Shown: positions 1-64,000 of the stretch, piece after piece
How the letters are laid out: each line of letters begins with the position of its first letter
How positions within the stretch are numbered: the stretch's first letter is position 1
Assembly: GCA_904063045.1 (NCBI GenBank)
Contig: CAJFCJ010000009.1
Location: forward strand, 1,550,968 to 1,614,967
Length of the DNA: 64,000 nt
Direction: 5' to 3'
From: Dimorphilus gyrociliatus
Taxonomy: Eukaryota; Animalia; Annelida
Notes under the pieces: model-generated
Told to the model about the DNA's origin: nothing
Database searches by the model: none
What the model saw: the letters and a program-made list of their open reading frames with translations, nothing else
Made by a program: the position numbers and the translations under genes

Positions 1-327
1 GTTTTTTTACACTGGAATCATTATTTATAATTCGTATTCCCTGAATAGAATGACTTGTAATTAGCTCAATTGAATTATCTTCAAAATTCACTAGAACAAT
101 AGTAAATGATTCTGGATCTATTGTATAAACCCAACCGGTATATTTGGACTTATTATTCATAATTATCTCAATTTCTTTATAGACGTAAGAATGTAAAGAT
201 TCAGGATCGGTTTTTAACGATTTGAATTCATCATTTGACAGAGGTATTTCTTGTTCCTCCTATAGAAATATTTAAATGATCAATTAAAAAGTTAATACAA
301 GGAAAATATAAAATAATTTTTTACCAT
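1..327 (-). CDS. GEMIN6: Gemin6 (SMN complex Sm-like subunit), 5' part; ATG-only exon 327-325, 65 bp intron, exon 259 to window edge
   Basis: Manual translation: M|EEQEIPLSNDEFKSLKTDPESLHSYVYKEIEIIMNNKSKYTGWVYTIDPESFTIVLVNFEDNSIELITSHSIQGIRII. It matches the remembered Gemin6 pattern Y(I/V)YKE...Y.GWV.T.DP.S..IVLVNF. GT at 324-323, AG at 261-260. Not in the ORF track. Confidence 0.85.
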
Positions 328-1049
328 TGTTTTTGAATTGATTCAAATAAATGAGATATTAATTTTATAATATAAAAATAAGTAATAAGTCAACAACAAA
401 ACAGGAAAATTACAATAACCAATCGTTAAATTTGCGCACTAGCAGACGATAATACAACACTAACAACCCCATCTACAGTGTGAATTAGTTTTAAGATAAA
501 AGATATTCGTTTTTCGATTATGAAAGTAATTTGAATAAAACTTTACTATTACTGCTATAAGGGCAAACTGGAGACCCATACTTATCTGTTTACCGTCTTA
601 TTTAGCTTATTATATGCATTTTGATCTTATTGAGTATCCACTTTGTGAATTGCTAATAGAAGTATTCTTTTCTTCTATTTTTCTATTCTAAGAAAGAATT
701 CCATTGGGTCTAATTAAAGCACATAATAATTAGACATTTAATCTTGTCTTTGAAATAACCTTGAAGTTGTCTAGACACACTCGTGTTTGCCCTTTTTACC
801 TTTTGACAAATTCAATAGAAAGTTCAAAGGTGAAACAATCACGTATGCCGTTAGGCTTAAATTAGACGCGAGAAAGGACTAAAAAGACCACGTGATCATA
901 TTGAAAAAGAGAAGCGCTTAAAAAACGTGGTTACTCGTTATGTATTATAGTTAGTTGAAAGAGTTGGAACGGCGTGTGTGTTTAACAAGATTGTTAGAGA
1001 AGTATTTTTAATCTTTATTAAAAAATCCAAAAAAATATAAAGAGCAAGT

Positions 1050-1442
1050 ATGACCACGCCATGTTCAACTCCCCCTCCGAGGAGTAACATCTCTACGCCT
1101 AGCGCACCTAAAGTCGTCCGAGTAAGATGCGGAAAAATAGAATATAATATTGAGGAATCTCCTATGTCTGGCATTGTTAAGGGAACTATGAAAGTGAGTG
1201 TTTCCAAGAAAGAATCTAAGAAAAAAGTGAAGAGAAAACATTCCGAAAGTAAAATCGGAAATCCTTTTGCAAAAAAAACGAAAACGGGAGAGGACTTTGG
1301 TAATATATGGCCGCAAGAGGACCTATTTAACGCTAAGGAAAGACTAAAAAAAGGAAAGCAGGAAAGTGTTAAGGATGAAATTAATTGGCTAACCTTAGGG
1401 AAGAGGAAGAAAGTGATGTGGTTCAGAAACTTATCCTTTTAG
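1050..1442 (+). CDS. Small basic Lys-rich hypothetical protein, 130 aa
   Basis: Single ORF from an ATG, higher GC than its flanks, divergent from GEMIN6, NLS-like KKKVKRKH. No family recognised. Confidence 0.45.
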   Translation: MTTPCSTPPPRSNISTPSAPKVVRVRCGKIEYNIEESPMSGIVKGTMKVSVSKKESKKKVKRKHSESKIGNPFAKKTKTGEDFGNIWPQEDLFNAKERLKKGKQESVKDEINWLTLGKRKKVMWFRNLSF

Positions 1443-2168
1443 TATTTCCAAATATTGTTTTCAAATTTTTGGTTCTATTTCTTATTAAAAGAAAAATACA
1501 TATCTAAATACTTTTTATTAAATTTAGTCAACGTTCTCAAATAATGGTTTTTTTCTATTATTATTGTTTTTTTGCTTCTTATATTTGAATCTTTGAAAGA
1601 AAGAACGTTCTATTTTTTTTATATAGAAAAGTTCTATGTTCATTTATTTTTTTTAAAAGAAAAGAAGGAATAGAACGTTTTTAAAAGAAAAACGGAAGAT
1701 TGTCTATTTTAAATTTTTTTTTCTTTGACATCAATTTACCGATCGAACGATCTACTTAATTTGTCTGTTTTTATATATATATATATATCATTACTGTATC
1801 GGACGAGTTTTTAAGGCTAATTAGACAGAATAACCTTATATGGTAAAAGTAACCTAGAGAACTAGAAAGTTCTAAAAAGTTGAGTAGTGTTATAAACTTT
1901 AAAAAAAAAAAAAAAAAAGTTGTCCAGACGGTTGACTTCACTAAAAACTGAGGTGAATATTATAGAATAGTCCTATAATATGTTCTATTCCAGACTATTT
2001 AGTTAATACAAAAAGACTATATGGTTGTTTTTTTTTCAGATTATAAAGGTTAATAGAGTTACAAACATTGGTCATTTAGTGCTCTTCTTTCGAGTTGTAT
2101 ACTTACTAGTTTTTCATTTATACTTTTTTCAGTTAGATTAAGATATTGAAACGTTTGAATTATTGATA

Positions 2169-3464
2169 ATGGATACTATACTGTCGACTTTAAGATTAAG
2201 GAAGAAGGTTAGGAGATCAGAATTGGAGAATGTTGAAGAATTTTTATCTTCTAATGAATCGTTGAGAAAACTTGATTTTGATACTTTTTGTTCTAAGGCT
2301 TTTTATTGGTATTGTTTTCCAAGAAAACCGGGTTTAGAATCTCGCTATTTTTTCAGGAAGCAAAATTTTTGTATGCCAAAAATTTTGCAACCTGATGGAG
2401 CGAGCGGAGATCACTTGGTACTTAAACTTAATAGAAAACGTCAATTGAAGATAAGGGATGTTAGGAAAACTAATTCAAAATTGGCTGGGCATCTTCTAAA
2501 TGTGGATGGGACTCGATATCAATTACCGAAAACTTTTAGACCCGACTCGTGCGTTACTTGCACAACGCTTGCTGCAAGGGATAATCTGTATGTTTTTGAG
2601 TGTCATAAAAGATCAAATACTGGACCTGTTGTCGATCAGAGATTGCAAAGAATTATTTTAGCCAGATTTATTAATGATAGCATACAACTTATTGGAGATT
2701 TGGAATTGGCATTATCAAACCAAAGTCACCATATTGACATTGCCCTAATTGCACCAGATTTAAAGTCGGTCTTGCTCATAACAAGTCAAAAAGTCTATTT
2801 AAACGAGGACGAGCAAGCTTATCCCAGAGTGGGTGCTGTCAATATACTAGGACATGCTGGAAAAATACCTTTATATACAACAGCACTATGGACCGATGAA
2901 GCTGTTCGAAATAGGAGAATATTTGCATATGACAATCGTTTCCCCAACAATGTCGTCTATTCATTTTCCAAGAACTATATCCAGTGCTACGATTTCGTTA
3001 CTGACAAAGTCATTCAAAAAGGTCAATTACCCAATGAGATACTTCTTAGAGACTATCGCGTTGTCCAGGTCACGACATCGGCTTCAGGTCGACTTGTATC
3101 TCTACAAATTTTTAGCTGTTCACCAAATATTGTTAAAAATATGACGTTGATTATTTCAACTAAAGATTTGCAAGCAATCCTCTCTATAAAATATCATGAA
3201 ATTTGTCCGAATCATTTAATTTACTGGAATACCAGCTATTTTCCAATATTTTCGGAATGTGATTCACTTATTGCATTAACAGCTTCTCAAAGATCAAATG
3301 ATGATAAGAGGAAACCCGATATAGTTGTATTTAAATTGCCAGTTATAATGGAATCGTTGAAATCGCTTTGCAGGCGAAAAGTTATAAGAACATTTCGATT
3401 ATCGCGTATAGAAAAGTTAGGTTTACCGTCGAAGCTAGTCAAATTCTTAAAGAATGAACATTAG
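2169..3464 (+). CDS. Intronless protein with C-terminal SOCS box (ElonginBC/Cul5-type adaptor)
   Basis: ORF of ~431 aa from the ATG at 2169. The C-terminus MESLKSLCRRKVIRTFRLSRIEKLGLPSKLVKFLK has a BC box (SLKSLCRR.V) and an LP..L..FL cullin box. The N-terminal part is beta-rich and not recognised. Confidence 0.75.
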   Translation: MDTILSTLRLRKKVRRSELENVEEFLSSNESLRKLDFDTFCSKAFYWYCFPRKPGLESRYFFRKQNFCMPKILQPDGASGDHLVLKLNRKRQLKIRDVRKTNSKLAGHLLNVDGTRYQLPKTFRPDSCVTCTTLAARDNLYVFECHKRSNTGPVVDQRLQRIILARFINDSIQLIGDLELALSNQSHHIDIALIAPDLKSVLLITSQKVYLNEDEQAYPRVGAVNILGHAGKIPLYTTALWTDEAVRNRRIFAYDNRFPNNVVYSFSKNYIQCYDFVTDKVIQKGQLPNEILLRDYRVVQVTTSASGRLVSLQIFSCSPNIVKNMTLIISTKDLQAILSIKYHEICPNHLIYWNTSYFPIFSECDSLIALTASQRSNDDKRKPDIVVFKLPVIMESLKSLCRRKVIRTFRLSRIEKLGLPSKLVKFLKNEH

Positions 3465-3646
3465 AAGATTTTAAACATTTTGAATGAACATATATCAAAG
3501 GAAGATTTTGTTGTTGTTTTTGTTGTTGTTTTGTTTCTTTTTCTTTTGTACGGGTATTTTTGGGTCATGTGAATGTATTTACGAATATTTAAAACATTGC
3601 ACAACGAAAAATACTCTTTATTATTTCTACATGTTTAAAGCGGTTG

Positions 3647-4760
3647 TTAAATTTCGAGGTGGGACAGTTTGTCTATACAATCTTCAGGTTCTGCAGTGTA
3701 AAAAAATAACTGACATAGAGGATCTTTGAAAAAGTACTGTAGATATTTCTGATGTTGAATAGACCATCGTTTATCTTCTAAAAGATCTACTCTTATCTTT
3801 GCGATAAAGTTTGTTAATCGTAATAATCTCGTTTCGTACTTATCCGTATATATTCCTTTCAAGTATCGAATAAAACTGACCAATATTCTATTATATAGTT
3901 CAGCAAAATGAGGCTTTTCTCCTCCGGACACAAGGTGTAGAGAATATAAGAAGACAGCTTCCTCTTTGGAGAGGTTTATCTCCTTGATATCATAATATAA
4001 AGTTGTTAAAACTTGGACAGTTTGGTTATCTAGTACATGTTTCATTCGTTCACATTCAATTTTTAGTATTCTATCATTAAAACCAAAGTAAATATTTTCC
4101 TTGTCCAAATAGAATAAAGGATACATAACATCTAAAATATATAACATATCTGCATTCTTAAAAGAGATACTGATAAGATCTTTAAGCTTTAAATCTGTCA
4201 TTCCTGGTAAACTTCTTGAAAAGATTAATGAATAACGATACCAAATATTGAATAAAGTTTCTAAAAAATGTAAGAATCCTTTACGATCATCCAATTCTAA
4301 ACCAGTTACCTCTAATATATCTGAATATTCGTTAAATGGTATATAAATATTCTCTAGGGATGTTTGTGCGTTTTGAAATTGTAAATCAAAATTATGAATT
4401 TCATCTGACCATACGATATTTGTAAAAATAGTTGTAGCATTAGTGGTTTGTATGAATATATCATCAGCATCTGAATGACTTAGCATGGAATATACAGTAG
4501 ATTTTCGACTTTGTAGCTTTTCTGCGAATTTTAAATTTTCTTCTCTTCGCTTCTTGGTATACGGTCCTATTTTTATTCCTTTTGTTGACATTCCCTCTTT
4601 AACGCATTTATTAAAACGGCAAGCTGAACACTTGAATAAAAAATTATCTGCAGGTGAGCATAGATTTCTCCCCCTTTTGCATTGATATGGAGTACTTCTT
4701 TTAAGAGATCGTCCGTAGAAAACTTTACAGGCTTCGCAGGTGTAAACTCCATAATGAAAC
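3647..4760 (-). CDS. NR terminal cassette C1 (most distal): rest of DBD + hinge + LBD
   Basis: Acceptor ttgtttttag|G at 4760; FHYGVYTCEACKVFYGRS; 1114 nt (3n+1); lacks the first CxxC; AATAAA ~25 nt after the stop. Confidence 0.9.
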
Positions 4761-5156
4761 CTAAAAACAACAATAAACACTAGTTATATTTGAAAAAGAT
4801 GGTCCACAAGTAAATTCGTTTGTGATTATATTATGAAATTTGAAGATTATTATAGAAGAGAACTTTGGATAGAACATACAATCAATCGTCTATATATACA
4901 CATATCTATTTATATATTATATAATTATGCCCATTTAGTTCACTGTTAAACTAAACAATTGTAACAATTCCAAGGTATTATATCAGTTTAAAACATTTTA
5001 ACAATGAATACGATAGTATTTTATAAGACAATTTTTATTAAAGTTTCCGTTAGTGATTACTATTTTAATATTTAAAAAGAAAGAAACAACAAAATTATCA
5101 TTTATAGTTGATTGGCTATCGTAAGTTGTAGTTAAAGAAGAAAACAATGTAACTTT

Positions 5157-6279
5157 TTAGATATTTATATGACAATTATTAAGTTCCGTTACGCAATCAT
5201 CTACGCCTTGTGCATGCATGAATAATCTACAAATACTGTCACTATACATGTAATTTACATATTTTGAATTTTTTATACACCATTTTTTATCAGAATAGAA
5301 TTTTTCTTTCAAAATTGCTAGGGAATTAACAATATCCAAAAGTCTCTTTTGATAATCTCCTCCGTTTGTACTTTGTAAATATCTTATAAAACTTGATGTC
5401 ATTCGTGAATGTGCCTGTTTAAGTTGCGGCTGTTTACTATCAGATACAAGATTCAATGCATAGATAAATAAACTCTCTTCCATTGTAAGTTTTAAATTAT
5501 CCAGTCGTTTGTGTATACTTTCGTGAAGCTCAACATTTTTTTCGTCGCTAAGATAAACCATTTTAGACTTTCCCAAAGTGAATACTTTGTCATTCAAATT
5601 GATAACGAGGCAATCGGTATTCCAATAGATGGCGGTGGTCGCCAACATTAATATGTATAGCAGGTCAGTAGATTTAACCATATGTAGAAGAAAATCTTTC
5701 GTACTCAATTCTGACATTCCTGGTAATTTTCTTGCAAATGCTAAGATTCTTCTATACCAGTAGCCTAATAGTTGTTGTGAAAAATGTGATAGTACTTTAC
5801 GATCGTCTAATTCTAAACCAGTTTCTTCTAAAAAGTCCATAAAGTAATCCTTTGGAATTAATGCAAATTCTTGCGTTTTCAAGGCGTCGAGAAATACTTG
5901 ATCAAAATTTGATATCTCTTGTGACCATACAACGCTCCTTATCTCGGAAAATCCGGTAGTGGCTAATGTTAGGATATCATCAACATCTGAATGCATTAGG
6001 GGATGAGGAACGTTCAATTTGCTTTTTCTCCAAAGTTCAGCTATTACTTTACTATTTTGAATTCGTTTGTGACGGCTATATGGTCCTAATTGCATGGAAT
6101 CTCTCGACATTCCAAGACTCAAGCATTTTTTGTAACGGCATAAGGAACAGGCGAAAGTACAATTCCTCGATGGGGAGCATAAATGTTGTCCTGTTTTACA
6201 CTTGTACTGCAAGTTCCTTTTGGAACTTCTACTGAAGAAGACCTTACATGCTTCGCACGTATACGCTCCGTAATGAATG
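5157..6279 (-). CDS. NR terminal cassette C2
   Basis: Acceptor atcctacgcag|C at 6279; IHYGAYTCEACKVFFSRS; LBD signature FARKLPGMSELSTKD; 1123 nt. Confidence 0.9.
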
Positions 6280-6625
6280 CTGCGTAGGATAAATTAAAAG
6301 ATAATGGGTGTGGTTTAAAAAAAGAAAAATACATAAATCATTAAGTCAACAAATAAGACCAAACTATAGACCTAACCCTAACCCTTTAAATCAAGCCATA
6401 GCCAACAGATAATAGATCATAGAACAAAAAGTTAATATTATTTACCAATTGTAGTTTTATAAGAGAATGGGGTCAAGTTTTTGACCAAAAATTTCACAAA
6501 GTTTATTGATTAAGTTACAACGGCAAAAGATATTGATAGTTTTACATAAAGAAAACGCTGTACTACCCAATTTACGATCAACGATACATTAAAAGTTACA
6601 TTTGTGTGGTATCTCTTATCTAAAT

Positions 6626-7751
6626 CTAGCTAAATAAATTCAATTTCTTCAAAATGGCTATCGAATGTTCCATATCTTCGAGAGAAAAGCAGACGGCCCT
6701 CATCAATTTTGTCTGATATAATAATTTTACATATTCCTTTTCTCGTGATACCCACTTTCTTTTATTCAGTGAATTTTCTTTAAAATTACTAATAAAGTTC
6801 ATTAGCTGTCCAAGTCTTTGGTGAGAATTGTTTCCGTAACGACATTCTAAATATCTTGATAAAGCTACAGTTAGACGATCATGAGTTGTCTTGAAGTGAG
6901 GATGTTTTTTAGTTGGATAAAACAAATCAAGTGCAGTTATGATTATAGCTTCCTCCATTGTCAGGTTAATGTTAGCCAGGCTTTGAACGCTATCTTGATG
7001 GAGTTGTACAACAGATTCGTCTGTTAATTTGCTAATATTCTCTTTATCTATATTTAAACTTTGATCTTTTAAATTAATTACAACTCCATTGTTTTCCCAA
7101 TTCATTTTGTTTTTGATTGAATCAAGAAGCTGGAAATCATCTTGATTCTGTAAAACAATCCTAAAGAAATCATCCTTTGATAATTCACTCATTCCTGGTA
7201 ATTTAAGTAACGATTTTAAATAAAACTTAATTGCTACTAATGTATAAGCTTCGGTAAATTGGAAAAAGACTTTTCTATTGTCGAGTTCTACGCCTGTTGC
7301 ACCGTAGATATCCATATACTGATTCTGATTGAACATACCTTCTTTAATAACTTTCTTTGATATAGAGAATAAATCATCTAATCCCTCTACACTATCTCTC
7401 CAATCTGATGTCATAAAATCGGAAAATGAGTTGTTGCAAATTAAAATGATATCTTGAGCATCGCTATGATTTAATAAATAAGGTATGCTAGATCTCTTTT
7501 GGTGAAGAATAGCTAACTGTTCCTTATTTTTCTTCAATCTTTCTCTTGAATATCTGCCTATTTTGATAGCAGTTTTTGACATGCCAACTTCAATGCATTT
7601 CTTGTATCTACATAATTGACAAATGAAGGAGAAATTCTGACTTGGAGAGCATTGGTTCCTCTTTGTGTAGCAAACATATCTCTGATATCTATCAAAGCTT
7701 CTACGAAAAAATACCTTACATGCTTCGCAGGTGTATACTCCATAATGAAAG
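6626..7751 (-). CDS. NR terminal cassette C3
   Basis: Acceptor tttttccag|C at 7751; FHYGVYTCEACKVFFRRS; 1126 nt. Confidence 0.9.
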
Positions 7752-7960
7752 CTGGAAAAAAAATGAAATCCTTATGGAATTGCATTTTCATATTTCTTAA
7801 AGATGAATAGACAACGCCTCTGTTATTCGTCATTAAATATATACTGAATATATATATAATCTATATTTCAACAAGCACAACAAGCTACTACAATAATTAA
7901 ACAATACGAAAAGTAAATAATTAAAAAAGAAAGGGATGGAAGGAGGCGAAAATTACAATT

Positions 7961-9080
7961 TTAAAGTTTAAGATCTTGTAACAATGCAGCAGCTTCGTCT
8001 ATATTTTCCATTGTGAAGAAAGCTTTAAAAACTTTGTTACTTTCTCGTTTATTTATGTGAGGTTTATGTTTCCTCAACCACTTTTTCATGTAGTAACGCT
8101 TTTCTTTTAAAAAACTGTCTAAATTTATTAGCTCGCTAAATCTTAAATGTTGATTTTTATCGTATCTACATTCAAGATATCTTATAAAGGCTAACATGAC
8201 TCTGGATCGAAGAGTTTCCAATTGGGGGAATTTTTGTGCTGAATTTAGCATATGAATTGCAACCAGAAAGGTTGCTTCTTCGTAAGTAAGATGAGTTTCG
8301 GTAATACGATTATCATGTTCCTGTTGAATCTTCAAGCCTTGAAAATCGCATAATTTAATGAAATCTGTATAATCCATAATCATAGAATGTTTGCTATCTA
8401 TATTCATTATAAGCGTGTCGTCTTGCCAATGATTTCCCGATATAACTGAAAGTAGTAGATAATAATCACCGTAATTACTTAAAACAATCCGATAAAAGTC
8501 TGCCATCGGTATTTCATTCATCCCTGGCAAACACTTAATTGATCTGAAGAAATGTTTTAAAGAAACGACTGCTATATCTTCAGAAAATTGAGCGTGTGTC
8601 AGTCTATTGTCCAATTCTATTCCTGTAACATCGTAAATATCGAAGAACTCTTGTCTATCAAATGACGCTTCCTTTAATGACTTTTCTGCCATTTGATTCA
8701 ACAGGTCAAAATTTTCTATTTCGTCATTCAAATCTCTTATGAAAAATTCTGAAAAAGACTGACTACATCTTATTGTAATATCTTGAGCGTCACTATGTTG
8801 CGGTAAAAAAGGAACGATTAACTTATGATATTGTGCTTGAGCGTGACAGAGTTTATTTAGCTCTGTTCTCTGCGTGGAATATCTTCCTATTTTAATTTTA
8901 TCCTTTGACATGCCTGCTTCCAAACACCTATGAAATCTGCAAAACTTGCAGACAAAAATAAACTTTTCATTTGGACAGCATTGACGTCTATTAGTAATGC
9001 AGGAGTATTGCTGATGTTGTGTTAAGCTTCTCCGAAAGAAGACCTTGCACGCTTCGCACGTGTATACACCATAGTGGAAA
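7961..9080 (-). CDS. NR terminal cassette C4
   Basis: Acceptor cgtttttcag|T at 9080; FHYGVYTCEACKVFFRRS; 1120 nt. Confidence 0.9.
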
Positions 9081-9256
9081 CTGAAAAACGATTGATACAT
9101 TTTCATTCTTATCAAAAGATTCTTTGATTCAAATAAACTTTTATGTTCAAATTTGTACGGAAACAAAGAGAAACGAGTGTTAGTAATTCTTTTATCGCTC
9201 ATGATATGTATATTCTAATATAAATATAAAGGTATACAGTGTATGTATATATACTA

Positions 9257-9278
9257 ATATATATATATATATATATAT
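9257..9278. repeat. (AT)n microsatellite in the C5-C4 spacer
   Basis: Read directly; similar short tracts at ~1773-1788, ~35557-35576 and ~51031-51066. Confidence 0.8.
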
Positions 9279-9400
9279 CATTACGATGTTTACAACTTAG
9301 TTTTCGACGTGTAAAAAGACACACTACATAACTTGCTATGAAAGTTGAACTACTAGAAATGACTACAAGTGACATATTTATGAAATAGATTAATAGTATT

Positions 9401-10520
9401 TCAAATATCTAGTCTGCTTAGAATCTCAACTCCTTCATCAAGATCATCGATTACGGAAAAAGCTTTTAATAAATCCGTTTTGTACATCTTTGTGAAATAT
9501 TCTTCATTGTTCTTAACCCATTTTTTCTGTCGAAGATTATCCTCTCTAAAGAATGCAATTGTTGAAATAAGCTTCTGCAATCTTAAGTGATAATTACTTC
9601 CGTAGTTTTCTTCAAGATATTTAGTAAAAGCAAACATAAATCGTTGATAGAAATCTTGGAAATGTGGTTGACATTTTGTTGGACTGAGCATAAAAATAGT
9701 TGTGAGAAATATAGCTTCTTCAAATTTCAGATTAACTTCTGTTAATTTAATACCGCGTTTGTGTTGGCTCTCCGCAATTTCTTTATCAGTCATTTTAACC
9801 ATATAATCACTTGGAAGTAAAACAGAACGTTGATTACCCAATTGAAAAGCTAATCCTTCCGGTGTCCAATTTGCTTTTGATGCAACTTCAATGAGTACGC
9901 AAAGATTTTCCTTATGACTTAGAATAGTTTTATAAAAATCTTTATGATTCAGTTGATTTAGACCAGGAAGTCGTCTGAGACATCTCATAATTCTCTTGTA
10001 TAAAACTTCAATAAAAATTTCAATGAATCTGGTATAACTACTTCTATCATCAATCTCTATTCCTGTAACTTCTAAAACATCCATGTATTCTTGTTTTGTA
10101 TAAATACCACTAGACATTGAATGTAATGCTCTGGAAAATATATGGTTAAAATTTTCCACTTCTAGTGCCCAGTTTTCAACTAATAAATCTCTGAAAGATT
10201 GGTGGCATATTATGATCATATCTTGCGAATCCGAATAAATTGATAGGTATGGTACCATTATCTTTTTCATTTCAATATTGGCTAATTGCTGCTTGTTTTC
10301 TTTATGTCTTTGCTTTGTATATCTTCCTACTTTAGTTTTAGCCCTAGACATTCCTACGTCTACACATTTGTTGTATCTGCACTGCTTGCAAGGGAATAGG
10401 TAATCTTTGTCAGGGAAACAATGACCCTTTTGCGTGATACAGACGAAGCTTTCATATTTCTCCTTGCTTCTACGGAAAAAAACTTTACAGGCTTCACAGG
10501 TATAAGCTCCATAATGAAAA
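9401..10520 (-). CDS. NR terminal cassette C5
   Basis: Acceptor ttttttgcag|T at 10520; FHYGAYTCEACKVFFRRS; 1120 nt. Confidence 0.9.
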
Positions 10521-10987
10521 CTGCAAAAAAAAGGATTTTCCACTGATATCCATGAAAGCGAAATGTAAATGTGCCAAAAAATTAGATCGAAATAAAAACA
10601 AAAAAGTTAAGATAGACGAAAATCTCAGTTACTACAAAATGGACTTAAATGGATAGCTCATGGTATTCTATTTTAACAATGAAAATTGTCGGCCATCTTT
10701 AATTATTGAGTAGTAATAGAACAATAACAAAATAACAATATTCCCCTACAAAAAAGGTGTTAGCTCTATAATGGAAATTGCAACAACTGTTGAAAATTTT
10801 CTACAAGCCTTTTCTTTTTATTGAAAACTTAAAATCTTTACAAAATTAACGAGATGAACAATTTAGGGCAAAAAGAAATGCGAAAATAGTGTTCACATCT
10901 TAACTGCATCATAGAACGTTTCAGATCTCAACTACAATAGCTAAAATAGCGGTAAAGATCAATAGAAGTTATATATTATAGTTTGTT

Positions 10988-12107
10988 TCATATTTCTAAA
11001 TTGGCTAAGAGTTCAATACCCTTATCAATTTCTGGTGTTGCCATAAATGCTCTCATCAAAGGTGTTTTGTAAATTGCCTTTAAATACGTTTGGTTCTGTT
11101 TTAACCATGCTTTCTCATGAATATTTTCCTCTTTGAAATAGGTAACAACTGAAATAAGTTCCTGCAATCTGAGATGGTATTGTTTTCCATAAGTTTCTTC
11201 AAGATATCTAGAAAAAGCTAATACGAATCGATCGTAAATATCCCGAAATTGTCGACTAGTCTTGATTGTGCATAGCATATTTATTACAGTGAGAAACATG
11301 GCTTCTTCAAATTTAATATTAGCTTTGGCTAATCTAATACCGCATTCCCTTTGCATTTCTAATATTGGCTCATCACCCAGATTATTAAGATATTCAGTGG
11401 GAAACGTAAATGACTCTTTATCATCTACTTTAAAGACAATTCCTTCGGAAGTGAAATCAGTTTTTGAAGTGACAGCAAGTAAAATAGTAATATCAGTCTT
11501 GTTACTGAGTATAACTTCAGTAAATTCTCTATGAGATAGTTTATCAAGTCCAGGAATCTTTCTGATAATTTTTAACGCTTTTTTATATGAAACATTCATA
11601 ATAGCTTCAATAAATCTTGTATAAAGACCTCTACGATCTATTTCAATACCTGTAATTTCTAATGTATCCATATATTCTGCTTTTGTATAAATTCCTTGTG
11701 AAACAGCATTGGTAGCTTGATGAAACAATTCCCTAAAATTTTCTATTTCAAGATTCCAATCTTTAATGACAAGATCTCCAAAAGATTGATTACAAATTAC
11801 AATAATATCTTGCGAATCAGAGAAATTAAGCAGATATGGCACAATTAACTTGGTTTTTTCAATAATAGCTAAATGTTTCTTATTCCTTTGATGTCTATCT
11901 TTGGTATATCTTCCCATTTTAGTATTACCTTTAGACATTCCTATATCTATGCATTTATTATATCTACAATATTTGCAAATGAATGAATAACTGTCATTCG
12001 GAAAACATGAATATCTTTGAGTAATGCAAACGAATGTTGTATATTTATCCATACTTCTGCGAAAAAAGACTTTACAAGCTTCGCACGTATAAGCTCCATA
12101 GTGGTAG
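10988..12107 (-). CDS. NR terminal cassette C6
   Basis: Acceptor tttatttgcag|C at 12107; YHYGAYTCEACKVFFRRS; 1120 nt. Confidence 0.9.
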
Positions 12108-12355
12108 CTGCAAATAAAGGAATTTCCAATACATTCTCTAACTTTTCAAAGATTAAGAAGTTAAAACTTTAACAAATACATCTAATAAGCTTTTCTTTAC
12201 GATGACTCTTATAGTATAGATTGATTATAATTGAACAACTATATCTTTTACATAATCTATGATTTTGATGAATATCTGTATTTTTTTTACAAATAATACA
12301 AATGATAAAAGACAGTTTGGACAACATAACTCTATCACTTCGCAAAACCGTTTGC

Positions 12356-13475
12356 CTATATCTTTAATCCTTTTAAAAGTTCAACACCTACATCAAGATC
12401 GGGTTCCGCAATAAATGCTCTCATAATATTTGTTGTATATATCATTTTTAAGTAATTTTCATTCTTCTTTAACCATTTCTTTCCTTGGTGTATCGACTCT
12501 TTAAAATATGTTGATAGAGAGATCAATTCTTGTAATCTCTCATGATATTTATTTCCATAGTGCTCTTCAAGATAATTAGTAAAAGCTAGCAAAAATCGAT
12601 GTTGAAAATCTTGAAGATGAGGATGTGTTTTTGTTGGACAGAACATTTGTATTGCGGTAAGAAATACTGCTTCGTCAAATGTTAAACCTATATCTGTTAT
12701 TTTTTTCCCAGCGTATGCTTGTTTGTTAGCTATATCGCTGTCTGACATTTTTGCTAGATAGTCAGCTGGTAATATTATTTTATGATTATCATCTAATCGA
12801 AAAGTTACTCCTTCTTGAGACCAATTTACCTGTGAAGCAATCGCCATAAGGACATATATATTCTCCTTGTGACTGAGTACAGTTCTAAAAAAATCTTTAT
12901 CAGGTAATGTATCTAAACCAGGTAGTCGGCGAAGACACTTTAGTGCTCGCGTATACGTGACAACCATGGTAGTTTCAACAAATTTTGAGTAGTTCCGCCT
13001 GTGATCAATCTCAACACCTGTTACTTCTAAAACATCCATATATTGTTCTTTTGAATAAATATTTTGCGATACGGTACCCAATGCTCTTTGAAATAGTTCA
13101 GTAAAATCTTCAACTTCAGCAATCCAGCTTTTAATTGTGAAATTTTCAAAAGATTGATTACATATTATCACAACGTCTTTTGCATCGGAATATTGAAGTA
13201 GATAAGGTATTTTAGATTTCCTCATATTAAAATTAACCAACTGCTTTCTGTTCTCTTCGTGTCTTTCTTTCGAATATCTACCTATTTTAGTTTTACTCTT
13301 GGACATACCTAAGGCAATGCATTTTTTATATCTACATCGTTTGCAAGTGAATGTGTTAAATTTTGTTGGAAAGCAGGAATTCCTCCTAGTATTGCAAACA
13401 TATGTGTTATGTATATCCATACTTCGTCGGAAAAAAACTTTACAGGCTTCGCAGGTGTATGCTCCATAGTGGAAA
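12356..13475 (-). CDS. NR terminal cassette C7
   Basis: Acceptor tttttttgcag|T at 13475; FHYGAYTCEACKVFFRRS; 1120 nt. Confidence 0.9.
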
Positions 13476-13659
13476 CTGCAAAAAAAAAATAAAAAGTCTC
13501 TACTGCATTCGCCAATTCTTTCTGGATTTTTTTCCCAACAAATTTAATCTACTTTTCAAACAGATATCAATAAACATAAAATAGAAAGACGATACGTATA
13601 GTATATTACATTTTGTATTAAATTTTTGTATTACGAAGTATTCAATAAGATAAAACTAA

Positions 13660-14785
13660 TCAATCTGTCAAGTTCAACTCTTGTAAAAGGGCTTCTACAT
13701 CATTTGGGGAATGTTTATCAACGATTATTTTTATGTAGTTTGATTTATAGACAGTAGTTAAATATTCTCTCTCTTCTTTTATCCATTTATTGGAATATAG
13801 ACTTTGAAGTTTTACAATGCTAAAAAGGTTCATAAGTTCTCTTAACCTTAAATAGTATTTACTACCGTATTGATTTTCAAGATATCTATAAAATGCAATG
13901 ATAAGCATTTCGTATATTTCTTTCACACCTGGAGTTATTGCATTAGGAGTAAAGACATTGAGAGTAGTTAGAAAAAGATTTTCCTCAAACGTAAGATTTG
14001 CTTCAATAACAGCATCAAGAGGTGCTTCAATAGAGTCAACAACCTTAGGAGTTGATAGATTAACTAATTCATTTTTTTTTATATATAAAGTATGATTATC
14101 ATCAAGCTTAAATATGAACGAATGATTGTTCTTAGAGATATTTAAAATAGCTGTCCAAATAAAGCCTACATTAGATGAATTTTTAAGGAGATTTAAAATA
14201 AATTTGGAGTTTATCAGCTTTTCTGTTCCCGGTATTTTTCTTAGTGATGATAAGAAATGTTTGAAATTTACATTCATAACCTTTTCAAAGAACTCAGTGA
14301 ACACTCTACGAGTGTCTACCTCCACACCTGTGGTCTTTAAAATATCCATGTATGTATCTTTATTAAAAATTCCATCGTCCATAGTTTGGCTAGCATTTAA
14401 AAATTTCTTGTGAAATCCTTCTATCTCATTAGCCCAATAAACTGAAGGTGTATTGGAAAATGCAGCCAGACAAACTGTGATAATATCGTCAGCTTTGGAA
14501 TGCCTTAAAAGATGTGGAATATCTAGCTCTCTCTTATTATTTTGTTTCACTTTATCTTTATTCACTCTGTGCGTTTCGTTACTATATCTTCCCTTTTTAA
14601 TGTTGTCTTTAGACATTCCAACAGATAAACACCTATTATATCTACACAGCCTACAAGCAAACGAACAATTTTCCATAGGAAAGCAAAGCTTTCTCTTAGT
14701 AATGCATTCAAACTGCTTGTACTTTTCGATACTTCTACGAAAGAAAACTTTACAGGCTTCGCAGGTGTAAGCGCCATAATGGTAA
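13660..14785 (-). CDS. NR terminal cassette C8
   Basis: Acceptor ttttttccag|T at 14785; YHYGAYTCEACKVFFRRS; 1126 nt. Confidence 0.9.
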
Positions 14786-15055
14786 CTGGAAAAAAGAAAT
14801 TCTCCTTTCAATTACAAAAATTACCATAATACTGAAGTCAATAATAATTAATAGACAGTTCTACAGCTTAGTTTTTTCTATTTCCAAGCGTTAGATCTGA
14901 GAAAATGACAATTACGAAAACATCTTGTTTTACTACGTTTAAAATATTTTTTACTTTATTCTTAATATTATTATAATGAAACTATCTTACAAAATACGTT
15001 TTCATGAATCAATTAGTAAAACCTCTATAAACAAATAAAAACAAAGCAAGCTTAA

Positions 15056-16175
15056 TCATATCTTAAGTTCTTTTAGTAGAGTATTAGCTTGTTCTAGAGG
15101 TAGGTTTTTCGTAAATATTTTCATAATTTTAGACCTATAGACTGTATTCAAATACTCTTCATTATCTCGTAACCATTTTTGTCCAGTTCTAGCATGAAGT
15201 TTTAAGGAACTCATTAAATTCACTAGTTCAATTAATCTTATATGATATTTCGTTCCATACTGACTTTCAAGATATCTTGTAAAAGCGAGAATAAATCTTT
15301 GATGCATATGTATCAAATGACGCCTTTCCCTTTTAGGGTATAGCAAATTGAGAGATACCAAGAATGTTGTCTCTTCAAACGTTAAATTTGTTTTTTCTAT
15401 TAGACGGCTGCATTCTTGGTGAACAGCTGTCATTCCAGGATCACACATATTTATGAATTGCTGCTTGGTCATCTCTAATATGTGTTCGTCGTCTAATTTC
15501 ATAAGTAATGAATCATTGACCCATTTGTTACCTTGTGAAATCGCAATAGGCAATTGCACATCTTCCTTATTTTCCAAGATTGTCAGAACAAACTCGATTG
15601 CAGATAGTTCATCCAATCCTGGAAGATTTCTTACAGAAGAGGCAAAGCGAGCGAAAGTTGATTTCATTATTTTTTCGCAAAATTCTCCAAAAACACGTCT
15701 ACTATCGACTTCTACTCCTGTGACTTTATAAATATCCATATATTCATCTTTACTGAAGAATCCTCGTTCGGTTACTGCTTTAACGCGTTGAAATTCGCGG
15801 TCAAATTCTTCAATTTCACTATGCCAATTAATATTCAGAAAATGGGAAAAAGAGCAATTACAAGCCATGATAATATCTTGGGAATCTGAATGCTTTACTA
15901 AAAATGGGATTGTAAGTTTGTTTTTCTCTAAGACCTCAAGTTTGTATTTATTCTGTTTATGCCTTTCTCTAGAATATCGACCTATTTTAATGTTATCTTT
16001 TGACATTCCTATTTCCAAACACTTGTTATATCTGCAAAGTTTGCAGACAAATAAGTGATCTTCAGTAGGGAAACATTGATTTCTCCTTGTAATGCAAACG
16101 TATGTTTGGAATTTGTCAGAACTTCTACGGAAGAAAACTTTACAAGCTTCGCAGGTGTATGCCCCGTAATGGAAG
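15056..16175 (-). CDS. NR terminal cassette C9
   Basis: Acceptor ttttttgcag|C at 16175; FHYGAYTCEACKVFFRRS; 1120 nt. Confidence 0.9.
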
Positions 16176-16453
16176 CTGCAAAAAAAATAACTTTCCAGTG
16201 CATTTTGCTAAATCTAACATTTGAAAGTCCAAATATATTTATGAACAATACCAATTAAAATTGACAAAGCGCACTCAAGCATTAATCTTTTCTATTGATA
16301 TAAGATACTTTAGACAGATATATTGTCATTTGTTTCAGGAAAGAAGACAAATACGAATGGCCTTATTAATCGCCTTATCAAAGTAATACACGAAACAAAG
16401 ATTTTATATAATAAGCGTTAGTTTTTCAACTTTGCTACTTTATTTTCATGGTT

Positions 16454-17573
16454 TTATAGAGTAAGATTCATTAGTAGCTCTACAGCTTGTTCAAGTTTTA
16501 AATTCATAAAAAAGATTTTCATTATATCACTTTGATATATAATGTTAAGATATTCCTCGTTTTCAGTCATCCAGTTTTCTAGTAAAAAGAAACTTTCCCT
16601 CATAGATGCCATCAAATTTACAAGTTCTGCTAGCCTGACGTAATATGTTTTACCGTAGTTGGCTTCCAAATATCTAGTGAAAGCCAGAGTCAATCTCTCA
16701 TGAATACCTTTGAGATTAGGATACTTTTTTATTGGAGTGCTCATATTTAAAGCTATCATCAATATTGCCTCTTCATAAGTAATACTAGCGTTAATTATAC
16801 GATTGGTATTCTCTTCATAGGCTGTGGCTACCTGATTACCAGACAAATTATTTATATCGGATTTATTAAGGCTAATCTTATATTTATCATTTAAATTGAT
16901 AATTAACTTTTCTTCACTCCATAAATTTCGTAAGGCAACTGTAATTAATAGGAACATATCGTGTTTATTCCTAAGAACAATTTGGTAGACATCTTCAAGA
17001 GATAAACTATCCATGATTGGTAAACTCCTTATAGCGCTAAAGAAAACTTTAAATGAAGTATGCATAATTGATGCTGTAAAGTTAACGAAAGCTTTTCGAC
17101 TGTCTACTTCAATTCCAGTTACCTTATAGATATCCATATATTCATCTTTACTAAACGTACCTTGATCGACAAACCCTTTAGCCTTATTATATATATCATT
17201 TAATCCTTGGATTTCGCTACCCCAATCAATATGGAAAAAATTGTTAAATGATGTTCTGCAAGCTATGATCATATTATGAGAATCTGTATACTTTGGTAAA
17301 TACGGAACAGATAATTTTTCCTTTTCAATATGAGTTAATAAGAGATCTTTTTGTTCATGCATTCTCTTTGAGTATCTTCCTATTTTAATATTTCCTCTGG
17401 ACATTCCTACAGCCAAACACTTTTTATATCTACAAAATTTACAGGAGAAAGCATAATCGGTATTCGACACACATTGTTTTCTGTTTGTAAGACACACATA
17501 ATCGATGTATTTCTTTGAACTTCTAGTGAAGAAAACTTTACAACCCTCGCAGGTATAAGCCCCGTAATGGAAG
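16454..17573 (-). CDS. NR terminal cassette C10 (P-box CEGCKV)
   Basis: Acceptor gttttttccag|C at 17573; FHYGAYTCEGCKVFFTRS; 1120 nt. Confidence 0.9.
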
Positions 17574-18209
17574 CTGGAAAAAACGAAGTCATATGGATTT
17601 TTAGTATATTATAAAAAAAGTTGACAATTCATTTTTTCCAACATATTAGAATAATGAAAAAGAAGTTGATATATCAATTGATAGGTTTGGGAAAAGTGAG
17701 AAATAGGCAAACAGTTATAATATTATCTATTATTGAATATTTTTTAAAGTATTTGATATGGTTATACTCTATTTCTGTGCCTTTCGTTACTATATTTTCC
17801 CCTTTTTTAATATCTAGACACTCGAACAAAACTAAACACTTTTTTACAAACTTACAAAGTATATTGACTCAGTTAATAGAATCTTGGTGTGAGTGATAAT
17901 ACAACATAAAGACAGAAGGTGAATTTTATCTAAAGTTCTTTTAATCTTTTCAAATTGTTCAGATCGTTATATGTCGCAAAATATCGGCAAAACTGTTTAT
18001 TCATAAAAGTTTGTCATAAAACTTGTGAAAGGAAATGCAATTATCCTTTGCAAACATATTTAGCATAAAAATAAAGAAAGGAATAGTGAATAAACTTTAC
18101 TATTTCACTTATTTAACGAATTACAAACAGTGCTGTTAATAAGTTATCATTTGGTATTTAGACTTTAATCATTAACAATAGTCATTATAAAGAAGAGAAC
18201 AGTTGTATT

Positions 18210-19338
18210 TCACAGTTTTAGGCTTTTCATTTCTCCAACAAGTGATGTTGCTTTAATATGATGCGAAAGTAAATTATAGAAGAGGGGAGATTTACAAAAT
18301 GTCATAAAATAATTTTTTGATTTTGACAGGAGAAAACCTTTACGATTGTTGAATACTCGCTCTTTATAGGTACTTAGAGTTGATATAATTTGAGCCAGCC
18401 TTATATGATACCTACTACCGTATTTATTCTCAAGATATCTGGTAAAAGCTAATGTGAATCTTTCATATATACCGTGAAGTTGTGGATATTTAGTTGTGGG
18501 TTTAAGAAAATTAAGAGTAGTGATAAAAATTGCTTCCTCAAATGTTATATGTAACTGCGACAGTATCTCTATTGTTTCTTTTTGACTATCTAGTAGGTTT
18601 ACATCTACTATTTGTGCTAAGCTCGACTTAGGTATATTAAGAGTAAGGTTATCATCAAATGGAATGGCCAAGGAATCATTTTTCCAGAGTGATAGCGAGA
18701 AACTAGCCATAATCAAGTTTACGTCTTCTAGGGACTCTAGAGCTTTTGAAAAAAAATCTTCAGGCTGTAGTTCTTTGGCAATAGGCAAATTTATCAACGC
18801 TTCTGAAAATCCGTTAAATACAGTTGTTATTATCATTTCAAATAATTCAGCGAATACGCGTCTATTGTCTATTTCTACTCCAACTGTTTCGTATATGTCC
18901 ATAAATTGCTCAGAATTATAAAGATGATCATCAAATACTTCATTAACCCTTAAGACTTTTTCCCTAAGGCCGTCAACTTTCGTGGTCCAGTCTTTAATTG
19001 GAAATAAAGAAAAACAATTTTGACATAAAACTACAATATCTTGTGAATCGCTACCAATTGGAAGATAAGGTATATTTATGGATTTGTTTTTTAGGTCTTT
19101 TAGAGTTTTCCTATTCTTTTCATGCCTCTCTAACGAATATCGTCCAATTTTTATGCTATCTTTGGACATTCCAATCTCAACACATTTATCAAATCTACAC
19201 TTTTTACAAGCAAACCTAAAGTTTTCACCCGGAAAACATAAATTCTTCTTAGTTACGCAAACGTAGTTTGAGGGCCTTGTCAGACTTCTTCGATAGAATA
19301 TTTTGCAAGCTTCACAAGTATTTGCCCCATAATGAAAG
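18210..19338 (-). CDS. NR terminal cassette C11 (P-box CEACKI)
   Basis: Acceptor gtttttttccag|C at 19338; FHYGANTCEACKIFYRRS; 1129 nt; only 100 bp from the C12 stop. Confidence 0.9.
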
Positions 19339-19440
19339 CTGGAAAAAAACGTAAATCTGCTTTTCATTCATAGTTTTATTTTAAAAGAATAATGTGGAAC
19401 GTCAGAGAAAAAAAATGGACAAAGACTAATAAAAGTTATG

Positions 19441-20569
19441 TTATGAATTAATTATTTCACAAGACTTTAACATATTGAGACATTTATCATAATCCGCTTC
19501 AAATAGTACGTCTTTAACTAATTTAGTACGATAGAATGATTTAATATAATCCATATGTTCAATAATGTTTTTAACTCCATGAAAGAGTTGCACTTTAGTA
19601 TAACTTACAAAGTCAATTATTTCAAATAATCTTTTATGATAGTTTTTACCGTGTACAGATTGAAGATAGCGTGTAAATGCCAAAGTAAATCTTTCGTATT
19701 GTCTTTTAAAATGTGGATTTTCAACAGTTGGTTTTAGAGCGTTAAGGGCAACTATGAATGCTGTTTCTTCAAATGTCATATTTATATTTTGAGCACGAGA
19801 ACTAATCTTTTCTTGACATTGTACTAGTGATTCATCTGAAAAGTTAACGATATCTTCTCTAGAAACCTCTAAAGAATGATCAGCGTCAAGATTTATGATT
19901 ACTCTGTTATCTTTCCATAGAGCCCCTCCTGAGCAGGCTATTATAAAATGAATTTCATCTTTCTGAGCAATGACTACTCTACAAAATTCATCAAAATCAA
20001 GATCGTGCAAAGCGGGTAAACTTCTCAAGCCTTGTACAAAACGAGTTAGAACAGTTTCATGAACTTGTTCCATGAATTGCATAAAAACACGTCTTCCATC
20101 AATATCAGTTCCTGTTACCTTATAAATATCCATAAAATCATTTCTTGGAAAACTACCTGATTCTAAACTCTGCACTGCCTGCTTAAATTTTTGTTCAAAG
20201 CCTTCCATTTCATTATGCCAACATATATTTAAAAAAAATGATAAAGAGTCTCTACATTTGATAATAACATCTTGCGAATCCGTATAATTTACTAAATACG
20301 GAACTGTTTGTTGTTTTCTACTTCTCTCAACCAACATTAATCGATTCTCAGCATGTCTTTCTTTAGAATATCTCCCCATTTTTATAGACGTTTTAGACAT
20401 TCCCACCTCTAAACATCTAGCATATCTGCAATATTTACAAACGAACGTAAAATGATTCGTAGGATTGCATTGTTGCCTCTTATTAATACAATAGAAACCA
20501 CTGGACTTTCCGCAACTTCTCCGAAAGAATACTTTACAAGCTTCGCATGTATACGCTCCATAGTGGAAG
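19441..20569 (-). CDS. NR terminal cassette C12
   Basis: Acceptor attttttacag|C at 20569; FHYGAYTCEACKVFFRRS; 1129 nt. Confidence 0.9.
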
Positions 20570-20828
20570 CTGTAAAAAATAAAACCTTCCTTGCAAAAAA
20601 TTCATTTCACTAAGATATTTACAATCTAACAATAAGCCACTCTATTGAAAAAAAAACAGTTGATTCTGCTTCTCATTCCTTTATTAGTGGGAAAATAAAA
20701 CATGCAATATAAACTTTACAGCCCGTCCAGTCGTTTATAATATCAACAATCCCTTATCTTTTTGTACAATTCAAAATTGAAATTGTATAATCAAGTATTT
20801 AATTAATCAATTATTTATTAAATAACAA

Positions 20829-21939
20829 TTATTCATTGAATAGTTTACGCACATCATTAATATTATTCAAAGTAAAAAGTTGTATACAGAATCCATAACC
20901 GTTAATTTCTTTAAAATAATCTAAATTGGTATTATACCACTTACAAATACATTTAACTAAATTTCTTAGAAATGATACTGTATTAACTATTTCTAATAGT
21001 CTACGATGATACGAATTACCATAATTATCGTTAAGATAACGAAAGAACAATAATGTAAATCTATCGTGTAATTGTTTAAAATGGGGAAATTTCTTATCAG
21101 GATTTAACATCTTTAAAGTAAAAAGAAAATATATCTCTTCAAATGTCAATTGTAGATTTGTTAATTTAGTTAATTGATCTATTTCAATTTCAACTAATAC
21201 TTTATCAGTTAAATTTGAATAATCATAGCTATTTAATGCTAAATGATGATCATTATCTACTTTTATAGTAATATTTTTACCATCAGCAGAAAATCTACTG
21301 GCCATATTAATAAATATGATAACATCATCGAAATACTTGAAGATAATTTGTAAAATATCGTCTTTTGAAAGACTTTCATATCCTGGAAAACTATTTAACA
21401 TTGTAACAAGCTGTTTAAAACCAAATTCAACAATTGTGTTGATAAATTGAAAATAGTGCTTTCTATCATCAATTTCTAAACCAGTTAATTTCAATATATC
21501 TAAATATTGTTCTCTTGAATAAGAATGTCGATTTACTAAATTTTCAATTCTAATGAAATTACTTTCAAAATTTTTAAATAGAGAATTAAACTTAAAACTA
21601 TTAATTTGGTCAAAGAAATTTGAACATCTTATAATAAGATCTTGAGAGTTTGTATCATTTAAAAGAAAAGGTATTGCTCGCTTCTTTCTTTCGATAGTTA
21701 GTAGATAATTTCTATTTTTTAAATGTCTTTCTCTTGTATATCTTCCATGTCTAATAGCGTTCCGAGACATTCCAACCGCAATACACTTTCGAAATCTACA
21801 CGATTTACACTTGAACCGAAAATCGGAGGAGGGAATACAGTTATTTCGCTTAGAAATACATTTTTCCAAGTTTACACTTCTAGAAGATCGTCTGTAGAAA
21901 GTTTTACACGCTTCGCAAGAATGACATCCATAATGGAAA
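20829..21939 (-). CDS. NR terminal cassette C13 (P-box CEACKT)
   Basis: Acceptor tgttttccag|T at 21939; FHYGCHSCEACKTFYRRS; 1111 nt. Confidence 0.9.
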
Positions 21940-22198
21940 CTGGAAAACAAAATATCACAGTTGCAGTCATCCTGTTTTTTTTAAAACCAAAATATCTAAG
22001 CGATAATCATAAATCACTTTTGTTTCTTTGTATAAATTTATAATTTATTTAAATTTTAAAACAATCTCTCAAAGCAGAAGTTACATACTTTTCTCTTTAA
22101 GCGTTTATACAATTTATCCTATACTTTATAAATAAATTGATAAATAGTGATGTAAATACAGAAATAATAACATATGAATATTAAATATTTAATGTATA

Positions 22199-23321
22199 TT
22201 ATAGTGCTAGAGATTGTAAAAGGTTCATAGTTTCCCTTATATCCATATCTAACCACACATGGCGGAGAAGTTCAGGTCTACAATGGATTGTGCTTAAATA
22301 TTCAAAATTGTTAGCAATCCATTTATCTCCAATTAGATATGCTTCGTTGAAATAGCTAAATAGATTCATCAATTGAAGAAATCGTAAATAGTATTTATTT
22401 GAATATTGACTTTTTAAATATCTTGTAAATGCAACTGCTAATCGATGATGAAACTCTTTAAAATGAGGAAACTTTTTATTTGGTGAAAATAGTCTTAAAG
22501 CTATTATTAAAAGTGCCTCTTCAAAAGTAATGTTAGCCTCCGTGATACGAATACAAGCTTCTTCTTCCAAATTAACCGCTTGATCGTCTAATAGGGATTC
22601 TAAAATTTTCTTTGGTACTTTTAATTGATGTTTATCATCGAAATTAATTATAATGATTTCATCTTTCCATATAATTCCACCAACAACATAGATAAGAAGT
22701 TCAATGTCATGTTTGTGTGCAAAGAAGACTTTGTAATAGTCTTCTTCGCTTAAAATATCTAATCCGGGGAGCTTTTTTATACATTTCATAAAGTGTAGGA
22801 ATGAACTAACGATTATAGAATCTATAAGACTAGAAAATCCTTTTCTATTATCAATCTCAATGCCTGTAACTGAAAGTATATCCATAAAATCATTTTGTGG
22901 GAAAAATCCTTCTTCAATTAGTCTAGCGGCATTCTTAAATTTTATATCAAAATCTTTAATGGTACTCTGCCAATCCAAGTTTAAAGTTTCTGAGAATACA
23001 TTTGAACACATAATAATAAGATCTTGCGAATCGGTTTGATTAAATAAATAAGGTACTTTTTCAGATTTAGCTTGTGAATTCTTAACGTACATTTGTAAAC
23101 TTTTTAATCTTTCTCTTGTTGTCCTTCCTATTTTGGACGAATTTAACGACATTCCGATCGCAAGACAGCGTTTAAATCGACAAGATCTACATATAAATTT
23201 CATTTGTTCTGTTGCTATACATGCATTATCGTTAGCAATGCATTTCAAATTATTTGGACGTAGTACAGTTCTTTTGAAGAAAGCTTTGCATGCTTCGCAA
23301 GTATACGCTCCATAATGATAA
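22199..23321 (-). CDS. NR terminal cassette C14 (P-box CEACKA)
   Basis: Acceptor ttttttgcag|T at 23321; YHYGAYTCEACKAFFKRT; 1123 nt. Confidence 0.9.
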
Positions 23322-23767
23322 CTGCAAAAAAAATTTCTTCTTGCAATCTTCCTTATGAAATGTTTATACAGTATTAAATACAATGAGCACATATACACCT
23401 CAATATTTCGTCACTATAATAAATTAATAGGAATGTTTAGAGACGAAAATCGAATAAGACTCATATAATCTATTTTATAATCACTAAACGAAGATCTTAT
23501 AAGTCCCGCAAAGATTTGAAAACTGGACAAATAAATAAAACCACTGTTTATAACACTAGATTACAAATGATAAAAGAAAATTGATGGTCAAGGTGACTTT
23601 TTTTCATTATTTATTATGCAATTAAATAAAATGTTCACTATTGATAATGTAATAAAGTTAAAAATAGAGTCAACACCTACTACCATTACAACGTCGATCC
23701 AACAAACTATGAATATCTACTGAAGCAATTTTCAAAATTCATGTGGCATAAAAGCTTCTACGAGGTA

Positions 23768-24914
23768 TTAAACCTCCACTGAAACGCGTTTCATTTTGCA
23801 TGACAGCAAACTAACAGTTGAAGAAAAATCTTCGAAATTGTGTTCGGTCCAGAACTTTGAAAAGCAACCACCATTATCAATTTGATTGACATAGTCTAGA
23901 TTCTTTGTCACCCATTTGCGAAAAAATAGCGATGTTCTCTTAAAAAGTGCTACAAAGTTTACAATGCTTAATAATCTTCTGGGATAAGAATTACCATAGG
24001 TACTTTCAAGATACCTGGTAAATGCTATTAGGTAACGATTATAATATAATCGTAAATTTTCGTTTCCCTTGATTGGATTGAGGAGACTAATTATAAGTAG
24101 GAAAATTGATTCTTCAATAGTAAAATTAAGATTTTGAATTGATTGAAGGACGGTTTCTTCGGAAATGACAAAATTAGCGTCTGTTAAATTCTTGAAATCA
24201 TCTTTTTTAAGGGTTAAAACGTAACCATCGCCTAAATTGCACGAGAGACCATCTTCAGTCCATATTAATTTGCTAGTTGAGCTGTTAAATATTTGAATAT
24301 CATCTTTATGGGAAATAAGAAGGTGAAAAAACTTCTCGTCGCTTAGTTCTTTTAATCCCGGTATTTTACTAACTGCATTAATGAAACGTGTTGATGATAT
24401 TTCCATAACACTATTTAATATGCTCATAAACGACTTTCTATAGTCGATTTCAAGACCAGATACTTGAAATATCTCCATGTAATCGTTCTTTGGAAATATT
24501 CCATCCTCACAAACGGCAGACGCGTTTCTGAATTTTGTTTGAAAATCAGATATTTCTTTACTCCAATCAATCTTAACTGCATCATGAAATATATTCATAC
24601 ATTGTATGATTAGATCTTGGGAATCCGTATGATTGATTAGATATGGTACCGTTTTTTTACTATTTTCAATTCTTGTTAATAAGATTTTGTTTCTATTATG
24701 TATTCGCTTAGTGTATCGTCCAGTCCTTATGGCATGTCGAGACATTCCAATATCTAGGCATTTTTTAAATCTACAAGCCCTGCATTGAAACCGAAAATCG
24801 GGTGCTGGTGTGCAGACTTTACGTTTTGTAACACATTCATAATCTATCGAACTCTTCAATGATCGTCTAAAGAAGACTTTACAGGCTTCACAAGTATAAC
24901 ATCCGTAATGAAAG
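23768..24914 (-). CDS. NR terminal cassette C15
   Basis: Acceptor ttattttacag|C at 24914; FHYGCYTCEACKVFFRRS; 1147 nt. Confidence 0.9.
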
Positions 24915-25054
24915 CTGTAAAATAAAAAACAACCCTAAATACAGGTAACCTTTATTCCAATAAATGCATATATAGTTTTAACAGGGACAGTAACTTTATA
25001 CATTAAATCTCCAAGAACACAAGTAAAATGAAGCATTTTTATAAGTAGCTTTTC

Positions 25055-26168
25055 TTAAGAATTTAGAATCTGTTTATATATTTTCATATATTCATTTTCT
25101 TCTTTCACCATCCAAACTCTAGTATTACGATTCATTTTTTGAAAGAGATGTAGATTTTGTAAAATCCACTTATGCCCATAGTGATATTGTTCTTTATACA
25201 GTGATAATAAATTCATAAGTTGTAACAATCTTTTATGAGACGAAACTCCAAATGCATTATCTAAATATCCTTGAAAAGCGACCAGAAACCGATTTTGTAA
25301 TATACGAAATTGTGGACACCGACTGTTTGGAGTCAGTATGTGTACACCTAATAAGAATATAGCTTCTTCATATGTTATGTTGACCTCTGCTAGAGTATCA
25401 CAATACTTTTTAGTCAAATCAGCAAGATTAGAATTACATAAATTTTCAAAATCTCCACGTTTTATCACTAATGAATGGTCTTTGTCTAATCTAAATACTA
25501 CGCTATTATCTGTCCATGTAAGTCTCCCTGTAAAAGTTAGAAAGAAACGAATATCGTCTAGGTGGTTGTGTACATTTGAAAAAAATGTTCTATCATTAAG
25601 ATCCTCAAAACCGGGAAAACTTCTTAAAGTTGAAAGAAACTTTTTCATTCCTCTATGAATTAAAAGATCCATCAAGTCAAGGAATTGTCTTCGATTATCT
25701 ATTTCAACTCCCGTTACATTCATAACATTAAAAAACTCATCTTTCGGAAAAAAACCTTGCTGAAATATTGCTGATACACTTGAGAATATTTCGTCAAAAT
25801 TATCTATCTCTTTCCTATAATTAAAGTCAAGAAACGGGGAAAAAACATTCGTACATCGAATGAAAATATCTTGAAAATTGGAATTCTTTGGCAGAAAGGG
25901 AATAATATCTTGTTTCTCTTTCGAATTCAGAAGGTTTAAAGCATTTTGCTTAAGTCTTTCATTACTATATCTTCCCATTTTAATTGCTTTTTTAGACATT
26001 CCTACCTCAACACATTTCATAAACCTACAATATTTGCATGGAAATATATGATTTTCCAATGGAACACAAAGACCCTTATTAGTTTTACAAGGATAGGGTG
26101 TAAACTTTTGTATCGATCTTCTGAAGAAAACTTTACAAGCTTCACACGTAAAGGCTCCATAGTGTAAG
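25055..26168 (-). CDS. NR terminal cassette C16 (young subfamily)
   Basis: Acceptor ttttgtttcag|C at 26168; LHYGAFTCEACKVFFRRS; 1114 nt. Confidence 0.9.
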
Positions 26169-26707
26169 CTGAAACAAAAAATTAAGTCTCATTTTCGTCA
26201 AGGTTTCTTAACTAACTCCTTATTACAGAAATATTATCAGAATAATTTTTGCATCAATTAAGGAATGAAAATAGAGGTAGAGCAATACTGTTGACGTTTA
26301 CTTAATTATTATGAAAGAGGGAAGGCAGTAATCCTCTGTAGAATTCTTAATTCATCGACTTTCTTTACAAAAGTGCAAAAGAAATTAACACTATTTATTT
26401 GTTATCAATTTCAACTTATGCAAGATTTTACAAGTTCATATAGACATTTGTATTAAATACTTCGACTGAAGAAAACTTGACAGTTTGGTTCCTATTAAAC
26501 TAAATGTCCGTCTCTCTTCGATTAAACATTCGGATTAAAATGTCTTGGTCAATCATACTGGGAGCAAGAGCAATTTTTTCGATCATACATTCAAATAATT
26601 GACAATCCTATTATAAATTTTCTAAAATTATGATAAAGTAGGTTGTGTATTACAATTGTTAGTGAAATTAATAAGCGAATGTTATGCAATGGTTTTATGT
26701 ATAGTTT

Positions 26708-27821
26708 TCATTGAGAGTTCAAGATTTGCTTAAAAGCTTTGATGTATTCATTTTCATCATTCACAATCCAGATTCGCGTTATATTGTTGATATCTTTCAG
26801 ATGCAGATTTTGTAAAATCCATTTACGGTCAGAGTTATATTGCTTAGTATAGACTGATAATAAATTCATTAATTGTAGCAATCTCTTATGAGACGAAATT
26901 CCAAATACATTATCCAAATATCCTTGAAAAGCAATGATAAACCGATTTTGCAATACACGAAATTGTGGACATCGACTATTTGGACTCAGTATGTATATAC
27001 CTAATAGGAAAATCGATTCTTCATATGTTATATTGACCTCTCCTAAAGTTTCACAGTACTTTTTAGTAAAATCAACAAAACTAGAGTCACTTAAATTTTC
27101 CAAATCTTCACGTTTTATCACTAATGAATGATCTTTGTCAAAGGTATGTACTAAAGTGTCATCTACCCATTCAAGTTTCCCAGAAAGTGTTAGAAAGAAA
27201 CGAATTTCAACAAGATGACTGTGCACATTTGAAAAAAATGTTCTATCATCAAGATCCTCAAAACCGGGAAAACTTCTTAAACTTGAAAGAAATTTTTTCA
27301 TTCCTCTATCAATGACAACATCCATCAAGTTAAAGAGTTGTTTTCTATTATCTATTTCTACACCTGTTACATTCATAATATTATAAAACTCATCTTTCGG
27401 ATGAAAACCCTGCTGACATATTGCTGATAGACTTGCGAATAATTCCTCGAAATTATTTATCTCTTTTCTAAGGTTTAAATCAAAGAATGGAGAAAATACA
27501 TTTGTGCAGCGTATGAAAATATCTTGAAAATTTGAATTCTTTGGCAAGAAGGGAATAATGTCTTGTTTCTCTTTCGAATTCAGAAGGTTTAAAGCAATTT
27601 GCTTAAGTCTATCATTACTATATCTTCCCTTTTTAACAGCGTTTTGGGACATTCCTACCTCAATACATTTGGAAAGTCTACAAGATTTGCATAAGAACGT
27701 ATGATTTTCCAATGGAACACAAAGGCCCTTATTAGTTTTACAAGGATAGGGTGTAAGCTTTTGTAACGATCTTCTGAAGAAAACTTTACAAGCTTCGCAG
27801 GTATAGACGCCATAGTGTAAG
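26708..27821 (-). CDS. NR terminal cassette C17 (young subfamily)
   Basis: Acceptor ctgtgtttcag|C at 27821; LHYGVYTCEACKVFFRRS; 1114 nt. Confidence 0.9.
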
Positions 27822-28049
27822 CTGAAACACAGAATTTAAGTCCGAATTTTCAAAACAGAGATTTATTCTACATTAAACATAAAGATCTTGCCCGACCAAA
27901 TGTTTTGAAAGAAACCAGTGGATTAGAGATAGCATCTTTTTTACAATATTAAACAGTTTATTCAGATCGCATTTTGCTAAATATTAATCACTCCTGGACT
28001 TTAAAGGTAACTAATACATACAAAAACACTCAATACAAATATTTCCTTC

Positions 28050-28235
28050 AGTGGTTCAGATATGTTATAGAATTTTATATATTTATTTTCATCATTTGTT
28101 ATCCAGATTCTGGACATGTTGCTGTTATTTGAAAGCTGTAGATTTTGTAAAATCCATTTAGGACCATAGTTATATTGTTCAGTATATAGAGATAATAAAT
28201 TCATGAGTCGTAATAACCTTTTATAAGCTGAAACT
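28050..28235 (-). pseudogene. 3' remnant of a C16-C20-type cassette (LBD C-terminus only)
   Basis: Translates VSAYKRLLRLMNLLSLYTEQYNYGPKWILQNLQLSNNSNMSRIWITNDENKYIKFY, paralogous to the last ~60 aa of C17/C18. The DBD and most of the LBD are missing. Boundaries approximate. Confidence 0.8.
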
Positions 28236-28470
28236 TGCAATATTAAATATTATTGGCTTTCTGCTAAATTTTACTTCCTTGTCCATAAAACTTTCAAGAT
28301 GAGAAATCTCGTCCATCGTTCTCGGAGCAATTACAATCGTCTATGTAATGCATACAAATAATTGACAATCTATATAAAATTTTCTAAAATAATGAACAGG
28401 ACGCCCTATTTAAAAAATTTAAATGTAATTACTATTTTACCAATTTATGCAATGTTTTAAATACATTTCT

Positions 28471-29581
28471 TTAAGTGTTCAAGATCTGTTTATAAATTTT
28501 GATATATTCCTTTTCGTCCTTTACTATCCAGATTCTGGAGATATCGTTTTGTCTAGTAAGATCAGGATTTTGTAAAATCCATTTACGACCATAGTTATAT
28601 TGCTCAGTATACAGGGATAATAAATTCATGAGTTGTAACAATCTTTTATGAGATGAAACTCCAAATAAATTATCCAAATATCCTTGAAAAGCGACGAGAA
28701 ACTGATTTTGTAATACTCGAAATTGTGGACATCGATTATTGGGAGTCAGTATGTATATACCTAATAGAAAAACTGATTCTTCATATGTTATGTTGACTTC
28801 TGCTAAAATATCACAATACTTTTTAGTCAAATCAACAAAACTAGAGTCACTTAAATTTTCTAAATCTTCACGTTTTATCATTAATGAATGATCCCTATCT
28901 AGAGTATATATTACACTATCATCTACCCACTTCAGTTTCCCAATAAGTGTTAGAAAGAAACGAATGTCAACTAGACGACTGTGCACAATTGAAAAAAATG
29001 TTCTTTCTTCAACATCTTCAAAACCAGGAAAATTTCTTAAACTTGAAAGAAATTTTTTCATTCCTCTATCATCGATAACATCCATCAAGTCAACGAATTT
29101 CTTTCTGTTGTCGATTTCGACGCCCGTTACATTCAGGATATTATAATACTCGTCTTTAATATAAAAGCCTTGCTCAAATATTGCGGATACAGTTGCGAAT
29201 AATTCCTCGAAATTATCTATCTCTGCCTTAAGGTTTAAATCTAGGAATGGAGAGAAAACATTTGTGCAGCGTATGAAAATATCTTGAAAATTTGAATTCT
29301 TTGGAAGTAGGGGAATAACTTCTTGTTTTTCTATCAAATTCTGGAGATTTAAAGCATTTTGCTTAAGTCTTTCATTACTATATCTTCCCTTTTTAACAGC
29401 GTTTTCGGACATTCCTACCTCAATACATTTTGAAAATCTACAAGATTTGCATAAGAATGCATGATTTTCCAATGGAACACAAAGGCCCTTATTAGTTATA
29501 CAAGGATAGGGTGTAAGCTTTTGTAATGATCTTCTGAAGAAAACTTTACAAGCTTCGCAGGTATAGACGCCATAGTGTAAG
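28471..29581 (-). CDS. NR terminal cassette C18 (young subfamily)
   Basis: Acceptor ctgtgtttcag|C at 29581; LHYGVYTCEACKVFFRRS; 1111 nt. Confidence 0.9.
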
Positions 29582-29967
29582 CTGAAACACAGAATTTAAG
29601 TCCGATTTTTTAAAACAGAGATCTTTTCCTACATGAAACAATAAGATCTCTCGAAACTGAATGGTTAGGAAGAAACGAGACGCTTATGGGTGCCATATTT
29701 TTTACAATATTAAACAGTTTATTTAGTTTACTTCTTGCCAAATATAAATCTCTTTTTGACCAAACTTTCATGACTAGATGTCTCTGTCAATTCTCTTGGA
29801 AATATAGCTATCTTTATGAAAATGTAGAGATGGTATATAATTGACATTCTAATATAAATTTCGTAACATTAAACAAAAGAGGGTTTGATTAAGAAATGTT
29901 TTGTGTAATTATTATCCGACTAAATTATTGTGCAATTAAAACATAGACATTTAATAAAAAGATTTCG

Positions 29968-31081
29968 TTAAGAGTTCAAGATTTGTTTATATATTTTGAC
30001 ACATTCATTTTCATCATTCAGTACCCAGATTTTGCTAACACGGTGGATATTTTTTAGAAGCTGTAGATTTTGCGAAACCCATTTACGGCCATAGTGATAT
30101 TGTTCCTTATACAGTGATAATAAATTCATTAGTTTTAATAATCTTTTATGAGACGAAACTCCAAATATATTATCCAAATATCCTTGAAAAGCGACGAGAA
30201 ACCGATTTTGTAATACACGAAATTGTGGACACCGACTATTCGGAGTCAGTATGTATAAACCTAATAAGAAAACCGATTCTTCATATGTTATGTCGACTTC
30301 TGCTAAAGTATCACAATACTTTTTAGTCAAATCAGCAAGACTAGAATCACATAAATTTTCATAATCTTCTCTTCTTAATGTTAACGAATGATCTTTATCT
30401 AAGTGATATTCTACAGTATCATCTACCCATTTAAGTCTTCCTGTGAGTGTTAGAAAGAAACGAACGTCGTCTAGGTGGTTGTGTATATTCAAAAAAAATG
30501 TTCTATCATCAAGATCCTCAAAACCAGGAAAACTTCTTAAAGTTGAAAGAAATTTTTTCATTCCTTTTTGAATTATAATATCCATCAAGTCAAGAAATTG
30601 TTTTCTGTTATCTATTTCTACGCCTGTTACATTCATAATATTATAAAACTCATCTTTCGCATAAAACCCCTGCTCAAATATTCCCGATACAGTTGCGAAT
30701 AATTCCTCGAAATTATCTATCTCTTTTCGAAGGTCTAAATCCAGGAATGGAGAGAAAACATTTGTGCAGCGTATGAAAATATCTTGAAAATTTGAATTCT
30801 TTGGCAGTAGGGGAATAACTTCTTGTTTCTCTTTCGAATTCAGAAGGTTTAAAGCATTTTGCTTAAGTCTTTCATTACTATATCTTCCCATTTTAATTGC
30901 TTTTTTAGACATTCCTACCTCAATACATTTTGAAAATCTACAAGATTTGCATAAGAATGCATGATTTTCCAATGGAACACAAAGGCCCTTATTAGTTAAA
31001 CAAGTATAGGGTGTAAGCTTTTGTAACGATCTTCTGAAGAAAACTTTACAAGCTTCGCAGGTATAGACGCCATAGTGTAAG
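29968..31081 (-). CDS. NR terminal cassette C19 (young subfamily)
   Basis: Acceptor ctgtgtttcag|C at 31081; LHYGVYTCEACKVFFRRS; 1114 nt. Confidence 0.9.
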
Positions 31082-31464
31082 CTGAAACACAGAATTTAAG
31101 TCCGATTTTTTAAAACAGAGATCTTTTCCTACATGAAACAATAAGATCTCTCGAAACTGAATGTTTCAGAAGAAACGAGACGGTTGTGGGTGCCATATTT
31201 TTTACAATATTAAACAGTTTATTCAGTTTACTTTTTGCCAAATATTAACCTTTTTTTGACTAAACTTTCATGACTTGATACGTCTGTCAATTCTGCTTAG
31301 AACTATAGCAATCACTTAGAAAATGTATAGATGGTATATAATTGACATTCTAATATAAATTTCGTAACATTAAAGGAAAAGAGGGTTCGATTTAAATATT
31401 TTTTATGTAATTACTATGCGAATAAAGTGTACTGAAAGCATAGACATTTAAAAAACAGACTTTG

Positions 31465-32578
31465 TTAAGAGTTCAATATCTGTTTATATAACTTGATACA
31501 TTCATTTTCATCATTCAATACCCAGATTTTAGTGACACGGTTGATATTTTTTAGAAGATGTAGATTTTGCAAAATCCATTTACGGCCATAGTGATATTGT
31601 TCCTTAAAGAGTGATAATAAATTCATCAGTTGTAATAATCTTTTATGGGACCGAACTCCATATGTGTTATCTAAATATCCTTGAAAAGCGACGAGAAACC
31701 GATTTTGTAATACACGAAATTGTGGACACCGACTATTCGGAGTCAGTATGTATAAACCTAATATGAAAATTGATTCTTCATATGTTATGTCGACTTCTGC
31801 TAAAGTATCACAATACTTTTTAGTCAAATCAGCAAGACTAGAATCACATAAATTTTCAAAATCTTCTCTTCTTAATGTTAACGAATGATCTTTATCTAAG
31901 TGATATTCTACAGTATCATCTACCCATTTAAGTCTTCCTGTGAGTGTTAGAAAGAAACGAACGTCGTCTAGGTGGTTGTGTATATTCAAAAAAAATGTTC
32001 TATCATCAAGATCCTCAAAACCGGGAAAACTTCTTAAACTTGAAAGAAATTTTTTCATTCCTTTTTGAATCATAATATCCATCAAGTCAAGAAATTGTTT
32101 TCTGTTATCTATTTCTACGCCTGTTACATTCATAATATTATAAAACTCATCTTTCGCATAAAATCCTTGTTTAAATGTTGCTGATACAGTTGCGAATAAT
32201 TCCTCGAAATTATCTATCTCTTTTCTAAGGTTTAAATCAAAGAATGGAGAAAATACATTTGTGCAGCGTATGAAAATATCTTGAAAATTTGAATTCTTTG
32301 GCAGGAAAGGAATAACTTCTTGTTTTTCTTTCAAATTTACAAGACTTGCAGCATTTTGCTTAAGTCTTTCATTACTATATCTTCCCATTTTAATTGCTTT
32401 TTGAGACATTCCTACCTCAATACATTTTGAAAATCTACAAGATTTGCATAAGAATGCATGATTTTCCAATGGAACACAGAGGCCCTTATTAGTTATACAA
32501 GGATAGGGTGTGAGCATTTTTTTTGATCTTCTGAAGAAAACTTTACAAGCTTCACAGGTATAGACGCCATAGTGTAAG
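31465..32578 (-). CDS. NR terminal cassette C20 (young subfamily)
   Basis: Acceptor ttgtgtttcag|C at 32578; LHYGVYTCEACKVFFRRS; 1114 nt. Confidence 0.9.
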
Positions 32579-33056
32579 CTGAAACACAAAAATTAAGTCC
32601 CAAATTTTCACAATGAGAAATCTCTTCTAACTTAGTTATTGTCTAGGTATTCTTTTTCGAATAATTTCACGCATAAATTGTAAATAAAGACATAAAGATA
32701 TTGTTGATATATAATTAACTATTATACAGCTGATGAGGAAAGCGGAGTGCATAATTTTTTTTATGAAATCCAACAAAGGATGCGTTTATCTCTATATTGT
32801 AACATTCAGTATAGAATGCGGAATATAAGGTAGCAAATAAATTTATAGGGAACAAAAACTTTCAATAAATGTTCCTCTCCAAACAGGATTAGTTGAAACA
32901 AGCTACTTGATCTATAAGAGTGACACTTTTTAACGATTGACTTGTAAAGTGATGGAAGGGGAATAAGACAATATTAACCCAAAGGATTGAAAATTTGACC
33001 ATAGCGGTTGAATATAAAAACAAACAGCTTGAAGCTTATTCGGATTGAATCATTGT

Positions 33057-34179
33057 TTATTTCTTTAAGTTTAAGCTTTTAATCATTTTAATACTATCGT
33101 CAATATTTCTTTCAATAAAAAAATCTGTTGAAAATTTTGAAGGAAATTTTTTACAATATTCAATATTTTGTTCAGTCCATTTTTTGGTATGTAATAGCCT
33201 CTCTTGTAGGACACTGTCAAGATTGACTATCTCGGCTAATCTCCTTTCGTACTTGCGACCATAAGAATTTTCTAGATAATTGGTAAAAGCCATCAACATT
33301 CTATTATATATTTCATGAAATTGTGGAAAGGTTCGATTCGGTTTAATGACGTTTAAAGTAATTATTATACAAATTTCATGAAAGCTTAGATTTACATTAG
33401 AAGTTCGGCGTAGCAGTTCTTCTTCACCAGCTAATAAAGTTTCATCGCATAAATTAGCAATGTCTAATCTTTGCATCTCAAGTACATATTTATCGCTGAA
33501 TTCAATACTATAAGAACGTTCACTTAAAGTTACACCTCCGAAAAGTAAAGTAGCATAATTTATTGCATCTTTTGACATTGCTAAAGCTAATAGAAGTTCC
33601 TCCTGTTTTAGATCACGCAAACCTGGTAGTAACATTATTCCCTCAAAAAATCGAGTAACTGCATGCTTTACTAACTGTTCTGTAAAAGTACTAAACACTC
33701 TTCGATTATCGAGCTCTACACCAGTGGCCTCGTAAACGTCCATATAGTCTTCTTTTGAAAATGTTCCTGTTTGGCAAAATGATCTGATTTGTTTGAATAT
33801 CTCATCAAAATTTTGAATTTCTTTTTCCCATTCGATTTTATTGAAGGTTGAAAATGATTTGCAACAGCAAACAATAAGATCTTGCGCGTCTGAATGTTTT
33901 GGCAGAAACGGAATAATTACGTGTTTCCTATCTAATTCCTCAACTAAACATTGATTTTGTCTACGTTTCTGAACAGTATATCTCCCTAATTTTATCGACG
34001 ATTTAGACATTCCAACTCTTAAACATCTATCATATCTACAAGATTGACAAAAAAATCTGAACTCTTTAGTTGGTAAGCATTGCCTCTTTTTTCTCACACA
34101 TTTATAATTTTCAAATTTTGACCAACTCCTACGGAAGAAAACTTTACAAGCCTCGCATGTGTTTGCTCCATAATGATAG
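33057..34179 (-). CDS. NR terminal cassette C21
   Basis: Acceptor attgtttcag|C at 34179; YHYGANTCEACKVFFRRS; 1123 nt. Confidence 0.9.
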
Positions 34180-34395
34180 CTGAAACAATAATATGGCCTG
34201 CATTTGTTTGTTTTAACTTGTTTTTGTTTTCATAAAGATTCTTTTATTTCAATTACTATATTCAAAAACGGAATATTTAGACATTTATAACACCATGACT
34301 TGAAAAAGCGCGGCAAAATGAAGCAGAAAACAATGCAAGCAGACTAGGGAACGATTCAAATAAAATCATAATGCATTATTGAACAAATATAGTAC

Positions 34396-35506
34396 TTAAA
34401 CTAATTGCAGCTGATCAATTTTATCAATACATGCTTCTAGATCTGCTACTCCCCAAAGGCACAAAAGGAGCTCGCTACTATACATATATTTCAAATAAGC
34501 TGTATTTTCTTGCCAATATTTAGATATTAGCTTTTCTTGTTCATTCAAATATGCTAAACTATTTGCAATGTTCAATAAGCGTGTATGGAAATTTTCTCCG
34601 TAGGTGCTATGCAAATATCTATGAAAACTAAGAAAAAGTCTATTATTTGCTTCTTTTAGAAATAAGAATTTCTTATTTGGAGTTGTTAAGTTTATAGCTA
34701 GAATAAGCATGACTTCTTCGGGTGAAAAATTAATTTCTGACAAACGTGTAAAACAGTCGCTTTGAATCTCAATGACATTTTTACCAGATAAGTTTTCAAA
34801 ATCTCTTTTTGAATATTTTATCGTTTTATCTTTGTAAGTAAACTGTGTGTCATGAGAGAAGAATCGGCTCATACCGATATTGAATGCTAGTGTCACTAAA
34901 TATTTATTCTGAAAGAAAATCTGTAAAAAATCTCTTTTTGATAATTTATTTAACCCAGGAAATGTGCTTGTAACTTTCAAAAGTTTTGTCAGAGAAACTT
35001 CCATAAATTTCTCAGCTAATTGCAACATAAATTTCCTACCATCTATTTCAACCCCTGCAACAGTTAATACATCCACATATTGGTCATAAGAAAACGTTCC
35101 CTTGTGATTATGATACAAAGCTGCATCAAATAACGTTTGAAACCCTTGAATTTCAGAATTCCAGTCAATTTGTTTTAGATCAGTATAAGCATTCACACAC
35201 CTAACTATAATATCATCTGAATCGCAAAACTGAGGTAGTAAAAGCGGCTGATTGCTAAGTTTGTTTAACTTCATTTTATTATACATCTTTCTTTCTTTTG
35301 TGTATCGACCTATTTTTACAGAAGTTTTAGACATGCCTATTGCCCTGCATCTATGGAGTCTACATTTTTTGCATGCAAATATAAAATCACTTCTAGCGAT
35401 GCATTGACCCCTTTTGTTCACACATGCATATTTGGATGTATCATCATTATGTCTCCTCCGAAAAAATACTTTGCAAGCTTCGCACGTGTATGCTCCATAG
35501 TGGAAA
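34396..35506 (-). CDS. NR terminal cassette C22
   Basis: Acceptor tattttccag|T at 35506; FHYGAYTCEACKVFFRRR; 1111 nt. Confidence 0.9.
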
Positions 35507-35700
35507 CTGGAAAATAATGAATCTAAATTGCAATGAAAGATCTTTTCAAATATAAACTATATATATATATATATATTAGTATATATATTGCTTTGTTGCA
35601 CTTATACTTTTTTCTCAAATTTTGATTGAAGTTTATTGATTAATTGAACACGTTGATAAATATAAAGACTACAACTTCTCTATTTTTCTTCATTATCAAT

Positions 35701-36820
35701 TCAAAACAGTTCAAGATTTTCTAATTTTTTTATATTTTCTTCTAAGTTACCAACTTGCCATAGACATTTAAATATGTGACGATCGTAAACATAATCAAGA
35801 TATTTAACATTCTCTTTCCAATACTTTTGTATTATACTTGATTGTTCATTAAAATAAGCTAGTGAGTTAACTATAGTAAGTAGACGATTGTGATGTTTCG
35901 ATTCGTACTTATTCTTAAAATACCTATCCATAGTTAATAGTATACGATTATTTGCAGCAGATAAATGGGGAAATCTTTTTTGTGGTCTAGTAAGGTTGAG
36001 TGCAATTAAAAGCACTAATTCTTCGGTAGTTAAATTAAGTTTTGTTAATTGCCTATGACATTGTTCCTGTATCTCAACTATCTTTTTATCGCTGAGATTT
36101 ACAATATCACTTTTATTTACTTTCAAACAGCTCTCATCTAATTTCAATTCATATTTATCTGCCTGCCAACTTTGTATCATTATAAAACTGATAGCTATAT
36201 GAACTATGTTTGAATTCAAAAAGAAATTCATCAGGAAGTTCTCTCTTGATAATTCCTTCATACCTGGAAATTGCTGAGTGTTTGCTAATAATCTTTTAAC
36301 GGCTACTTCTAAGAATTTCTCTGATAAATTTGATATGTGCTTTCTACCGTCAACTTCAACGCCTGTTACTTCAAGAACGTCCATAAATGTGTCTTTGGAG
36401 AATGTACCACACTTAGTCTCATTCATGGCAGTATTAAGTTTAAATTGAAAATCTGCTATTTCCTTATTCCAACTAATACTTTGAATATTATTGAAAATAG
36501 TAGAACATTCTACTAATAAATCATCGCAATCCGTAAAATTCATCAAATATGGTACTTTCGATTGTTTATATTCGATCGTATCTAACTGTGCTTTATTTGA
36601 AAGTTTTCTCTTGTTGGTATACCGTCCTATCTTTATATTACATCTTGCCATACCGACTTCCACACATTTATTATATCTACATTGTGAACAATTGAATAGA
36701 AATTTATCTGATGGAAAACATTGATTTCTGCCGTTCAGACAAAGTATTTCTGTTTTTCTATTCTTAATACGACGAAAAAATACGTTGCAGGCTCCACAAG
36801 TATAAGCTCCATAGTGAAAA
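35701..36820 (-). CDS. NR terminal cassette C23 (atypical P-box CGACNV)
   Basis: Acceptor cctcttcttag|T at 36820; FHYGAYTCGACNVFFRRI; 1120 nt. Confidence 0.88.
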
Positions 36821-37093
36821 CTAAGAAGAGGAAAGACGATATATTCTTTAAAAATATTCAGATATTTTAGATATATATGTATTAAAAATTTGTACTCATA
36901 ACAATGTCATATATATATTATTTGCATAATAAACAATTCCATTCTTATGTTGAACTATAAATCTATTTTAAAAAACGATAGATATTAATATAAAAAAATA
37001 TGACTCATTGGAATTTTTGTCTAAATACACGTTTAGCTATGTCGAAATATGTGCCATATGTTTCACAAGAGAACAAATTGAACAATTCTTGTA

Positions 37094-38225
37094 TTACGAA
37101 ATTTTCAATGTCATTAATGAATTGATAAGGGAGGTTGCATTTGATTCAAGCCATAAAACTTTGGACAAATCATCGTCAAATAAATAATTATAATAATCAT
37201 ACTCTTCTTTCCTACAGTTTTTCCTTTCAATTAAACCCTGTTCTCTCATATTTGATATGAATTTTACTATTTGAAATAATCGTTTATGATAAAATTTTCC
37301 GTGCCTACTCTCCAAATAGCGTGTGAGAGCAGACATTATATGATTATGAATAGCTTTAAGATGTGGATATTTTTTTCTAGGTGTACATAAAGTAGCAGCA
37401 AATAATAAAACTGTTTCTTCATAATTTAATACTATTTCGTCGAGATCGTTGTGGAAATGCTCCTGATTGTGAACGGTATTTTCACCTGATAAATTATACA
37501 ATTGGGCCTTGTGTATAGCCAACTCGTACTCTCCAAATTTCATTACAGAGTAATCATCTTTAAAATAATGAGTACTTGATAGATTTAATACAAGCGATAG
37601 ATCGTCGGGCATTCTTAATATATTCATAAAAAAATCTCGTTTGTCTAATTCTAACATACCGGGTAGTTTAATGACTATATTTAGTAAACGGTGAAAGCTT
37701 GTTCTAAGTACTTTCTCCCCTAGTGAAATCATACATTTCCTACTGTCCATTTCAACTCCTGTTGTTTGCAAAATGTCGTTGAAAGCCTCCCTGTGTATCA
37801 TATTGTGTGAAAAGATATTTGAGATTTTATTAATATCATCTCTTAAGCCCTTAATTTCTTTTGGCCAATCAATATTCATCATATCGGAAAACAATACTGA
37901 AAATGTGACAATTGTATCATCAACCTCGGTATAATTAAACAGATAAGGGACTAAGAGCTTTTTTTGGTTAATATCGTTAGCTATCTTATCATTTTCCAGG
38001 CGCTTCTCCACGCTATATCTACCGATTTTGGCAGCTTTTTTACACATTCCTATACTAATACATTTATTATATTTACAAGATTTACAGGTAAATTTGTAAT
38101 CTGTAGAAGGATTGCATAAACCTCTTCCAGTTTGACATTTCACTAGAGATGATTTCCTATCAGACTTCAATGCTCGATAGAAAAAGGTTTTGCAAGGGTG
38201 ACAAGTATTTGCTCCATAATGATAG
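37094..38225 (-). CDS. NR terminal cassette C24 (most proximal; atypical P-box CHPCKT)
   Basis: Acceptor atttaaacag|C at 38225; YHYGANTCHPCKTFFYRA; 1132 nt. Confidence 0.88.
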
Positions 38226-38909
38226 CTGTTTAAATTGAAATTTGTCTAGAATTAAGATCAATAGGGTAATTCCAAATGACGTATGAATATATTATTCTCA
38301 TTTCTATTTATATACACATTACCAAGTAAACTGGTTCAATAACCTGAACCTGGTAATTTGTATAATGGACCTATTAACTACCTTTTACAAAAGAAAGAAA
38401 ATTTGTGTTGTTGGCACAAACTACTAAACAGCGGTGATAATTTCCAATCTTATTTATCACATTAAATATAGATAGTTACTTTATCAGAATGAATAGCTGG
38501 CTGTTATCAATGATATTTTAGGATAACTAGTATTGATTAAATTTTCTTTACAATAAAATTATTTTCATATTTTTGGGTTAAATATCAAAACATATTTTTT
38601 ACATATATATTTACGAACAGCCGACAGTCATAACAATATAAATTAATTAAATAAAATGTTAACGACTTGCGTGAATGATAATTTAAAGAAAACGAGAAAT
38701 ATTCTATTTTGTCTATAAGACTTAAAGATGGCGGTTTTTACTGTGGAATACTTTCTTTTACAATTAAGATTGTCTCGACAACAAAGCTTTATAAAACACT
38801 AACAATCGCAAATCGATTTAACCTCTCGTTGGAGGTAAGAATATATACAGGACTAACAAAACGAATATCACCCACAAAAATCAATTGTGTACACGAATAC
38901 ATAAAGTGT

Positions 38910-38917
38910 ACATACCC
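38910..38917 (-). other. Phase-2 5' splice site GG|GTATGT of the shared NR exon
   Basis: The minus strand reads TCT GG|GTATGTAC. Its phase complements the 1-nt overhang of all 24 cassettes. Confidence 0.85.
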
Positions 38918-39130
38918 AGATGATGGACCTCCACAAACTTGGCATGGAGGTAGAGTTGTTTTTTGTTGCTCCGTAGCTTCTTCAAATGAGTCCAATTGCT
39001 TGACAAGACTATCTTCTATAGATATTATAGTAGAAGAGGGTGAATCACTTTCGCCTTCAAGCAGAGCCAATAGATCATTTAGATCATTATCGCTGCTACT
39101 ATCTTGCGGGCTTGGGTTTGTTGAAGCCAT
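38916..39130 (-). CDS. Shared first coding exon of the NR locus: acidic A/B region + first half of zinc finger 1
   Basis: ATG at 39130. 71 codons + GG (215 nt): MASTNPSPQDSSSDNDLNDLLALLEGESD...TTLPPCQVCGGPSS-G. Followed by the donor GTATGT at 38915. It is the only CxxC-G exon I found upstream of any cassette. Confidence 0.9.
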
Positions 39131-39627
39131 ATTTAAAAATTATTTGGCAGTAATATCAGCGAATCGGTGTTTTAGTCAAATTACGCAGTTTATGTATACC
39201 TGCCAACACCTACTGTGAGATAATTCAGTTGAGTTTCGCATACTTTCACCAGGTGGTGCTGTTAGTCTCAAGTACGAAAGATATTTTCGAATTGTATTCA
39301 AAATCAGATTACATGAATTTATTATATTTTATTAGGGAATTTATTGCCTTAAATATAATAATGATTAAATTAACTATACGAAAAAATCAGGTCTTTTAAC
39401 ATCACTTCCTTTTTAATTCCGGATGTTTATACCGATGGAACGTCCAAGAATTTGTTGCTAAGATATTATTTAATAAAAATCAGCCAACTCCGTCCATTTT
39501 TTGTGATCAAGCTCTTGCAAATAATTTATTAGTTTTTATAATCCTTATCTACTATCAAGATTTGAACGGTTTAATACCGATCTAAATAATTTCCGTAACC
39601 TTGCCACATTGCGAAAGGGGATGCATA
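39131..39627. promoter_or_regulatory. Putative bidirectional promoter region between NR exon 1 (-) and CFAP20DC (+)
   Basis: About 500 bp between two head-to-head ATGs; RFX half-site-like GTTGCTAAG at 39454. The TSS cannot be seen in the sequence. Confidence 0.55.
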
Positions 39628-42045
39628 ATGTCCGATAATAATCCTCTTGAAGTGTTCAATTCACAATCGAAGACATTGTTAGAAAAATGGAATATACCGT
39701 CACACGTAAAACCTGTAATAAATTTTATTATAATTTCGTTTATTTCCTTGTTAAGTTAAACGTTGATTTTTCCAGACATTCGATAAAGAGGGAAGATGCA
39801 ACGTTCACAATCTAACAGGTAGCGCAAGAACTGTTCAAATGACCTGGCAAGCTGACAAATCGCTTAAAGGTTTTAAAGATTAATTATATTTGTTCTGACA
39901 ACTTATTATTTATACATTTATCTCTTGTTGAAGATGGTGCTAGATATAACTACGTTGTGCTCCAAACGTTTATACCAGAATTTGAGGAATTTGCCTTTGA
40001 AATCAAGTAATATTAATTAATAATTTGTAAATATATTGTACATGTATATTTTTTCTTATTTTCACAAAAGTGTGTCATTGCCGAACGAAAGTAATAAGCG
40101 CAGACTCTTCTTTACAACGAATGCTAAAGATATGAAACGAGAGACTTTTCATGCTAGAATTCCATTAGGAATAGTTAAGCGAAAAACGGTAAGAGGTCTT
40201 TTTTTCTATATACCATTTACGAAAATACTTATATAGTTAATATTCATTTAATTTTTAGTGGTTAAACTTATGTGTGGACGTTATTTCATTTATGAAATTA
40301 TGGAATGAGGAAAATTTTAATGCCATCGAAAATTTGTCAATTTCGGCTAATTGCAAACTTCGTAGAATCTTTGTTCTAAAACCGAATACAACAAACACTG
40401 GTTTGTATTATATACATAATTTATACTGTATATACATTAGTATGCATAAAAAGCATAAAAATTCTTATTAAATTATATTTAGAGTCTTCCGCATCATCAG
40501 ATATTAGAATACCCAAGCACTTTGAATATTCACATTCTTTAAATCACGAAACGCAAGTAAGTAAACTTATCTGATTTAGTATTTTAAAACGGACTTTACG
40601 CCTCTTTATTCCTATTTTTCTCTTTTACAGCTCATTGACTATTTTTGCATTGTTAGAGAATATGGCTCCATTGAACTAAGAATCGGTACGTATAAATTTT
40701 TCTATTATGTTATTGATACATATATATTTTATTCAATAGGCAGTGGAGAAATGAAGCAACCTCATCCACCTTCTACAATGCCAAATCAAAAGCCACGACC
40801 AGGTCGAAAGGTTAAAAGTGGTGGTAAAGGGAAAGCAACGTCTGCACAAGATGAAAATAGTAAGTTTTTTCTTTGTTTAAAATTCTTACCTTAATTTATC
40901 TATTTATTTTTTTTTTAAATAGAAAATTTAAGCGAAGAATTATCTGATGTTATCGACACTTTAAATAAAGGGGACAAAATTAACAAGACGTCTGACACAG
41001 AGTAATTTACTGTTGAAAACACTTTCTAATAACTTACATAATTTGAACGTACTTTCACTTATTTAGCGAAAAATCAGAACCTACTTTATATACTTACTCT
41101 TCACAACCTGTGGCTGTTCAACGAAAGAGCCCTTCAACGAAAGCTATAAGAAATCGCCAAGTGTTTAAAGTGATATTACTTTCTTTCTAAATTTAAAAAT
41201 TTTAAGGGTGTTCTATTTTCTAAAGCAGAATATCAAGATAGACGACAACGACTTTGTTTCCGATTCTGACGGAGATTCAGATAAAGAGAGAAGACATAAA
41301 GATGACAAGTGCCAAGAGAAACCTAAAAGAACTATGCTAAAACGTAGTGTTAAGAAAAACACTTTAAAATTAAGCTCTTATAACAACGTTGTCCAACAGA
41401 AAGTTTGTATATTGTAGACTCTGCAATAAATATTTAATGATTTATATTTTTTACTACAATTGTTAAGAAACCAACCGATGCAAAACTTTCCGTCCAAGAA
41501 TATACAACAGTTGGTTCTTTTGAGATAGATAGCATTGAAGCAGACATAATTAGAGCTATGCAAAAGGAAGATGAAGAAACCTATCAGAGCAATAACTTTG
41601 AGAGGTAAATAAAACAATGTGTATGAGAATTTTTATATCATAATGTTTTCATTCGATTTAGGTTTAAGGATCATACTTTTGGAAAAGACCCTGAGGAGGA
41701 TCACTTTGTCGAAACTAACAATCATTTATTAGTTCAAGATGTACATTTGTACAAGGACGAAATTAAAGATCAGTCTGGAAGATGGAGTACTGATTTTTTC
41801 AGTCAAAGTCATGTTCGAAATGATCTCAGAGAAATGAATAAGAAACGTATGTATTTAAATATAAACAGGTATTCTGTTTTGTAAAATAGTATTCTTTTTT
41901 TTCTGTTAAAGATTCGTCCGGCCCGGTCAAACAAAACTCTTCAGATTCTTCTAGCGACGAGGATGAGATGTTAGACTTGTATTTTGATCCAACTTTAAAT
42001 TGTTACTTCGATCCAGACTCTAAGATTTACTATGAGCTGAAATAA
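39628..42045 (+). CDS. CFAP20DC: CFAP20 domain-containing protein (C3orf67/CFAP20DC-like), multi-exon, C-terminal OCRE-like motif
   Basis: Spliced manual translation: MSDNNPLEVFNSQSKTLLEKWNIPSH|TFDKEGRC...|YVVLQTFIPEF...|KRRLFFTT...HARIPL...|WLNLCVD...SANCKLRRIFVLK; ends LDLYFDPTLNCYFDPDSKIYYELK*. Both ends match remembered C3orf67 motifs. The true start may lie in an upstream exon. Confidence 0.85.
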
Positions 42046-42309
42046 GCATAATATTTTTATTGTTTTATTATATTTTTTGTTTATAGTTTGGTTGAATAAA
42101 CTCTACAGTTTTCTGGATTTACATAGATGAAACATATTTCCTACGTATTATTTTCAATTGGAATAATTTCTTTACTGTCTTTACTACAATAGGTGGGTGT
42201 AAAATCTTCTTCACTTGTTACTTCTGTTTCATATAGGCTAAGAAAGCAGAAATATTTTGTACTTATATGGTCAAATAACTTAATAAAATGATTTCTCCAT
42301 ATTTACCTG

Positions 42310-43992
42310 CTATCTTGATAAAAATTCCTTTTTTGGATAAGTAAGAGTATTACTGATATAGATAAAATAATGACAGGAATCAAGATGGTCGCCAAATGTC
42401 TAGACCAGATTGACGTTTTCGATTTGTCGATCGTTTTTCGTCTTTTTATCTCAGCTATGAAAAAATAGAAAAGCTATTGAAGAATTTTCTTTCCATTTTT
42501 AAACACAATAGACCTGAACAACTAAATCTTTCACAATCCACTCTTTCTATAATTTTTTCTATACCTTCGCACTTTCGACCGTCAATTGAAGGTTTTGGAT
42601 TGGAGCATGAACGGATTTTTGTTACTGTCCTCTTACCCTTTCCACAAGTAAGACTACAAGAAGAACTTTTAGCTACAGTCCATCTTGTCCATGATCCATG
42701 AACTATTAAACAAAATATTGCTTAGTATGCGTTAAGAATTTTTGCTGCAGTTACAGGCCTATGCAAGGCGATTCTTTTGCACACAGTTTTTCCTCTTTAC
42801 ATATTCTATTTTTTTCCTTATTACAGTATTTTGTTCTTTGTTTAATAGGTTTCGAGTTACTCTTCTTACAATCGTGAGTACATTGTCCCCAGTCAGACCA
42901 GTTGATAGACGTAGGACATATGAATGTATTGCATGACTGTTTTTGAACTATTGGACCTAAACAGGTTAAATCTGAGATGTTTTTTGTACAGTTTCGTCTG
43001 CGATGTTGAAGCCCGTTGAACCCACAAGTTTTGGAACAGTCTGTCCATAAACTCCATTCAGTCCATGAACTGTCAATATAACAGTTTTCTTTCTATTTAA
43101 ATGCCATTTACAAAGAGTATAGTAAAGATAAAAAAATATTAAAATTATTTTACATATAGACGACGATATCGGGATTTCATGCATGGCTTCCTTTGATATT
43201 CGACAGATCGTCCTTGACATTGTTTACCTAATAAAATTCTTTAATAGCAAAGGTTTTCATTTTAATTTATTGGAAAGAGCCCCTCTTTCTATTAGATCTA
43301 CATTACTCTGGTTTTTGAGAACCGTATACCAAGTTTATAGTAGTTGGATTAGTGCATGATCTATTTCTTTGATATATCTCATATAATAATGTACATTTCT
43401 CTTTACAATAACTCTGAAATAGTGTCCAATGAGACCAATTGGACCAATTCCCATGTCGAAAACAAGTTACAGGTAGTTTTATAATATACTCTCTCATAAG
43501 CAGTATACTACCCTGTCCTTGGCTGAGAGCGCATATAGTTTGAAGATAATCAAAACAGCCAAGTTTATAGCACAAAACATTTCCAATTATACCTATTGCC
43601 TTAAAATAGAGAGAGAAGATTATATTTGGTTCTTATCGCTATTATTCATAATAACAGTTTTTTTTATTTGAAAAGGGATTAAATATGGCTTATCAAATTA
43701 TTAACTTTACCTTTGTACTCTGAACTGACGTGAGATTTTCAGAGCAGTAATTAATTTTTAGTGTTATACACTTATATAAGTAACGATAAATTGACAAAAA
43801 AGAAGCGTTAGGCATCCCAATAAGTCTATAACGTTGGTATCTGTTTAAGTATAGTTGTGATATTTTATAACTAGACTCTATTACGTTAATATCTTTCCAA
43901 GATCCAGAATCGATACTGAACTTGCTTATTTTTCTATTAAACAAAGAAATATTTTGAATTAAATCGTTTTTTCTTTTCAAAAGGAAACTCAA
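42310..43992 (-). CDS. Thrombospondin type-1 repeat protein (about 4 TSRs) with hydrophobic C-terminal segment; multi-exon, 5' end uncertain
   Basis: WSNWSHW...RNRSCTNP; SWTEWSLWTDCSKTCG...RRRNC; WSDWGQCTHDC; GSWTRWT...CSLTCG.G...RSCSNP.P...G..C.G. The last exon contains ATILIPVIIFIYIS. TAG at 42312-42310. Confidence 0.65.
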
Positions 43993-44227
43993 TACTTATA
44001 ATCGTTTAGTTCAAAATTCTGACACTTTAAGATCAAGTGTAAAAAATCTATTGCGATTAAAAGTCTGTATTTTAAAAAATAGATAAATAAATTGATATAC
44101 ATATATAAGTATATAAATTAGCATATCAATATAAAATATTAATAGAAATCTAACAGTAAGAAAAGTGAAGCTGTGATTATTCTATTCATGATATTCTATT
44201 CCTTTTAAAATGATTTGTATGACGTAA

Positions 44228-44228
<1 letters not shown>

Positions 44229-44260
<32 letters not shown>
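44229..44260. repeat. (TA)16 microsatellite
   Basis: Read directly from the sequence. Confidence 0.9.
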
Positions 44261-44262
<2 letters not shown>

Positions 44263-44470
44263 TATATAGTTAGTATATCACTTACTGTTACTTTCCAAAT
44301 TATTGAATTTATAATATTCTATGTAAAATTCATGTAATTTTATTGAAAATTAGCTTTTTTGTGGGATGTTTTATTTGATATTTAGATCAGATGAAATAAT
44401 ACTTAATTTCGCGCCAAAATTACTGAAGCTTTACCAGTTTCTTCGGAAGTAGTTGTCTGCTAGACCGTCT

Positions 44471-44485
44471 GTTGTTCATGGTAAC
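44471..44485 (+). promoter_or_regulatory. RFX X-box-like element upstream of ENO4
   Basis: GTTGTTCATGGTAAC, ~40 bp before the ATG. The CATGGTAAC half matches the GTNRCC(N0-3)RGYAAC consensus; the other half has mismatches. Confidence 0.5.
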
Positions 44486-44526
44486 AGAATAACTAAGAAA
44501 ACTTTTACACAACTTTTATAATAAAA

Positions 44527-47500
44527 ATGGAAAAGGTAGAACTTGAGGAGCCTCTTCCAGAAATACAATATCGTAAGGCAACTAGTGCCGAAATGTATGC
44601 TTTAAAGAAGCAAGCCGTACAGTATTATAAAGAAAATGGTGTCCCTTTAAAGATGGAAAATGTAATGAATGAAATGTTCTACGATAGACCGGATGATGTT
44701 TTTGGACATATAGTGATTATATATTATTTTTATACAATATAATATAATCTTTATAATATAATTCATATTTTAGGCAAACTATTTTGAGTCTTTTGCAAAA
44801 GCAGTTACAATAAACAAAGTGAGTTCAATAATTATAGCCGTCTCTTTCAATTATGAGATTCTTATCACTTCTAAATTAAGGTTGAACTTCTGGATACTTT
44901 CGATTCAAGGGGTCAACAATCGTTAACAACTAATTTGTATGGAATAGTTAGGAATAATTCTAAACTGCTGGCAGAAACACAATTAACTAGCTCCTCTCGT
45001 CTTCCCGATTACTCTTCACCAGAAGAAAAAGAGAATGATGCAGTTGAACGACAAGAATCATTAAAGGCTTCTATTGAGTTAATTAATGATAAAATATCTC
45101 CAGTTTTAATAGGAATTGACGTTAACGAACAGAATCAAATTGATGAGGAGATATCAAAAATACTCTTACCTTTACAAGAAGCTCTGGATAAAGAGAGACA
45201 AGAAGAAGAGAATAAGAAAAAAGAGGAACAAGAGAGAATAGAAGCGGAAAAGGTAGTCAGTGCGAAAGATAAAAGAAAATCTCCCAAAGTCAAAGGAAAA
45301 GGAGCTGCTGTGGTTATTATACCAGATGAACCAAAAGACAAACTAATTCCTGGTTATGAATCTGGTTGCATTGTGTCGAAAAGTGTTTGTAAAGCGGGAT
45401 CTTTTGTTAAAAATTGCGAATTATACGAATATATTGGGAGTTTGACCGGAAAAGATCAATTTAAGATTCCATTACCAATGTTTACAATTTTCTATAGTGG
45501 AAGAGCTGCACCTGGAAAACAGAATTACGTTAAAGAATATATGATTATACCATCCCCAACTAAAACGCTTTCTCAGGTGTGGCAACAATTCGTCGATACA
45601 TATTATATTATTTATTCAATTATTTAATTTCCTTTCCCTTCTATGGTAAAATTAAACAGGCCGTAAAAGAGAGCGTACAGATCTATAACACCATAGGAGA
45701 TATCCTAGCATCTAAGGCCGCGGTAATTATAAAAACTTTCTATTTTATTATCATAACTAACGGAATAAAGATTACTAATTTCATCACGAAAAAGCCAAAT
45801 TTATCCTTGTTTTAATAATTTATAAGAAACAAATCAATTTCATTTACAAGGATGAAGAAATTTATTACTAATTTAATTAATCCATGCCTCTTCTCACCCA
45901 CCAAAAAGAGGTTTAATTTTTTGTTTACCTCAATCTTTTGCGCTTTCAATATAAAATCAAGTTAATTTGGTCTTGAATGCAATAATAGACATTAATCAAT
46001 TAACATAACAGAATAATTTGACGCCATGTTTTTTTGATAAAAAGAAATTGACTTATTACTCTTTTGGGATTTTATTTTAAGTTTTTTGTTTTGCTTTCAC
46101 AATTTTTTTTACAGCTTTCATCAGCAAAAGGCAAAAAAATGCCGAATGTGAGTGTGCTTATTTTATATAAAAGAAAAAAAGAGATAAATAGAGAAAACTG
46201 AAATAGATAAAAAAAAAAGAGAGTGAGAGAGACAGAGAGAGGAAGAGAAATATGATTTACTCTCCTCCCTTCTCAATGTCTCTTCTATTCACCTTCTCTA
46301 TCATTTTTTTCTTTTATTATTATTTTTATTCAAAATTTTGTTTATTTCTTCAGTTTTTTATTGATTTTGTTCCTACTTTAACAAAAATTAAACAACATTT
46401 AACAGAAACTGCACCAATTTCAAACAATTCATTATAATTCATTTTCATAGATATTATCTATATAAATGCACTTATATTCTAGGCCAGCGATAAAGGTGGT
46501 AAAAAGCAAAATTCTATTATCAATGAGGGACCTTACGTATGTGTACCTTTGCTAATTCTATCTGCCATTTTATCTTATCGGTTTACCCTTTTTCGTATTT
46601 CTTTAATAGTATTTATTCATAGTTTTTTATATTTTGTTCTTTCTTCTTTCCATTCTTTTTCTCTATACGTCGAATTTGTTAAATTTTTTTTTATTAGTAA
46701 TATTAGTATATAGCTATTTGCAAAATGTATGGATTATTGGATAATTTATTTACCTATAGATTACATCTAAGCTGGTAAATGATACTGGTGCGTTTTGCAC
46801 ACCTTTGGATAGGATTGAACAAGGCTTAGATCTTATTCAAGATGCTATGAAACATCTTAATCTAGAATCTGGAACCGATTTCTATTTCGCGTTAAATTTA
46901 AGTGGTCAAGAAGTTTTTGATTATGTAAAAAATACTCTTTTATTTAGTATCTTATTGATAAATCAATGAGATATTCTTTTTCTTTATAGGAGAAAGGCAA
47001 ATATGAAATTGTTGCTGGAATTCAAAAGACTGGAGATGATTTAGCTGATGTTTTAAATGACATTTTGAATAAATACCCAGGAGTAATAGCTTTAATCGAT
47101 CCTGTAAGAAAGGAGGTTAGTAAATGAAATGAATAGCAATATCTTTCATGATTATAGAAAGCAAATTAGCAATATGAAAAAGAAAAGAAACTCGTTTTCT
47201 CTGCTTTAGCTTAAAACGCGAGTTTTTCTATAAATCAATGCAAAGTAATTGCGTATTTTAAAAGAAAAGACTATAGGTTCAGTTATATACCTTATAAAGA
47301 TCAAATTGTAAATACCTTTTATATATTCAAAACAATGCCATCAATTGATTGATAGCAGTTAAAGAAAAGGGAGACAGCAACAAAGAGATCAATATAAAAT
47401 ATAATGAAATATATCTAAATATTCTAACAGGAGAAGCAGGCTTGGCAAAAAATAAGTGAAAAAATCTCACCAAGATGTTATATTGGAAGGAATGTGAACA

Positions 47501-48057
47501 CGCGTCACTTTTTCAATGATATACCAAATCCAGAATTACCTATAAGCGCATCTGTTTTAAAATTAGAAACATCTACAATATCGCACATTACCTCGGTTAT
47601 TTCACACTCTGATGGTAGTGTATTGACTTTTCTTTTATTATACTTCAATCAGAATGACCAACCCTTCCTTTTTATTTAAAAACAGCTAATGAAATCGTTA
47701 CGATTATGCAAAGTAGCCAGGGTGAAAGTGAAGATTCTTTTATATCCGATTTGGTTTGTTATCATTTCAATTTCTTACTATTTACAAACAATTTAAAGCC
47801 AAAAAGCTTAATAATTCTATTGTAAACTCTTTTTTTGTTATACTGAACATATTTGTAAACAGGCCGTCGCGAACGATTGTAAGTTTATACACGTAGGAGC
47901 ACCGTGTAGAGGAGAGAGGTTGTCAAAAGTTAATAGACTTTTGAGAATTGAACAGTTATTGGGCGATAAAGCATTAAAATGGCCGGAAAATTTTGAATTT
48001 CCCTATCTTCCAATTCCACAAGTAGAGGAACCGGAAGAAGAAGAAAAAGTTGAATAA
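44527..48057 (+). CDS. ENO4: Enolase 4-like (flagellar enolase-like protein), multi-exon
   Basis: N-terminus [39 protein letters not shown] resembles the ENO4 extension. The enolase C-terminus is recognisable: [14 protein letters not shown]...[22 protein letters not shown] at 48055-48057. Confidence 0.85.
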
Positions 48058-48768
48058 AAATTTAACTATTGCTTTTTTTTTATTGCCTTTATTATATTTT
48101 TAATATAAAATTGTAAATAATTTAAACAAAAGGAAAGAGAAAAAAGATTTACTTAGCAATATAAAAGAAATGAGTAATTCGACTCTATTCTTTATTCTGT
48201 TTCTTATCATTTTAACACTATCATATAACTTTCATTTCTTACTCTTTTCTGGTATAGAAGTATAGTATGACTTATATATTTTATCAATATTTCTTTCCTG
48301 AATCTCTCTTCTTCTTCTTCTTCTTCTTCTCTTCCAATTATTATTGTCAGTCGTTTCTAATAAACGAGAGAAGCTCTCCATTCCTAACTTCTAAACAATC
48401 TCTTTATAAACGAAACAAAACGTCTATTAACGAATGAATTGATTAAATTAATATAATCATATTAATATGTTCATGTTGAGGGAAGGAATAGAGCTTTTGT
48501 CTCCAGGCCTAAATAAAATATCGAATACCCAGTACTTTGATAATAATAATATTTTCTTAAAAAATCTTGTTTATATAAGCTACCTAGTCATATTTTAGTT
48601 GGTTAAGATTAACGAAGAATTAATGCTTGTGCGAAGAAAAAGTCGTTATAACATAAATTTCTATTTTGTATAGAAATAGCAGAATATTTATTCGATTTTT
48701 GTTTCTTTCTTTTTTGGTTTGTAAATAATTAAAAAGTAGGAGAGAAATTCCAAAAATTGTTCATTTAT

Positions 48769-49989
48769 TTAACTCTTCGTTTCTACTGGAGATGATGGAG
48801 GCGATGAGTAACTGTTCTCTGTATCGTTATTTTTATCAAATTCTTCGATATTTTCTCCGTCTTCTCTCGATCTCACGCTACTATCTTCCGTCTCTCTTCC
48901 CCTTTTTATAACACCGTTTGTATGATTATAACCTACAAGGTAAAAAGTTTATTAAATCAACTTTTTTAAACAGATAATTGTAGTATTTATTATACCATTA
49001 GCTGACTCCTTTGTTCTGTTATCTATCATTATGCCACGGGAATAACCTGTTACCGTATAACTGGTTTCCATGGGAGCTCTATGGTGCCTAAAAGAATAAT
49101 TCCTTGGTCCTCGATGATTTAATGGCATTCTATAATTATAAATCATAGGGTCTTCCGGGAAAACTTCCCGTCCTTGTTCAAATTTCTTTGGAGGTAATAG
49201 ATGAACGACATTCTTACCGCTATAAGGTCTTTCTATTGGAGTTGAGGCAGGAGGATTTGGGGTAGTGGCACCCTTTAGATCATATTTTCTTGCAATTGGG
49301 TGTAACTCTTGTTCTATACTAGTACCTATACTATTTCTAGTGGAATAAGTAGGCTTGAACGATTGTTTTCTTCTCCTAATATCACCGGATTTGGCAGATG
49401 GTAAAGAACCTCCAACGCTCCGGATTCTTTCAGTTTTAACAGTAAAATCCTTGGGAGATTGCATCATTCCCGCTCTTCTTAATCTTTCCGTTTGAACGGC
49501 TGCTGTTTGAACTGGACCATTTGAAACAGATGCTCTTAAAAGCAACTTCATATGGCCAGCATTCCTTGGTTGAATTGATTTTCTTTCGGTATTAGAATCT
49601 TTTATAACCTGAACTCCTTCAACTAAAGCTATCGGCGGGTCTCTTCTTGGTTTGCGTCGAATTTCCAATTTTTCTTTAACGGCTAATTGAAGTTGTAGAT
49701 GATTATCAGGCGTAACCTTGTTGGTAATCGATGCAGTATCTCGAATTATCTTACCACCTCCAAATTTTGGCATAGGCATTTTCAATAATTTCTTATCAAA
49801 TCTTTTAAGAGCTGCCGTCCAATTATTAACTTCTGAATCATATAGCGCTTGGTTTAAAGCGTTTAACCGGGCTATATAATCGTTTTTAACGGCTCCCGGA
49901 CTTTGTTGTTGGTGGAAGGCGCTTAACGGCCTTACAGCGGAAGCGTTAAGTGACGCTTGATCGACGCAGCTGAAAAACGATTGAAACAT
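48769..49989 (-). CDS. Basic, probably disordered hypothetical protein; large exon plus short acidic last exon
   Basis: 345 aa ORF from an ATG directly preceded by an in-frame TGA. Likely donor G|GTATA near 48996 and acceptor ttgtag near 48934, giving a last exon ...SSPPSSPVETKS*. No family recognised. Confidence 0.6.
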
Positions 49990-51724
49990 TCAGAGGAGGC
50001 GTCTACAACAATAGTCTGAAGGCGTTGACACAACATAAAAACTCAGTTGAAATAGAGAGCTCATAGAGAGAGCAACAAAAGTTGAATAGAGAGCTTGATA
50101 GACACAGCTCGCAGCATGAGAATTAGAAATGAGAAAAAGGCAAAGAGACAGAGATAGACAAGGGGGTGGTTAGTTCAATAAGATCGATTTTTATATTATC
50201 TTATAAAGACCATCCGCTTTATTATCAACTCTACTCATTGTCATTGTCTCATAAAATTTCAGTTACAATGTCTTCTTTTCTATCGGCACAAGGCCTACAC
50301 TGCCCCATTCTCTACTTACGAATAATTAGAAAGCGAGCTACATTTTCCCATTGATTCGATATCATGCTCAGTTAAAAGTTTCAAGCTTTTAGGCGTTGGC
50401 GTTCTCTCCATAATGAATAAGAAAATTTTTTTTTTGATTACTCTTTTTTTTTAAATAAAAAAAGAAGATATTCCTTAAATTTCTATAATTTAGAATATTG
50501 TTTTCAAATCATATTATAGCTACAGAAGTTTTATTGTATTGTATAAAACTGTTTCTGTATAAATCAAATATTGACCGGATAAGGCAGGCCGCATAAATCA
50601 ATGAGAAATCAATTTATAAGTTAAACATATCGTTGTGAAGAGACTATTCGATTATTTATACTTACGTATATAAGAGTGTTGAACATATAATACATATAAA
50701 TAGAAATATGTATATATTTATAAAAACTTAAGTATGTTATACATACAATATATACTTTTACCTTTAAACTAATCTACAAGTATACATCTTAGGCTATTGC
50801 AAAAAAACATAAAGTACAAAAAAATTGAGATTGTTACATTTAAATATAATCAATATATCTATTGACATTATCTGTAAAATAATATAAAAGTACAAGCAGA
50901 GAATATAGAAATATACATCCGCTTTTAGGTAGGACTATAATATCTGCGTCTAATAAATCTAAACAGTAAAATACAATGGAAAGAATAGAATAATATATAT
51001 GTACATAAGAGTGTATGTATACATATATTAGTATATATATATATATATATACTGTATATATATATATTCATTATTCATATACATAATGAAGAGTATTCTA
51101 CATGAATTTATATAAAATTTCATAAAGAAACAATTAAGCCCCATATTTTACATTACTTAAGATTAAATCATTTTTATTAAAAAGCATGATTAGAAGATAA
51201 ATTCTCTCTCTTTACTGTACCTTTTTTTTTCTATTGAATATACTATATTATTCCTATTTATTAGCATGAACACTTCGAAAATTTATCTTCCAACTAGAAA
51301 TTTCTTTTTAATAATAAATATATTACTACCTAGTTACTATAGTAATTATCTAAATATAAAAATCAGCTGATAACAGATAATAAAAGTAAAAATAAATTGT
51401 ATCAATTATCTAATATTAATAAGTAAAGCGAAAATTGAAGAGATATTACAAAATTTTCTCACTTTTTCCCAATCATTCAACACTTTTTGTTATCAGAAGA
51501 AAGTTGATCTTGACGCTTCGTACACATATTGTACTAGGTCTATGTACTTAGTAAAGAAATTTAAATTTACTTAACATATTCTTAAAATAGACCACTTTTT
51601 TTTTACCTACTTAAAATAAATTCTAAAAAGTAGTTGTTGAACGGTCGAAAGATTGAATATTTTAACGCTAATTAACGAGAAAAAATCGGACGTAAACTTC
51701 TAAATAAGTTATAAGAGTAATCCG

Positions 51725-51763
51725 TCTCTTTCTCTTTCTCTCTCTCTCTCTCTCTTTCTCTCT
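51725..51763. repeat. Imperfect (CT)n microsatellite
   Basis: Read directly from the sequence. Confidence 0.8.
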
Positions 51764-52141
51764 GTTTTCATAAGCTAAAGAATATACTCTAATCATTATT
51801 TAATTCCATGAAATATAATAAATGCATTTAACTTTGTGATCTTTATGAATAAACATAACTTTTCTTTCTATTTATCATAAATATTTTGGTAAAATTATTA
51901 AAACAGAATATATGTACTGGGGGCTGTATATGTTTTTAATGGCTTCTCATGACAACTGTCTTATAGGCCTATTACAATTTTGAAATTACATTAACCTCTC
52001 ACTCCCCTATATATATATTTGTATATTTGACTCTTCACAAGTCTTCATTGTTTTGATGTTTTCAAAATTTAAATTTATTAAGTAGAAATGTTAAGAATAG
52101 TTGTAATTATTTTCAAGTTTACTTATATAACTTATTCATTA

Positions 52142-54253
52142 GGTTTTGATGGTGAAATTAGTAAGAAAGAGGCAATAGCATTTCTAAGAGATAAAATAGG
52201 AACGGATAAATTAACTGATATATACGATTGGGATGATTATGTAAGAGAACAGAATAATAATAGCGATTTACACTATTATTACAATGCTGGAAGGTATACT
52301 CCAGTCTATATTAAGGTCTATCAAGAGCTAAAGAATTTTCCAAGTATGTAAATAACTTATTAATAACAAAACTTGTTTTTTTTTATATCAAATATAAATA
52401 TAAACAAACAATAAGTAAACAAATAAGTAATTTAATATATAGTATTTCTAATATCTATACTGTGTAGGCTATTTAAAGACTATATGATTTAGAATAAGTG
52501 TTAGTTATTATTCCTTATAAGGAGCGGCTTATGGTAGGCCAAGTCTAACTCATGATGAAAAACTTAAGGATCCTTATGGACAATTAATGCATTCAAGAGA
52601 TTTTCTCCCCTTTTATATGATAAAAGTTATTAAAGAGAACTCGAAAAAATTCGATCCTGCTGCTAAAGTATGATATTTTGTTTGTACTAAGAATTAATAA
52701 TAATAATATTTACCCTAATTAAATAATTAATTAATTAGCATACTGATAAAAATATTATACATAGTATTATTCAATCAACTTTAAACTCGAAAAAAATACA
52801 ACCATTCCAGAAAACTGGAGAACTAATTGTTTGTCATTGTAAAACTATCATTTTAGTTATTCATTAGTAATCAATTAATTATTTTACCTTTTAAGTCACT
52901 CGTGATTAATTATTATTACTGTCTAATGATTATTTCCGGAGATAACAAGCTTAAGATAGAGAATGCAATATGTCCTAGTAAGAACTAGTTACATTTAAAA
53001 AGAACAACCAATTTATGGACAAACGTTAACACTAACTCTTTTCTTCTTTAAGATCCTTGTATGAATCCACAAGCCTGTAGAGCCGGCTCATTACTTATAC
53101 CTTTGAAATGTATAAAGACAAAGGTAGACATATTTGAAGCTAGTAATGATTGGGAAAAAGAGAATCCTGATATTACTGCGTAAGTTTGTTATTTCATTTA
53201 AACTATTCTTTTGATTAAGAATGGATTACATGTCCTTCCACTAGTTAAAAAACTATTTAATCCTTAAATCCTTTTCTTTACTTATCATTGATTATTTGAG
53301 TTTGTTAGTCATCACTTTAATTATTTATTGAATAGAAAATTATGAATTTCATAAATTGTCCATAATTTTCTCTTTTTTTATGATTTATATTGTTAGCTTA
53401 CATAAAAAATTATGGAATTTTGGTAGAATATGTAAATGTCCTGATGGATTTACATACGATGATAAAGTTGGTTGCAAAAGCCAAAAGTCATGTTCAGAAT
53501 ATGTTAAAAATAACATTTGCCCCGATGCTATTAACTGTTTTGTTGGCTCTAATAATGAAACAATTTGTAAATGTCCACCTTATAGGCAAGGAAGAACTTG
53601 TAAATCTTTAAGAGATCCTTGTGATAAGTCTTTTAAAGATATATTTAACCCTGACGAACCATTTCAAAAGTGCGGCAATCACAAGTGTTTAAGTGATAGA
53701 CATAATCCTACTTACGGTTATAGATGCGACTGTAGGGATGGGTTTATTTCAATGACTCTAAATAAACTTGGAGTTGAAATAGGTCCTCATTGCTCTGATA
53801 TAGATGAATGCGAAGTTGGCGTTTTAGAAACCGAAGCTTGCAACGGACTCGTAAGCTTTTTTTGATATATACAGTATAAAAGTAAACGCCATCTAGCGTT
53901 TTGTTTTGAATCACCTATAGGGAACTTGCGTAAACGAATATGGATCTTATAGCTGTTATTGTCAGAAAGGTTATGTAGGTAGAACGTGTAACTTAAGAGT
54001 GGCTGATGAAAAATTAAATAACTGGATTGGTTGGTCTTCATGGTCTAAATGCACTAAAAGTTGTGGAGTTGGTATAAAGAAACAATATAAACTTTGCCCA
54101 AAGAATAGAAGATGCTCACTTAGCAGTCAAATTGTAATGAGGGAGCAGAATTGCAACGTGAAAGAATGCCCTCTAACATTAGGACCAAAGACTGGTCTTG
54201 GTAAGAAATTGGGAATAAATATGAATCAATTTAAAGAAAAAACTGTAAGTTAA
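52142..54253 (+). CDS. Extracellular protein with EGF/cbEGF domains and a C-terminal TSP1 repeat; multi-exon, 5' end uncertain
   Basis: CKCPDGF, CKCPPYRQGRTC, DIDECE...GTCVNEYGSYSCYCQKGYVGRTC (calcium-binding EGF), then WSSWSKCTKSCGVG (TSR). TAA at 54251-54253. Confidence 0.7.
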
Positions 54254-55531
54254 ACACCTAAATCGACTATATTTTAAAAAATTCATATTTTACAATAATA
54301 AGAGAATCAAATATGATTTTATGGATACAATTGACCTAAATCCACAAAAATACGATATAGCCGAAGAGGAAGAATACTATAAAGAAGATTACAACTATAT
54401 AAATATACCAAATAATCTTTCATCATATCTTCAAATACCGTCTATAAAAGCGTTACTTTTTACATCATTTCAATTGTTTTATATAAATAATAATGAAAAC
54501 GTTAATTTGTTTGCATTTTTCATAATTTTGTATTGAATTTTTTTAATGTTTTTTTAAAATAGTATCTTTTTTCAAGCTTTCAGAAAAATAACACAACGTT
54601 AATAGTTCATTATCAAACATTTTCTCACAGTTAACTCAGCAACTGCAACATCATTATCATTATCGAGATTTTATTGGTCACCATATAAAAAAAATGGATC
54701 ATATATTTTATAAAATCTCGAACAAAATATTAAAGAATGAAATCAATTAGTATTGGCATAAAATAATAACTATATTAGATTTTATAGTTATTATCTCTTG
54801 AATAATAAGTTTTAGAGAGTACCTTCAAAATTACAAAAACATATTACATCACCCATTTTACATTTGTTTATATAATAGGGCTCATACTGTAATATTTTTG
54901 TTCTTGTTTAAGACTAATACTGCATGGAAGATTTATCATATAGAACAATTTATATGATAAATTGTAAAAGTTATTGATTTCATACTTTATAGATGATGAC
55001 AATTTCCGTTACAAATTACTTCATGGAAGTCTAAAAGAGAAAGTTCATTTTGGAGGAAAATCATCTAATAAATGATTTTTTTTTGTTATTAAAACAATAA
55101 ATTATTCTTCATTTAAAAGATGATTTTTCAATCCGTAAAGTTAAAAATAGATTAATCAAAAAAATCTGTTAGAAGATATTTTTTACATATAACAAAATTT
55201 TCAGCAAAATAGCTTCATGTTTTTAATGTATATATATATATAAAAAATATCAACTTCTTAAAAGACTTGTGCTTTTAACGTCTAGAGAAGAATACAATAT
55301 CTTCCCTAACCTCAAAAGTTTTTTGTAATAAGTATTCGAGACGTCTTTTTAAAATCGAGGTAGAAAATAGGTAGTAATCAGGTGGGATAATTCTTTAAAA
55401 AGTAGTCAATTACTCTCCTATTCACAAGTTCTTTTTTAATAATGGAGTTATATATACTTTAAACTAATAATTTTTGTTATATAGGTGCAAAACTACTTAG
55501 TATGAAAATTTATACTTGTATCAATTTCATT

Positions 55532-58500
55532 TTAGACGGTCATTAGACCGAGAAAGGATGAAAGTGTCGCTATAAGAGATGCGAACCCTATTATCATCCA
55601 ATTCGACCTAATTGTTCCAGCCTTGGCAGAAAATCCATTCAATATTTCCTTATTACATTTGTCAGTTGTACAGCATTTTCGGCATTCCTTCTTTCCATTG
55701 GCAGTTTGACAATTTTCAGCTTTATTTATTGAAGTACAATCGCTTGAATTGAAGCATCCTCGTGAATGTTCAATTACGTTATTTTCTTCGTATCTGTACA
55801 TCCAACAAGTTTGACCAAGACCCGGTATACAAAGACTGGCAGTTTCATTAGATTGGGACGGTGGTGTCTTACATTCTGTTGATCTATTACAGTAGAAGCA
55901 ATTAATTCCGCATTGCGTTTTTTCCAAAGTAGGTGAAAAACCAGCAGAACATTTGGAACATTCAATTGGTCTGTCTTCGCAAGCTTGACAATCTTTCAAG
56001 TCCGAGCAAGGCAAACATGTTTTGTGATCGTCCTTAAGACCGAAACCAGATTTACAGCTTAAACATTTTCCTTTTCCTGTAGCATCAGCACCAGTGCAAG
56101 TGGAGCATTCAACTACTGCTGTTAAATCTTGGCATAGCGAGCATCCTTTCTCTGCGTTAATTCCATAGCCAGATAAACATTTGTTACATTCAGCTTTGCC
56201 ATTTTTGTACGAACAACTCATGCAATTTGATGGACATTTTGTGCAAGTTTTGGCAGTGTTCACTGTATAACCAGCATCACATTGAGAACAATGAGATTGC
56301 TTGTTAACTCTACTGCAAACAGCACAATTATCAGGGCAGGCAGAACAGGTTTTCACTTCATTTAGAATGTATCTGGCTTGACACTCGGAGCATTTCAATC
56401 CTTGACCTGATTCTTCGGAGCATTTCACACAGTATTTTGGGCATCTAGCGCAACTAGCTTCTTGTAAAGTAAATTCAGAGTTACATTCAGTACAGATAAG
56501 AATTCCATTCGTTTCTGGACATTTTCTGCAGTTATCAGGGCATTTATAACATTTCTTGTCATTGACTCTTAAGCCGTAAGTTGCATCGCATTTGTCTGTC
56601 TTACATTCTGTTTTTCCTCCAGTTGCATAATCACATTCAAAGCAGTTGTCAGGACACTTCATGCATGTTTTATCAGTTGTTGTAAGAGCGTATCTAGAGT
56701 TGCATCTCGATGTCTTACATTCAGTTTTACTAGTATCAGAATTGAAAGTACATTCAATGCAGTTATCGGGACATTTCATGCAAGTTTTGTCAGTTTTAAG
56801 AGCATAGGTAGAATCGCATCCACTAGAACTGCAACCAGTCTGTCCAGTTCCAGTAAGAGTGCATGTGTGACAGTTCGCTGGGCAAGCTTTAAAGACAAAT
56901 ACACTTTAACTTATACTGTAAGCAATAATTTAGCTCTCAATTAACTTACCGTAACAAACTTTATCTGATGCTTGTAAGGCAAATCTCGCCACACATTGGG
57001 TACATTCCAATTTTCCATTGCAAGCTAAGCAATTTTGTGGACAATCTATAAAAAATTTTCGAATGTTATTTGTTTAATTTGTTCCTTTTCTATTATAGTT
57101 ATGATCTTACTTCCGCATTGTGAATCAGAATCCTTAACAGCTTGTTTAGATGGGCATGTTCCAACAACGCATTTTGGTGTGTCTGGATTAACAGAGTCAA
57201 AAGTACAGGATGTGCAAGTATTACATTTGACGCAGGTTTTTTGATCGTTTCCTGGATTCTGGGTGTAACCAGCTTTACATTGATTATCATTACATTTGGT
57301 CTTTGAGATGCCGGTGTCATAGACACAAGATAGACAATTTTCTGGGCATACTACACAAGTTTTAGTGTCATCTTTCATTGCGTAACCAGCTTTGCAGACG
57401 GTACAAGTCGATGTACCATCGGTTGCAATGTCACAGTTCTTACAACCATCGGAACAAGCATAGCATAATCTATCATTGTATTTAAGTCCATAACCATCTT
57501 CACATTTTTGGTCGAAACATGTCGTTGTATCTGAACAATGCTTGCAGTTGGTAGTACAACCAGAACAGGTTCCAACAGCTCCACTTGTAATACTATAATA
57601 ATCCATCCTGCATGCTCCAGTATAACATTTTGAACCAGACGTAGCTGTATCGTAAAAACAATCAGCGCATCCAGCAGGGCAAGCTATACAGGTTTTATCA
57701 TTTGGATTTTGTACATATCCAGAATCGCATTGTTGAATGTTACAAACAGATTGAGATGACTGCCAGCTGCACTTGGCACAGCTGCTAGGGCAACTATTGC
57801 AAGATTTATCAGCCGAATTCATAACGTAACGATCCATGCAAGTACTACACTTTGTCCATGATGAAGATTGTGTATAAGTGCACGATTTACAGTTAGTTGG
57901 GCAACTATAACAAGAGAGGTCACTTAATTGAGTATAGGCGCTGTCACATTGGCCAGATAAACATCCCATCATATTTGTTGTTGTTGAAATAGAACATTGT
58001 TTGCATCCAGTGTAACATTCTACAGTGGAGTGAAAGATAATGAAATTAATTTTTCTATAAATGAAAATAATTCTCTTGTACTTACTAAGACAAGTATTTC
58101 CTGTAACTTCCTGATAAGTACCAAAACATTTACCACTGTCACAGATATTAGTTCCAGATGAATCAGTACATTCTTCACATCCAACAGGGCATGCTGTACA
58201 AGTACCGTCAGATGGTCTTCCCATTAATTTGTTGCATCCATATTTACCGCACTTTTTAGCGCCATTGTGATAATAGCATGTCTCACAATTACTTTGGCAG
58301 GCTGAAAATAGATATTACTTTTTCAGATTTCAATAAGAATATTCTAAAAAACTTACCTGTGCATGTATTATCTGTTGTACTTTGGACATAGCCATGCATA
58401 CAGAATCCAGACAAACAATAGCTGGTTGAATCATCATTATTAACTCCGCAATGTAAACAACCAGCAGGACAGTTGACACAGGTTCCATCTCGTTTCATAG

Positions 58501-61500
58501 CTTGGTTCGATCCACAAGTAGTAGCTAGTTTGTAAAATGGAAAAATTAGTTATATATTCTTATTGTTTTTTTTAAGCGCAATCATACCTTTGCAGGTTTG
58601 AGATGATGCTTCATAAACGTAACCAACATTACAAGCATTGCTGTTACATTTTCCTGCTACACTGCAAGCACTGCAGTGTGCATCACATTCTGTAAGATAA
58701 AAATTGATCAAAATTGAACCTTTTACAAGAGTTATTTCCCCCTAACTTACGTTGACAAGTACTATCAGTATGCAAGAAATAACCGGTTGTACATTGGTTT
58801 GCATTACATTGTCCAGCAGTTGTACATTGGCCAGTGTTACAATTTGCGTGACATCCTTCACAATTAAAGGATCCAGTAAGGAAATAGTTGGTCATACACT
58901 TTCCATCATTACATTTTCCAGCGAATCTTCCACTAGCATCACATTCATGAGGTTGGCACTTATTATGGCATTCTATTATAGTATGATACCAATTAAACAT
59001 GATATTTTCCATACAGAAAAAAATGAGTACTCACGAACACAAGTATGACTGGACTCATCATATATGTAACCATTCTTACACATATCTCTATCGCATTTAC
59101 CTTCTCCCATTTTATCACAATATATGCAATTAGAGGCGCATTGTCCACATGTCTTATCTGTTTTTCTTCCATAATTGGAGTTACATTTTCCTTCGTCACA
59201 CTTTCCTGCTCCTTCGGTGTCGCAAGAGGCACAGTTGTCGGCACATTCTGAAAATCAATTATTCTCATTAGCTTTTTTTAAATAGTATAAAAAGTTTCTA
59301 CTAACTTGAACAGGTACTTTCATCAACCCAAACATATCCAGACATGCACATATGCTTATCGCATTTTCCTGATCCTTCTCTATCACATCTCTTACAATTG
59401 GATGCACAGCCTAGTAGATTGAAAGAGTTGTATGTTTTTATATGTAAAAGTTTATTATTAAAATAATACTTACTGCTTGTACAAGCAAAGGAATTGCCGG
59501 CATGATTTGCATGAGTTTTTCCATCAATACACATCCAATCGTCGCATGCACCACCTCTTCCACTTGCAATACATTTATTAGTTTGACAGTTTCCATCGCA
59601 GTTTGCTACGCAGACACGATTAGTATGATCGAAGAATTGTCCCGACGGACAATAGCCATAGTTGCATTTCGATGCAGCAACGCATTCACCTTGACTATTT
59701 GTTGCAATGCATCCGCTTTGACAAGCTGAATAATAATTTCAATGAAATAATGAAATAAGTATTTTTCACAGTTTATACTCACTGATAGTGCAAGTGTGTT
59801 TATCAGTATTATCGATTCCCTTATTGTTACTGCATGTTAAACAATCATTATCTGCCGCACAGGTCGTACAGTCAGTGGGACAAGCTAGCAAACAATCGAT
59901 ATTTTTATCAAATTTTCTAAATTTTTATTAAGAGCCTTACTTGCACATGTTCCATCAGCAACACCAGTTGGATCAGAATGATATTCATTTGCAGCGCAAC
60001 TAAGGCAGTTACCAGCTGCTCCCGCGCTACAAGTTGTGCAGCTTGGATCGCAAGCTAATTAAAAAATCGTAATTTAAAAAATGTCTATCAGAATCTAGAC
60101 TCAGATATCGCCATACCTGCACAGGTTCCTTCGGCTCCAGGAGTATCATGAAAATTTTTTGCAGGACACGTCAAACACTTGTCTGCTCCAGTTTGAGCGC
60201 AAGTTGCACAACTGCCAGTACAGTCTGTGAATGAAACTCTTGTAAATGCCACAATATATTATTATAATCGTCTATTAACGTATACCTGTACATGCTCCAG
60301 CAGCTCCGTCGTTAGTAGCGTGAAATTTACCATCTATACAAGTTCTACAGTTAGAAGCTCCAGCAGCAGTGCAAGTTTTACAGTCGCTATGGCAAGCTAA
60401 AAATAAAATTGTTATGAAAAAATTCATTTGCTGTTATTTTTTTAAATACCTGTGCAAGTTCCTTCTTGCCCAGATTGAACAGACAGAAATTTGTCCGAAG
60501 CGCAAGTTAAACATTTATTTGCATTTCCACCTTCGCTACAAGTCGCACAACTACTATCACAAGCTGAAAATGATTATTAATTATTACAAAGATTTGCTGC
60601 AAAATAAAGCAATTCAATTACCAGTGCATGTTCCATCAACGCCAGGATTATTACTTTTCACAGAGTTAGTAGGGCAGGTCAAACATTTGCTAGCATCTGC
60701 AGGTGCGCTACAAGTTGCACAAGTAGAATCACAATCTGTAAAAGAAATAGACTTTTACTATTTATTAAACGAATTAATACAATTAATTACTTGTGCATGT
60801 TCCATCTGATCCAGGAGCACTATGGGCCTTTCCACTCGGGCAAGTTAAACACTTACTAGCACTACCCCCTTCACTACATGTTGCACAAGAGGCATCGCAA
60901 GCTGTAAATTATAAAATTTATGTGATGTATCTTATATTCTAATTCTAATAAATGATAAAATACCTGTACAATATCCGGCCGTTGAAGATACTTTTGTTAA
61001 AATAGCATTACTAGGACATGTCAAACACTTATCGCTGTCACCGCCTTTTTCACATTTTGCACAAGTAGAATGGCATTCTTTATTTTAAAAAAAAAGAAAA
61101 AATATTACTTTTGATTACTTAGACTTTATGCTTTTGATAAACAGATACAAACTTGTACAAGTTCCATCATTTCCGCTAACAACTTCAAAAACGTAATTAC
61201 TAGCACAGGTTCGACATTTTGCTCTATCTTTGGTCGCCGAGCAGGTTAGGCAAGTTGGATGACATTCTAACAAGAAAAATAAATATATTATGTATTATTT
61301 TTTTTATGAAAAGATTTTAAAAAATTGAAAATTTACTTGTACAAGTTCCGGGATCTCCAGTTTGAAGCCAGCCACTGAAGCACGACTTACAATCATTCGA
61401 TGTTGCACCATCACATGTCTTACACGAAAAGTGACATGCTGAAACGAGAAGATATAAGTCAAAATTAATTTTCGAATTATTATATACATACGTGTACAAG

Positions 61501-64000
61501 TTCCTTCTGCAAGGTCAGATGTTGATTTTTTATAAGAATCTCTACATGTTCTGCATTTCGAAGCTTCGTTTGTCGTGCTACAAGTTGCGCAAGAATGATG
61601 ACAAGCTATTGAAAGAGTAATTATCTAGAATATATAAATATTTCACTTATAATAACTAGTTACCCAGGCATTTTCCAAATGCGTCCCCACTATTTTGAAT
61701 ACTGTAAGTTAATCCGGGTAAGCATGATGTACAGTGAGCGTCACTACCCGACTGCGCGCAAGTCAAGCAGGCTGCATTACATGCTGTGCATTCTCCTGTA
61801 ACGCCTACCGCAGCAAGACCATATCCAAGTTTACAAGTTGTACATTTAGTGGCATCAGCAGCATCAGTGCAAGTTGCACAATTGCCACTACAACCGGCTA
61901 TTCAGAAAAAAATTGTTTAATCATTACTTTGAATATACCTGAACTACAGATAAGTTATTAGTCGAATTGAGTAAAATACTGACTTGTACAGTAAAAGTCG
62001 CCACTAGTAGCTGAGGCAATTCGACCAGCTACGCACGATCTACATTTATCAGCTCCAGAGGCACTACACGTTTTACATCCAGCAGTACATGCTTTAAAAA
62101 GAGTTTTACTTTTAGTAATAGCCTAACGAGTTTCTTATGAAGTTCTACCTGAACAGGTGTTTCCATCGAGAAAAAATCCATCGTTACATTGACCAGCGTT
62201 ACACTGGCTAGCAGTTGTACATTGCTTAGCTTTGCAGTTGGAGTCGCAAGCTTAAAAATTGCATTTAGTGTAATTAATATAAATCATAATTTTATTGCGT
62301 TGGAAAATTTTTGGATTTACTTACCAATACACATCTTTGAAGAACTATCATAACCTTGAGGTGATGGACAATAAGCGGCTCCGTCACATTTTCCTACTCC
62401 TTCTACTGAACATTTCGTGCAGCCAGTTTGACAAGCTTCGCAGGCCCTTGTTGATGGATTCATTGCATAACCAGCAGTACACTTTCCATCATCACATTTA
62501 TTATTTCCTCTAATGTCACAATTGTTGCAATTGGTTTCACAAGCTATATTATTAAATTTAAAACTTATTTAACGGGTAATCAATATAAACTTTATAACTT
62601 ACGAACGCAACTTGTATCACTAGCTCTCTGGAATTTTGGTTTACAGGTTGTACATTTAGCTTTATCAGCTTGACAGTCACCACAGTTTGTGACATCGCAG
62701 GCTAAAACATTTGAAAAGTAGTTAATTATTTTTGTAGTACAAAAGCTAAAAAAATTAAAATACGTTCGCAAGTAAAATCACTCTTTCTTCTGTATCCAAG
62801 CTGGCATTTACCAATATCGCATTTTCCCACTCCATTTGCTTCGCAAATATCACAGCCACCAGAACAGGCTTCACATGTATGATCGGATTTGTACCTTTTT
62901 GTAATAATACATTTATTTTTGTCGCATTTTCCAGCTCCTCCACTTGCTCCTTGGGTAGCACATTGACCTGATTCACAACTTGCATGGCATGCTGTTTGGG
63001 TTATACAATAAAATGAAATAGTGCTACTAAATTTAACTTCTGGAATAGAAATCGGCTGTCTTACCAACGCATGTTTGGTCGCTGGTTTTGTACACATAGG
63101 GAGATGAACATTGTCCTGCATTACATTTATTTTCCGCGGTACACTGACCAGAGTTACAGTTAGTATCACAAACTGAAAAATAGAAGCTTTTGTTAACAGT
63201 ATTCACAAGTTTGATATACGAAATTACCTTTGCAGGTGCTGGTACCAGAATCAAAGAAGGTATTTCCAATACACTGACCAGACATACATTTTCCAGCCTC
63301 AGTACATCTTGAACAATGAGTGGCTTGACAAGCTGAACAGGTTTGGGAACCCGAAACATATGCGTATCCATTTTCACATCCGTCAGAATCACATTTTGTT
63401 CCACTGCTGATGGTGTTGCATTTTAGGCAGTTGCTACTACATCCGATGCAGGTTAAACCATCACTACTCCTTCTAAAACGCTGAGCACAACCTCTATCCA
63501 GACATTTTCCAGTTGTATCGCATTTAATACAGTTACTTGGACAAGCAACACAAGCTCCGGAATTATAAGCATATCCATGTTTACATTTGTTAGAATCACA
63601 GGTAGCAGCCGATTCGTCAGAATTCATGGAACATCTAGCGCAACCTGCAGGACATGCAAAGCAACTCCTGTCTCTCTTTTGTGTGTATCCCGGTTTGCAT
63701 CCTCCTGGTTTGCATTCAGTATTATCTGTTCCAGTAACTTGTGTACAGTGATCACAATTACTTGGACAAGCCAAACAAATCAGATTATTGTCTTTAACTT
63801 GATATCCCAATTTACATTTATCACATTTCGCAGCACCCAAAGAAGCGCAAGTTTCACAGTTGGCTCTATCTGCGCATTCATCACAGGCCGTATTGTCAGC
63901 TTTCTTTTTGTAACCGGGCAGACAAGTATCGCATTTGCCTGGTCCATTCGTAGCACAGGTCAGGCAGTTTGAGGTGCAAGCTTCGCATAATTTTGTTCCA
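55532..64000 (-). CDS. Large furin-like (FU/CxxC) repeat surface protein with terminal Ly6/uPAR-like domain and GPI-type tail; 5' end outside window
   Basis: Dozens of CPxNCxxC / CHxSCxTC repeats over many exons. The last exon has CFYC...TCW...SRGC...CRKCCTTDKCN followed by small residues and a hydrophobic end (WMIIGFASLIATLSSFLGLMTV). Confidence 0.85.

What the first reader, a model, noticed from the sequence alone, without database searches (positions are those of the whole stretch)
3647..39130. One nuclear-receptor gene with a constant first exon and 24 alternative DBD+LBD terminal exons (lola/mod(mdg4)-type architecture)
Seen: 24 same-strand ~1.1 kb cassettes each encode an NR from HYG onward, all lack the first two zinc ligands, and none has a conserved in-frame ATG. 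One upstream exon supplies exactly the missing CQVCGGPSSG and ends in a donor. Established: a constant 5' exon with many mutually exclusive 3' exons is known for Drosophila BTB-zinc-finger genes (lola, mod(mdg4), broad, fruitless). NR isoforms normally vary the N-terminal A/B region and keep the DBD/LBD constant. Inference: one promoter and one exon yield up to 24 receptors of ~440 aa, each with its own P-box, D-box and ligand pocket, chosen by long-range alternative splicing/polyadenylation or trans-splicing. I know of no NR locus described this way, but I could not search the literature.
Basis: partly seen in the sequence, partly recalled or inferred. Interest (0 to 1): 0.97.

Follow-up and report, generated by a model that had tools for sequence, protein, structure and literature searches.

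The report
One receptor gene, 24 alternative bodies
In the tiny marine worm Dimorphilus gyrociliatus, one short first exon is spliced to any of 24 tandem end-exons that each encode the rest of a hormone-type (nuclear) receptor, so one promoter can yield up to 24 receptors, a layout I found no paper describing for this protein family.

Summary
The window is Dimorphilus gyrociliatus scaffold CAJFCJ010000009.1.

- **Layout.** There are 24 intact minus-strand cassettes of 369-381 codons. Each starts at a polypyrimidine-AG acceptor in the same codon phase inside zinc finger 1. Only one exon (39130-38916) supplies the Met, the first Cys pair and a donor.
- **Control.** A regex that finds own first exons for 5 of 6 cassettes in a paralogous array of the same genome finds only that one exon here.
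- **RNA.** Contigs from two independent runs join exon 1 exactly to C22, C21, C24 or C21, and C14 (15.6 kb away). Exon-1 depth is 5-9 times that of any cassette contig, while a DNA run is flat.
- **Selection.** Ka/Ks is 0.17-0.39. A related species has the same single exon 1 followed by at least 12 cassettes, with nine supported cassette matches, all in the same order.
- **Protein.** An AlphaFold model of one cassette (C9) shows a partial DBD plus an NR1-like ligand-binding fold.
- **Limits.** Junctions were seen for only 3-4 of 24 cassettes, cis versus trans splicing is not settled, and 18 of 24 cassettes share one P-box, so diversity lies mainly in the D-box, hinge and LBD.
- **Context.** The official annotation misses the architecture. 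Earlier unchecked scan notes report similar arrays on other scaffolds of this genome.

The parts
39193..39215 (-). Conserved motif at the probable transcription start (CAGTAGGTGTTGGCAGGTATACA); the RNA contig's 5' end is at 39194
   Evidence: In run X2 the exon-1 contig ends at 39194 followed by Illumina adapter; in X1 the contig reaches 39185. The motif is conserved with the related species' locus L006.
38916..39194 (-). Constant exon 1: 64-nt 5' UTR plus CDS 39130-38916. It encodes 71 codons plus GG of a split Gly: an acidic N-terminus with overlapping LxxLL motifs (LNDLLALL, 39082-39059) and the first Cys pair of zinc finger 1 (CQVCGGPSSG). Donor GG|GTATGT.
   Evidence: Searches show it is the only such exon in the window. 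RNA depth is 1374 and it is joined to cassettes. The ortholog P0004 is 68% identical.
38226..38915 (-). Intron 1 (minimal form, when exon 1 is spliced to C24); for distal cassettes the intron extends up to 34 kb
   Evidence: An X2 contig at depth 58 covers it as unspliced RNA.
37094..38225 (-). Cassette C24 (terminal exon, 376 codons; atypical P-box CHPCKT; no AATAAA/ATTAAA in its spacer)
   Evidence: An X2 contig starts at 38226 and runs through C23 to 35608. The exon-1 junction contig matches C24 or C21.
35701..36820 (-). Cassette C23 (372 codons; atypical P-box CGACNV)
   Evidence: It is covered by RNA contigs, but no exon-1 junction was recovered.
34396..35506 (-). Cassette C22 (369 codons)
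   Evidence: An X2 contig covering 34151-35507 continues with 17 nt that equal the end of exon 1, giving an exact junction. Its ortholog is R1.
33057..34179 (-). Cassette C21 (373 codons)
   Evidence: An X2 contig ending at 34180 continues with 11 nt of exon 1, giving an exact junction. Its ortholog is R2.
31465..32578 (-). Cassette C20 (370 codons; part of the young group C16-C20)
   Evidence: 91% identical to C19. Ka/Ks 0.28.
29968..31081 (-). Cassette C19
28471..29581 (-). Cassette C18
26708..27821 (-). Cassette C17
25055..26168 (-). Cassette C16
   Evidence: The C16-C20 group is co-orthologous to the single cassette R3.
23768..24914 (-). Cassette C15 (381 codons)
   Evidence: Its ortholog is R4.
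22199..23321 (-). Cassette C14 (373 codons)
   Evidence: The X1 metatranscriptome contig is 274 nt of exon 1 plus 121 nt of cassette. Its 30-nt loose-end consensus matches 23246-23275 with 1 mismatch. Its ortholog is R6.
20829..21939 (-). Cassette C13
   Evidence: Its ortholog is R7.
19441..20569 (-). Cassette C12
   Evidence: Its ortholog is R9. The spacer to C11 is only 102 bp.
18210..19338 (-). Cassette C11
16454..17573 (-). Cassette C10
   Evidence: Its ortholog is R10.
15056..16175 (-). Cassette C9 (the one modelled)
   Evidence: The AF2 model has pLDDT 84.6. It matches full-length NRs and NR1 LBDs. Its orthologs are R12 and E2.
13660..14785 (-). Cassette C8
   Evidence: zf-C4 profile positions 13-70.
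12356..13475 (-). Cassette C7
   Evidence: Ka/Ks 0.17-0.25 against C5 and C6.
10988..12107 (-). Cassette C6
9401..10520 (-). Cassette C5
7961..9080 (-). Cassette C4
6626..7751 (-). Cassette C3
5157..6279 (-). Cassette C2
3647..4760 (-). Cassette C1, the last cassette. AATAAA lies 25 nt after the stop, and a convergent SOCS-box gene follows at 2163-3464 (+).

Best explanation
The region is one transcription unit of Dimorphilus gyrociliatus. Transcription starts near 39194. A single 279-nt first exon encodes a conserved acidic N-terminus with LxxLL motifs and the first Cys-X2-Cys of zinc finger 1. That exon is spliced in cis, from one donor (after 38916), to one of 24 alternative terminal exons spread over 35 kb. 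Each terminal exon carries the rest of finger 1 (including the P-box), finger 2, a T/A-box extension, a hinge, a complete NR1-like ligand-binding domain, a stop codon and, in most cases, a poly(A) signal. The products would be about 441-453 aa long, sharing residues 1-72 and differing in everything else. Shown here: the anatomy, the absence of other first exons, exon-1 junctions to at least three cassettes (C14, C21, C22) and possibly C24, purifying selection, and deep conservation of the layout. Inferred: that all 24 cassettes are used, that the joining is in cis on a long primary transcript, and that the choice is made by competition between acceptor use coupled to polyadenylation and continued transcription. 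The array probably arose from a two-exon ancestral gene (still present as the singleton DgyrCDS6098) by repeated tandem duplication of exon 2 alone.
For: Anatomy: 24 intact cassettes have in-phase polyPy-AG acceptors. There is only one Met...CxxC...GG|GT exon. The spacers are 102-649 bp.

Positive control: in the paralogous array L010 of the same genome, the same regex finds an own first exon about 100 nt upstream of 5 of 6 cassettes. It finds only one in the window and one in the orthologous locus L006.

RNA (verified): X2 contigs for C22 and C21 end at the acceptor and continue with 17 and 11 nt that are identical to the end of exon 1. The exon-1 contig carries a 14-nt tail equal to the start of C24 or C21. 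X1 is an independent metatranscriptome about 97% identical to the window; its contig joins exon 1 to C14. Depth is 1374 for exon 1, 157-282 for cassette contigs and 58-68 for the intron, while the DNA control run X3 stays at about 200-340. The intron and spacers are covered contiguously in X2, as expected for a long precursor.

Function: Ka/Ks is 0.17-0.39. All 24 ORFs are intact at a median identity of 33%, whereas the related species shows two decayed cassettes. The AF2 model has pLDDT 84.6 and matches intact NRs and VDR/ROR/LXR LBDs at TM 0.65-0.75. By profile search the DBD is closest to RAR, Rev-erb and ROR.

Conservation: the exon-1 ortholog is 68% identical and is followed by at least 12 cassettes. 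Nine strongly supported matches to window cassettes lie in the same order (eight one-to-one, and R3 against the whole C16-C20 group), at 41-51% identity. The TSS motif is also conserved.
Against: Junctions were recovered for only 3-4 of 24 cassettes, from short-read contigs with 11-42 nt on the shorter side. Only the one read-laying run covered 33300-39299. No junction to C23 was recovered, and one X2 contig runs unbroken from the C24 acceptor through C23. C23 may therefore be mostly 3' UTR in that sample. The library type of X2 is not on record; it is inferred to be RNA from junctions, an adapter-capped 5' end and the depth contrast. Four cassettes (C4, C5, C7, C21, C24 in part) lack a canonical AATAAA/ATTAAA in their spacer, and in this 70% A+T DNA the hexamers found elsewhere are close to chance expectation. 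Two X2 contigs join 24 nt of the exon-1 end to cassettes that are not in the window. This is unexplained under a strictly local cis model unless a paralogous exon 1 has the same 3' end. No protein evidence exists.
Confidence: 0.78

Rival explanations
1. Trans-splicing, as in mod(mdg4) and partly in lola. Exon 1 would be made as a short donor RNA and joined in trans to cassette RNAs that are transcribed independently, possibly including cassettes at other loci.
For: Two X2 contigs (records 12 and 13) join the last 24 nt of an exon-1-like sequence to cassettes. Their bodies are absent from the window and from loci L009 and L010. The body of record 12 matches a separate DNA contig of run X3.
Against: All 24 cassettes lie downstream of exon 1 on the same strand, so cis splicing suffices. 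Intron 1 and the spacers are covered by RNA contigs. The spacers, some as short as 102 bp, leave little room for promoters. The genome paper reports no spliced leaders or operons in this species (PMC7854359), although that concerns SL trans-splicing only. Earlier scan notes report other arrays with their own first exon, and one of these could share the same 24-nt end.
Confidence: 0.1
2. An ordinary tandem family of separate receptor genes. Each cassette would have its own promoter and be translated from an internal or upstream ATG, as the official annotation implies with truncated 270-318 aa models. The exon-1 junctions would be minor read-through splicing.
For: The NCBI annotation calls separate truncated or chimeric genes here. 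A few cassettes have an in-frame ATG shortly upstream of the acceptor. In the paralogous array L010 most cassettes really are separate two-exon genes.
Against: Products starting inside or just before the cassette would lack two zinc ligands of finger 1. Yet the HYG...C-X2-C segment, the acceptor and its phase are kept in all 24 cassettes and in the orthologs. No own first exon exists. The X2 contigs for C21 and C22 end at the acceptor joined to exon 1, and exon 1 is 5-9 times deeper than any cassette.
Confidence: 0.07
3. Only a few cassettes are functional alternative exons. The others would be unexpressed relics of duplication.
For: Junctions were seen for only 3-4 cassettes. C23 and C24 have aberrant P-boxes and no ortholog in the related species.
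Against: All 24 frames are open at a median identity of 33%. Ka/Ks is 0.17-0.39, even among the youngest copies. Nine supported ortholog relations are kept collinear across a divergence at which LBDs are only 35-48% identical. True relics in the related species are visibly frameshifted.
Confidence: 0.05

Closest known systems
Drosophila longitudinals lacking (lola)
   Same: Constant 5' exons are spliced to one of about 20 alternative 3' terminal exons arrayed in tandem on the same strand. Each 3' exon encodes the DNA-binding part of a transcription factor and carries its own stop and 3' end.
   Different: lola is a BTB-C2H2 zinc-finger factor known from insects. Its constant part is a whole BTB domain encoded by several exons, and its variable exons encode only zinc fingers. 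Here the constant part is a single exon ending in the middle of a zinc finger. The variable exon carries most of the DBD and a whole ligand-binding domain. The two are analogous, not homologous (own knowledge of lola; no BTB domain was found here).
Drosophila mod(mdg4)
   Same: One common 5' part is joined to about 30 alternative 3' exons that give different C-terminal DNA or chromatin-targeting modules.
   Different: Several mod(mdg4) 3' exons lie on the opposite strand and need trans-splicing. Here all cassettes are on the same strand, downstream of exon 1, so trans-splicing is not required. It is not excluded.
Clustered protocadherins / UGT1A (vertebrates)
   Same: A tandem array of large variable exons combines with a constant part to give many proteins from one locus. 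The arrays grow by duplication of the variable exon alone.
   Different: The layout is a mirror image. There the variable exons come first, each with its own promoter, and the constant exons are 3'. Here one promoter and one 5' exon serve many 3' exons, so the choice must be made by splicing and polyadenylation rather than by promoter choice.
Known nuclear-receptor isoforms (TRalpha1/alpha2, GRalpha/beta, E75A/B/C, EcR, RAR, ROR N-terminal isoforms)
   Same: Alternative exons change receptor properties. E75 isoforms differ in whether finger 1 is present, because an intron splits the DBD.
   Different: Known cases vary the A/B domain or the last helices of the LBD, with 2-4 isoforms. None replaces the P-box-to-C-terminus block, and none has 24 alternatives (own knowledge; full-text searches found no such description).
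Paralogous NR loci in the same genome (L010 on scaffold 15; singleton DgyrCDS6098, L009)
   Same: They belong to the same receptor family. They have the same phase-2 intron after ...SG inside finger 1, the same (T/I)LPPC(Q)xC end of exon 1, and intronless cassettes.
   Different: In L010, 5 of 6 cassettes keep their own short first exon about 100 nt upstream, so they are whole-gene duplicates. The window array has one first exon for 24 cassettes.
Lineage-specific NR expansions (nematode supplementary NRs; mollusc NR1 expansions)
   Same: They involve rapid tandem expansion of divergent orphan receptors with fast-evolving LBDs.
   Different: Those are independent genes with their own promoters and complete DBDs (own knowledge).

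Membership tests
Nuclear receptor superfamily | C4-type double zinc-finger DBD (Pfam PF00105) with C-X2-C-X13-C-X2-C in finger 1 | tested here: met
   The three cassettes scanned (C1, C8, C24) hit zf-C4 at E 1e-10 to 1e-14 over profile positions 13-70. Exon 1 supplies CQVCGGPSSG, and joining gives exactly 13 residues between Cys pairs. The annotated exon1+cassette paralogs cover profile positions 2-70.
Nuclear receptor superfamily | Helical-sandwich ligand-binding domain C-terminal to the DBD | tested here: met
   Pfam PF00104 does not reach threshold for the three cassettes scanned. However, the AF2 model of C9 (pLDDT 84.6) matches full-length PPARg, RXR, HNF4 and GR structures. It also matches the LBDs of VDR, LXR and ROR at target-normalised TM 0.65-0.75.
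NR1 subfamily (RAR/Rev-erb/ROR/VDR-like) | Phylogenetic placement within NR1; T/A-box extension GMS+xx+xxGR | tested here: inconclusive
   The best DBD profile hits are RARb/g, Rev-erb and RORg, with the match running into the C-terminal extension. The best LBD-only fold hits are VDR, LXR, ROR and PPAR. One mollusc relative is named ROR-beta-like. No phylogeny with reference NRs was made.
lola / mod(mdg4)-type gene architecture | One common 5' part spliced to each of many alternative 3' terminal exons | tested here: met
   Junctions from exon 1 to C22, C21, C14 and C24-or-C21 were seen in two runs.
lola / mod(mdg4)-type gene architecture | Each alternative exon ends the ORF and has its own 3'-end signal | tested here: inconclusive
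   All 24 cassettes end in a stop. AATAAA or ATTAAA is present in 19 of 24 spacers, but this is near chance expectation in A+T-rich DNA. C24 lacks one, and its RNA contig runs on to the C23 3' end at about 35608.
lola / mod(mdg4)-type gene architecture | BTB/POZ domain in the constant part (homology to the insect genes) | tested here: not met
   Exon 1 encodes a 61-aa acidic region plus half a zinc knuckle. It has no BTB domain. A phmmer search of 1.84 billion representatives found one clear ortholog, P0004; the two weaker hits were not examined. The resemblance is therefore one of architecture, not of family.
mod(mdg4)-type trans-splicing | 3' exons joined from separate transcripts (opposite strand or other allele) | not testable with these tools
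   All cassettes are on the same strand. Two off-window cassette contigs carrying the end of exon 1 leave the question open.
SL trans-spliced operon | A common short non-coding leader from a separate SL RNA gene on the downstream cistrons | tested here: not met
   The sequence joined to the cassettes is the coding end of the local exon 1, not a leader. The genome paper reports no SL trans-splicing or operons in this species (PMC7854359).

The most novel reading that the evidence does not exclude
The 24-cassette gene, together with the sister arrays reported elsewhere in this genome, is a one-promoter receptor repertoire. In this reading, individual cells or stages pick one or a few ligand-binding bodies by regulated 3'-exon choice. 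That would be a nuclear-receptor counterpart of lola, Dscam or clustered protocadherin diversity. Exon 1 may also act as a shared donor that is trans-spliced to cassettes at other loci, as the two off-window junction contigs hint. Under this reading, a compact 74-Mb genome multiplies its small-molecule sensors without multiplying promoters.
Probability: 0.25. Interest if true: 0.95.

Novelty: new variant of a known kind. Interest (0 to 1): 0.86.

Why it matters
Nuclear receptors are textbook examples of one gene giving one DBD and one LBD, with isoforms confined to the N-terminus or the last helices. Here a single promoter and one 72-residue N-terminal module appear to drive up to 24 different receptors. 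The shared module carries LxxLL motifs and half a zinc finger. The receptors have mostly the same DNA-recognition helix (18 of 24 share one P-box) but ligand-binding domains only about 30% identical to each other. This has several consequences:

- It extends the lola/mod(mdg4) principle beyond insects and beyond BTB factors.
- It shows how a miniature genome can expand a sensor family by duplicating one exon.
- It offers a natural system for asking how 3'-terminal exon choice is made over 35 kb without promoter choice.
- It means receptor counts based on the current annotation of this species are unreliable, because the models are truncated or fused.
- The conservation of cassette order in a relative, at 41-51% identity, argues that individual cassettes have distinct, maintained functions.

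Tried and rejected
- **Own first exons in the spacers.** Strict and relaxed CxxC-plus-donor scans found only the one exon 1, plus two non-NR chance hits (CNFCFERL, CYKCLNIP). The same scan recovered 5 first exons in control locus L010.
- **Dscam-type docking and selector RNA pairing between intron 1 and the regions upstream of the acceptors.** RNAduplex energies were no better than shuffled controls (-58.7 against -60.5 kcal/mol). The best 11-mer complementarity was shared by 16 spacers, against 15-20 in shuffled introns, and no shared 8-mer motif appeared beyond polypyrimidine tracts. Rejected at this crude level.
- **Conserved U1-like donor inside cassettes.** This was prompted by the annotated C15-C14 fusion. 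Only C15 has AGG|TAT at that site, and only 3 strong donor-like sites occur in all cassettes. Rejected.
- **Relics of C23 and C24 in the related species' 2.1-kb intron 1.** None found (best E = 0.019).
- **Exact-protein look-up of a C23 product, to reach RNA contigs.** Not on record.
- **Locating the off-window cassettes of X2 contigs 12 and 13.** They are absent from the window and from the fetched loci checked (L001-L010).
- **Poly(A) hexamers as evidence.** The counts are near chance expectation in this composition, so they were not used as support.
- **Literature.** Six full-text searches and two papers (PMC7854359, PMC10497141) contain no description of this architecture.
- **Word-limited homology searches.** These returned few relatives.

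Full report
**What is in the sequence**

Between 38225 and 3647 the minus strand carries 24 uninterrupted reading frames of 369-381 codons. Each begins in the same way: a polypyrimidine tract, (C/T)AG, one base, then [Y/F/L/I]-H-Y-G-x-x-T-C-E-A-C-K. This is the nuclear-receptor DBD from the middle of zinc finger 1 onward. 4760).

Upstream, at 39130-38916, a single exon encodes MASTNP...TTLPPCQVCGGPSSG and ends GG|GTATGT. The GG plus the first base of any cassette makes a Gly codon, so all 24 joins are in frame. The joined finger has the canonical C-X2-C-X13-C-X2-C spacing.

The three cassettes scanned (C1, C8, C24) match Pfam zf-C4 from profile position 13 to 70. Annotated exon1+cassette paralogs elsewhere in the genome match positions 2-70. 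tblastn and regex scans find no second exon 1 and no further cassette in the 64-kb window. The spacers are 102-649 bp.

One correction applies. Eighteen of 24 cassettes share the P-box CEACKV. The diversity therefore lies in the D-box, hinge and LBD (median pairwise identity 33%), not in 24 different P-boxes.

**Which organism, and what the annotation says**

Profile searches return Dimorphilus gyrociliatus proteins as the closest named relatives. An exact look-up places the window on GCA_904063045.1, scaffold CAJFCJ010000009.1.

The deposited annotation treats the cassettes in two ways. Some are truncated single-exon genes of 270-318 aa starting at an internal Met. Others are chimeric models of 685, 986 and 1013 aa. 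DgyrCDS7639, for example, is C15 fused to C14 without any first Cys pair.

The genome paper never mentions nuclear receptors, and it reports no spliced leaders or operons (PMC7854359). Six full-text searches found no description of a receptor gene of this kind.

**A built-in control**

A paralogous array on scaffold 15 (L010) has six cassettes with the same intron position. In that array, five cassettes have their own Met...C-x2-C...GG|GT first exon about 100 nt upstream. A singleton paralog (DgyrCDS6098, L009) is a plain two-exon gene.

The same regular expression that finds those five exons finds exactly one in the window, and one in the orthologous locus of a related species. The absence of private first exons here is therefore real and not a detection failure.

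**RNA evidence**

I placed it on 33300-39299, which covers exon 1 and C24 to C21. Three runs were laid:
- X2, a 2017 run of the same clone. Its library type is not on record.
- X1, a coral-tank metatranscriptome about 97-98% identical to the window.
- X3, a DNA control.

X2 behaves as RNA. Its exon-1 contig (38916-39194) has depth 1374 and is capped by Illumina adapter at 39194. Intron 1 has depth 58-68 and the cassette contigs 157-282. X3 stays between about 200 and 340 across the stretch.

The junctions, checked base by base:
- The X2 contig for C22 ends at the acceptor and continues with CAGATGATGGACCTCCA. Together with the base at 35507 this reproduces the predicted junction with 18 nt of exon 1.
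- The C21 contig does the same, with 12 nt of exon 1.
- The exon-1 contig carries a 14-nt tail equal to the start of C24 or C21. Their first 18 nt are identical, so the two cannot be told apart.
- In X1, the exon-1 contig (274 nt of exon 1) continues into 121 nt of cassette. Its 30-nt loose-end consensus matches 23246-23275 with one mismatch. This is C14, whose acceptor lies 15.6 kb from the donor.

No leader or other 5' exon is seen on these cassette ends. At least three, and probably four, cassettes are joined to exon 1, including one in the middle of the array.

The limits are these:
- The other 20 cassettes are untested.
- The contigs are short-read assemblies.
- No junction was recovered for C23.
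- One X2 contig runs from the C24 acceptor through C23 to 35608. This suggests that C24 mRNAs, which lack their own AATAAA, end at the C23 site.

**Are the cassettes functional?**

All 24 frames are open despite the 33% median identity. Ka/Ks is 0.23-0.39 among the young copies C16-C20 and 0.17-0.25 among older pairs.

An AlphaFold model of C9, built on the 25-sequence alignment, has mean pLDDT 84.6. It matches full-length receptor structures (PPARg, RXR, HNF4, GR, Nurr1). It also matches isolated LBDs of VDR, LXR, ROR and PPAR at target-normalised TM 0.65-0.75. A profile search of PDB sequences puts the DBD and its C-terminal extension nearest RAR, Rev-erb and ROR. Most cassettes end in an amphipathic LLxxL-type helix. 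These are NR1-like receptors with real ligand-binding folds. Formal subfamily placement was not done.

**Conservation**

A phmmer search of 1.84 billion representatives with the exon-1 peptide found one clear relative. This is P0004, 68% identical, ending in the same TTLPPCQVCGGPSSG plus intron. Two weaker hits were not examined.

Its contigs come from an unidentified related species (Logan assemblies of SRR23372216, SRR23372228, SRR23372229, SRR23372231 and SRR31984834). They show the same conserved upstream block, one exon 1, a 2.1-kb intron and at least 12 cassettes with identical acceptor anatomy.

A maximum-likelihood tree gives nine strongly supported matches, all in the same order along both arrays:
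- R1 = C22
- R2 = C21
- R3 = the C16-C20 group
- R4 = C15
- R6 = C14
- R7 = C13
- R9 = C12
- R10 = C10
- R12 = C9

Identity in these pairs is 41-51% overall and 35-48% in the hinge plus LBD. C16-C20 are a lineage-specific burst. C23 and C24 have no counterpart in the relative.

The relative also carries two visibly frameshifted cassettes, which shows what relaxed selection looks like. A third species (ERR14224705, L001) has the same tandem cassettes. A motif at the mapped 5' end (39215-39193) and a 120-nt upstream block are conserved, while introns and spacers are not alignable.

**Mechanism**

The best-supported reading has three parts:
- One promoter, with a start near 39194.
- One donor, after 38916.
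- Cis splicing to one of 24 terminal exons.

RNA coverage of the intron and spacers fits a long precursor. How the choice is made is unknown. I looked for Dscam-like docking and selector complementarity and for shared motifs upstream of the acceptors, and found nothing above shuffled controls.

By inference, the choice is a competition between use of a given acceptor (with its downstream 3'-end signal) and continued elongation. Depths in X2 show no simple proximal bias: C21 and C22 are deeper than C24/C23.

The constant exon contributes two things. One is a conserved acidic segment with overlapping LxxLL motifs (LNDLLALL). The other is two zinc ligands, so no cassette can make a complete DBD without it.

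**Rivals**

- **Trans-splicing** cannot be excluded. It is hinted at by two X2 contigs that join 24 nt of the exon-1 end to cassettes absent from the window and from L009 and L010. A paralogous array with the same exon-1 end would explain them equally well. Earlier scan notes report other arrays with one first exon on other scaffolds.
- **Independent genes with their own promoters** are contradicted by the junctions, the depth ratio, the missing first exons and the conserved acceptors.
- **Mostly dead copies** is contradicted by the selection and orthology data.

**Comparison with known systems**

The architecture works like Drosophila lola and mod(mdg4): a constant 5' part, and many alternative 3' terminal exons that carry the DNA-binding module. 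It is not a member of that family. There is no BTB domain, the factor class is different, the phylum is different, and the split falls inside a zinc finger.

It is the mirror image of clustered protocadherins and UGT1A. Known receptor isoforms change the A/B domain or the last helices of the LBD. None swaps the whole P-box-to-C-terminus block among two dozen options.

I rate it a new variant of a known kind of gene architecture, applied to a family where it is unexpected. It has direct but still partial RNA support.

Noticed in passing
window 22199-24914; locus L011: The deposited annotation of GCA_904063045.1 breaks this locus in two ways. Some cassettes are truncated single-cassette proteins (270-318 aa, starting at the Met of the GMS motif). 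Others are chimeric multi-cassette models of 685, 986 and 1013 aa. DgyrCDS7639 fuses C15 to C14 through an AGG|TAT donor inside the C15 LBD and lacks the first Cys pair. Nuclear-receptor counts for this species taken from the annotation will be wrong.
   Followed up: partly
run X2, contig records 12 and 13 (laid at 35456-35507 / 38916-38939): Two roughly 1.28-kb RNA contigs join 24 nt identical or near-identical to the end of exon 1 to cassettes whose bodies are not in the window or in L009/L010. The body of record 12 matches a separate 10.7-kb DNA contig of run X3. Either a paralogous array has the same exon-1 end, or exon 1 is trans-spliced.
   Followed up: partly
window 35608-38226: One RNA contig runs unbroken from the C24 acceptor through C24, the spacer and C23. 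It ends about 25 nt after the AATAAA that follows C23. C24 has no AATAAA or ATTAAA of its own, so C24 mRNAs may carry the whole of C23 as 3' UTR. No exon-1 junction to C23 was recovered.
   Followed up: no
window 39401-39520 and 39560-39700: Two blocks upstream of exon 1 are about 80-95% identical to the related species, while introns and spacers are not alignable. The distal block looks like the first coding exon of a divergently transcribed neighbour (ATG near 39629 on the + strand). The proximal 120-nt block is non-coding and contains ACATCCGGAA (ETS-like). It could be a shared bidirectional promoter.
   Followed up: partly
L010:10184-20288 (D. gyrociliatus scaffold CAJFCJ010000015.1): This paralogous array has six cassettes. 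Five have their own short first exon about 100 nt upstream. The cassette at 13618 has none and may share the exon at 12045 with its neighbour, an intermediate two-cassette state. The annotation fuses pairs of these into 808-aa and 789-aa 'two-DBD' models.
   Followed up: partly
L006:15012-16465 and L006:20196-20963: The related species' array contains two decayed cassettes with frameshifts, stops and lost Cys residues. The first sits where an ortholog of C11 would be expected.
   Followed up: partly
window 39059-39082 (-): Exon 1 encodes two overlapping LxxLL motifs (LNDLLALL), conserved in the ortholog (LDDLLALL). A receptor-box motif in the shared N-terminus could let every isoform dock on another receptor's coactivator groove.
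   Followed up: no
window 25055-32578: C16-C20 are 74-91% identical and correspond to a single cassette (R3) in the related species. This is a recent local burst, and even the 55 nt upstream of the acceptors are near-identical.
   Followed up: partly
window 55500-64000 (-): Long open frames rich in CxxC and furin/EGF-like cysteine repeats (GC 36-39%, against about 30% elsewhere) lie upstream of the receptor gene. They look like part of a large cysteine-rich surface-protein gene, of the kind other scan notes describe just outside the window.
   Followed up: no
window 2163-3464 (+): An intronless 433-aa ORF with a C-terminal SOCS box (Pfam E 8.5e-06) and a predicted beta-propeller-like body is convergent with the last cassette and marks the distal end of the array.
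   Followed up: partly

Follow-up and report, generated by a model that had tools for sequence, protein, structure and literature searches.

The Drosophila loci mod(mdg4) and lola combine common 5′ exons with arrays of 20–30 alternative 3′ exons (PMC13490949, PMC4387717, PMC6237743). In the window (the whole 64,000-nt stretch of Dimorphilus gyrociliatus contig CAJFCJ010000009.1 that we analysed), the minus strand carries one short first exon upstream of 24 intact nuclear-receptor cassettes. The locus shares with lola and mod(mdg4) a constant 5′ part with one donor, followed by many tandem, same-strand 3′-terminal exons that each have their own acceptor and stop; in both cases the variable part carries DNA-binding zinc fingers, and one locus yields a transcription-factor family. 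The proteins are unrelated, as BTB is combined there with C2H2 or FLYWCH fingers, whereas a nuclear receptor is encoded here. Moreover, the constant part is a single exon of about 72 codons, the splice cuts through the zinc-finger module such that neither half folds alone, and nearly all of the protein, ligand-binding domain included, belongs to the variable part. Homology was rejected given that there is no BTB/POZ domain and that exon 1 lacks a Pfam domain, and the likeness is thus one of architecture rather than of family membership. In keeping with that architecture, we find a single constant exon with one donor at the 5′ end, and no private first exon for any of the variable units.

Nuclear receptors are usually viewed as one gene with one DBD-LBD core and isoforms that differ only at the ends. 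The isoforms of RAR, EcR and E75 come from alternative promoters and N-termini, and TR-alpha and GR have C-terminal variants. To our knowledge, receptor isoforms described so far differ in the N-terminal A/B domain or at the very C-terminus, around a constant DBD-LBD core. The array resembles these families in that several proteins arise from one gene by alternative exons, but here it is the A/B domain that stays the same, and the entire DBD-LBD core comes in 24 versions. A literature search returned no report of such an array in nuclear receptors.

In clustered protocadherin and UGT1A genes, the variable units are first exons, every one with a promoter of its own, and the shared part lies 3′. 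They share with this locus the tandem large single-exon units, the shared constant exons, and unit duplication with birth-and-death evolution. However, they are its mirror image: here it is the constant exon that lies 5′ and has the only evident promoter, and the units that vary come last. Spliced-leader trans-splicing and operons, as in nematodes and Oikopleura, also place a short 5′ sequence before head-to-tail units with very short spacers. Exon 1 is unlike a spliced leader in that it is single-copy, protein-coding and in cis, and contributes the ATG as well as a piece of a domain. The D. gyrociliatus genome paper found no spliced leaders or operons (PMC7854359), and the locus does not match this type of mechanism.

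Locus layout, splice phase and spacers

Exon 1 begins with ATG and comprises 71 codons (to CQVCGGPSS), then GG, and then the donor GTATGT (Table 1). The start codon and the first CxxC knuckle of zinc finger 1 both lie in this exon, which is single copy in the genome (a search with the exon-1 peptide returns one copy, on this contig). In a Pfam scan of exon 1 alone, no domain and no zf-C4 match were found, as expected for 10 residues. The intron that separates exon 1 from the first cassette forms the 5′ end of all the longer introns, which reach 34,155 nt. A convergent SOCS-box gene is located on the plus strand beyond the last cassette. An earlier note on this DNA had set its finding at 4760–38917; the layout is as it described, although the last base of exon 1 is 38916, and 38917 is the first G of the terminal GG.

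Table 1. Positions of the features of the array within the window
Feature	Position	Strand	Remarks
Probable 5′ UTR	39131..39194	-	transcript 5′ end near 39194, inferred from contig, not from read ends
Shared exon 1	38916..39130	-	ATG, acidic 60-residue N-terminus, LPPCQVCGGPSS + GG; phase-2 donor GG/GTATGT
Intron, exon 1 to C1	38226..38915	-	690 nt
C1	37094..38225	-	1132 nt, acceptor to stop (as for all cassettes); P-box CHPCKT
C2	35701..36820	-	1120 nt; P-box CGACNV
C3	34396..35506	-	1111 nt
C4	33057..34179	-	1123 nt
C5	31465..32578	-	1114 nt; young clade
C6	29968..31081	-	1114 nt; young clade
C7	28471..29581	-	1111 nt; young clade
C8	26708..27821	-	1114 nt; young clade
C9	25055..26168	-	1114 nt; young clade
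C10	23768..24914	-	1147 nt; joined with C11 in public model DgyrCDS7639
C11	22199..23321	-	1123 nt; P-box CEACKA; intron from exon 1 15,594 nt
C12	20829..21939	-	1111 nt; P-box CEACKT
C13	19441..20569	-	1129 nt; intron from exon 1 18,346 nt
C14	18210..19338	-	1129 nt; P-box CEACKI; 102 nt from C13 stop
C15	16454..17573	-	1120 nt; P-box CEGCKV
C16	15056..16175	-	1120 nt
C17	13660..14785	-	1126 nt
C18	12356..13475	-	1120 nt
C19	10988..12107	-	1120 nt
C20	9401..10520	-	1120 nt
C21	7961..9080	-	1120 nt
C22	6626..7751	-	1126 nt
C23	5157..6279	-	1123 nt
C24	3647..4760	-	1114 nt; last in array; implied intron 34,155 nt

A six-frame motif scan of the window for xHYGxxxCxxC returned exactly 24 matches, all on the minus strand. 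The earlier note had reported that every cassette has a polypyrimidine-AG followed by exactly one base (C, T or G) before xHYG, and that the length from acceptor to stop (1111–1147 nt) is always 3n+1; both observations were reproduced in all 24, and the reading frames are open throughout (369–381 aa). It was also right that exon 1 ends in GG, so that GG+N encodes Gly at every join, and that the spacing between Cys2 and Cys3 is 13 residues, with six from GGPSSG and seven from xHYGxxT as counted on the sequence. Splicing would thus rebuild C-x2-C-x13-C-x2-C, a pattern obtained by counting over the separate exon 1 and cassette sequences. The six remaining zinc-finger cysteines are invariant in 24/24 cassettes.

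The AG, phase and frame are kept in all 24 cassettes here and in 7/7 cassettes of a sister array (see below). The spacers have diverged beyond alignment, indicating that this pattern is not due to chance. The earlier note had suggested comparing acceptor strength with that of ordinary introns. Set against 15 family members whose private introns are short, the 31 shared-exon cassettes have ordinary working acceptors, and an unusual strength of these acceptors was rejected (pyrimidine content upstream of AG, p 0.44; longest pyrimidine run, p 0.30; Mann-Whitney, 31 versus 15).

The earlier note had said that other phase-2 CxxC exons serving these acceptors would count against its reading; within the array, we found no other CxxC exon with a phase-2 donor and x13 spacing. 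When the 23 spacers (7678 nt) were scanned with relaxed criteria, only 12 CxxC strings turned up over all frames, and none of them had the features of a family exon 1. As a positive control, the identical script detected the own exon 1 of 15/15 ordinary family members elsewhere in the genome, and is thus able to see private exons. In those genes the private exon 1 lies 60–460 nt upstream (8/8 tandem genes on contig C15 and 7/7 solo genes). The shortest spacer in the array, between the C13 stop and C14, is 102 nt. AATAAA or ATTAAA occurs in 19/24 spacers, no more commonly than by chance in sequence of 25% GC, and polyadenylation hexamers were set aside as evidence. We also looked for docking/selector pairing of the Dscam type, and complementary 8–10-mers between intron 1 and the 23 spacers were at or below shuffled controls in this crude comparison (exact words, G-U pairs ignored).

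Cassette proteins, selection and the sister array

Each cassette encodes the rest of a nuclear-receptor DNA-binding domain, P-box included, and continues through a hinge and a ligand-binding domain to its own stop. In a Pfam scan of the cassettes with the two profiles that the earlier note had named, zf-C4 (PF00105) matches 24/24, from profile position 13/14 to 70, and Hormone_recep (PF00104) matches 4/24 at E<1 (best 2.6e-5). In the public, full-length two-exon paralogue DgyrCDS6098, zf-C4 covers positions 2–70 across the same exon boundary, at residue 56/57, and the profile positions absent from the cassettes therefore correspond to the contribution of the first exon. A PDB profile search matched only nuclear-receptor DNA-binding domains, with RAR, Rev-erb and ROR as the best matches; the ligand-binding domain was not picked up by this search and needed a fold search. 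The AF2 model of C1 (pLDDT 79) matches the ligand-binding domains of PPAR-gamma, VDR, EcR, RAR and LXR with probability 1.0 and TM up to 0.72. C1, the one cassette modelled, is thus predicted to have the nuclear-receptor ligand-binding fold. The C4-type DNA-binding domain and the helical-sandwich ligand-binding domain place the cassettes in the nuclear receptor superfamily.

At the protein level the cassettes are about 70% different from one another, and they are under purifying selection. The earlier note had named dN/dS near 1 as evidence against selection; in the young clade C5–C9 we obtained 0.22–0.39, and pN is below pS in 276/276 cassette pairs (median pS 0.72). With dN/dS well below 1 and no rival CxxC exon, the selection on splicing to a common phase-2 donor that it proposed is supported.

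The sister array, which lies on contig C15 of the D. gyrociliatus genome, has one exon 1 and 7 cassettes without private exons. It is like the array described here (on contig C9) in family and phase-2 split, but is smaller (7 versus 24 cassettes). The two exon 1s are 50% identical and have the common donor GTATGTAC. C1 groups with the first cassette of the contig-C15 array, and C23 and C24 group together with C15sh_11 of that array. The sister array lies directly downstream of 8 ordinary two-exon paralogues, such that both architectures occur side by side. We propose that the array arose when exon 2, without exon 1, was duplicated again and again behind a gene of the ordinary two-exon kind, and that it is older than the split between the contig-C9 and contig-C15 arrays. 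In a comparison with another species, orthologous cassettes of the sister array occur in the same order with dN/dS of 0.07–0.13. Two of the five cassettes in the orthologous array of the other species are broken, and a 4169-nt contig from ERR14224705 of the other species bears three tandem cassettes.

Transcripts that join exon 1 to cassettes

Transcript evidence comes from public contigs of two runs, here called X1 and X2, which cover 6 kb and show no strand, ends or levels. X1 is an RNA library from a different strain. X2 is not recorded as RNA, and we infer that it is from its spliced joints and very uneven word depth. An X2 contig over 38916–39194 reaches the sequencing adapter at 39194. 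At its other end it stops exactly at the donor (38916), where several spliced forms branch, and word depth is 1374 on exon 1 versus 58 on the intron.

Exon 1 is spliced to C1, C3 and C4. For C1, the junction is seen as C1 sequence in a loose end at the donor. For C3 and C4, the loose ends at 35507 and 34180, respectively, are the reverse complement of the 3′ end of exon 1. C2 is covered by RNA-derived X2 contigs, in which its junction with exon 1 was not seen. Exon 1 also appears to be joined to C11 and C13, 15.6 and 18.3 kb away. An X1 contig runs from exon 1 into sequence collinear with 23246–23275 (C11), and in X2 record 12 exon 1 continues into a cassette that has 5 mismatches to the start of C3 and C as its phase base, a combination unique to C13 among 46 family members. 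These two assignments rest on 30–50 nt of matching and arithmetic, not on full contig sequence. The constant exon is thus joined to several variable exons, directly for C1, C3 and C4 and by deduction for C11 and C13. X2 also includes an unspliced contig of low word depth at 38197–38943, and contigs that are unbroken over C1-spacer-C2 and C3-spacer-C4.

Possible mechanisms, significance and public annotation

The locus is probably one gene, with one 5′ exon and 24 alternative 3′-terminal exons that encode nuclear receptors, and cis-splicing is its likeliest mode of expression. A single promoter and a single 5′ exon would serve the array, and the one phase-2 donor would be spliced to one of 24 phase-matched acceptors, rebuilding the finger. 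The output could be up to 24 receptors with a common N-terminus and a sequence difference of about 70%. A polyadenylation site is presumed after each cassette. Most likely, splicing takes place in cis within one long primary transcript produced by read-through, and the choice of cassette may be coupled to 3′-end formation. The other 19 cassettes are probably used too, with joining presumably in cis rather than in trans and presumably one cassette in each mRNA. The introns of D. gyrociliatus have a median length of 66 bp and splicing is adapted to short introns (PMC7854359), so that introns of 15–34 kb are exceptional in this species.

Trans-splicing as in Drosophila mod(mdg4) is an unlikely but serious alternative, in which a short exon-1 donor RNA is joined to cassettes, or groups of cassettes, transcribed from their own spacer promoters. 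It requires no 15–34 kb introns in a genome tuned to 66-bp introns, the X2 spacer coverage fits outrons as well as read-through, and arrays of the closest design use it, mod(mdg4) exclusively and for >30 isoforms (PMC13490949, PMC4387717). However, mod(mdg4) has a U1-binding intron motif (TSA), and we found no strong extra motif of this type; specifically, neither intron 1 nor the contig-C15 intron matches the U1-complementary consensus at 9/11 or above. The first introns of the contig-C9 and contig-C15 arrays have no conserved sequence in common. Furthermore, spacers of 102–194 nt must hold the upstream 3′ end, leaving little room for a promoter, and all the cassettes follow exon 1 in order on one and the same strand. 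The genome paper saw no sign of trans-splicing, though it tested for spliced leaders only (PMC7854359).

It is very improbable that only the few cassettes nearest exon 1 are real alternative exons and that those farther away are silent or decaying duplicates whose frames stay open owing to a recent origin or to gene conversion. The direct junctions cover only C1, C3 and C4, and the broken cassettes in the other species indicate that cassettes get lost over time. Against this, frames of ~370 codons, zinc-finger cysteines and acceptors are kept in all 24 despite the divergence described above, two distal cassettes, C11 and C13, give the best match to contigs in which exon 1 is joined, and the public RNA-guided models include C10, C11, C13, C14 and C15. 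That the cassettes are 24 independent genes, each with an unrecognised private first exon (the ordinary structure of the family, seen in 15 members), is already contradicted by the absence of a CxxC exon with a usable donor from every spacer, the single copy of the exon-1 peptide on the contig and the spliced contigs that connect cassettes to the shared exon, and we give it practically no weight.

If the locus is one gene with alternative terminal exons, one promoter and one N-terminal exon appear to drive 24 cores, with 7 more at the second locus. These cores differ in P-box and ligand-binding domain, and the splice must rebuild the zinc finger each time. The array would be an extreme parallel to lola and mod(mdg4) that evolved independently and lies outside the arthropods, in a genome whose description emphasised that regulation is conservative, that introns are 66 bp long and that operons and trans-splicing are absent (PMC7854359). 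Given the small locus and the culturable worm, donor choice among distant terminal acceptors is directly testable. More speculatively, and with considerable doubt, this may be a receptor-choice locus at which each cell commits to one of 24 (plus 7 sister) ligand-binding bodies from one promoter. Competition between splicing and polyadenylation along a 35-kb transcript could make the choice, for example in chemosensory or xenobiotic-sensing cells. If so, it would be a nuclear-receptor counterpart of protocadherin or olfactory-receptor choice, by which a miniaturised 78-Mb genome keeps a large sensor repertoire with minimal regulatory DNA.

The public annotation misses exon 1 and fuses neighbouring cassettes: DgyrCDS7639 combines C10 and C11, and DgyrCDS7638 combines C13, C14 and C15. 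No public proteins of 207–658 aa from the window were found, and an exhaustive search showed that the public models are longer fusions. As these models are chimeric, any tally of nuclear receptors, or of multi-DBD receptors, that is based on the annotation will be wrong. We considered the 2DBD receptor of PMC10497141 in this context and set it aside, as its D. gyrociliatus entry, CAD5121447, differs from the fused models CAD5118975 and CAD5118976.

The array and its single first exon

The C9 array is an alternative 3'-terminal-exon array, a known gene architecture that is new for nuclear receptors; a literature search found no published description of a nuclear-receptor array of this kind. Two features set it apart: the splice site falls inside a zinc finger, and nearly the whole protein is exchanged. 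The array lies on the minus strand, and the window is contig C9:1550968-1614967 in a 77.9-Mb assembly of the miniature annelid Dimorphilus gyrociliatus. A six-frame motif scan of the window gave exactly 24 matches to xHYGxxxCxxC, all on the minus strand, and the first codons of the 24 cassettes (C1-C24, numbered from exon 1 outward) span 38224 down to 4759. Immediately upstream of every match come a pyrimidine-rich tract, the AG and a single C, T or G. All cassettes have open frames, of 369-381 codons, and their length from acceptor to stop (1111-1147 nt) is 3n+1 in 24 of 24. The GG at the end of exon 1 plus the phase base encodes Gly whichever base is present, and by sequence count exactly 13 residues then separate the second cysteine from the third. 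The proposal in an earlier note that all acceptors share one position and phase and rebuild a C-x2-C-x13-C-x2-C finger with exon 1 was borne out by the motif scan for all 24 cassettes; its description of exon 1 was also right, except that the last base is 38916 instead of 38917.

Coordinates of the array, its relatives and neighbouring features (window positions unless another contig is named)
Feature	Location	Strand	Description
Exon 1 of the C9 array	39130-38916	-	ATG and 71 codons (last ones ...TLPPCQVCGGPSS), GG, and the donor GTATGT
Second locus of the same family	G000:C15:79323-109248 (L011-L015)	-	8 tandem two-exon genes, then exon 1, then 7 cassettes
Orthologous shared-exon array	L023:1039-8525		Logan contig of SRR23372228; other species, 27% GC
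Copy on contig C5	G000:C5:16000-21000 (L021)		In-frame TAA per genome search
Copy on contig C6	G000:C6:2063500-2069500 (L022)		In-frame TGA and TAG
Intron-free ORF	2163-3464	+	433 aa; convergent to the array end
Region upstream of exon 1	about 39195-39630		Up to the apparent start, near 39630, of a plus-strand gene
Cys-rich repeat ORFs	55532-58224	-	415 and 392 aa; CxxC/TxC modules, hydrophobic C-terminus

No other phase-2 CxxC exon that could serve these acceptors was found in the C9 array, where the exon at 38944 is the sole match to CxxC-x5 plus two bases and GT. When the 23 spacers (102-649 nt long, 7678 nt altogether) were scanned under relaxed criteria for CxxC in any frame, 12 strings appeared, none with the exon-1 features of the family, and the exon-1 peptide has a single copy in the whole genome, on contig C9. 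As positive controls, the same script detected an own first exon (ATG...CxxC-x5-GG, followed directly by GT) 100-230 nt upstream of 8 of 8 tandem paralogues on contig C15, and private first exons, with introns of 60-460 nt, for 7 solo paralogues on other contigs. Private exons are thus within reach of the script, and the C9 array lacks them.

Across 31 shared-exon cassettes, the phase base after the AG is C, T or G and never A; in 11 of 15 private-exon members it is A, and all four bases yield Gly. Phylogeny alone may be the cause of the absence of A from the shared-exon cassettes. The copy on contig C5, despite its in-frame TAA, contains a 397-aa open cassette. In the C6 copy the cassette frame closes after 44 aa, and from its sequence it looks like a pseudogene. 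The plus-strand gene seems to lie head to head with exon 1, and the ~430 nt between the two are possibly a bidirectional promoter. The 433-aa ORF has a C-terminal SOCS box (E 8.5e-6), with no Pfam match in the remainder, and the two Cys-rich ORFs have no Pfam match; CxxC-rich frames extend up to about 60.5 kb in the window.

Splice junctions in RNA and the mode of splicing

The RNA evidence covers one 6-kb stretch, 33200-39199, in two public runs (X1 and X2), both used as contigs. X2 carries no record as RNA and was taken as RNA from its behaviour. Its exon-1 contig (38916-39194) has a word depth of 1374, versus 58 for a contig that reads across the donor into intron sequence; the former stops exactly at the donor, and its opposite end reads into adapter at 39194. 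Sequence from the 3' end of exon 1 is attached in X2 at the acceptors of C3 (17 letters, 35507) and C4 (11 letters, 34180), and C1 sequence is attached at the exon-1 donor. Exon 1 is spliced to C1, C3 and C4; no junction with C2 was seen in the X1 or X2 contigs over this stretch.

Two more distant junctions are indicated by contig matches. Record 12 of X2 (1284 nt) contains 24 exon-1 letters, a single G on the plus strand, and then the start of a cassette, which differs from C3 at 5 positions. Those 5 mismatches and the phase base C occur together in C13 alone among 46 family members, and the record is as long as expected for C13, the spacer of 102 nt and some 29 nt of C14; we infer that exon 1 is spliced to C13 across an intron of 18.3 kb. 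X1 is RNA: a metatranscriptome library from 2024 that carries the label coral metagenome and includes a strain 95-99% identical. One 395-nt contig in it comprises 274 nt of exon 1 and, after it, cassette sequence, of which the aligner put 42 nt on C4. The next 30 letters are those of C11 at 23246-23275, at the exact offset expected for an exon 1-C11 junction. The longest word common to C4 and C11 is 14 nt or less, and a k=31 assembly chimera is therefore unlikely. This match points to splicing of exon 1 to C11, with an intron of 15.6 kb. Transcripts in X1 match the locus over window 34392-39185 at 95-99%, and the coral sample evidently contained Dimorphilus of a closely related strain or sibling species.

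Two spacers are bridged without a break in the X2 contigs, the one between C1 and C2 and the one between C3 and C4, which fits read-through transcription. We favour a mechanism in which cis-splicing on a long primary transcript would join exon 1 to a cassette, because the cassettes are co-oriented behind the sole evident 5' end, promoters would not fit in spacers that can be as short as 102 nt, and the spacers themselves are transcribed. The leading alternative is trans-splicing of the mod(mdg4) type (PMC13490949, PMC4387717), which would also join exon 1 and the cassettes. Its appeal lies in the introns of D. gyrociliatus, which have a median length of 66 bp, and in a splicing process that favours short introns (PMC7854359). 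The donor intron showed neither a U1-binding motif nor a conserved element, and no docking/selector complementarity was found; both are weak tests.

Related arrays, selection and history

On contig C15, the ATG of exon 1 is at 93160, and none of the 7 cassettes that follow has a private exon. This exon 1 encodes CQVCGGNSS, has the donor GTATGTAC, and is 50% identical to that of C9; a gap of 2.5 kb separates the cassettes at 85568 and 81881. Private-exon and shared-exon architectures adjoin each other on this contig. L023 holds orthologues of cassettes 9-13 of the C15 array (protein identity 61, 72, 66, 78 and 43%), with the order kept and no private exons between them, on a contig with about 1 kb of sequence upstream of the first cassette, in which no exon 1 was seen. 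The cassettes align between the species and the spacers do not. Two of the five orthologues are broken, that of cassette 10 at 43 aa and that of cassette 13 at 174 aa, and cassettes have therefore been gained and lost over time. Three further tandem cassettes, 180-233 nt apart, occur on a 4169-nt contig of ERR14224705 (P0009, P0006, P0016), presumably from a more distant dinophilid; their closest match is C16, at 50% identity.

The cassettes do not evolve at a dN/dS near 1. In the young clade C5-C9 the ratio is 0.22-0.39 at dS 0.15-0.6, and pN is below pS in 276 of 276 cassette pairs (medians 0.45 and 0.72). For the three intact pairs between the C15 array and L023, dN/dS is 0.13, 0.07 and 0.10. 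Values well under 1, together with the lack of a rival CxxC exon in the C9 array, support the earlier suggestion of selection on splicing to a common phase-2 donor. Within C5-C9 (window 25055-32578), pS is 0.154 in the DBD part versus 0.334 in the LBD part, about half, which points to gene conversion or mosaic duplication at the 5' ends of cassettes.

A maximum-likelihood tree with 45 family members separates the own-exon genes from the shared-exon cassettes; in it, C1 groups with the first C15-array cassette (support 88), and C23 and C24 group with C15sh_11, another cassette of that array (support 95). These cross-array pairings, the related first exons and the identical donors show that the shared-exon design is older than the duplication that gave the two arrays. 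Later growth proceeded through duplication of the cassette alone.

Cassette products and public gene models

Pfam zf-C4 matches all 24 cassettes, each starting only at profile position 13/14. The public full-length paralogue DgyrCDS6098 (100% identical to the assembly) shares the two-exon layout (exon boundary at residue 56/57), and its zf-C4 match covers positions 2-70; a first exon therefore supplies exactly the missing part. Hormone_recep reached E<1 in only 4 of 24 cassettes, and a PDB profile search with the cassettes found DBD matches only and no ligand-binding domain. The ligand-binding domain has diverged beyond the reach of sequence methods. From the 24-cassette alignment, AlphaFold gave a C1 model with pLDDT 79, which matches intact PPAR-gamma as well as the ligand-binding domains of VDR, EcR, RAR and LXR; the probability is 1.0 and TM reaches 0.72. 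With the fold modelled for C1, each cassette is predicted to encode the remainder of the DBD, a hinge and a ligand-binding domain. The prevailing P-box is CEACKV; exceptions are C1 (CHPCKT), C2 (CGACNV), C11 (CEACKA), C12 (CEACKT), C14 (CEACKI) and cassette C15 (CEGCKV).

An exhaustive protein search returned two public models on contig C9 (window about 16454-24914). DgyrCDS7638 (P0011, CAD5118975.1; 986 aa) fuses part of C13 with C14 and C15, and DgyrCDS7639 (P0012, CAD5118976.1; 685 aa) fuses C10 and C11. Both lack exon 1 and are multi-DBD, multi-LBD chimeras of adjacent cassettes; the shared-exon architecture has therefore gone unrecognised in the public gene set. A further model, P0013, is a fusion of two own-exon genes on contig C15.

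Follow-up and report, generated by a model that had tools for sequence, protein, structure and literature searches.

A probably shared half-finger first exon and 24 nuclear-receptor cassettes at one locus of the annelid Dimorphilus gyrociliatus

In counts of nuclear receptors, one receptor normally stands for one gene. A 64,000-nucleotide stretch of the D. gyrociliatus genome (assembly GCA_904063045.1, contig CAJFCJ010000009.1, positions 1,550,968 to 1,614,967; hereafter the window) raises the question whether this count always applies. Its minus strand carries one 215-bp exon followed by 24 intact single-exon nuclear-receptor cassettes arranged head to tail (38225–3647). Here, we ask whether these cassettes have 5′ ends of their own or depend on the single exon preceding them.

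One short exon followed by 24 receptor cassettes

We located the cassettes by reading the minus strand from stop to stop, which yields 24 open frames of 374–417 codons between 38245 and 3647 (Table 1). The G+C content of the array is about 30%. Near the start of every frame we find the motif xHYG..TCEACK, and all 24 cassettes show a pyrimidine tract and a phase-2 YAG that stops one base short of the codon in front of HYG. The single base after this YAG completes a GGN glycine codon. At the other side of the presumed junction, the 3′ end of exon 1 reads ...TTLPPCQVCGGPSS (CQVCGGPSS) followed by GG/GTATGT, a phase-2 donor.

The immediate surroundings agree with the original prediction, which had given the shared exon a length of 215 bp and had placed a divergent CFAP20DC gene less than 500 bp upstream. 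Exon 1 extends from the ATG at 39130 to 38916. The ATG of the divergent gene lies at 39628, 497 bp from the exon-1 ATG, and two of its consecutive exons match Pfam CFA20_dom (profile positions 96–125 and 129–169). A search of the whole assembly (77.9 Mb) with the exon-1 peptide gave a single match on contig C9, which is exon 1 itself. Exon 1 has no Pfam hit; the common part is an acidic receptor N-terminus. An Rfam scan of the whole window gave no match. Outside the array, the gene next after the CFA20-domain gene, likewise on the plus strand (44527–46969), shows weak Enolase_N and Enolase_C matches and may encode an ENO4-like cilium or sperm enolase, and positions 55532–64000 (minus strand) contain long frames of cysteine-rich CxxC modules (furin/VSP-like repeats).

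Table 1. Features of the locus in window coordinates, with counterparts in the relative species; the sister array is given in coordinates of its own contig
Feature	Position	Strand	Size	Remarks	Counterpart in relative
Convergent SOCS-box gene	2163–3464	+		Downstream boundary of locus, 182 bp beyond C1 stop	
Cassette C1	3647–4760	-	370 aa	Array end; AATAAA 24 nt past stop	
Cassette C2	5157–6279	-	373 aa	74% identity to orthologue	On contig L016
Cassette C3	6626–7751	-	374 aa		On contig L016
Cassette C4	7961–9080	-	372 aa		On contig L016
Cassette C5	9401–10520	-	372 aa		
Cassette C6	10988–12107	-	372 aa		
Cassette C7	12356–13475	-	372 aa		
Cassette C8	13660–14785	-	374 aa		
Cassette C9	15056–16175	-	372 aa		R12
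Cassette C10	16454–17573	-	372 aa		R10
Cassette C11	18210–19338	-	375 aa	zf-C4 profile positions 13–70; modelled ligand-binding-domain fold	
Focal spacer C12–C11	19339–19440	-	102 bp	AATAAA 19380–19375; U-tract and CAG ~19355–19339	
Cassette C12	19441–20569	-	375 aa		R9
Cassette C13	20829–21939	-	369 aa		R7
Cassette C14	22199–23321	-	373 aa		R6
Cassette C15	23768–24914	-	381 aa		R4
Cassette C16	25055–26168	-	370 aa	Young C16–C20 group	R3 (C16–C20 clade)
Cassette C17	26708–27821	-	370 aa	Young C16–C20 group	R3 (C16–C20 clade)
Cassette C18	28471–29581	-	369 aa	Young C16–C20 group	R3 (C16–C20 clade)
Cassette C19	29968–31081	-	370 aa	Young C16–C20 group	R3 (C16–C20 clade)
Cassette C20	31465–32578	-	370 aa	Young C16–C20 group	R3 (C16–C20 clade)
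Cassette C21	33057–34179	-	373 aa		R2
Cassette C22	34396–35506	-	369 aa		R1
Cassette C23	35701–36820	-	372 aa		
Cassette C24	37094–38225	-	376 aa	Atypical P-box CHPCKT	
Intron, exon 1 to nearest cassette	38226–38915	-	690 bp		
Shared exon 1	38916–39130	-	215 bp	ATG at 39130, 60-residue acidic N-terminus, LPPCQVCGGPSS + GG, donor GTATGT phase 2	Single orthologous exon
Divergent-start gap	39131–39627		497 bp	Between two start codons	
Divergent CFA20-domain (CFAP20DC-like) gene, first exons	39628–40402	+		Upstream boundary of locus	Syntenic
Sister array	contig C15:79323–109248			Two halves: complete tandem genes, then exon-sharing cassettes	

Four cassettes (C24, C12, C11 and C1) were tested against Pfam zf-C4, and all match profile positions 13–70 of 70 with E values of 6e-10 to 6e-15. 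Because the match starts at position 13, the portion left out is exactly what exon 1 encodes, the end of which corresponds to the missing C-x2-C-G-x3-S-G of the profile. Read off the two sequences together, exon 1 and a cassette give the spacing C-X2-C-X13-C-X2-C, that of the canonical nuclear-receptor first finger. Once exon 1 is added, the cassettes would possess both zf-C4 fingers expected of the nuclear receptor superfamily. Pfam Hormone_recep gave no match on the cassettes. An AlphaFold model of C11 averages a pLDDT of 78.6, rising to 82–95 over most 10-residue blocks of its ligand-binding domain, and a Foldseek comparison with known structures retrieved the ligand-binding domains of VDR, PPAR, LXR and DAF-12 (TM ≤0.73, E values down to 9e-6). 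In this model, the C-terminal 270 residues adopt the predicted fold of a receptor ligand-binding domain. The recognition-helix motifs are unusual in the two cassettes next to exon 1 (35701–38225), with CHPCKT in C24 and CGACNV in C23.

All 24 reading frames are intact, and the zinc-binding cysteines are invariant across all copies. Among the young copies C16–C20, dN/dS is 0.23–0.39. Between species, dN amounts to 0.19–0.33 in the 56 codons before an internal Met versus 0.42–0.59 elsewhere. Purifying selection thus acts on the cassettes. With conservation highest in the 56 codons ahead of the Met, and with their cysteines invariant, these codons should be translated. Yet 21 of the 24 cassettes have an in-frame stop 5–29 codons upstream of the acceptor and no ATG in between; an in-frame upstream ATG is present only in C14, C11 and C4. 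Translated codons that lack a local ATG imply that, in these 21 cases, the start codon must come in via the acceptor.

The same data bear on the reading of the locus as 24 separate genes that are translated from the internal Met or a chance upstream ATG and encode finger-less or one-finger receptors. Public models do start at the internal Met (C7, C8 and C9) or in an 11-codon exon within the C16–C15 spacer (DgyrCDS7639), and the three cassettes with an upstream ATG could be read this way. Conservation peaking in untranslated codons would make no sense, however, 21 cassettes offer no usable ATG, and the conserved Met falls within a motif, universal among receptors, with which the DNA-binding domain ends. 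Moreover, the identical phase-2 acceptor of all 24 cassettes, found also in a relative (see below), would be left unexplained. We therefore consider this reading very improbable.

The public models themselves are inconsistent with the structure of the cassettes. DgyrCDS7638 (986 aa) is a chimera of C12 from its internal Met, C11 and C10; it uses the true acceptors of C11 and C10 and donors inside cassettes, one of them 25 nt before the C12 stop, so that its first intron (window 19339–19465) contains the focal spacer. DgyrCDS7639 (685 aa) fuses cassettes C15 and C14 behind the 11-codon exon, located at 25036–25002, 18 nt past the C16 stop. The odd exon and donors of these two models may reflect cryptic splicing of genuine read-through transcripts or may be products of the gene predictor. 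Of three further NCBI proteins, two represent C7 and C8 but begin only at the Met that follows the DNA-binding domain, and the third is C9 cut to 270 residues. Neither of the two collections searched holds a protein for exon 1, C1–C6, C13 or C16–C24. The original prediction had expected the cassettes to be miscalled as separate one-finger genes. The locus is indeed miscalled, but as chimeras, truncations and gaps.

Spacers and the first exons of paralogues

If each cassette were a complete gene, the spacers should harbor the missing first exons. Measured from the stop to the first exon base, the 23 spacers range from 102 to 649 bp with a median of 278 bp. The six short ones listed in the original prediction are C12–C11 (102 bp), C16–C15 (140 bp), C8–C7 (184 bp), C23–C22 (194 bp), C4–C3 (209 bp) and C22–C21 (216 bp); the distances originally given for them (100, 138, 182, 192, 207 and 214 bp) differ only by the AG dinucleotide.

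We searched for first exons in two ways. A regular expression (C..C, five residues, two bases, GT) detected no CxxC mini-exon over the array, and its only match in the window is the exon at 39130–38916. A 15-residue half-finger HMM, built from 17 family exon ends, scores every real first exon of the family at 15.7–31.6 bits, whereas its best score in six frames of the 23 spacers and intron 1 was 2.5 bits. As a positive control, both methods together recovered the own first exon of 15 of 15 paralogues (nine tandem genes on contig C15 and six singletons). The claim that the spacers contain no CxxC mini-exon, previously based on the spacers that had been read, therefore extends to the full six-frame scan (0 of 23 spacers by regular expression, HMM ≤2.5 bits). 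We also applied a looser scan for any ATG-initiated open stretch ending at a phase-2 GTR donor. Candidates occur in 11 of 23 spacers in sense and in 10 of 23 in antisense orientation, which is chance level, and none encodes a Cys pair. This result likewise speaks against 24 separate genes.

The paralogues used as controls show what complete members of the family look like. Comparison of a cassette with the whole assembly revealed about 45 full-length relatives. From these we took a further array, located on contig C15, and six single loci on contigs C7, C5, C28, C36, C196 and C20. Nine consecutive genes (109248–94243) that make up the upstream half of the contig C15 array each have an ATG-initiated half-finger exon 60–200 bp before the acceptor, and so do the six single genes. 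The second half starts with one exon 1 at 93160–92970, which shares 50% identity with exon 1 of the window and is followed by about seven cassettes without a first exon of their own. Cassette C24 of the window groups weakly with the first of these sharing cassettes (SH-aLRT 84). With one of the sharing cassettes of contig C15 as the query, a word search returned only a Logan protein of 51% identity and no spliced model. Five public paralogue models, DgyrCDS6098 and four others, splice exactly at the half-finger junction from their own first exon, which argues that the intron position is real; DgyrCDS6098 maps at 100% identity to contig C7 and belongs to the same protein family as the cassettes (36% identity).

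These genes also provide a yardstick for the length of a spacer. The smallest family spacer that holds a first exon measures 363 bp (on contig C15, where the ATG follows 190 bp after the stop and a 104-bp exon precedes an intron of 70 bp), and 14 of the 23 spacers in the window are shorter than that. The smallest first exon and intron of the family together take up ~165–175 bp, more than the 102 and 140 bp that the shortest pair of spacers offers. For the nine spacers of 363 bp or more, the case rests on the missing exon and not on length. The original prediction, according to which the spacers are too short for own 5′ ends, is thus right in that no spacer contains a first exon, but the argument from length covers only 14 of the 23. 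Unlike tandem two-exon genes, the copies in the window do not each have an ATG-plus-half-finger exon, and the sequence data support the view that the cassettes lack independent coding 5′ ends.

The array in a relative

A relative is represented by Logan contigs of the runs SRR23372216, SRR23372228, SRR23372229 and SRR23372231, with L011, L014 and L016 coming from the last three, and a profile search retrieved many Logan proteins of 310–320 residues with 40–70% identity to individual cassettes. The relative has a single orthologous exon 1 (65% identity) with the same end, TTLPPCQVCGGPSS + GG/GTATGT, and the CFA20-domain gene is located upstream of the array in this species as well. Its first intron measures 2.1 kb. 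The relative has at least 18 cassettes, 13 on one contig and 5 on another, all of which have the phase-2 acceptor. The spacers are as short as 123 bp, and no half-finger exon was found between the cassettes.

We assigned orthologues with a quick tree (SH-aLRT 91–100), and the resulting pairs are collinear in both species (Table 1). On the second contig of the relative, the order is the C5–7 clade followed by the orthologues of C4, C3, C2 and C1. The five cassettes C16–C20 correspond to one copy in the relative, which has no counterpart of C24 or C23; its cassettes R5 and R8 are without a clear orthologue in D. gyrociliatus. Synonymous sites are saturated between the two species. Because collinear orthologues persist despite this divergence, the exon-sharing layout appears to be old and maintained.

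We also compared the non-coding parts of the locus between both species, covering all 23 spacers as well as intron 1 and the promoter region. Only the promoter region aligns (39396–39626, 75% over 244 bp); in intron 1, which contains no half-finger by HMM in six frames, the DNA is not conserved. Such a pattern would fit a single conserved control region. This is weak evidence, since the block lies nearer to the start of the CFA20-domain gene and promoters can turn over.

The layout in the relative, together with the data on the frames, is informative for two further readings, both of which we regard as exceedingly improbable. According to the first, the cassettes are dead duplicates of a two-exon gene consisting of exon 1 and C24; against this stand the 24 intact frames, dN/dS values well below 1 and collinear orthologues kept beyond synonymous saturation. 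The second assumes an operon-like unit resolved by spliced-leader trans-splicing. Spacers of ~100–300 bp that end in an acceptor do resemble nematode intercistronic regions, and spliced-leader operons of nematodes and tunicates have similar intergenic distances of ~100 bp ending in a strong acceptor. However, genes in operons carry their own start codon, which most cassettes lack (21 of 24), and a leader would not provide the missing Cys pair. In addition, neither spliced-leader trans-splicing nor operons occur in D. gyrociliatus according to the published genome analysis (PMC7854359).

Proposed joining of exon 1 to the cassettes and its implications

Based on these observations, we propose that exon 1 and the array form one transcription unit with one promoter region, one first exon and 24 alternative terminal exons, to which we assign a probability of roughly 0.8. 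The promoter region, head to head with the CFA20-domain gene, would drive a single first exon. This exon encodes the start codon, the acidic N-terminal domain and, for zinc finger 1, the first pair of Cys residues. Through its phase-2 donor it would then be joined to one of the 24 terminal exons, each of which would complete finger 1, including the P-box, and contribute finger 2, the hinge, an entire ligand-binding domain and the stop. Up to 24 different receptors with one common N-terminus could be produced in this way. We infer the joining itself, its route in cis and the definition of terminal exons from the anatomy of the locus, whereas that anatomy, the missing first exons, the closed frames, the selection and the layout in the second species can be observed directly. 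That exon 1 is shared as such is highly probable and is the part of the proposal of which we are most confident. As to the route, we lean towards a join in cis over one in trans. In cis, each cassette would be defined as a terminal exon by its acceptor and its own putative poly(A) signal. In the shortest spacers, these signals would overlap the U-tract of the next acceptor within ~40 nt, and use of one would preclude use of the other.

The candidate poly(A) signals do not stand out from background. AATAAA is present in 17 of 23 spacers in sense versus 18 of 23 in antisense orientation, so that the hexamer is not enriched in the spacers over the antisense control, and five spacers contain neither AATAAA nor ATTAAA; the tail of C1 has an AATAAA as well. 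A poly(A) site for each cassette is therefore only putative. The sole AATAAA of the focal spacer lies 36 nt before the C11 acceptor, and a similar geometry (36–40 nt) is found in the C16–C15 and C18–C17 spacers. With this distance, the cleavage site of C12 and its U-rich downstream element would fall into the branch-point and U-tract region of C11.

Promoters of D. gyrociliatus are reported to be narrow, and CTCF motifs near start sites to be typical of this species (PMC7854359). A CTCF-like site with 2 mismatches is located at 39246–39260, ~115 bp upstream of the exon-1 ATG. We rejected this motif as a promoter marker: the excess in the window is weak (3 sites versus 0.64 expected), another site lies inside the coding sequence of C2, and the pattern has no sites in the spacers and none in the locus of the relative.

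Along with the poly(A) result, further points count against a single transcription unit. First, joining in cis to distal cassettes requires introns of up to 34 kb (C1), compared with a median intron of 66 bp in D. gyrociliatus (PMC7854359). Second, we found no signal that could explain the choice of a cassette: complementarity between intron 1 and the spacers, as expected of docking and selector sequences, shows no excess over shuffled sequences, and the only strong U1-type motif (similar to the TSA motif of mod(mdg4)) between exon 1 and the array end lies inside the coding sequence of C7, with none in intron 1. Third, the junction did not turn up in the public sequences searched. A word search with C11 returned paralogues only and no exon 1–cassette junction, a word search with exon 1 returned only the genomic ORF of the relative, and a profile search of 1.84 billion representatives yielded no protein joining exon 1 to any cassette.

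Long introns would be avoided, along with the skipping of up to 23 poly(A) sites, if exon 1 were shared but joined in trans, with the cassettes or groups of them using their own promoters in or near the spacers. In mod(mdg4), where the variable 3′ exons have promoters of their own, more than 30 isoforms are produced like this (PMC6237743, PMC12692577, PMC4387717), and promoters of less than 150 bp (PMC7854359) could fit into the longer spacers or overlap the upstream cassette. On the other hand, no spacer is conserved with the relative, unlike the region upstream of exon 1, and the 102- and 140-bp spacers already have to accommodate the previous 3′ end and the next acceptor. The position of the sole strong U1-type site, in C7 and not in intron 1, does not favor this route either. 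Gene-to-gene trans-splicing like that of mod(mdg4) is not known beyond a few insect loci. We consider a join in trans from internal promoters unlikely. It nevertheless affects how promoter marks would have to be read: the original prediction named such marks inside the spacers as its refutation. For a shared exon 1 this does not hold, because the variable exons of mod(mdg4) have their own promoters and still share exons by trans-splicing (PMC6237743, PMC12692577); promoter marks in the spacers would therefore not argue against exon sharing.

The closest known parallels to a single unit with alternative terminal exons are lola, mod(mdg4) and, more loosely, fruitless of Drosophila, in which common 5′ exons are combined with one of about 20–30 alternative 3′ terminal exons. 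As in lola and mod(mdg4), we find a common 5′ part with a single donor and variable exons without a first exon of their own, arranged as a long tandem array of terminal exons with own acceptors and stops and short spacers. In both cases the variable part bears the DNA-binding specificity, and automatic annotation is confused. The resemblance is one of architecture and not of protein homology, since lola and mod(mdg4) combine a BTB domain with C2H2 or FLYWCH fingers whereas the annelid locus encodes a nuclear receptor without a BTB common part. Two further differences concern the variable exon: in the annelid, the splice site falls inside a zinc finger and leaves neither part able to form a DNA-binding domain by itself, and the exon encodes a near-complete receptor of ~370 aa with its own ligand-binding domain. 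Finally, mod(mdg4) is known to be trans-spliced (PMC6237743), whereas in the annelid a join in cis is only the likelier of the two routes.

Other systems share individual features. Tandem complete receptor genes, such as those in the upstream half of the contig C15 array and in the expansions of molluscs, nematodes and copepods, belong to the same family, have the same intron position and arose by tandem duplication, but each copy keeps its own half-finger exon whereas 24 copies share one in the window. UGT1A and the clustered protocadherins likewise produce many proteins from one variable exon and a constant part. Their polarity is reversed, with variable first exons that have their own promoters and a constant 3′ part, whereas the constant exon comes first in the annelid. 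In the literature searched, we came across no nuclear-receptor locus with this architecture.

With the sister array included, the locus could represent a splice-choice system, in which one promoter and one activation domain serve 24 receptor bodies, with a single one or a small number of these selected in each cell. At the sites where a poly(A) signal meets the next U-tract, cleavage factors and U2AF would then compete. While a competition between 3′-end formation and acceptor use is a plausible switch, we put forward the splice-choice system as a whole only as a tentative idea. If true, diversity of the Dscam or protocadherin kind would be applied to ligand-sensing transcription factors.

For the family, at least 24 receptors in the window and about seven at the second locus appear to depend on shared half-finger first exons, and the layout seems to be a maintained design and not a fresh accident. 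Gene counts, orthology tables and expression tables for D. gyrociliatus are wrong at these loci. Under the proposed single transcription unit, receptor diversity would be set by the choice of a terminal exon after transcription start and not by 24 promoters. This annelid has two-exon genes that stand alone, complete genes in tandem and exon-sharing arrays, three stages within one genome that make the origin of lola-like loci testable.
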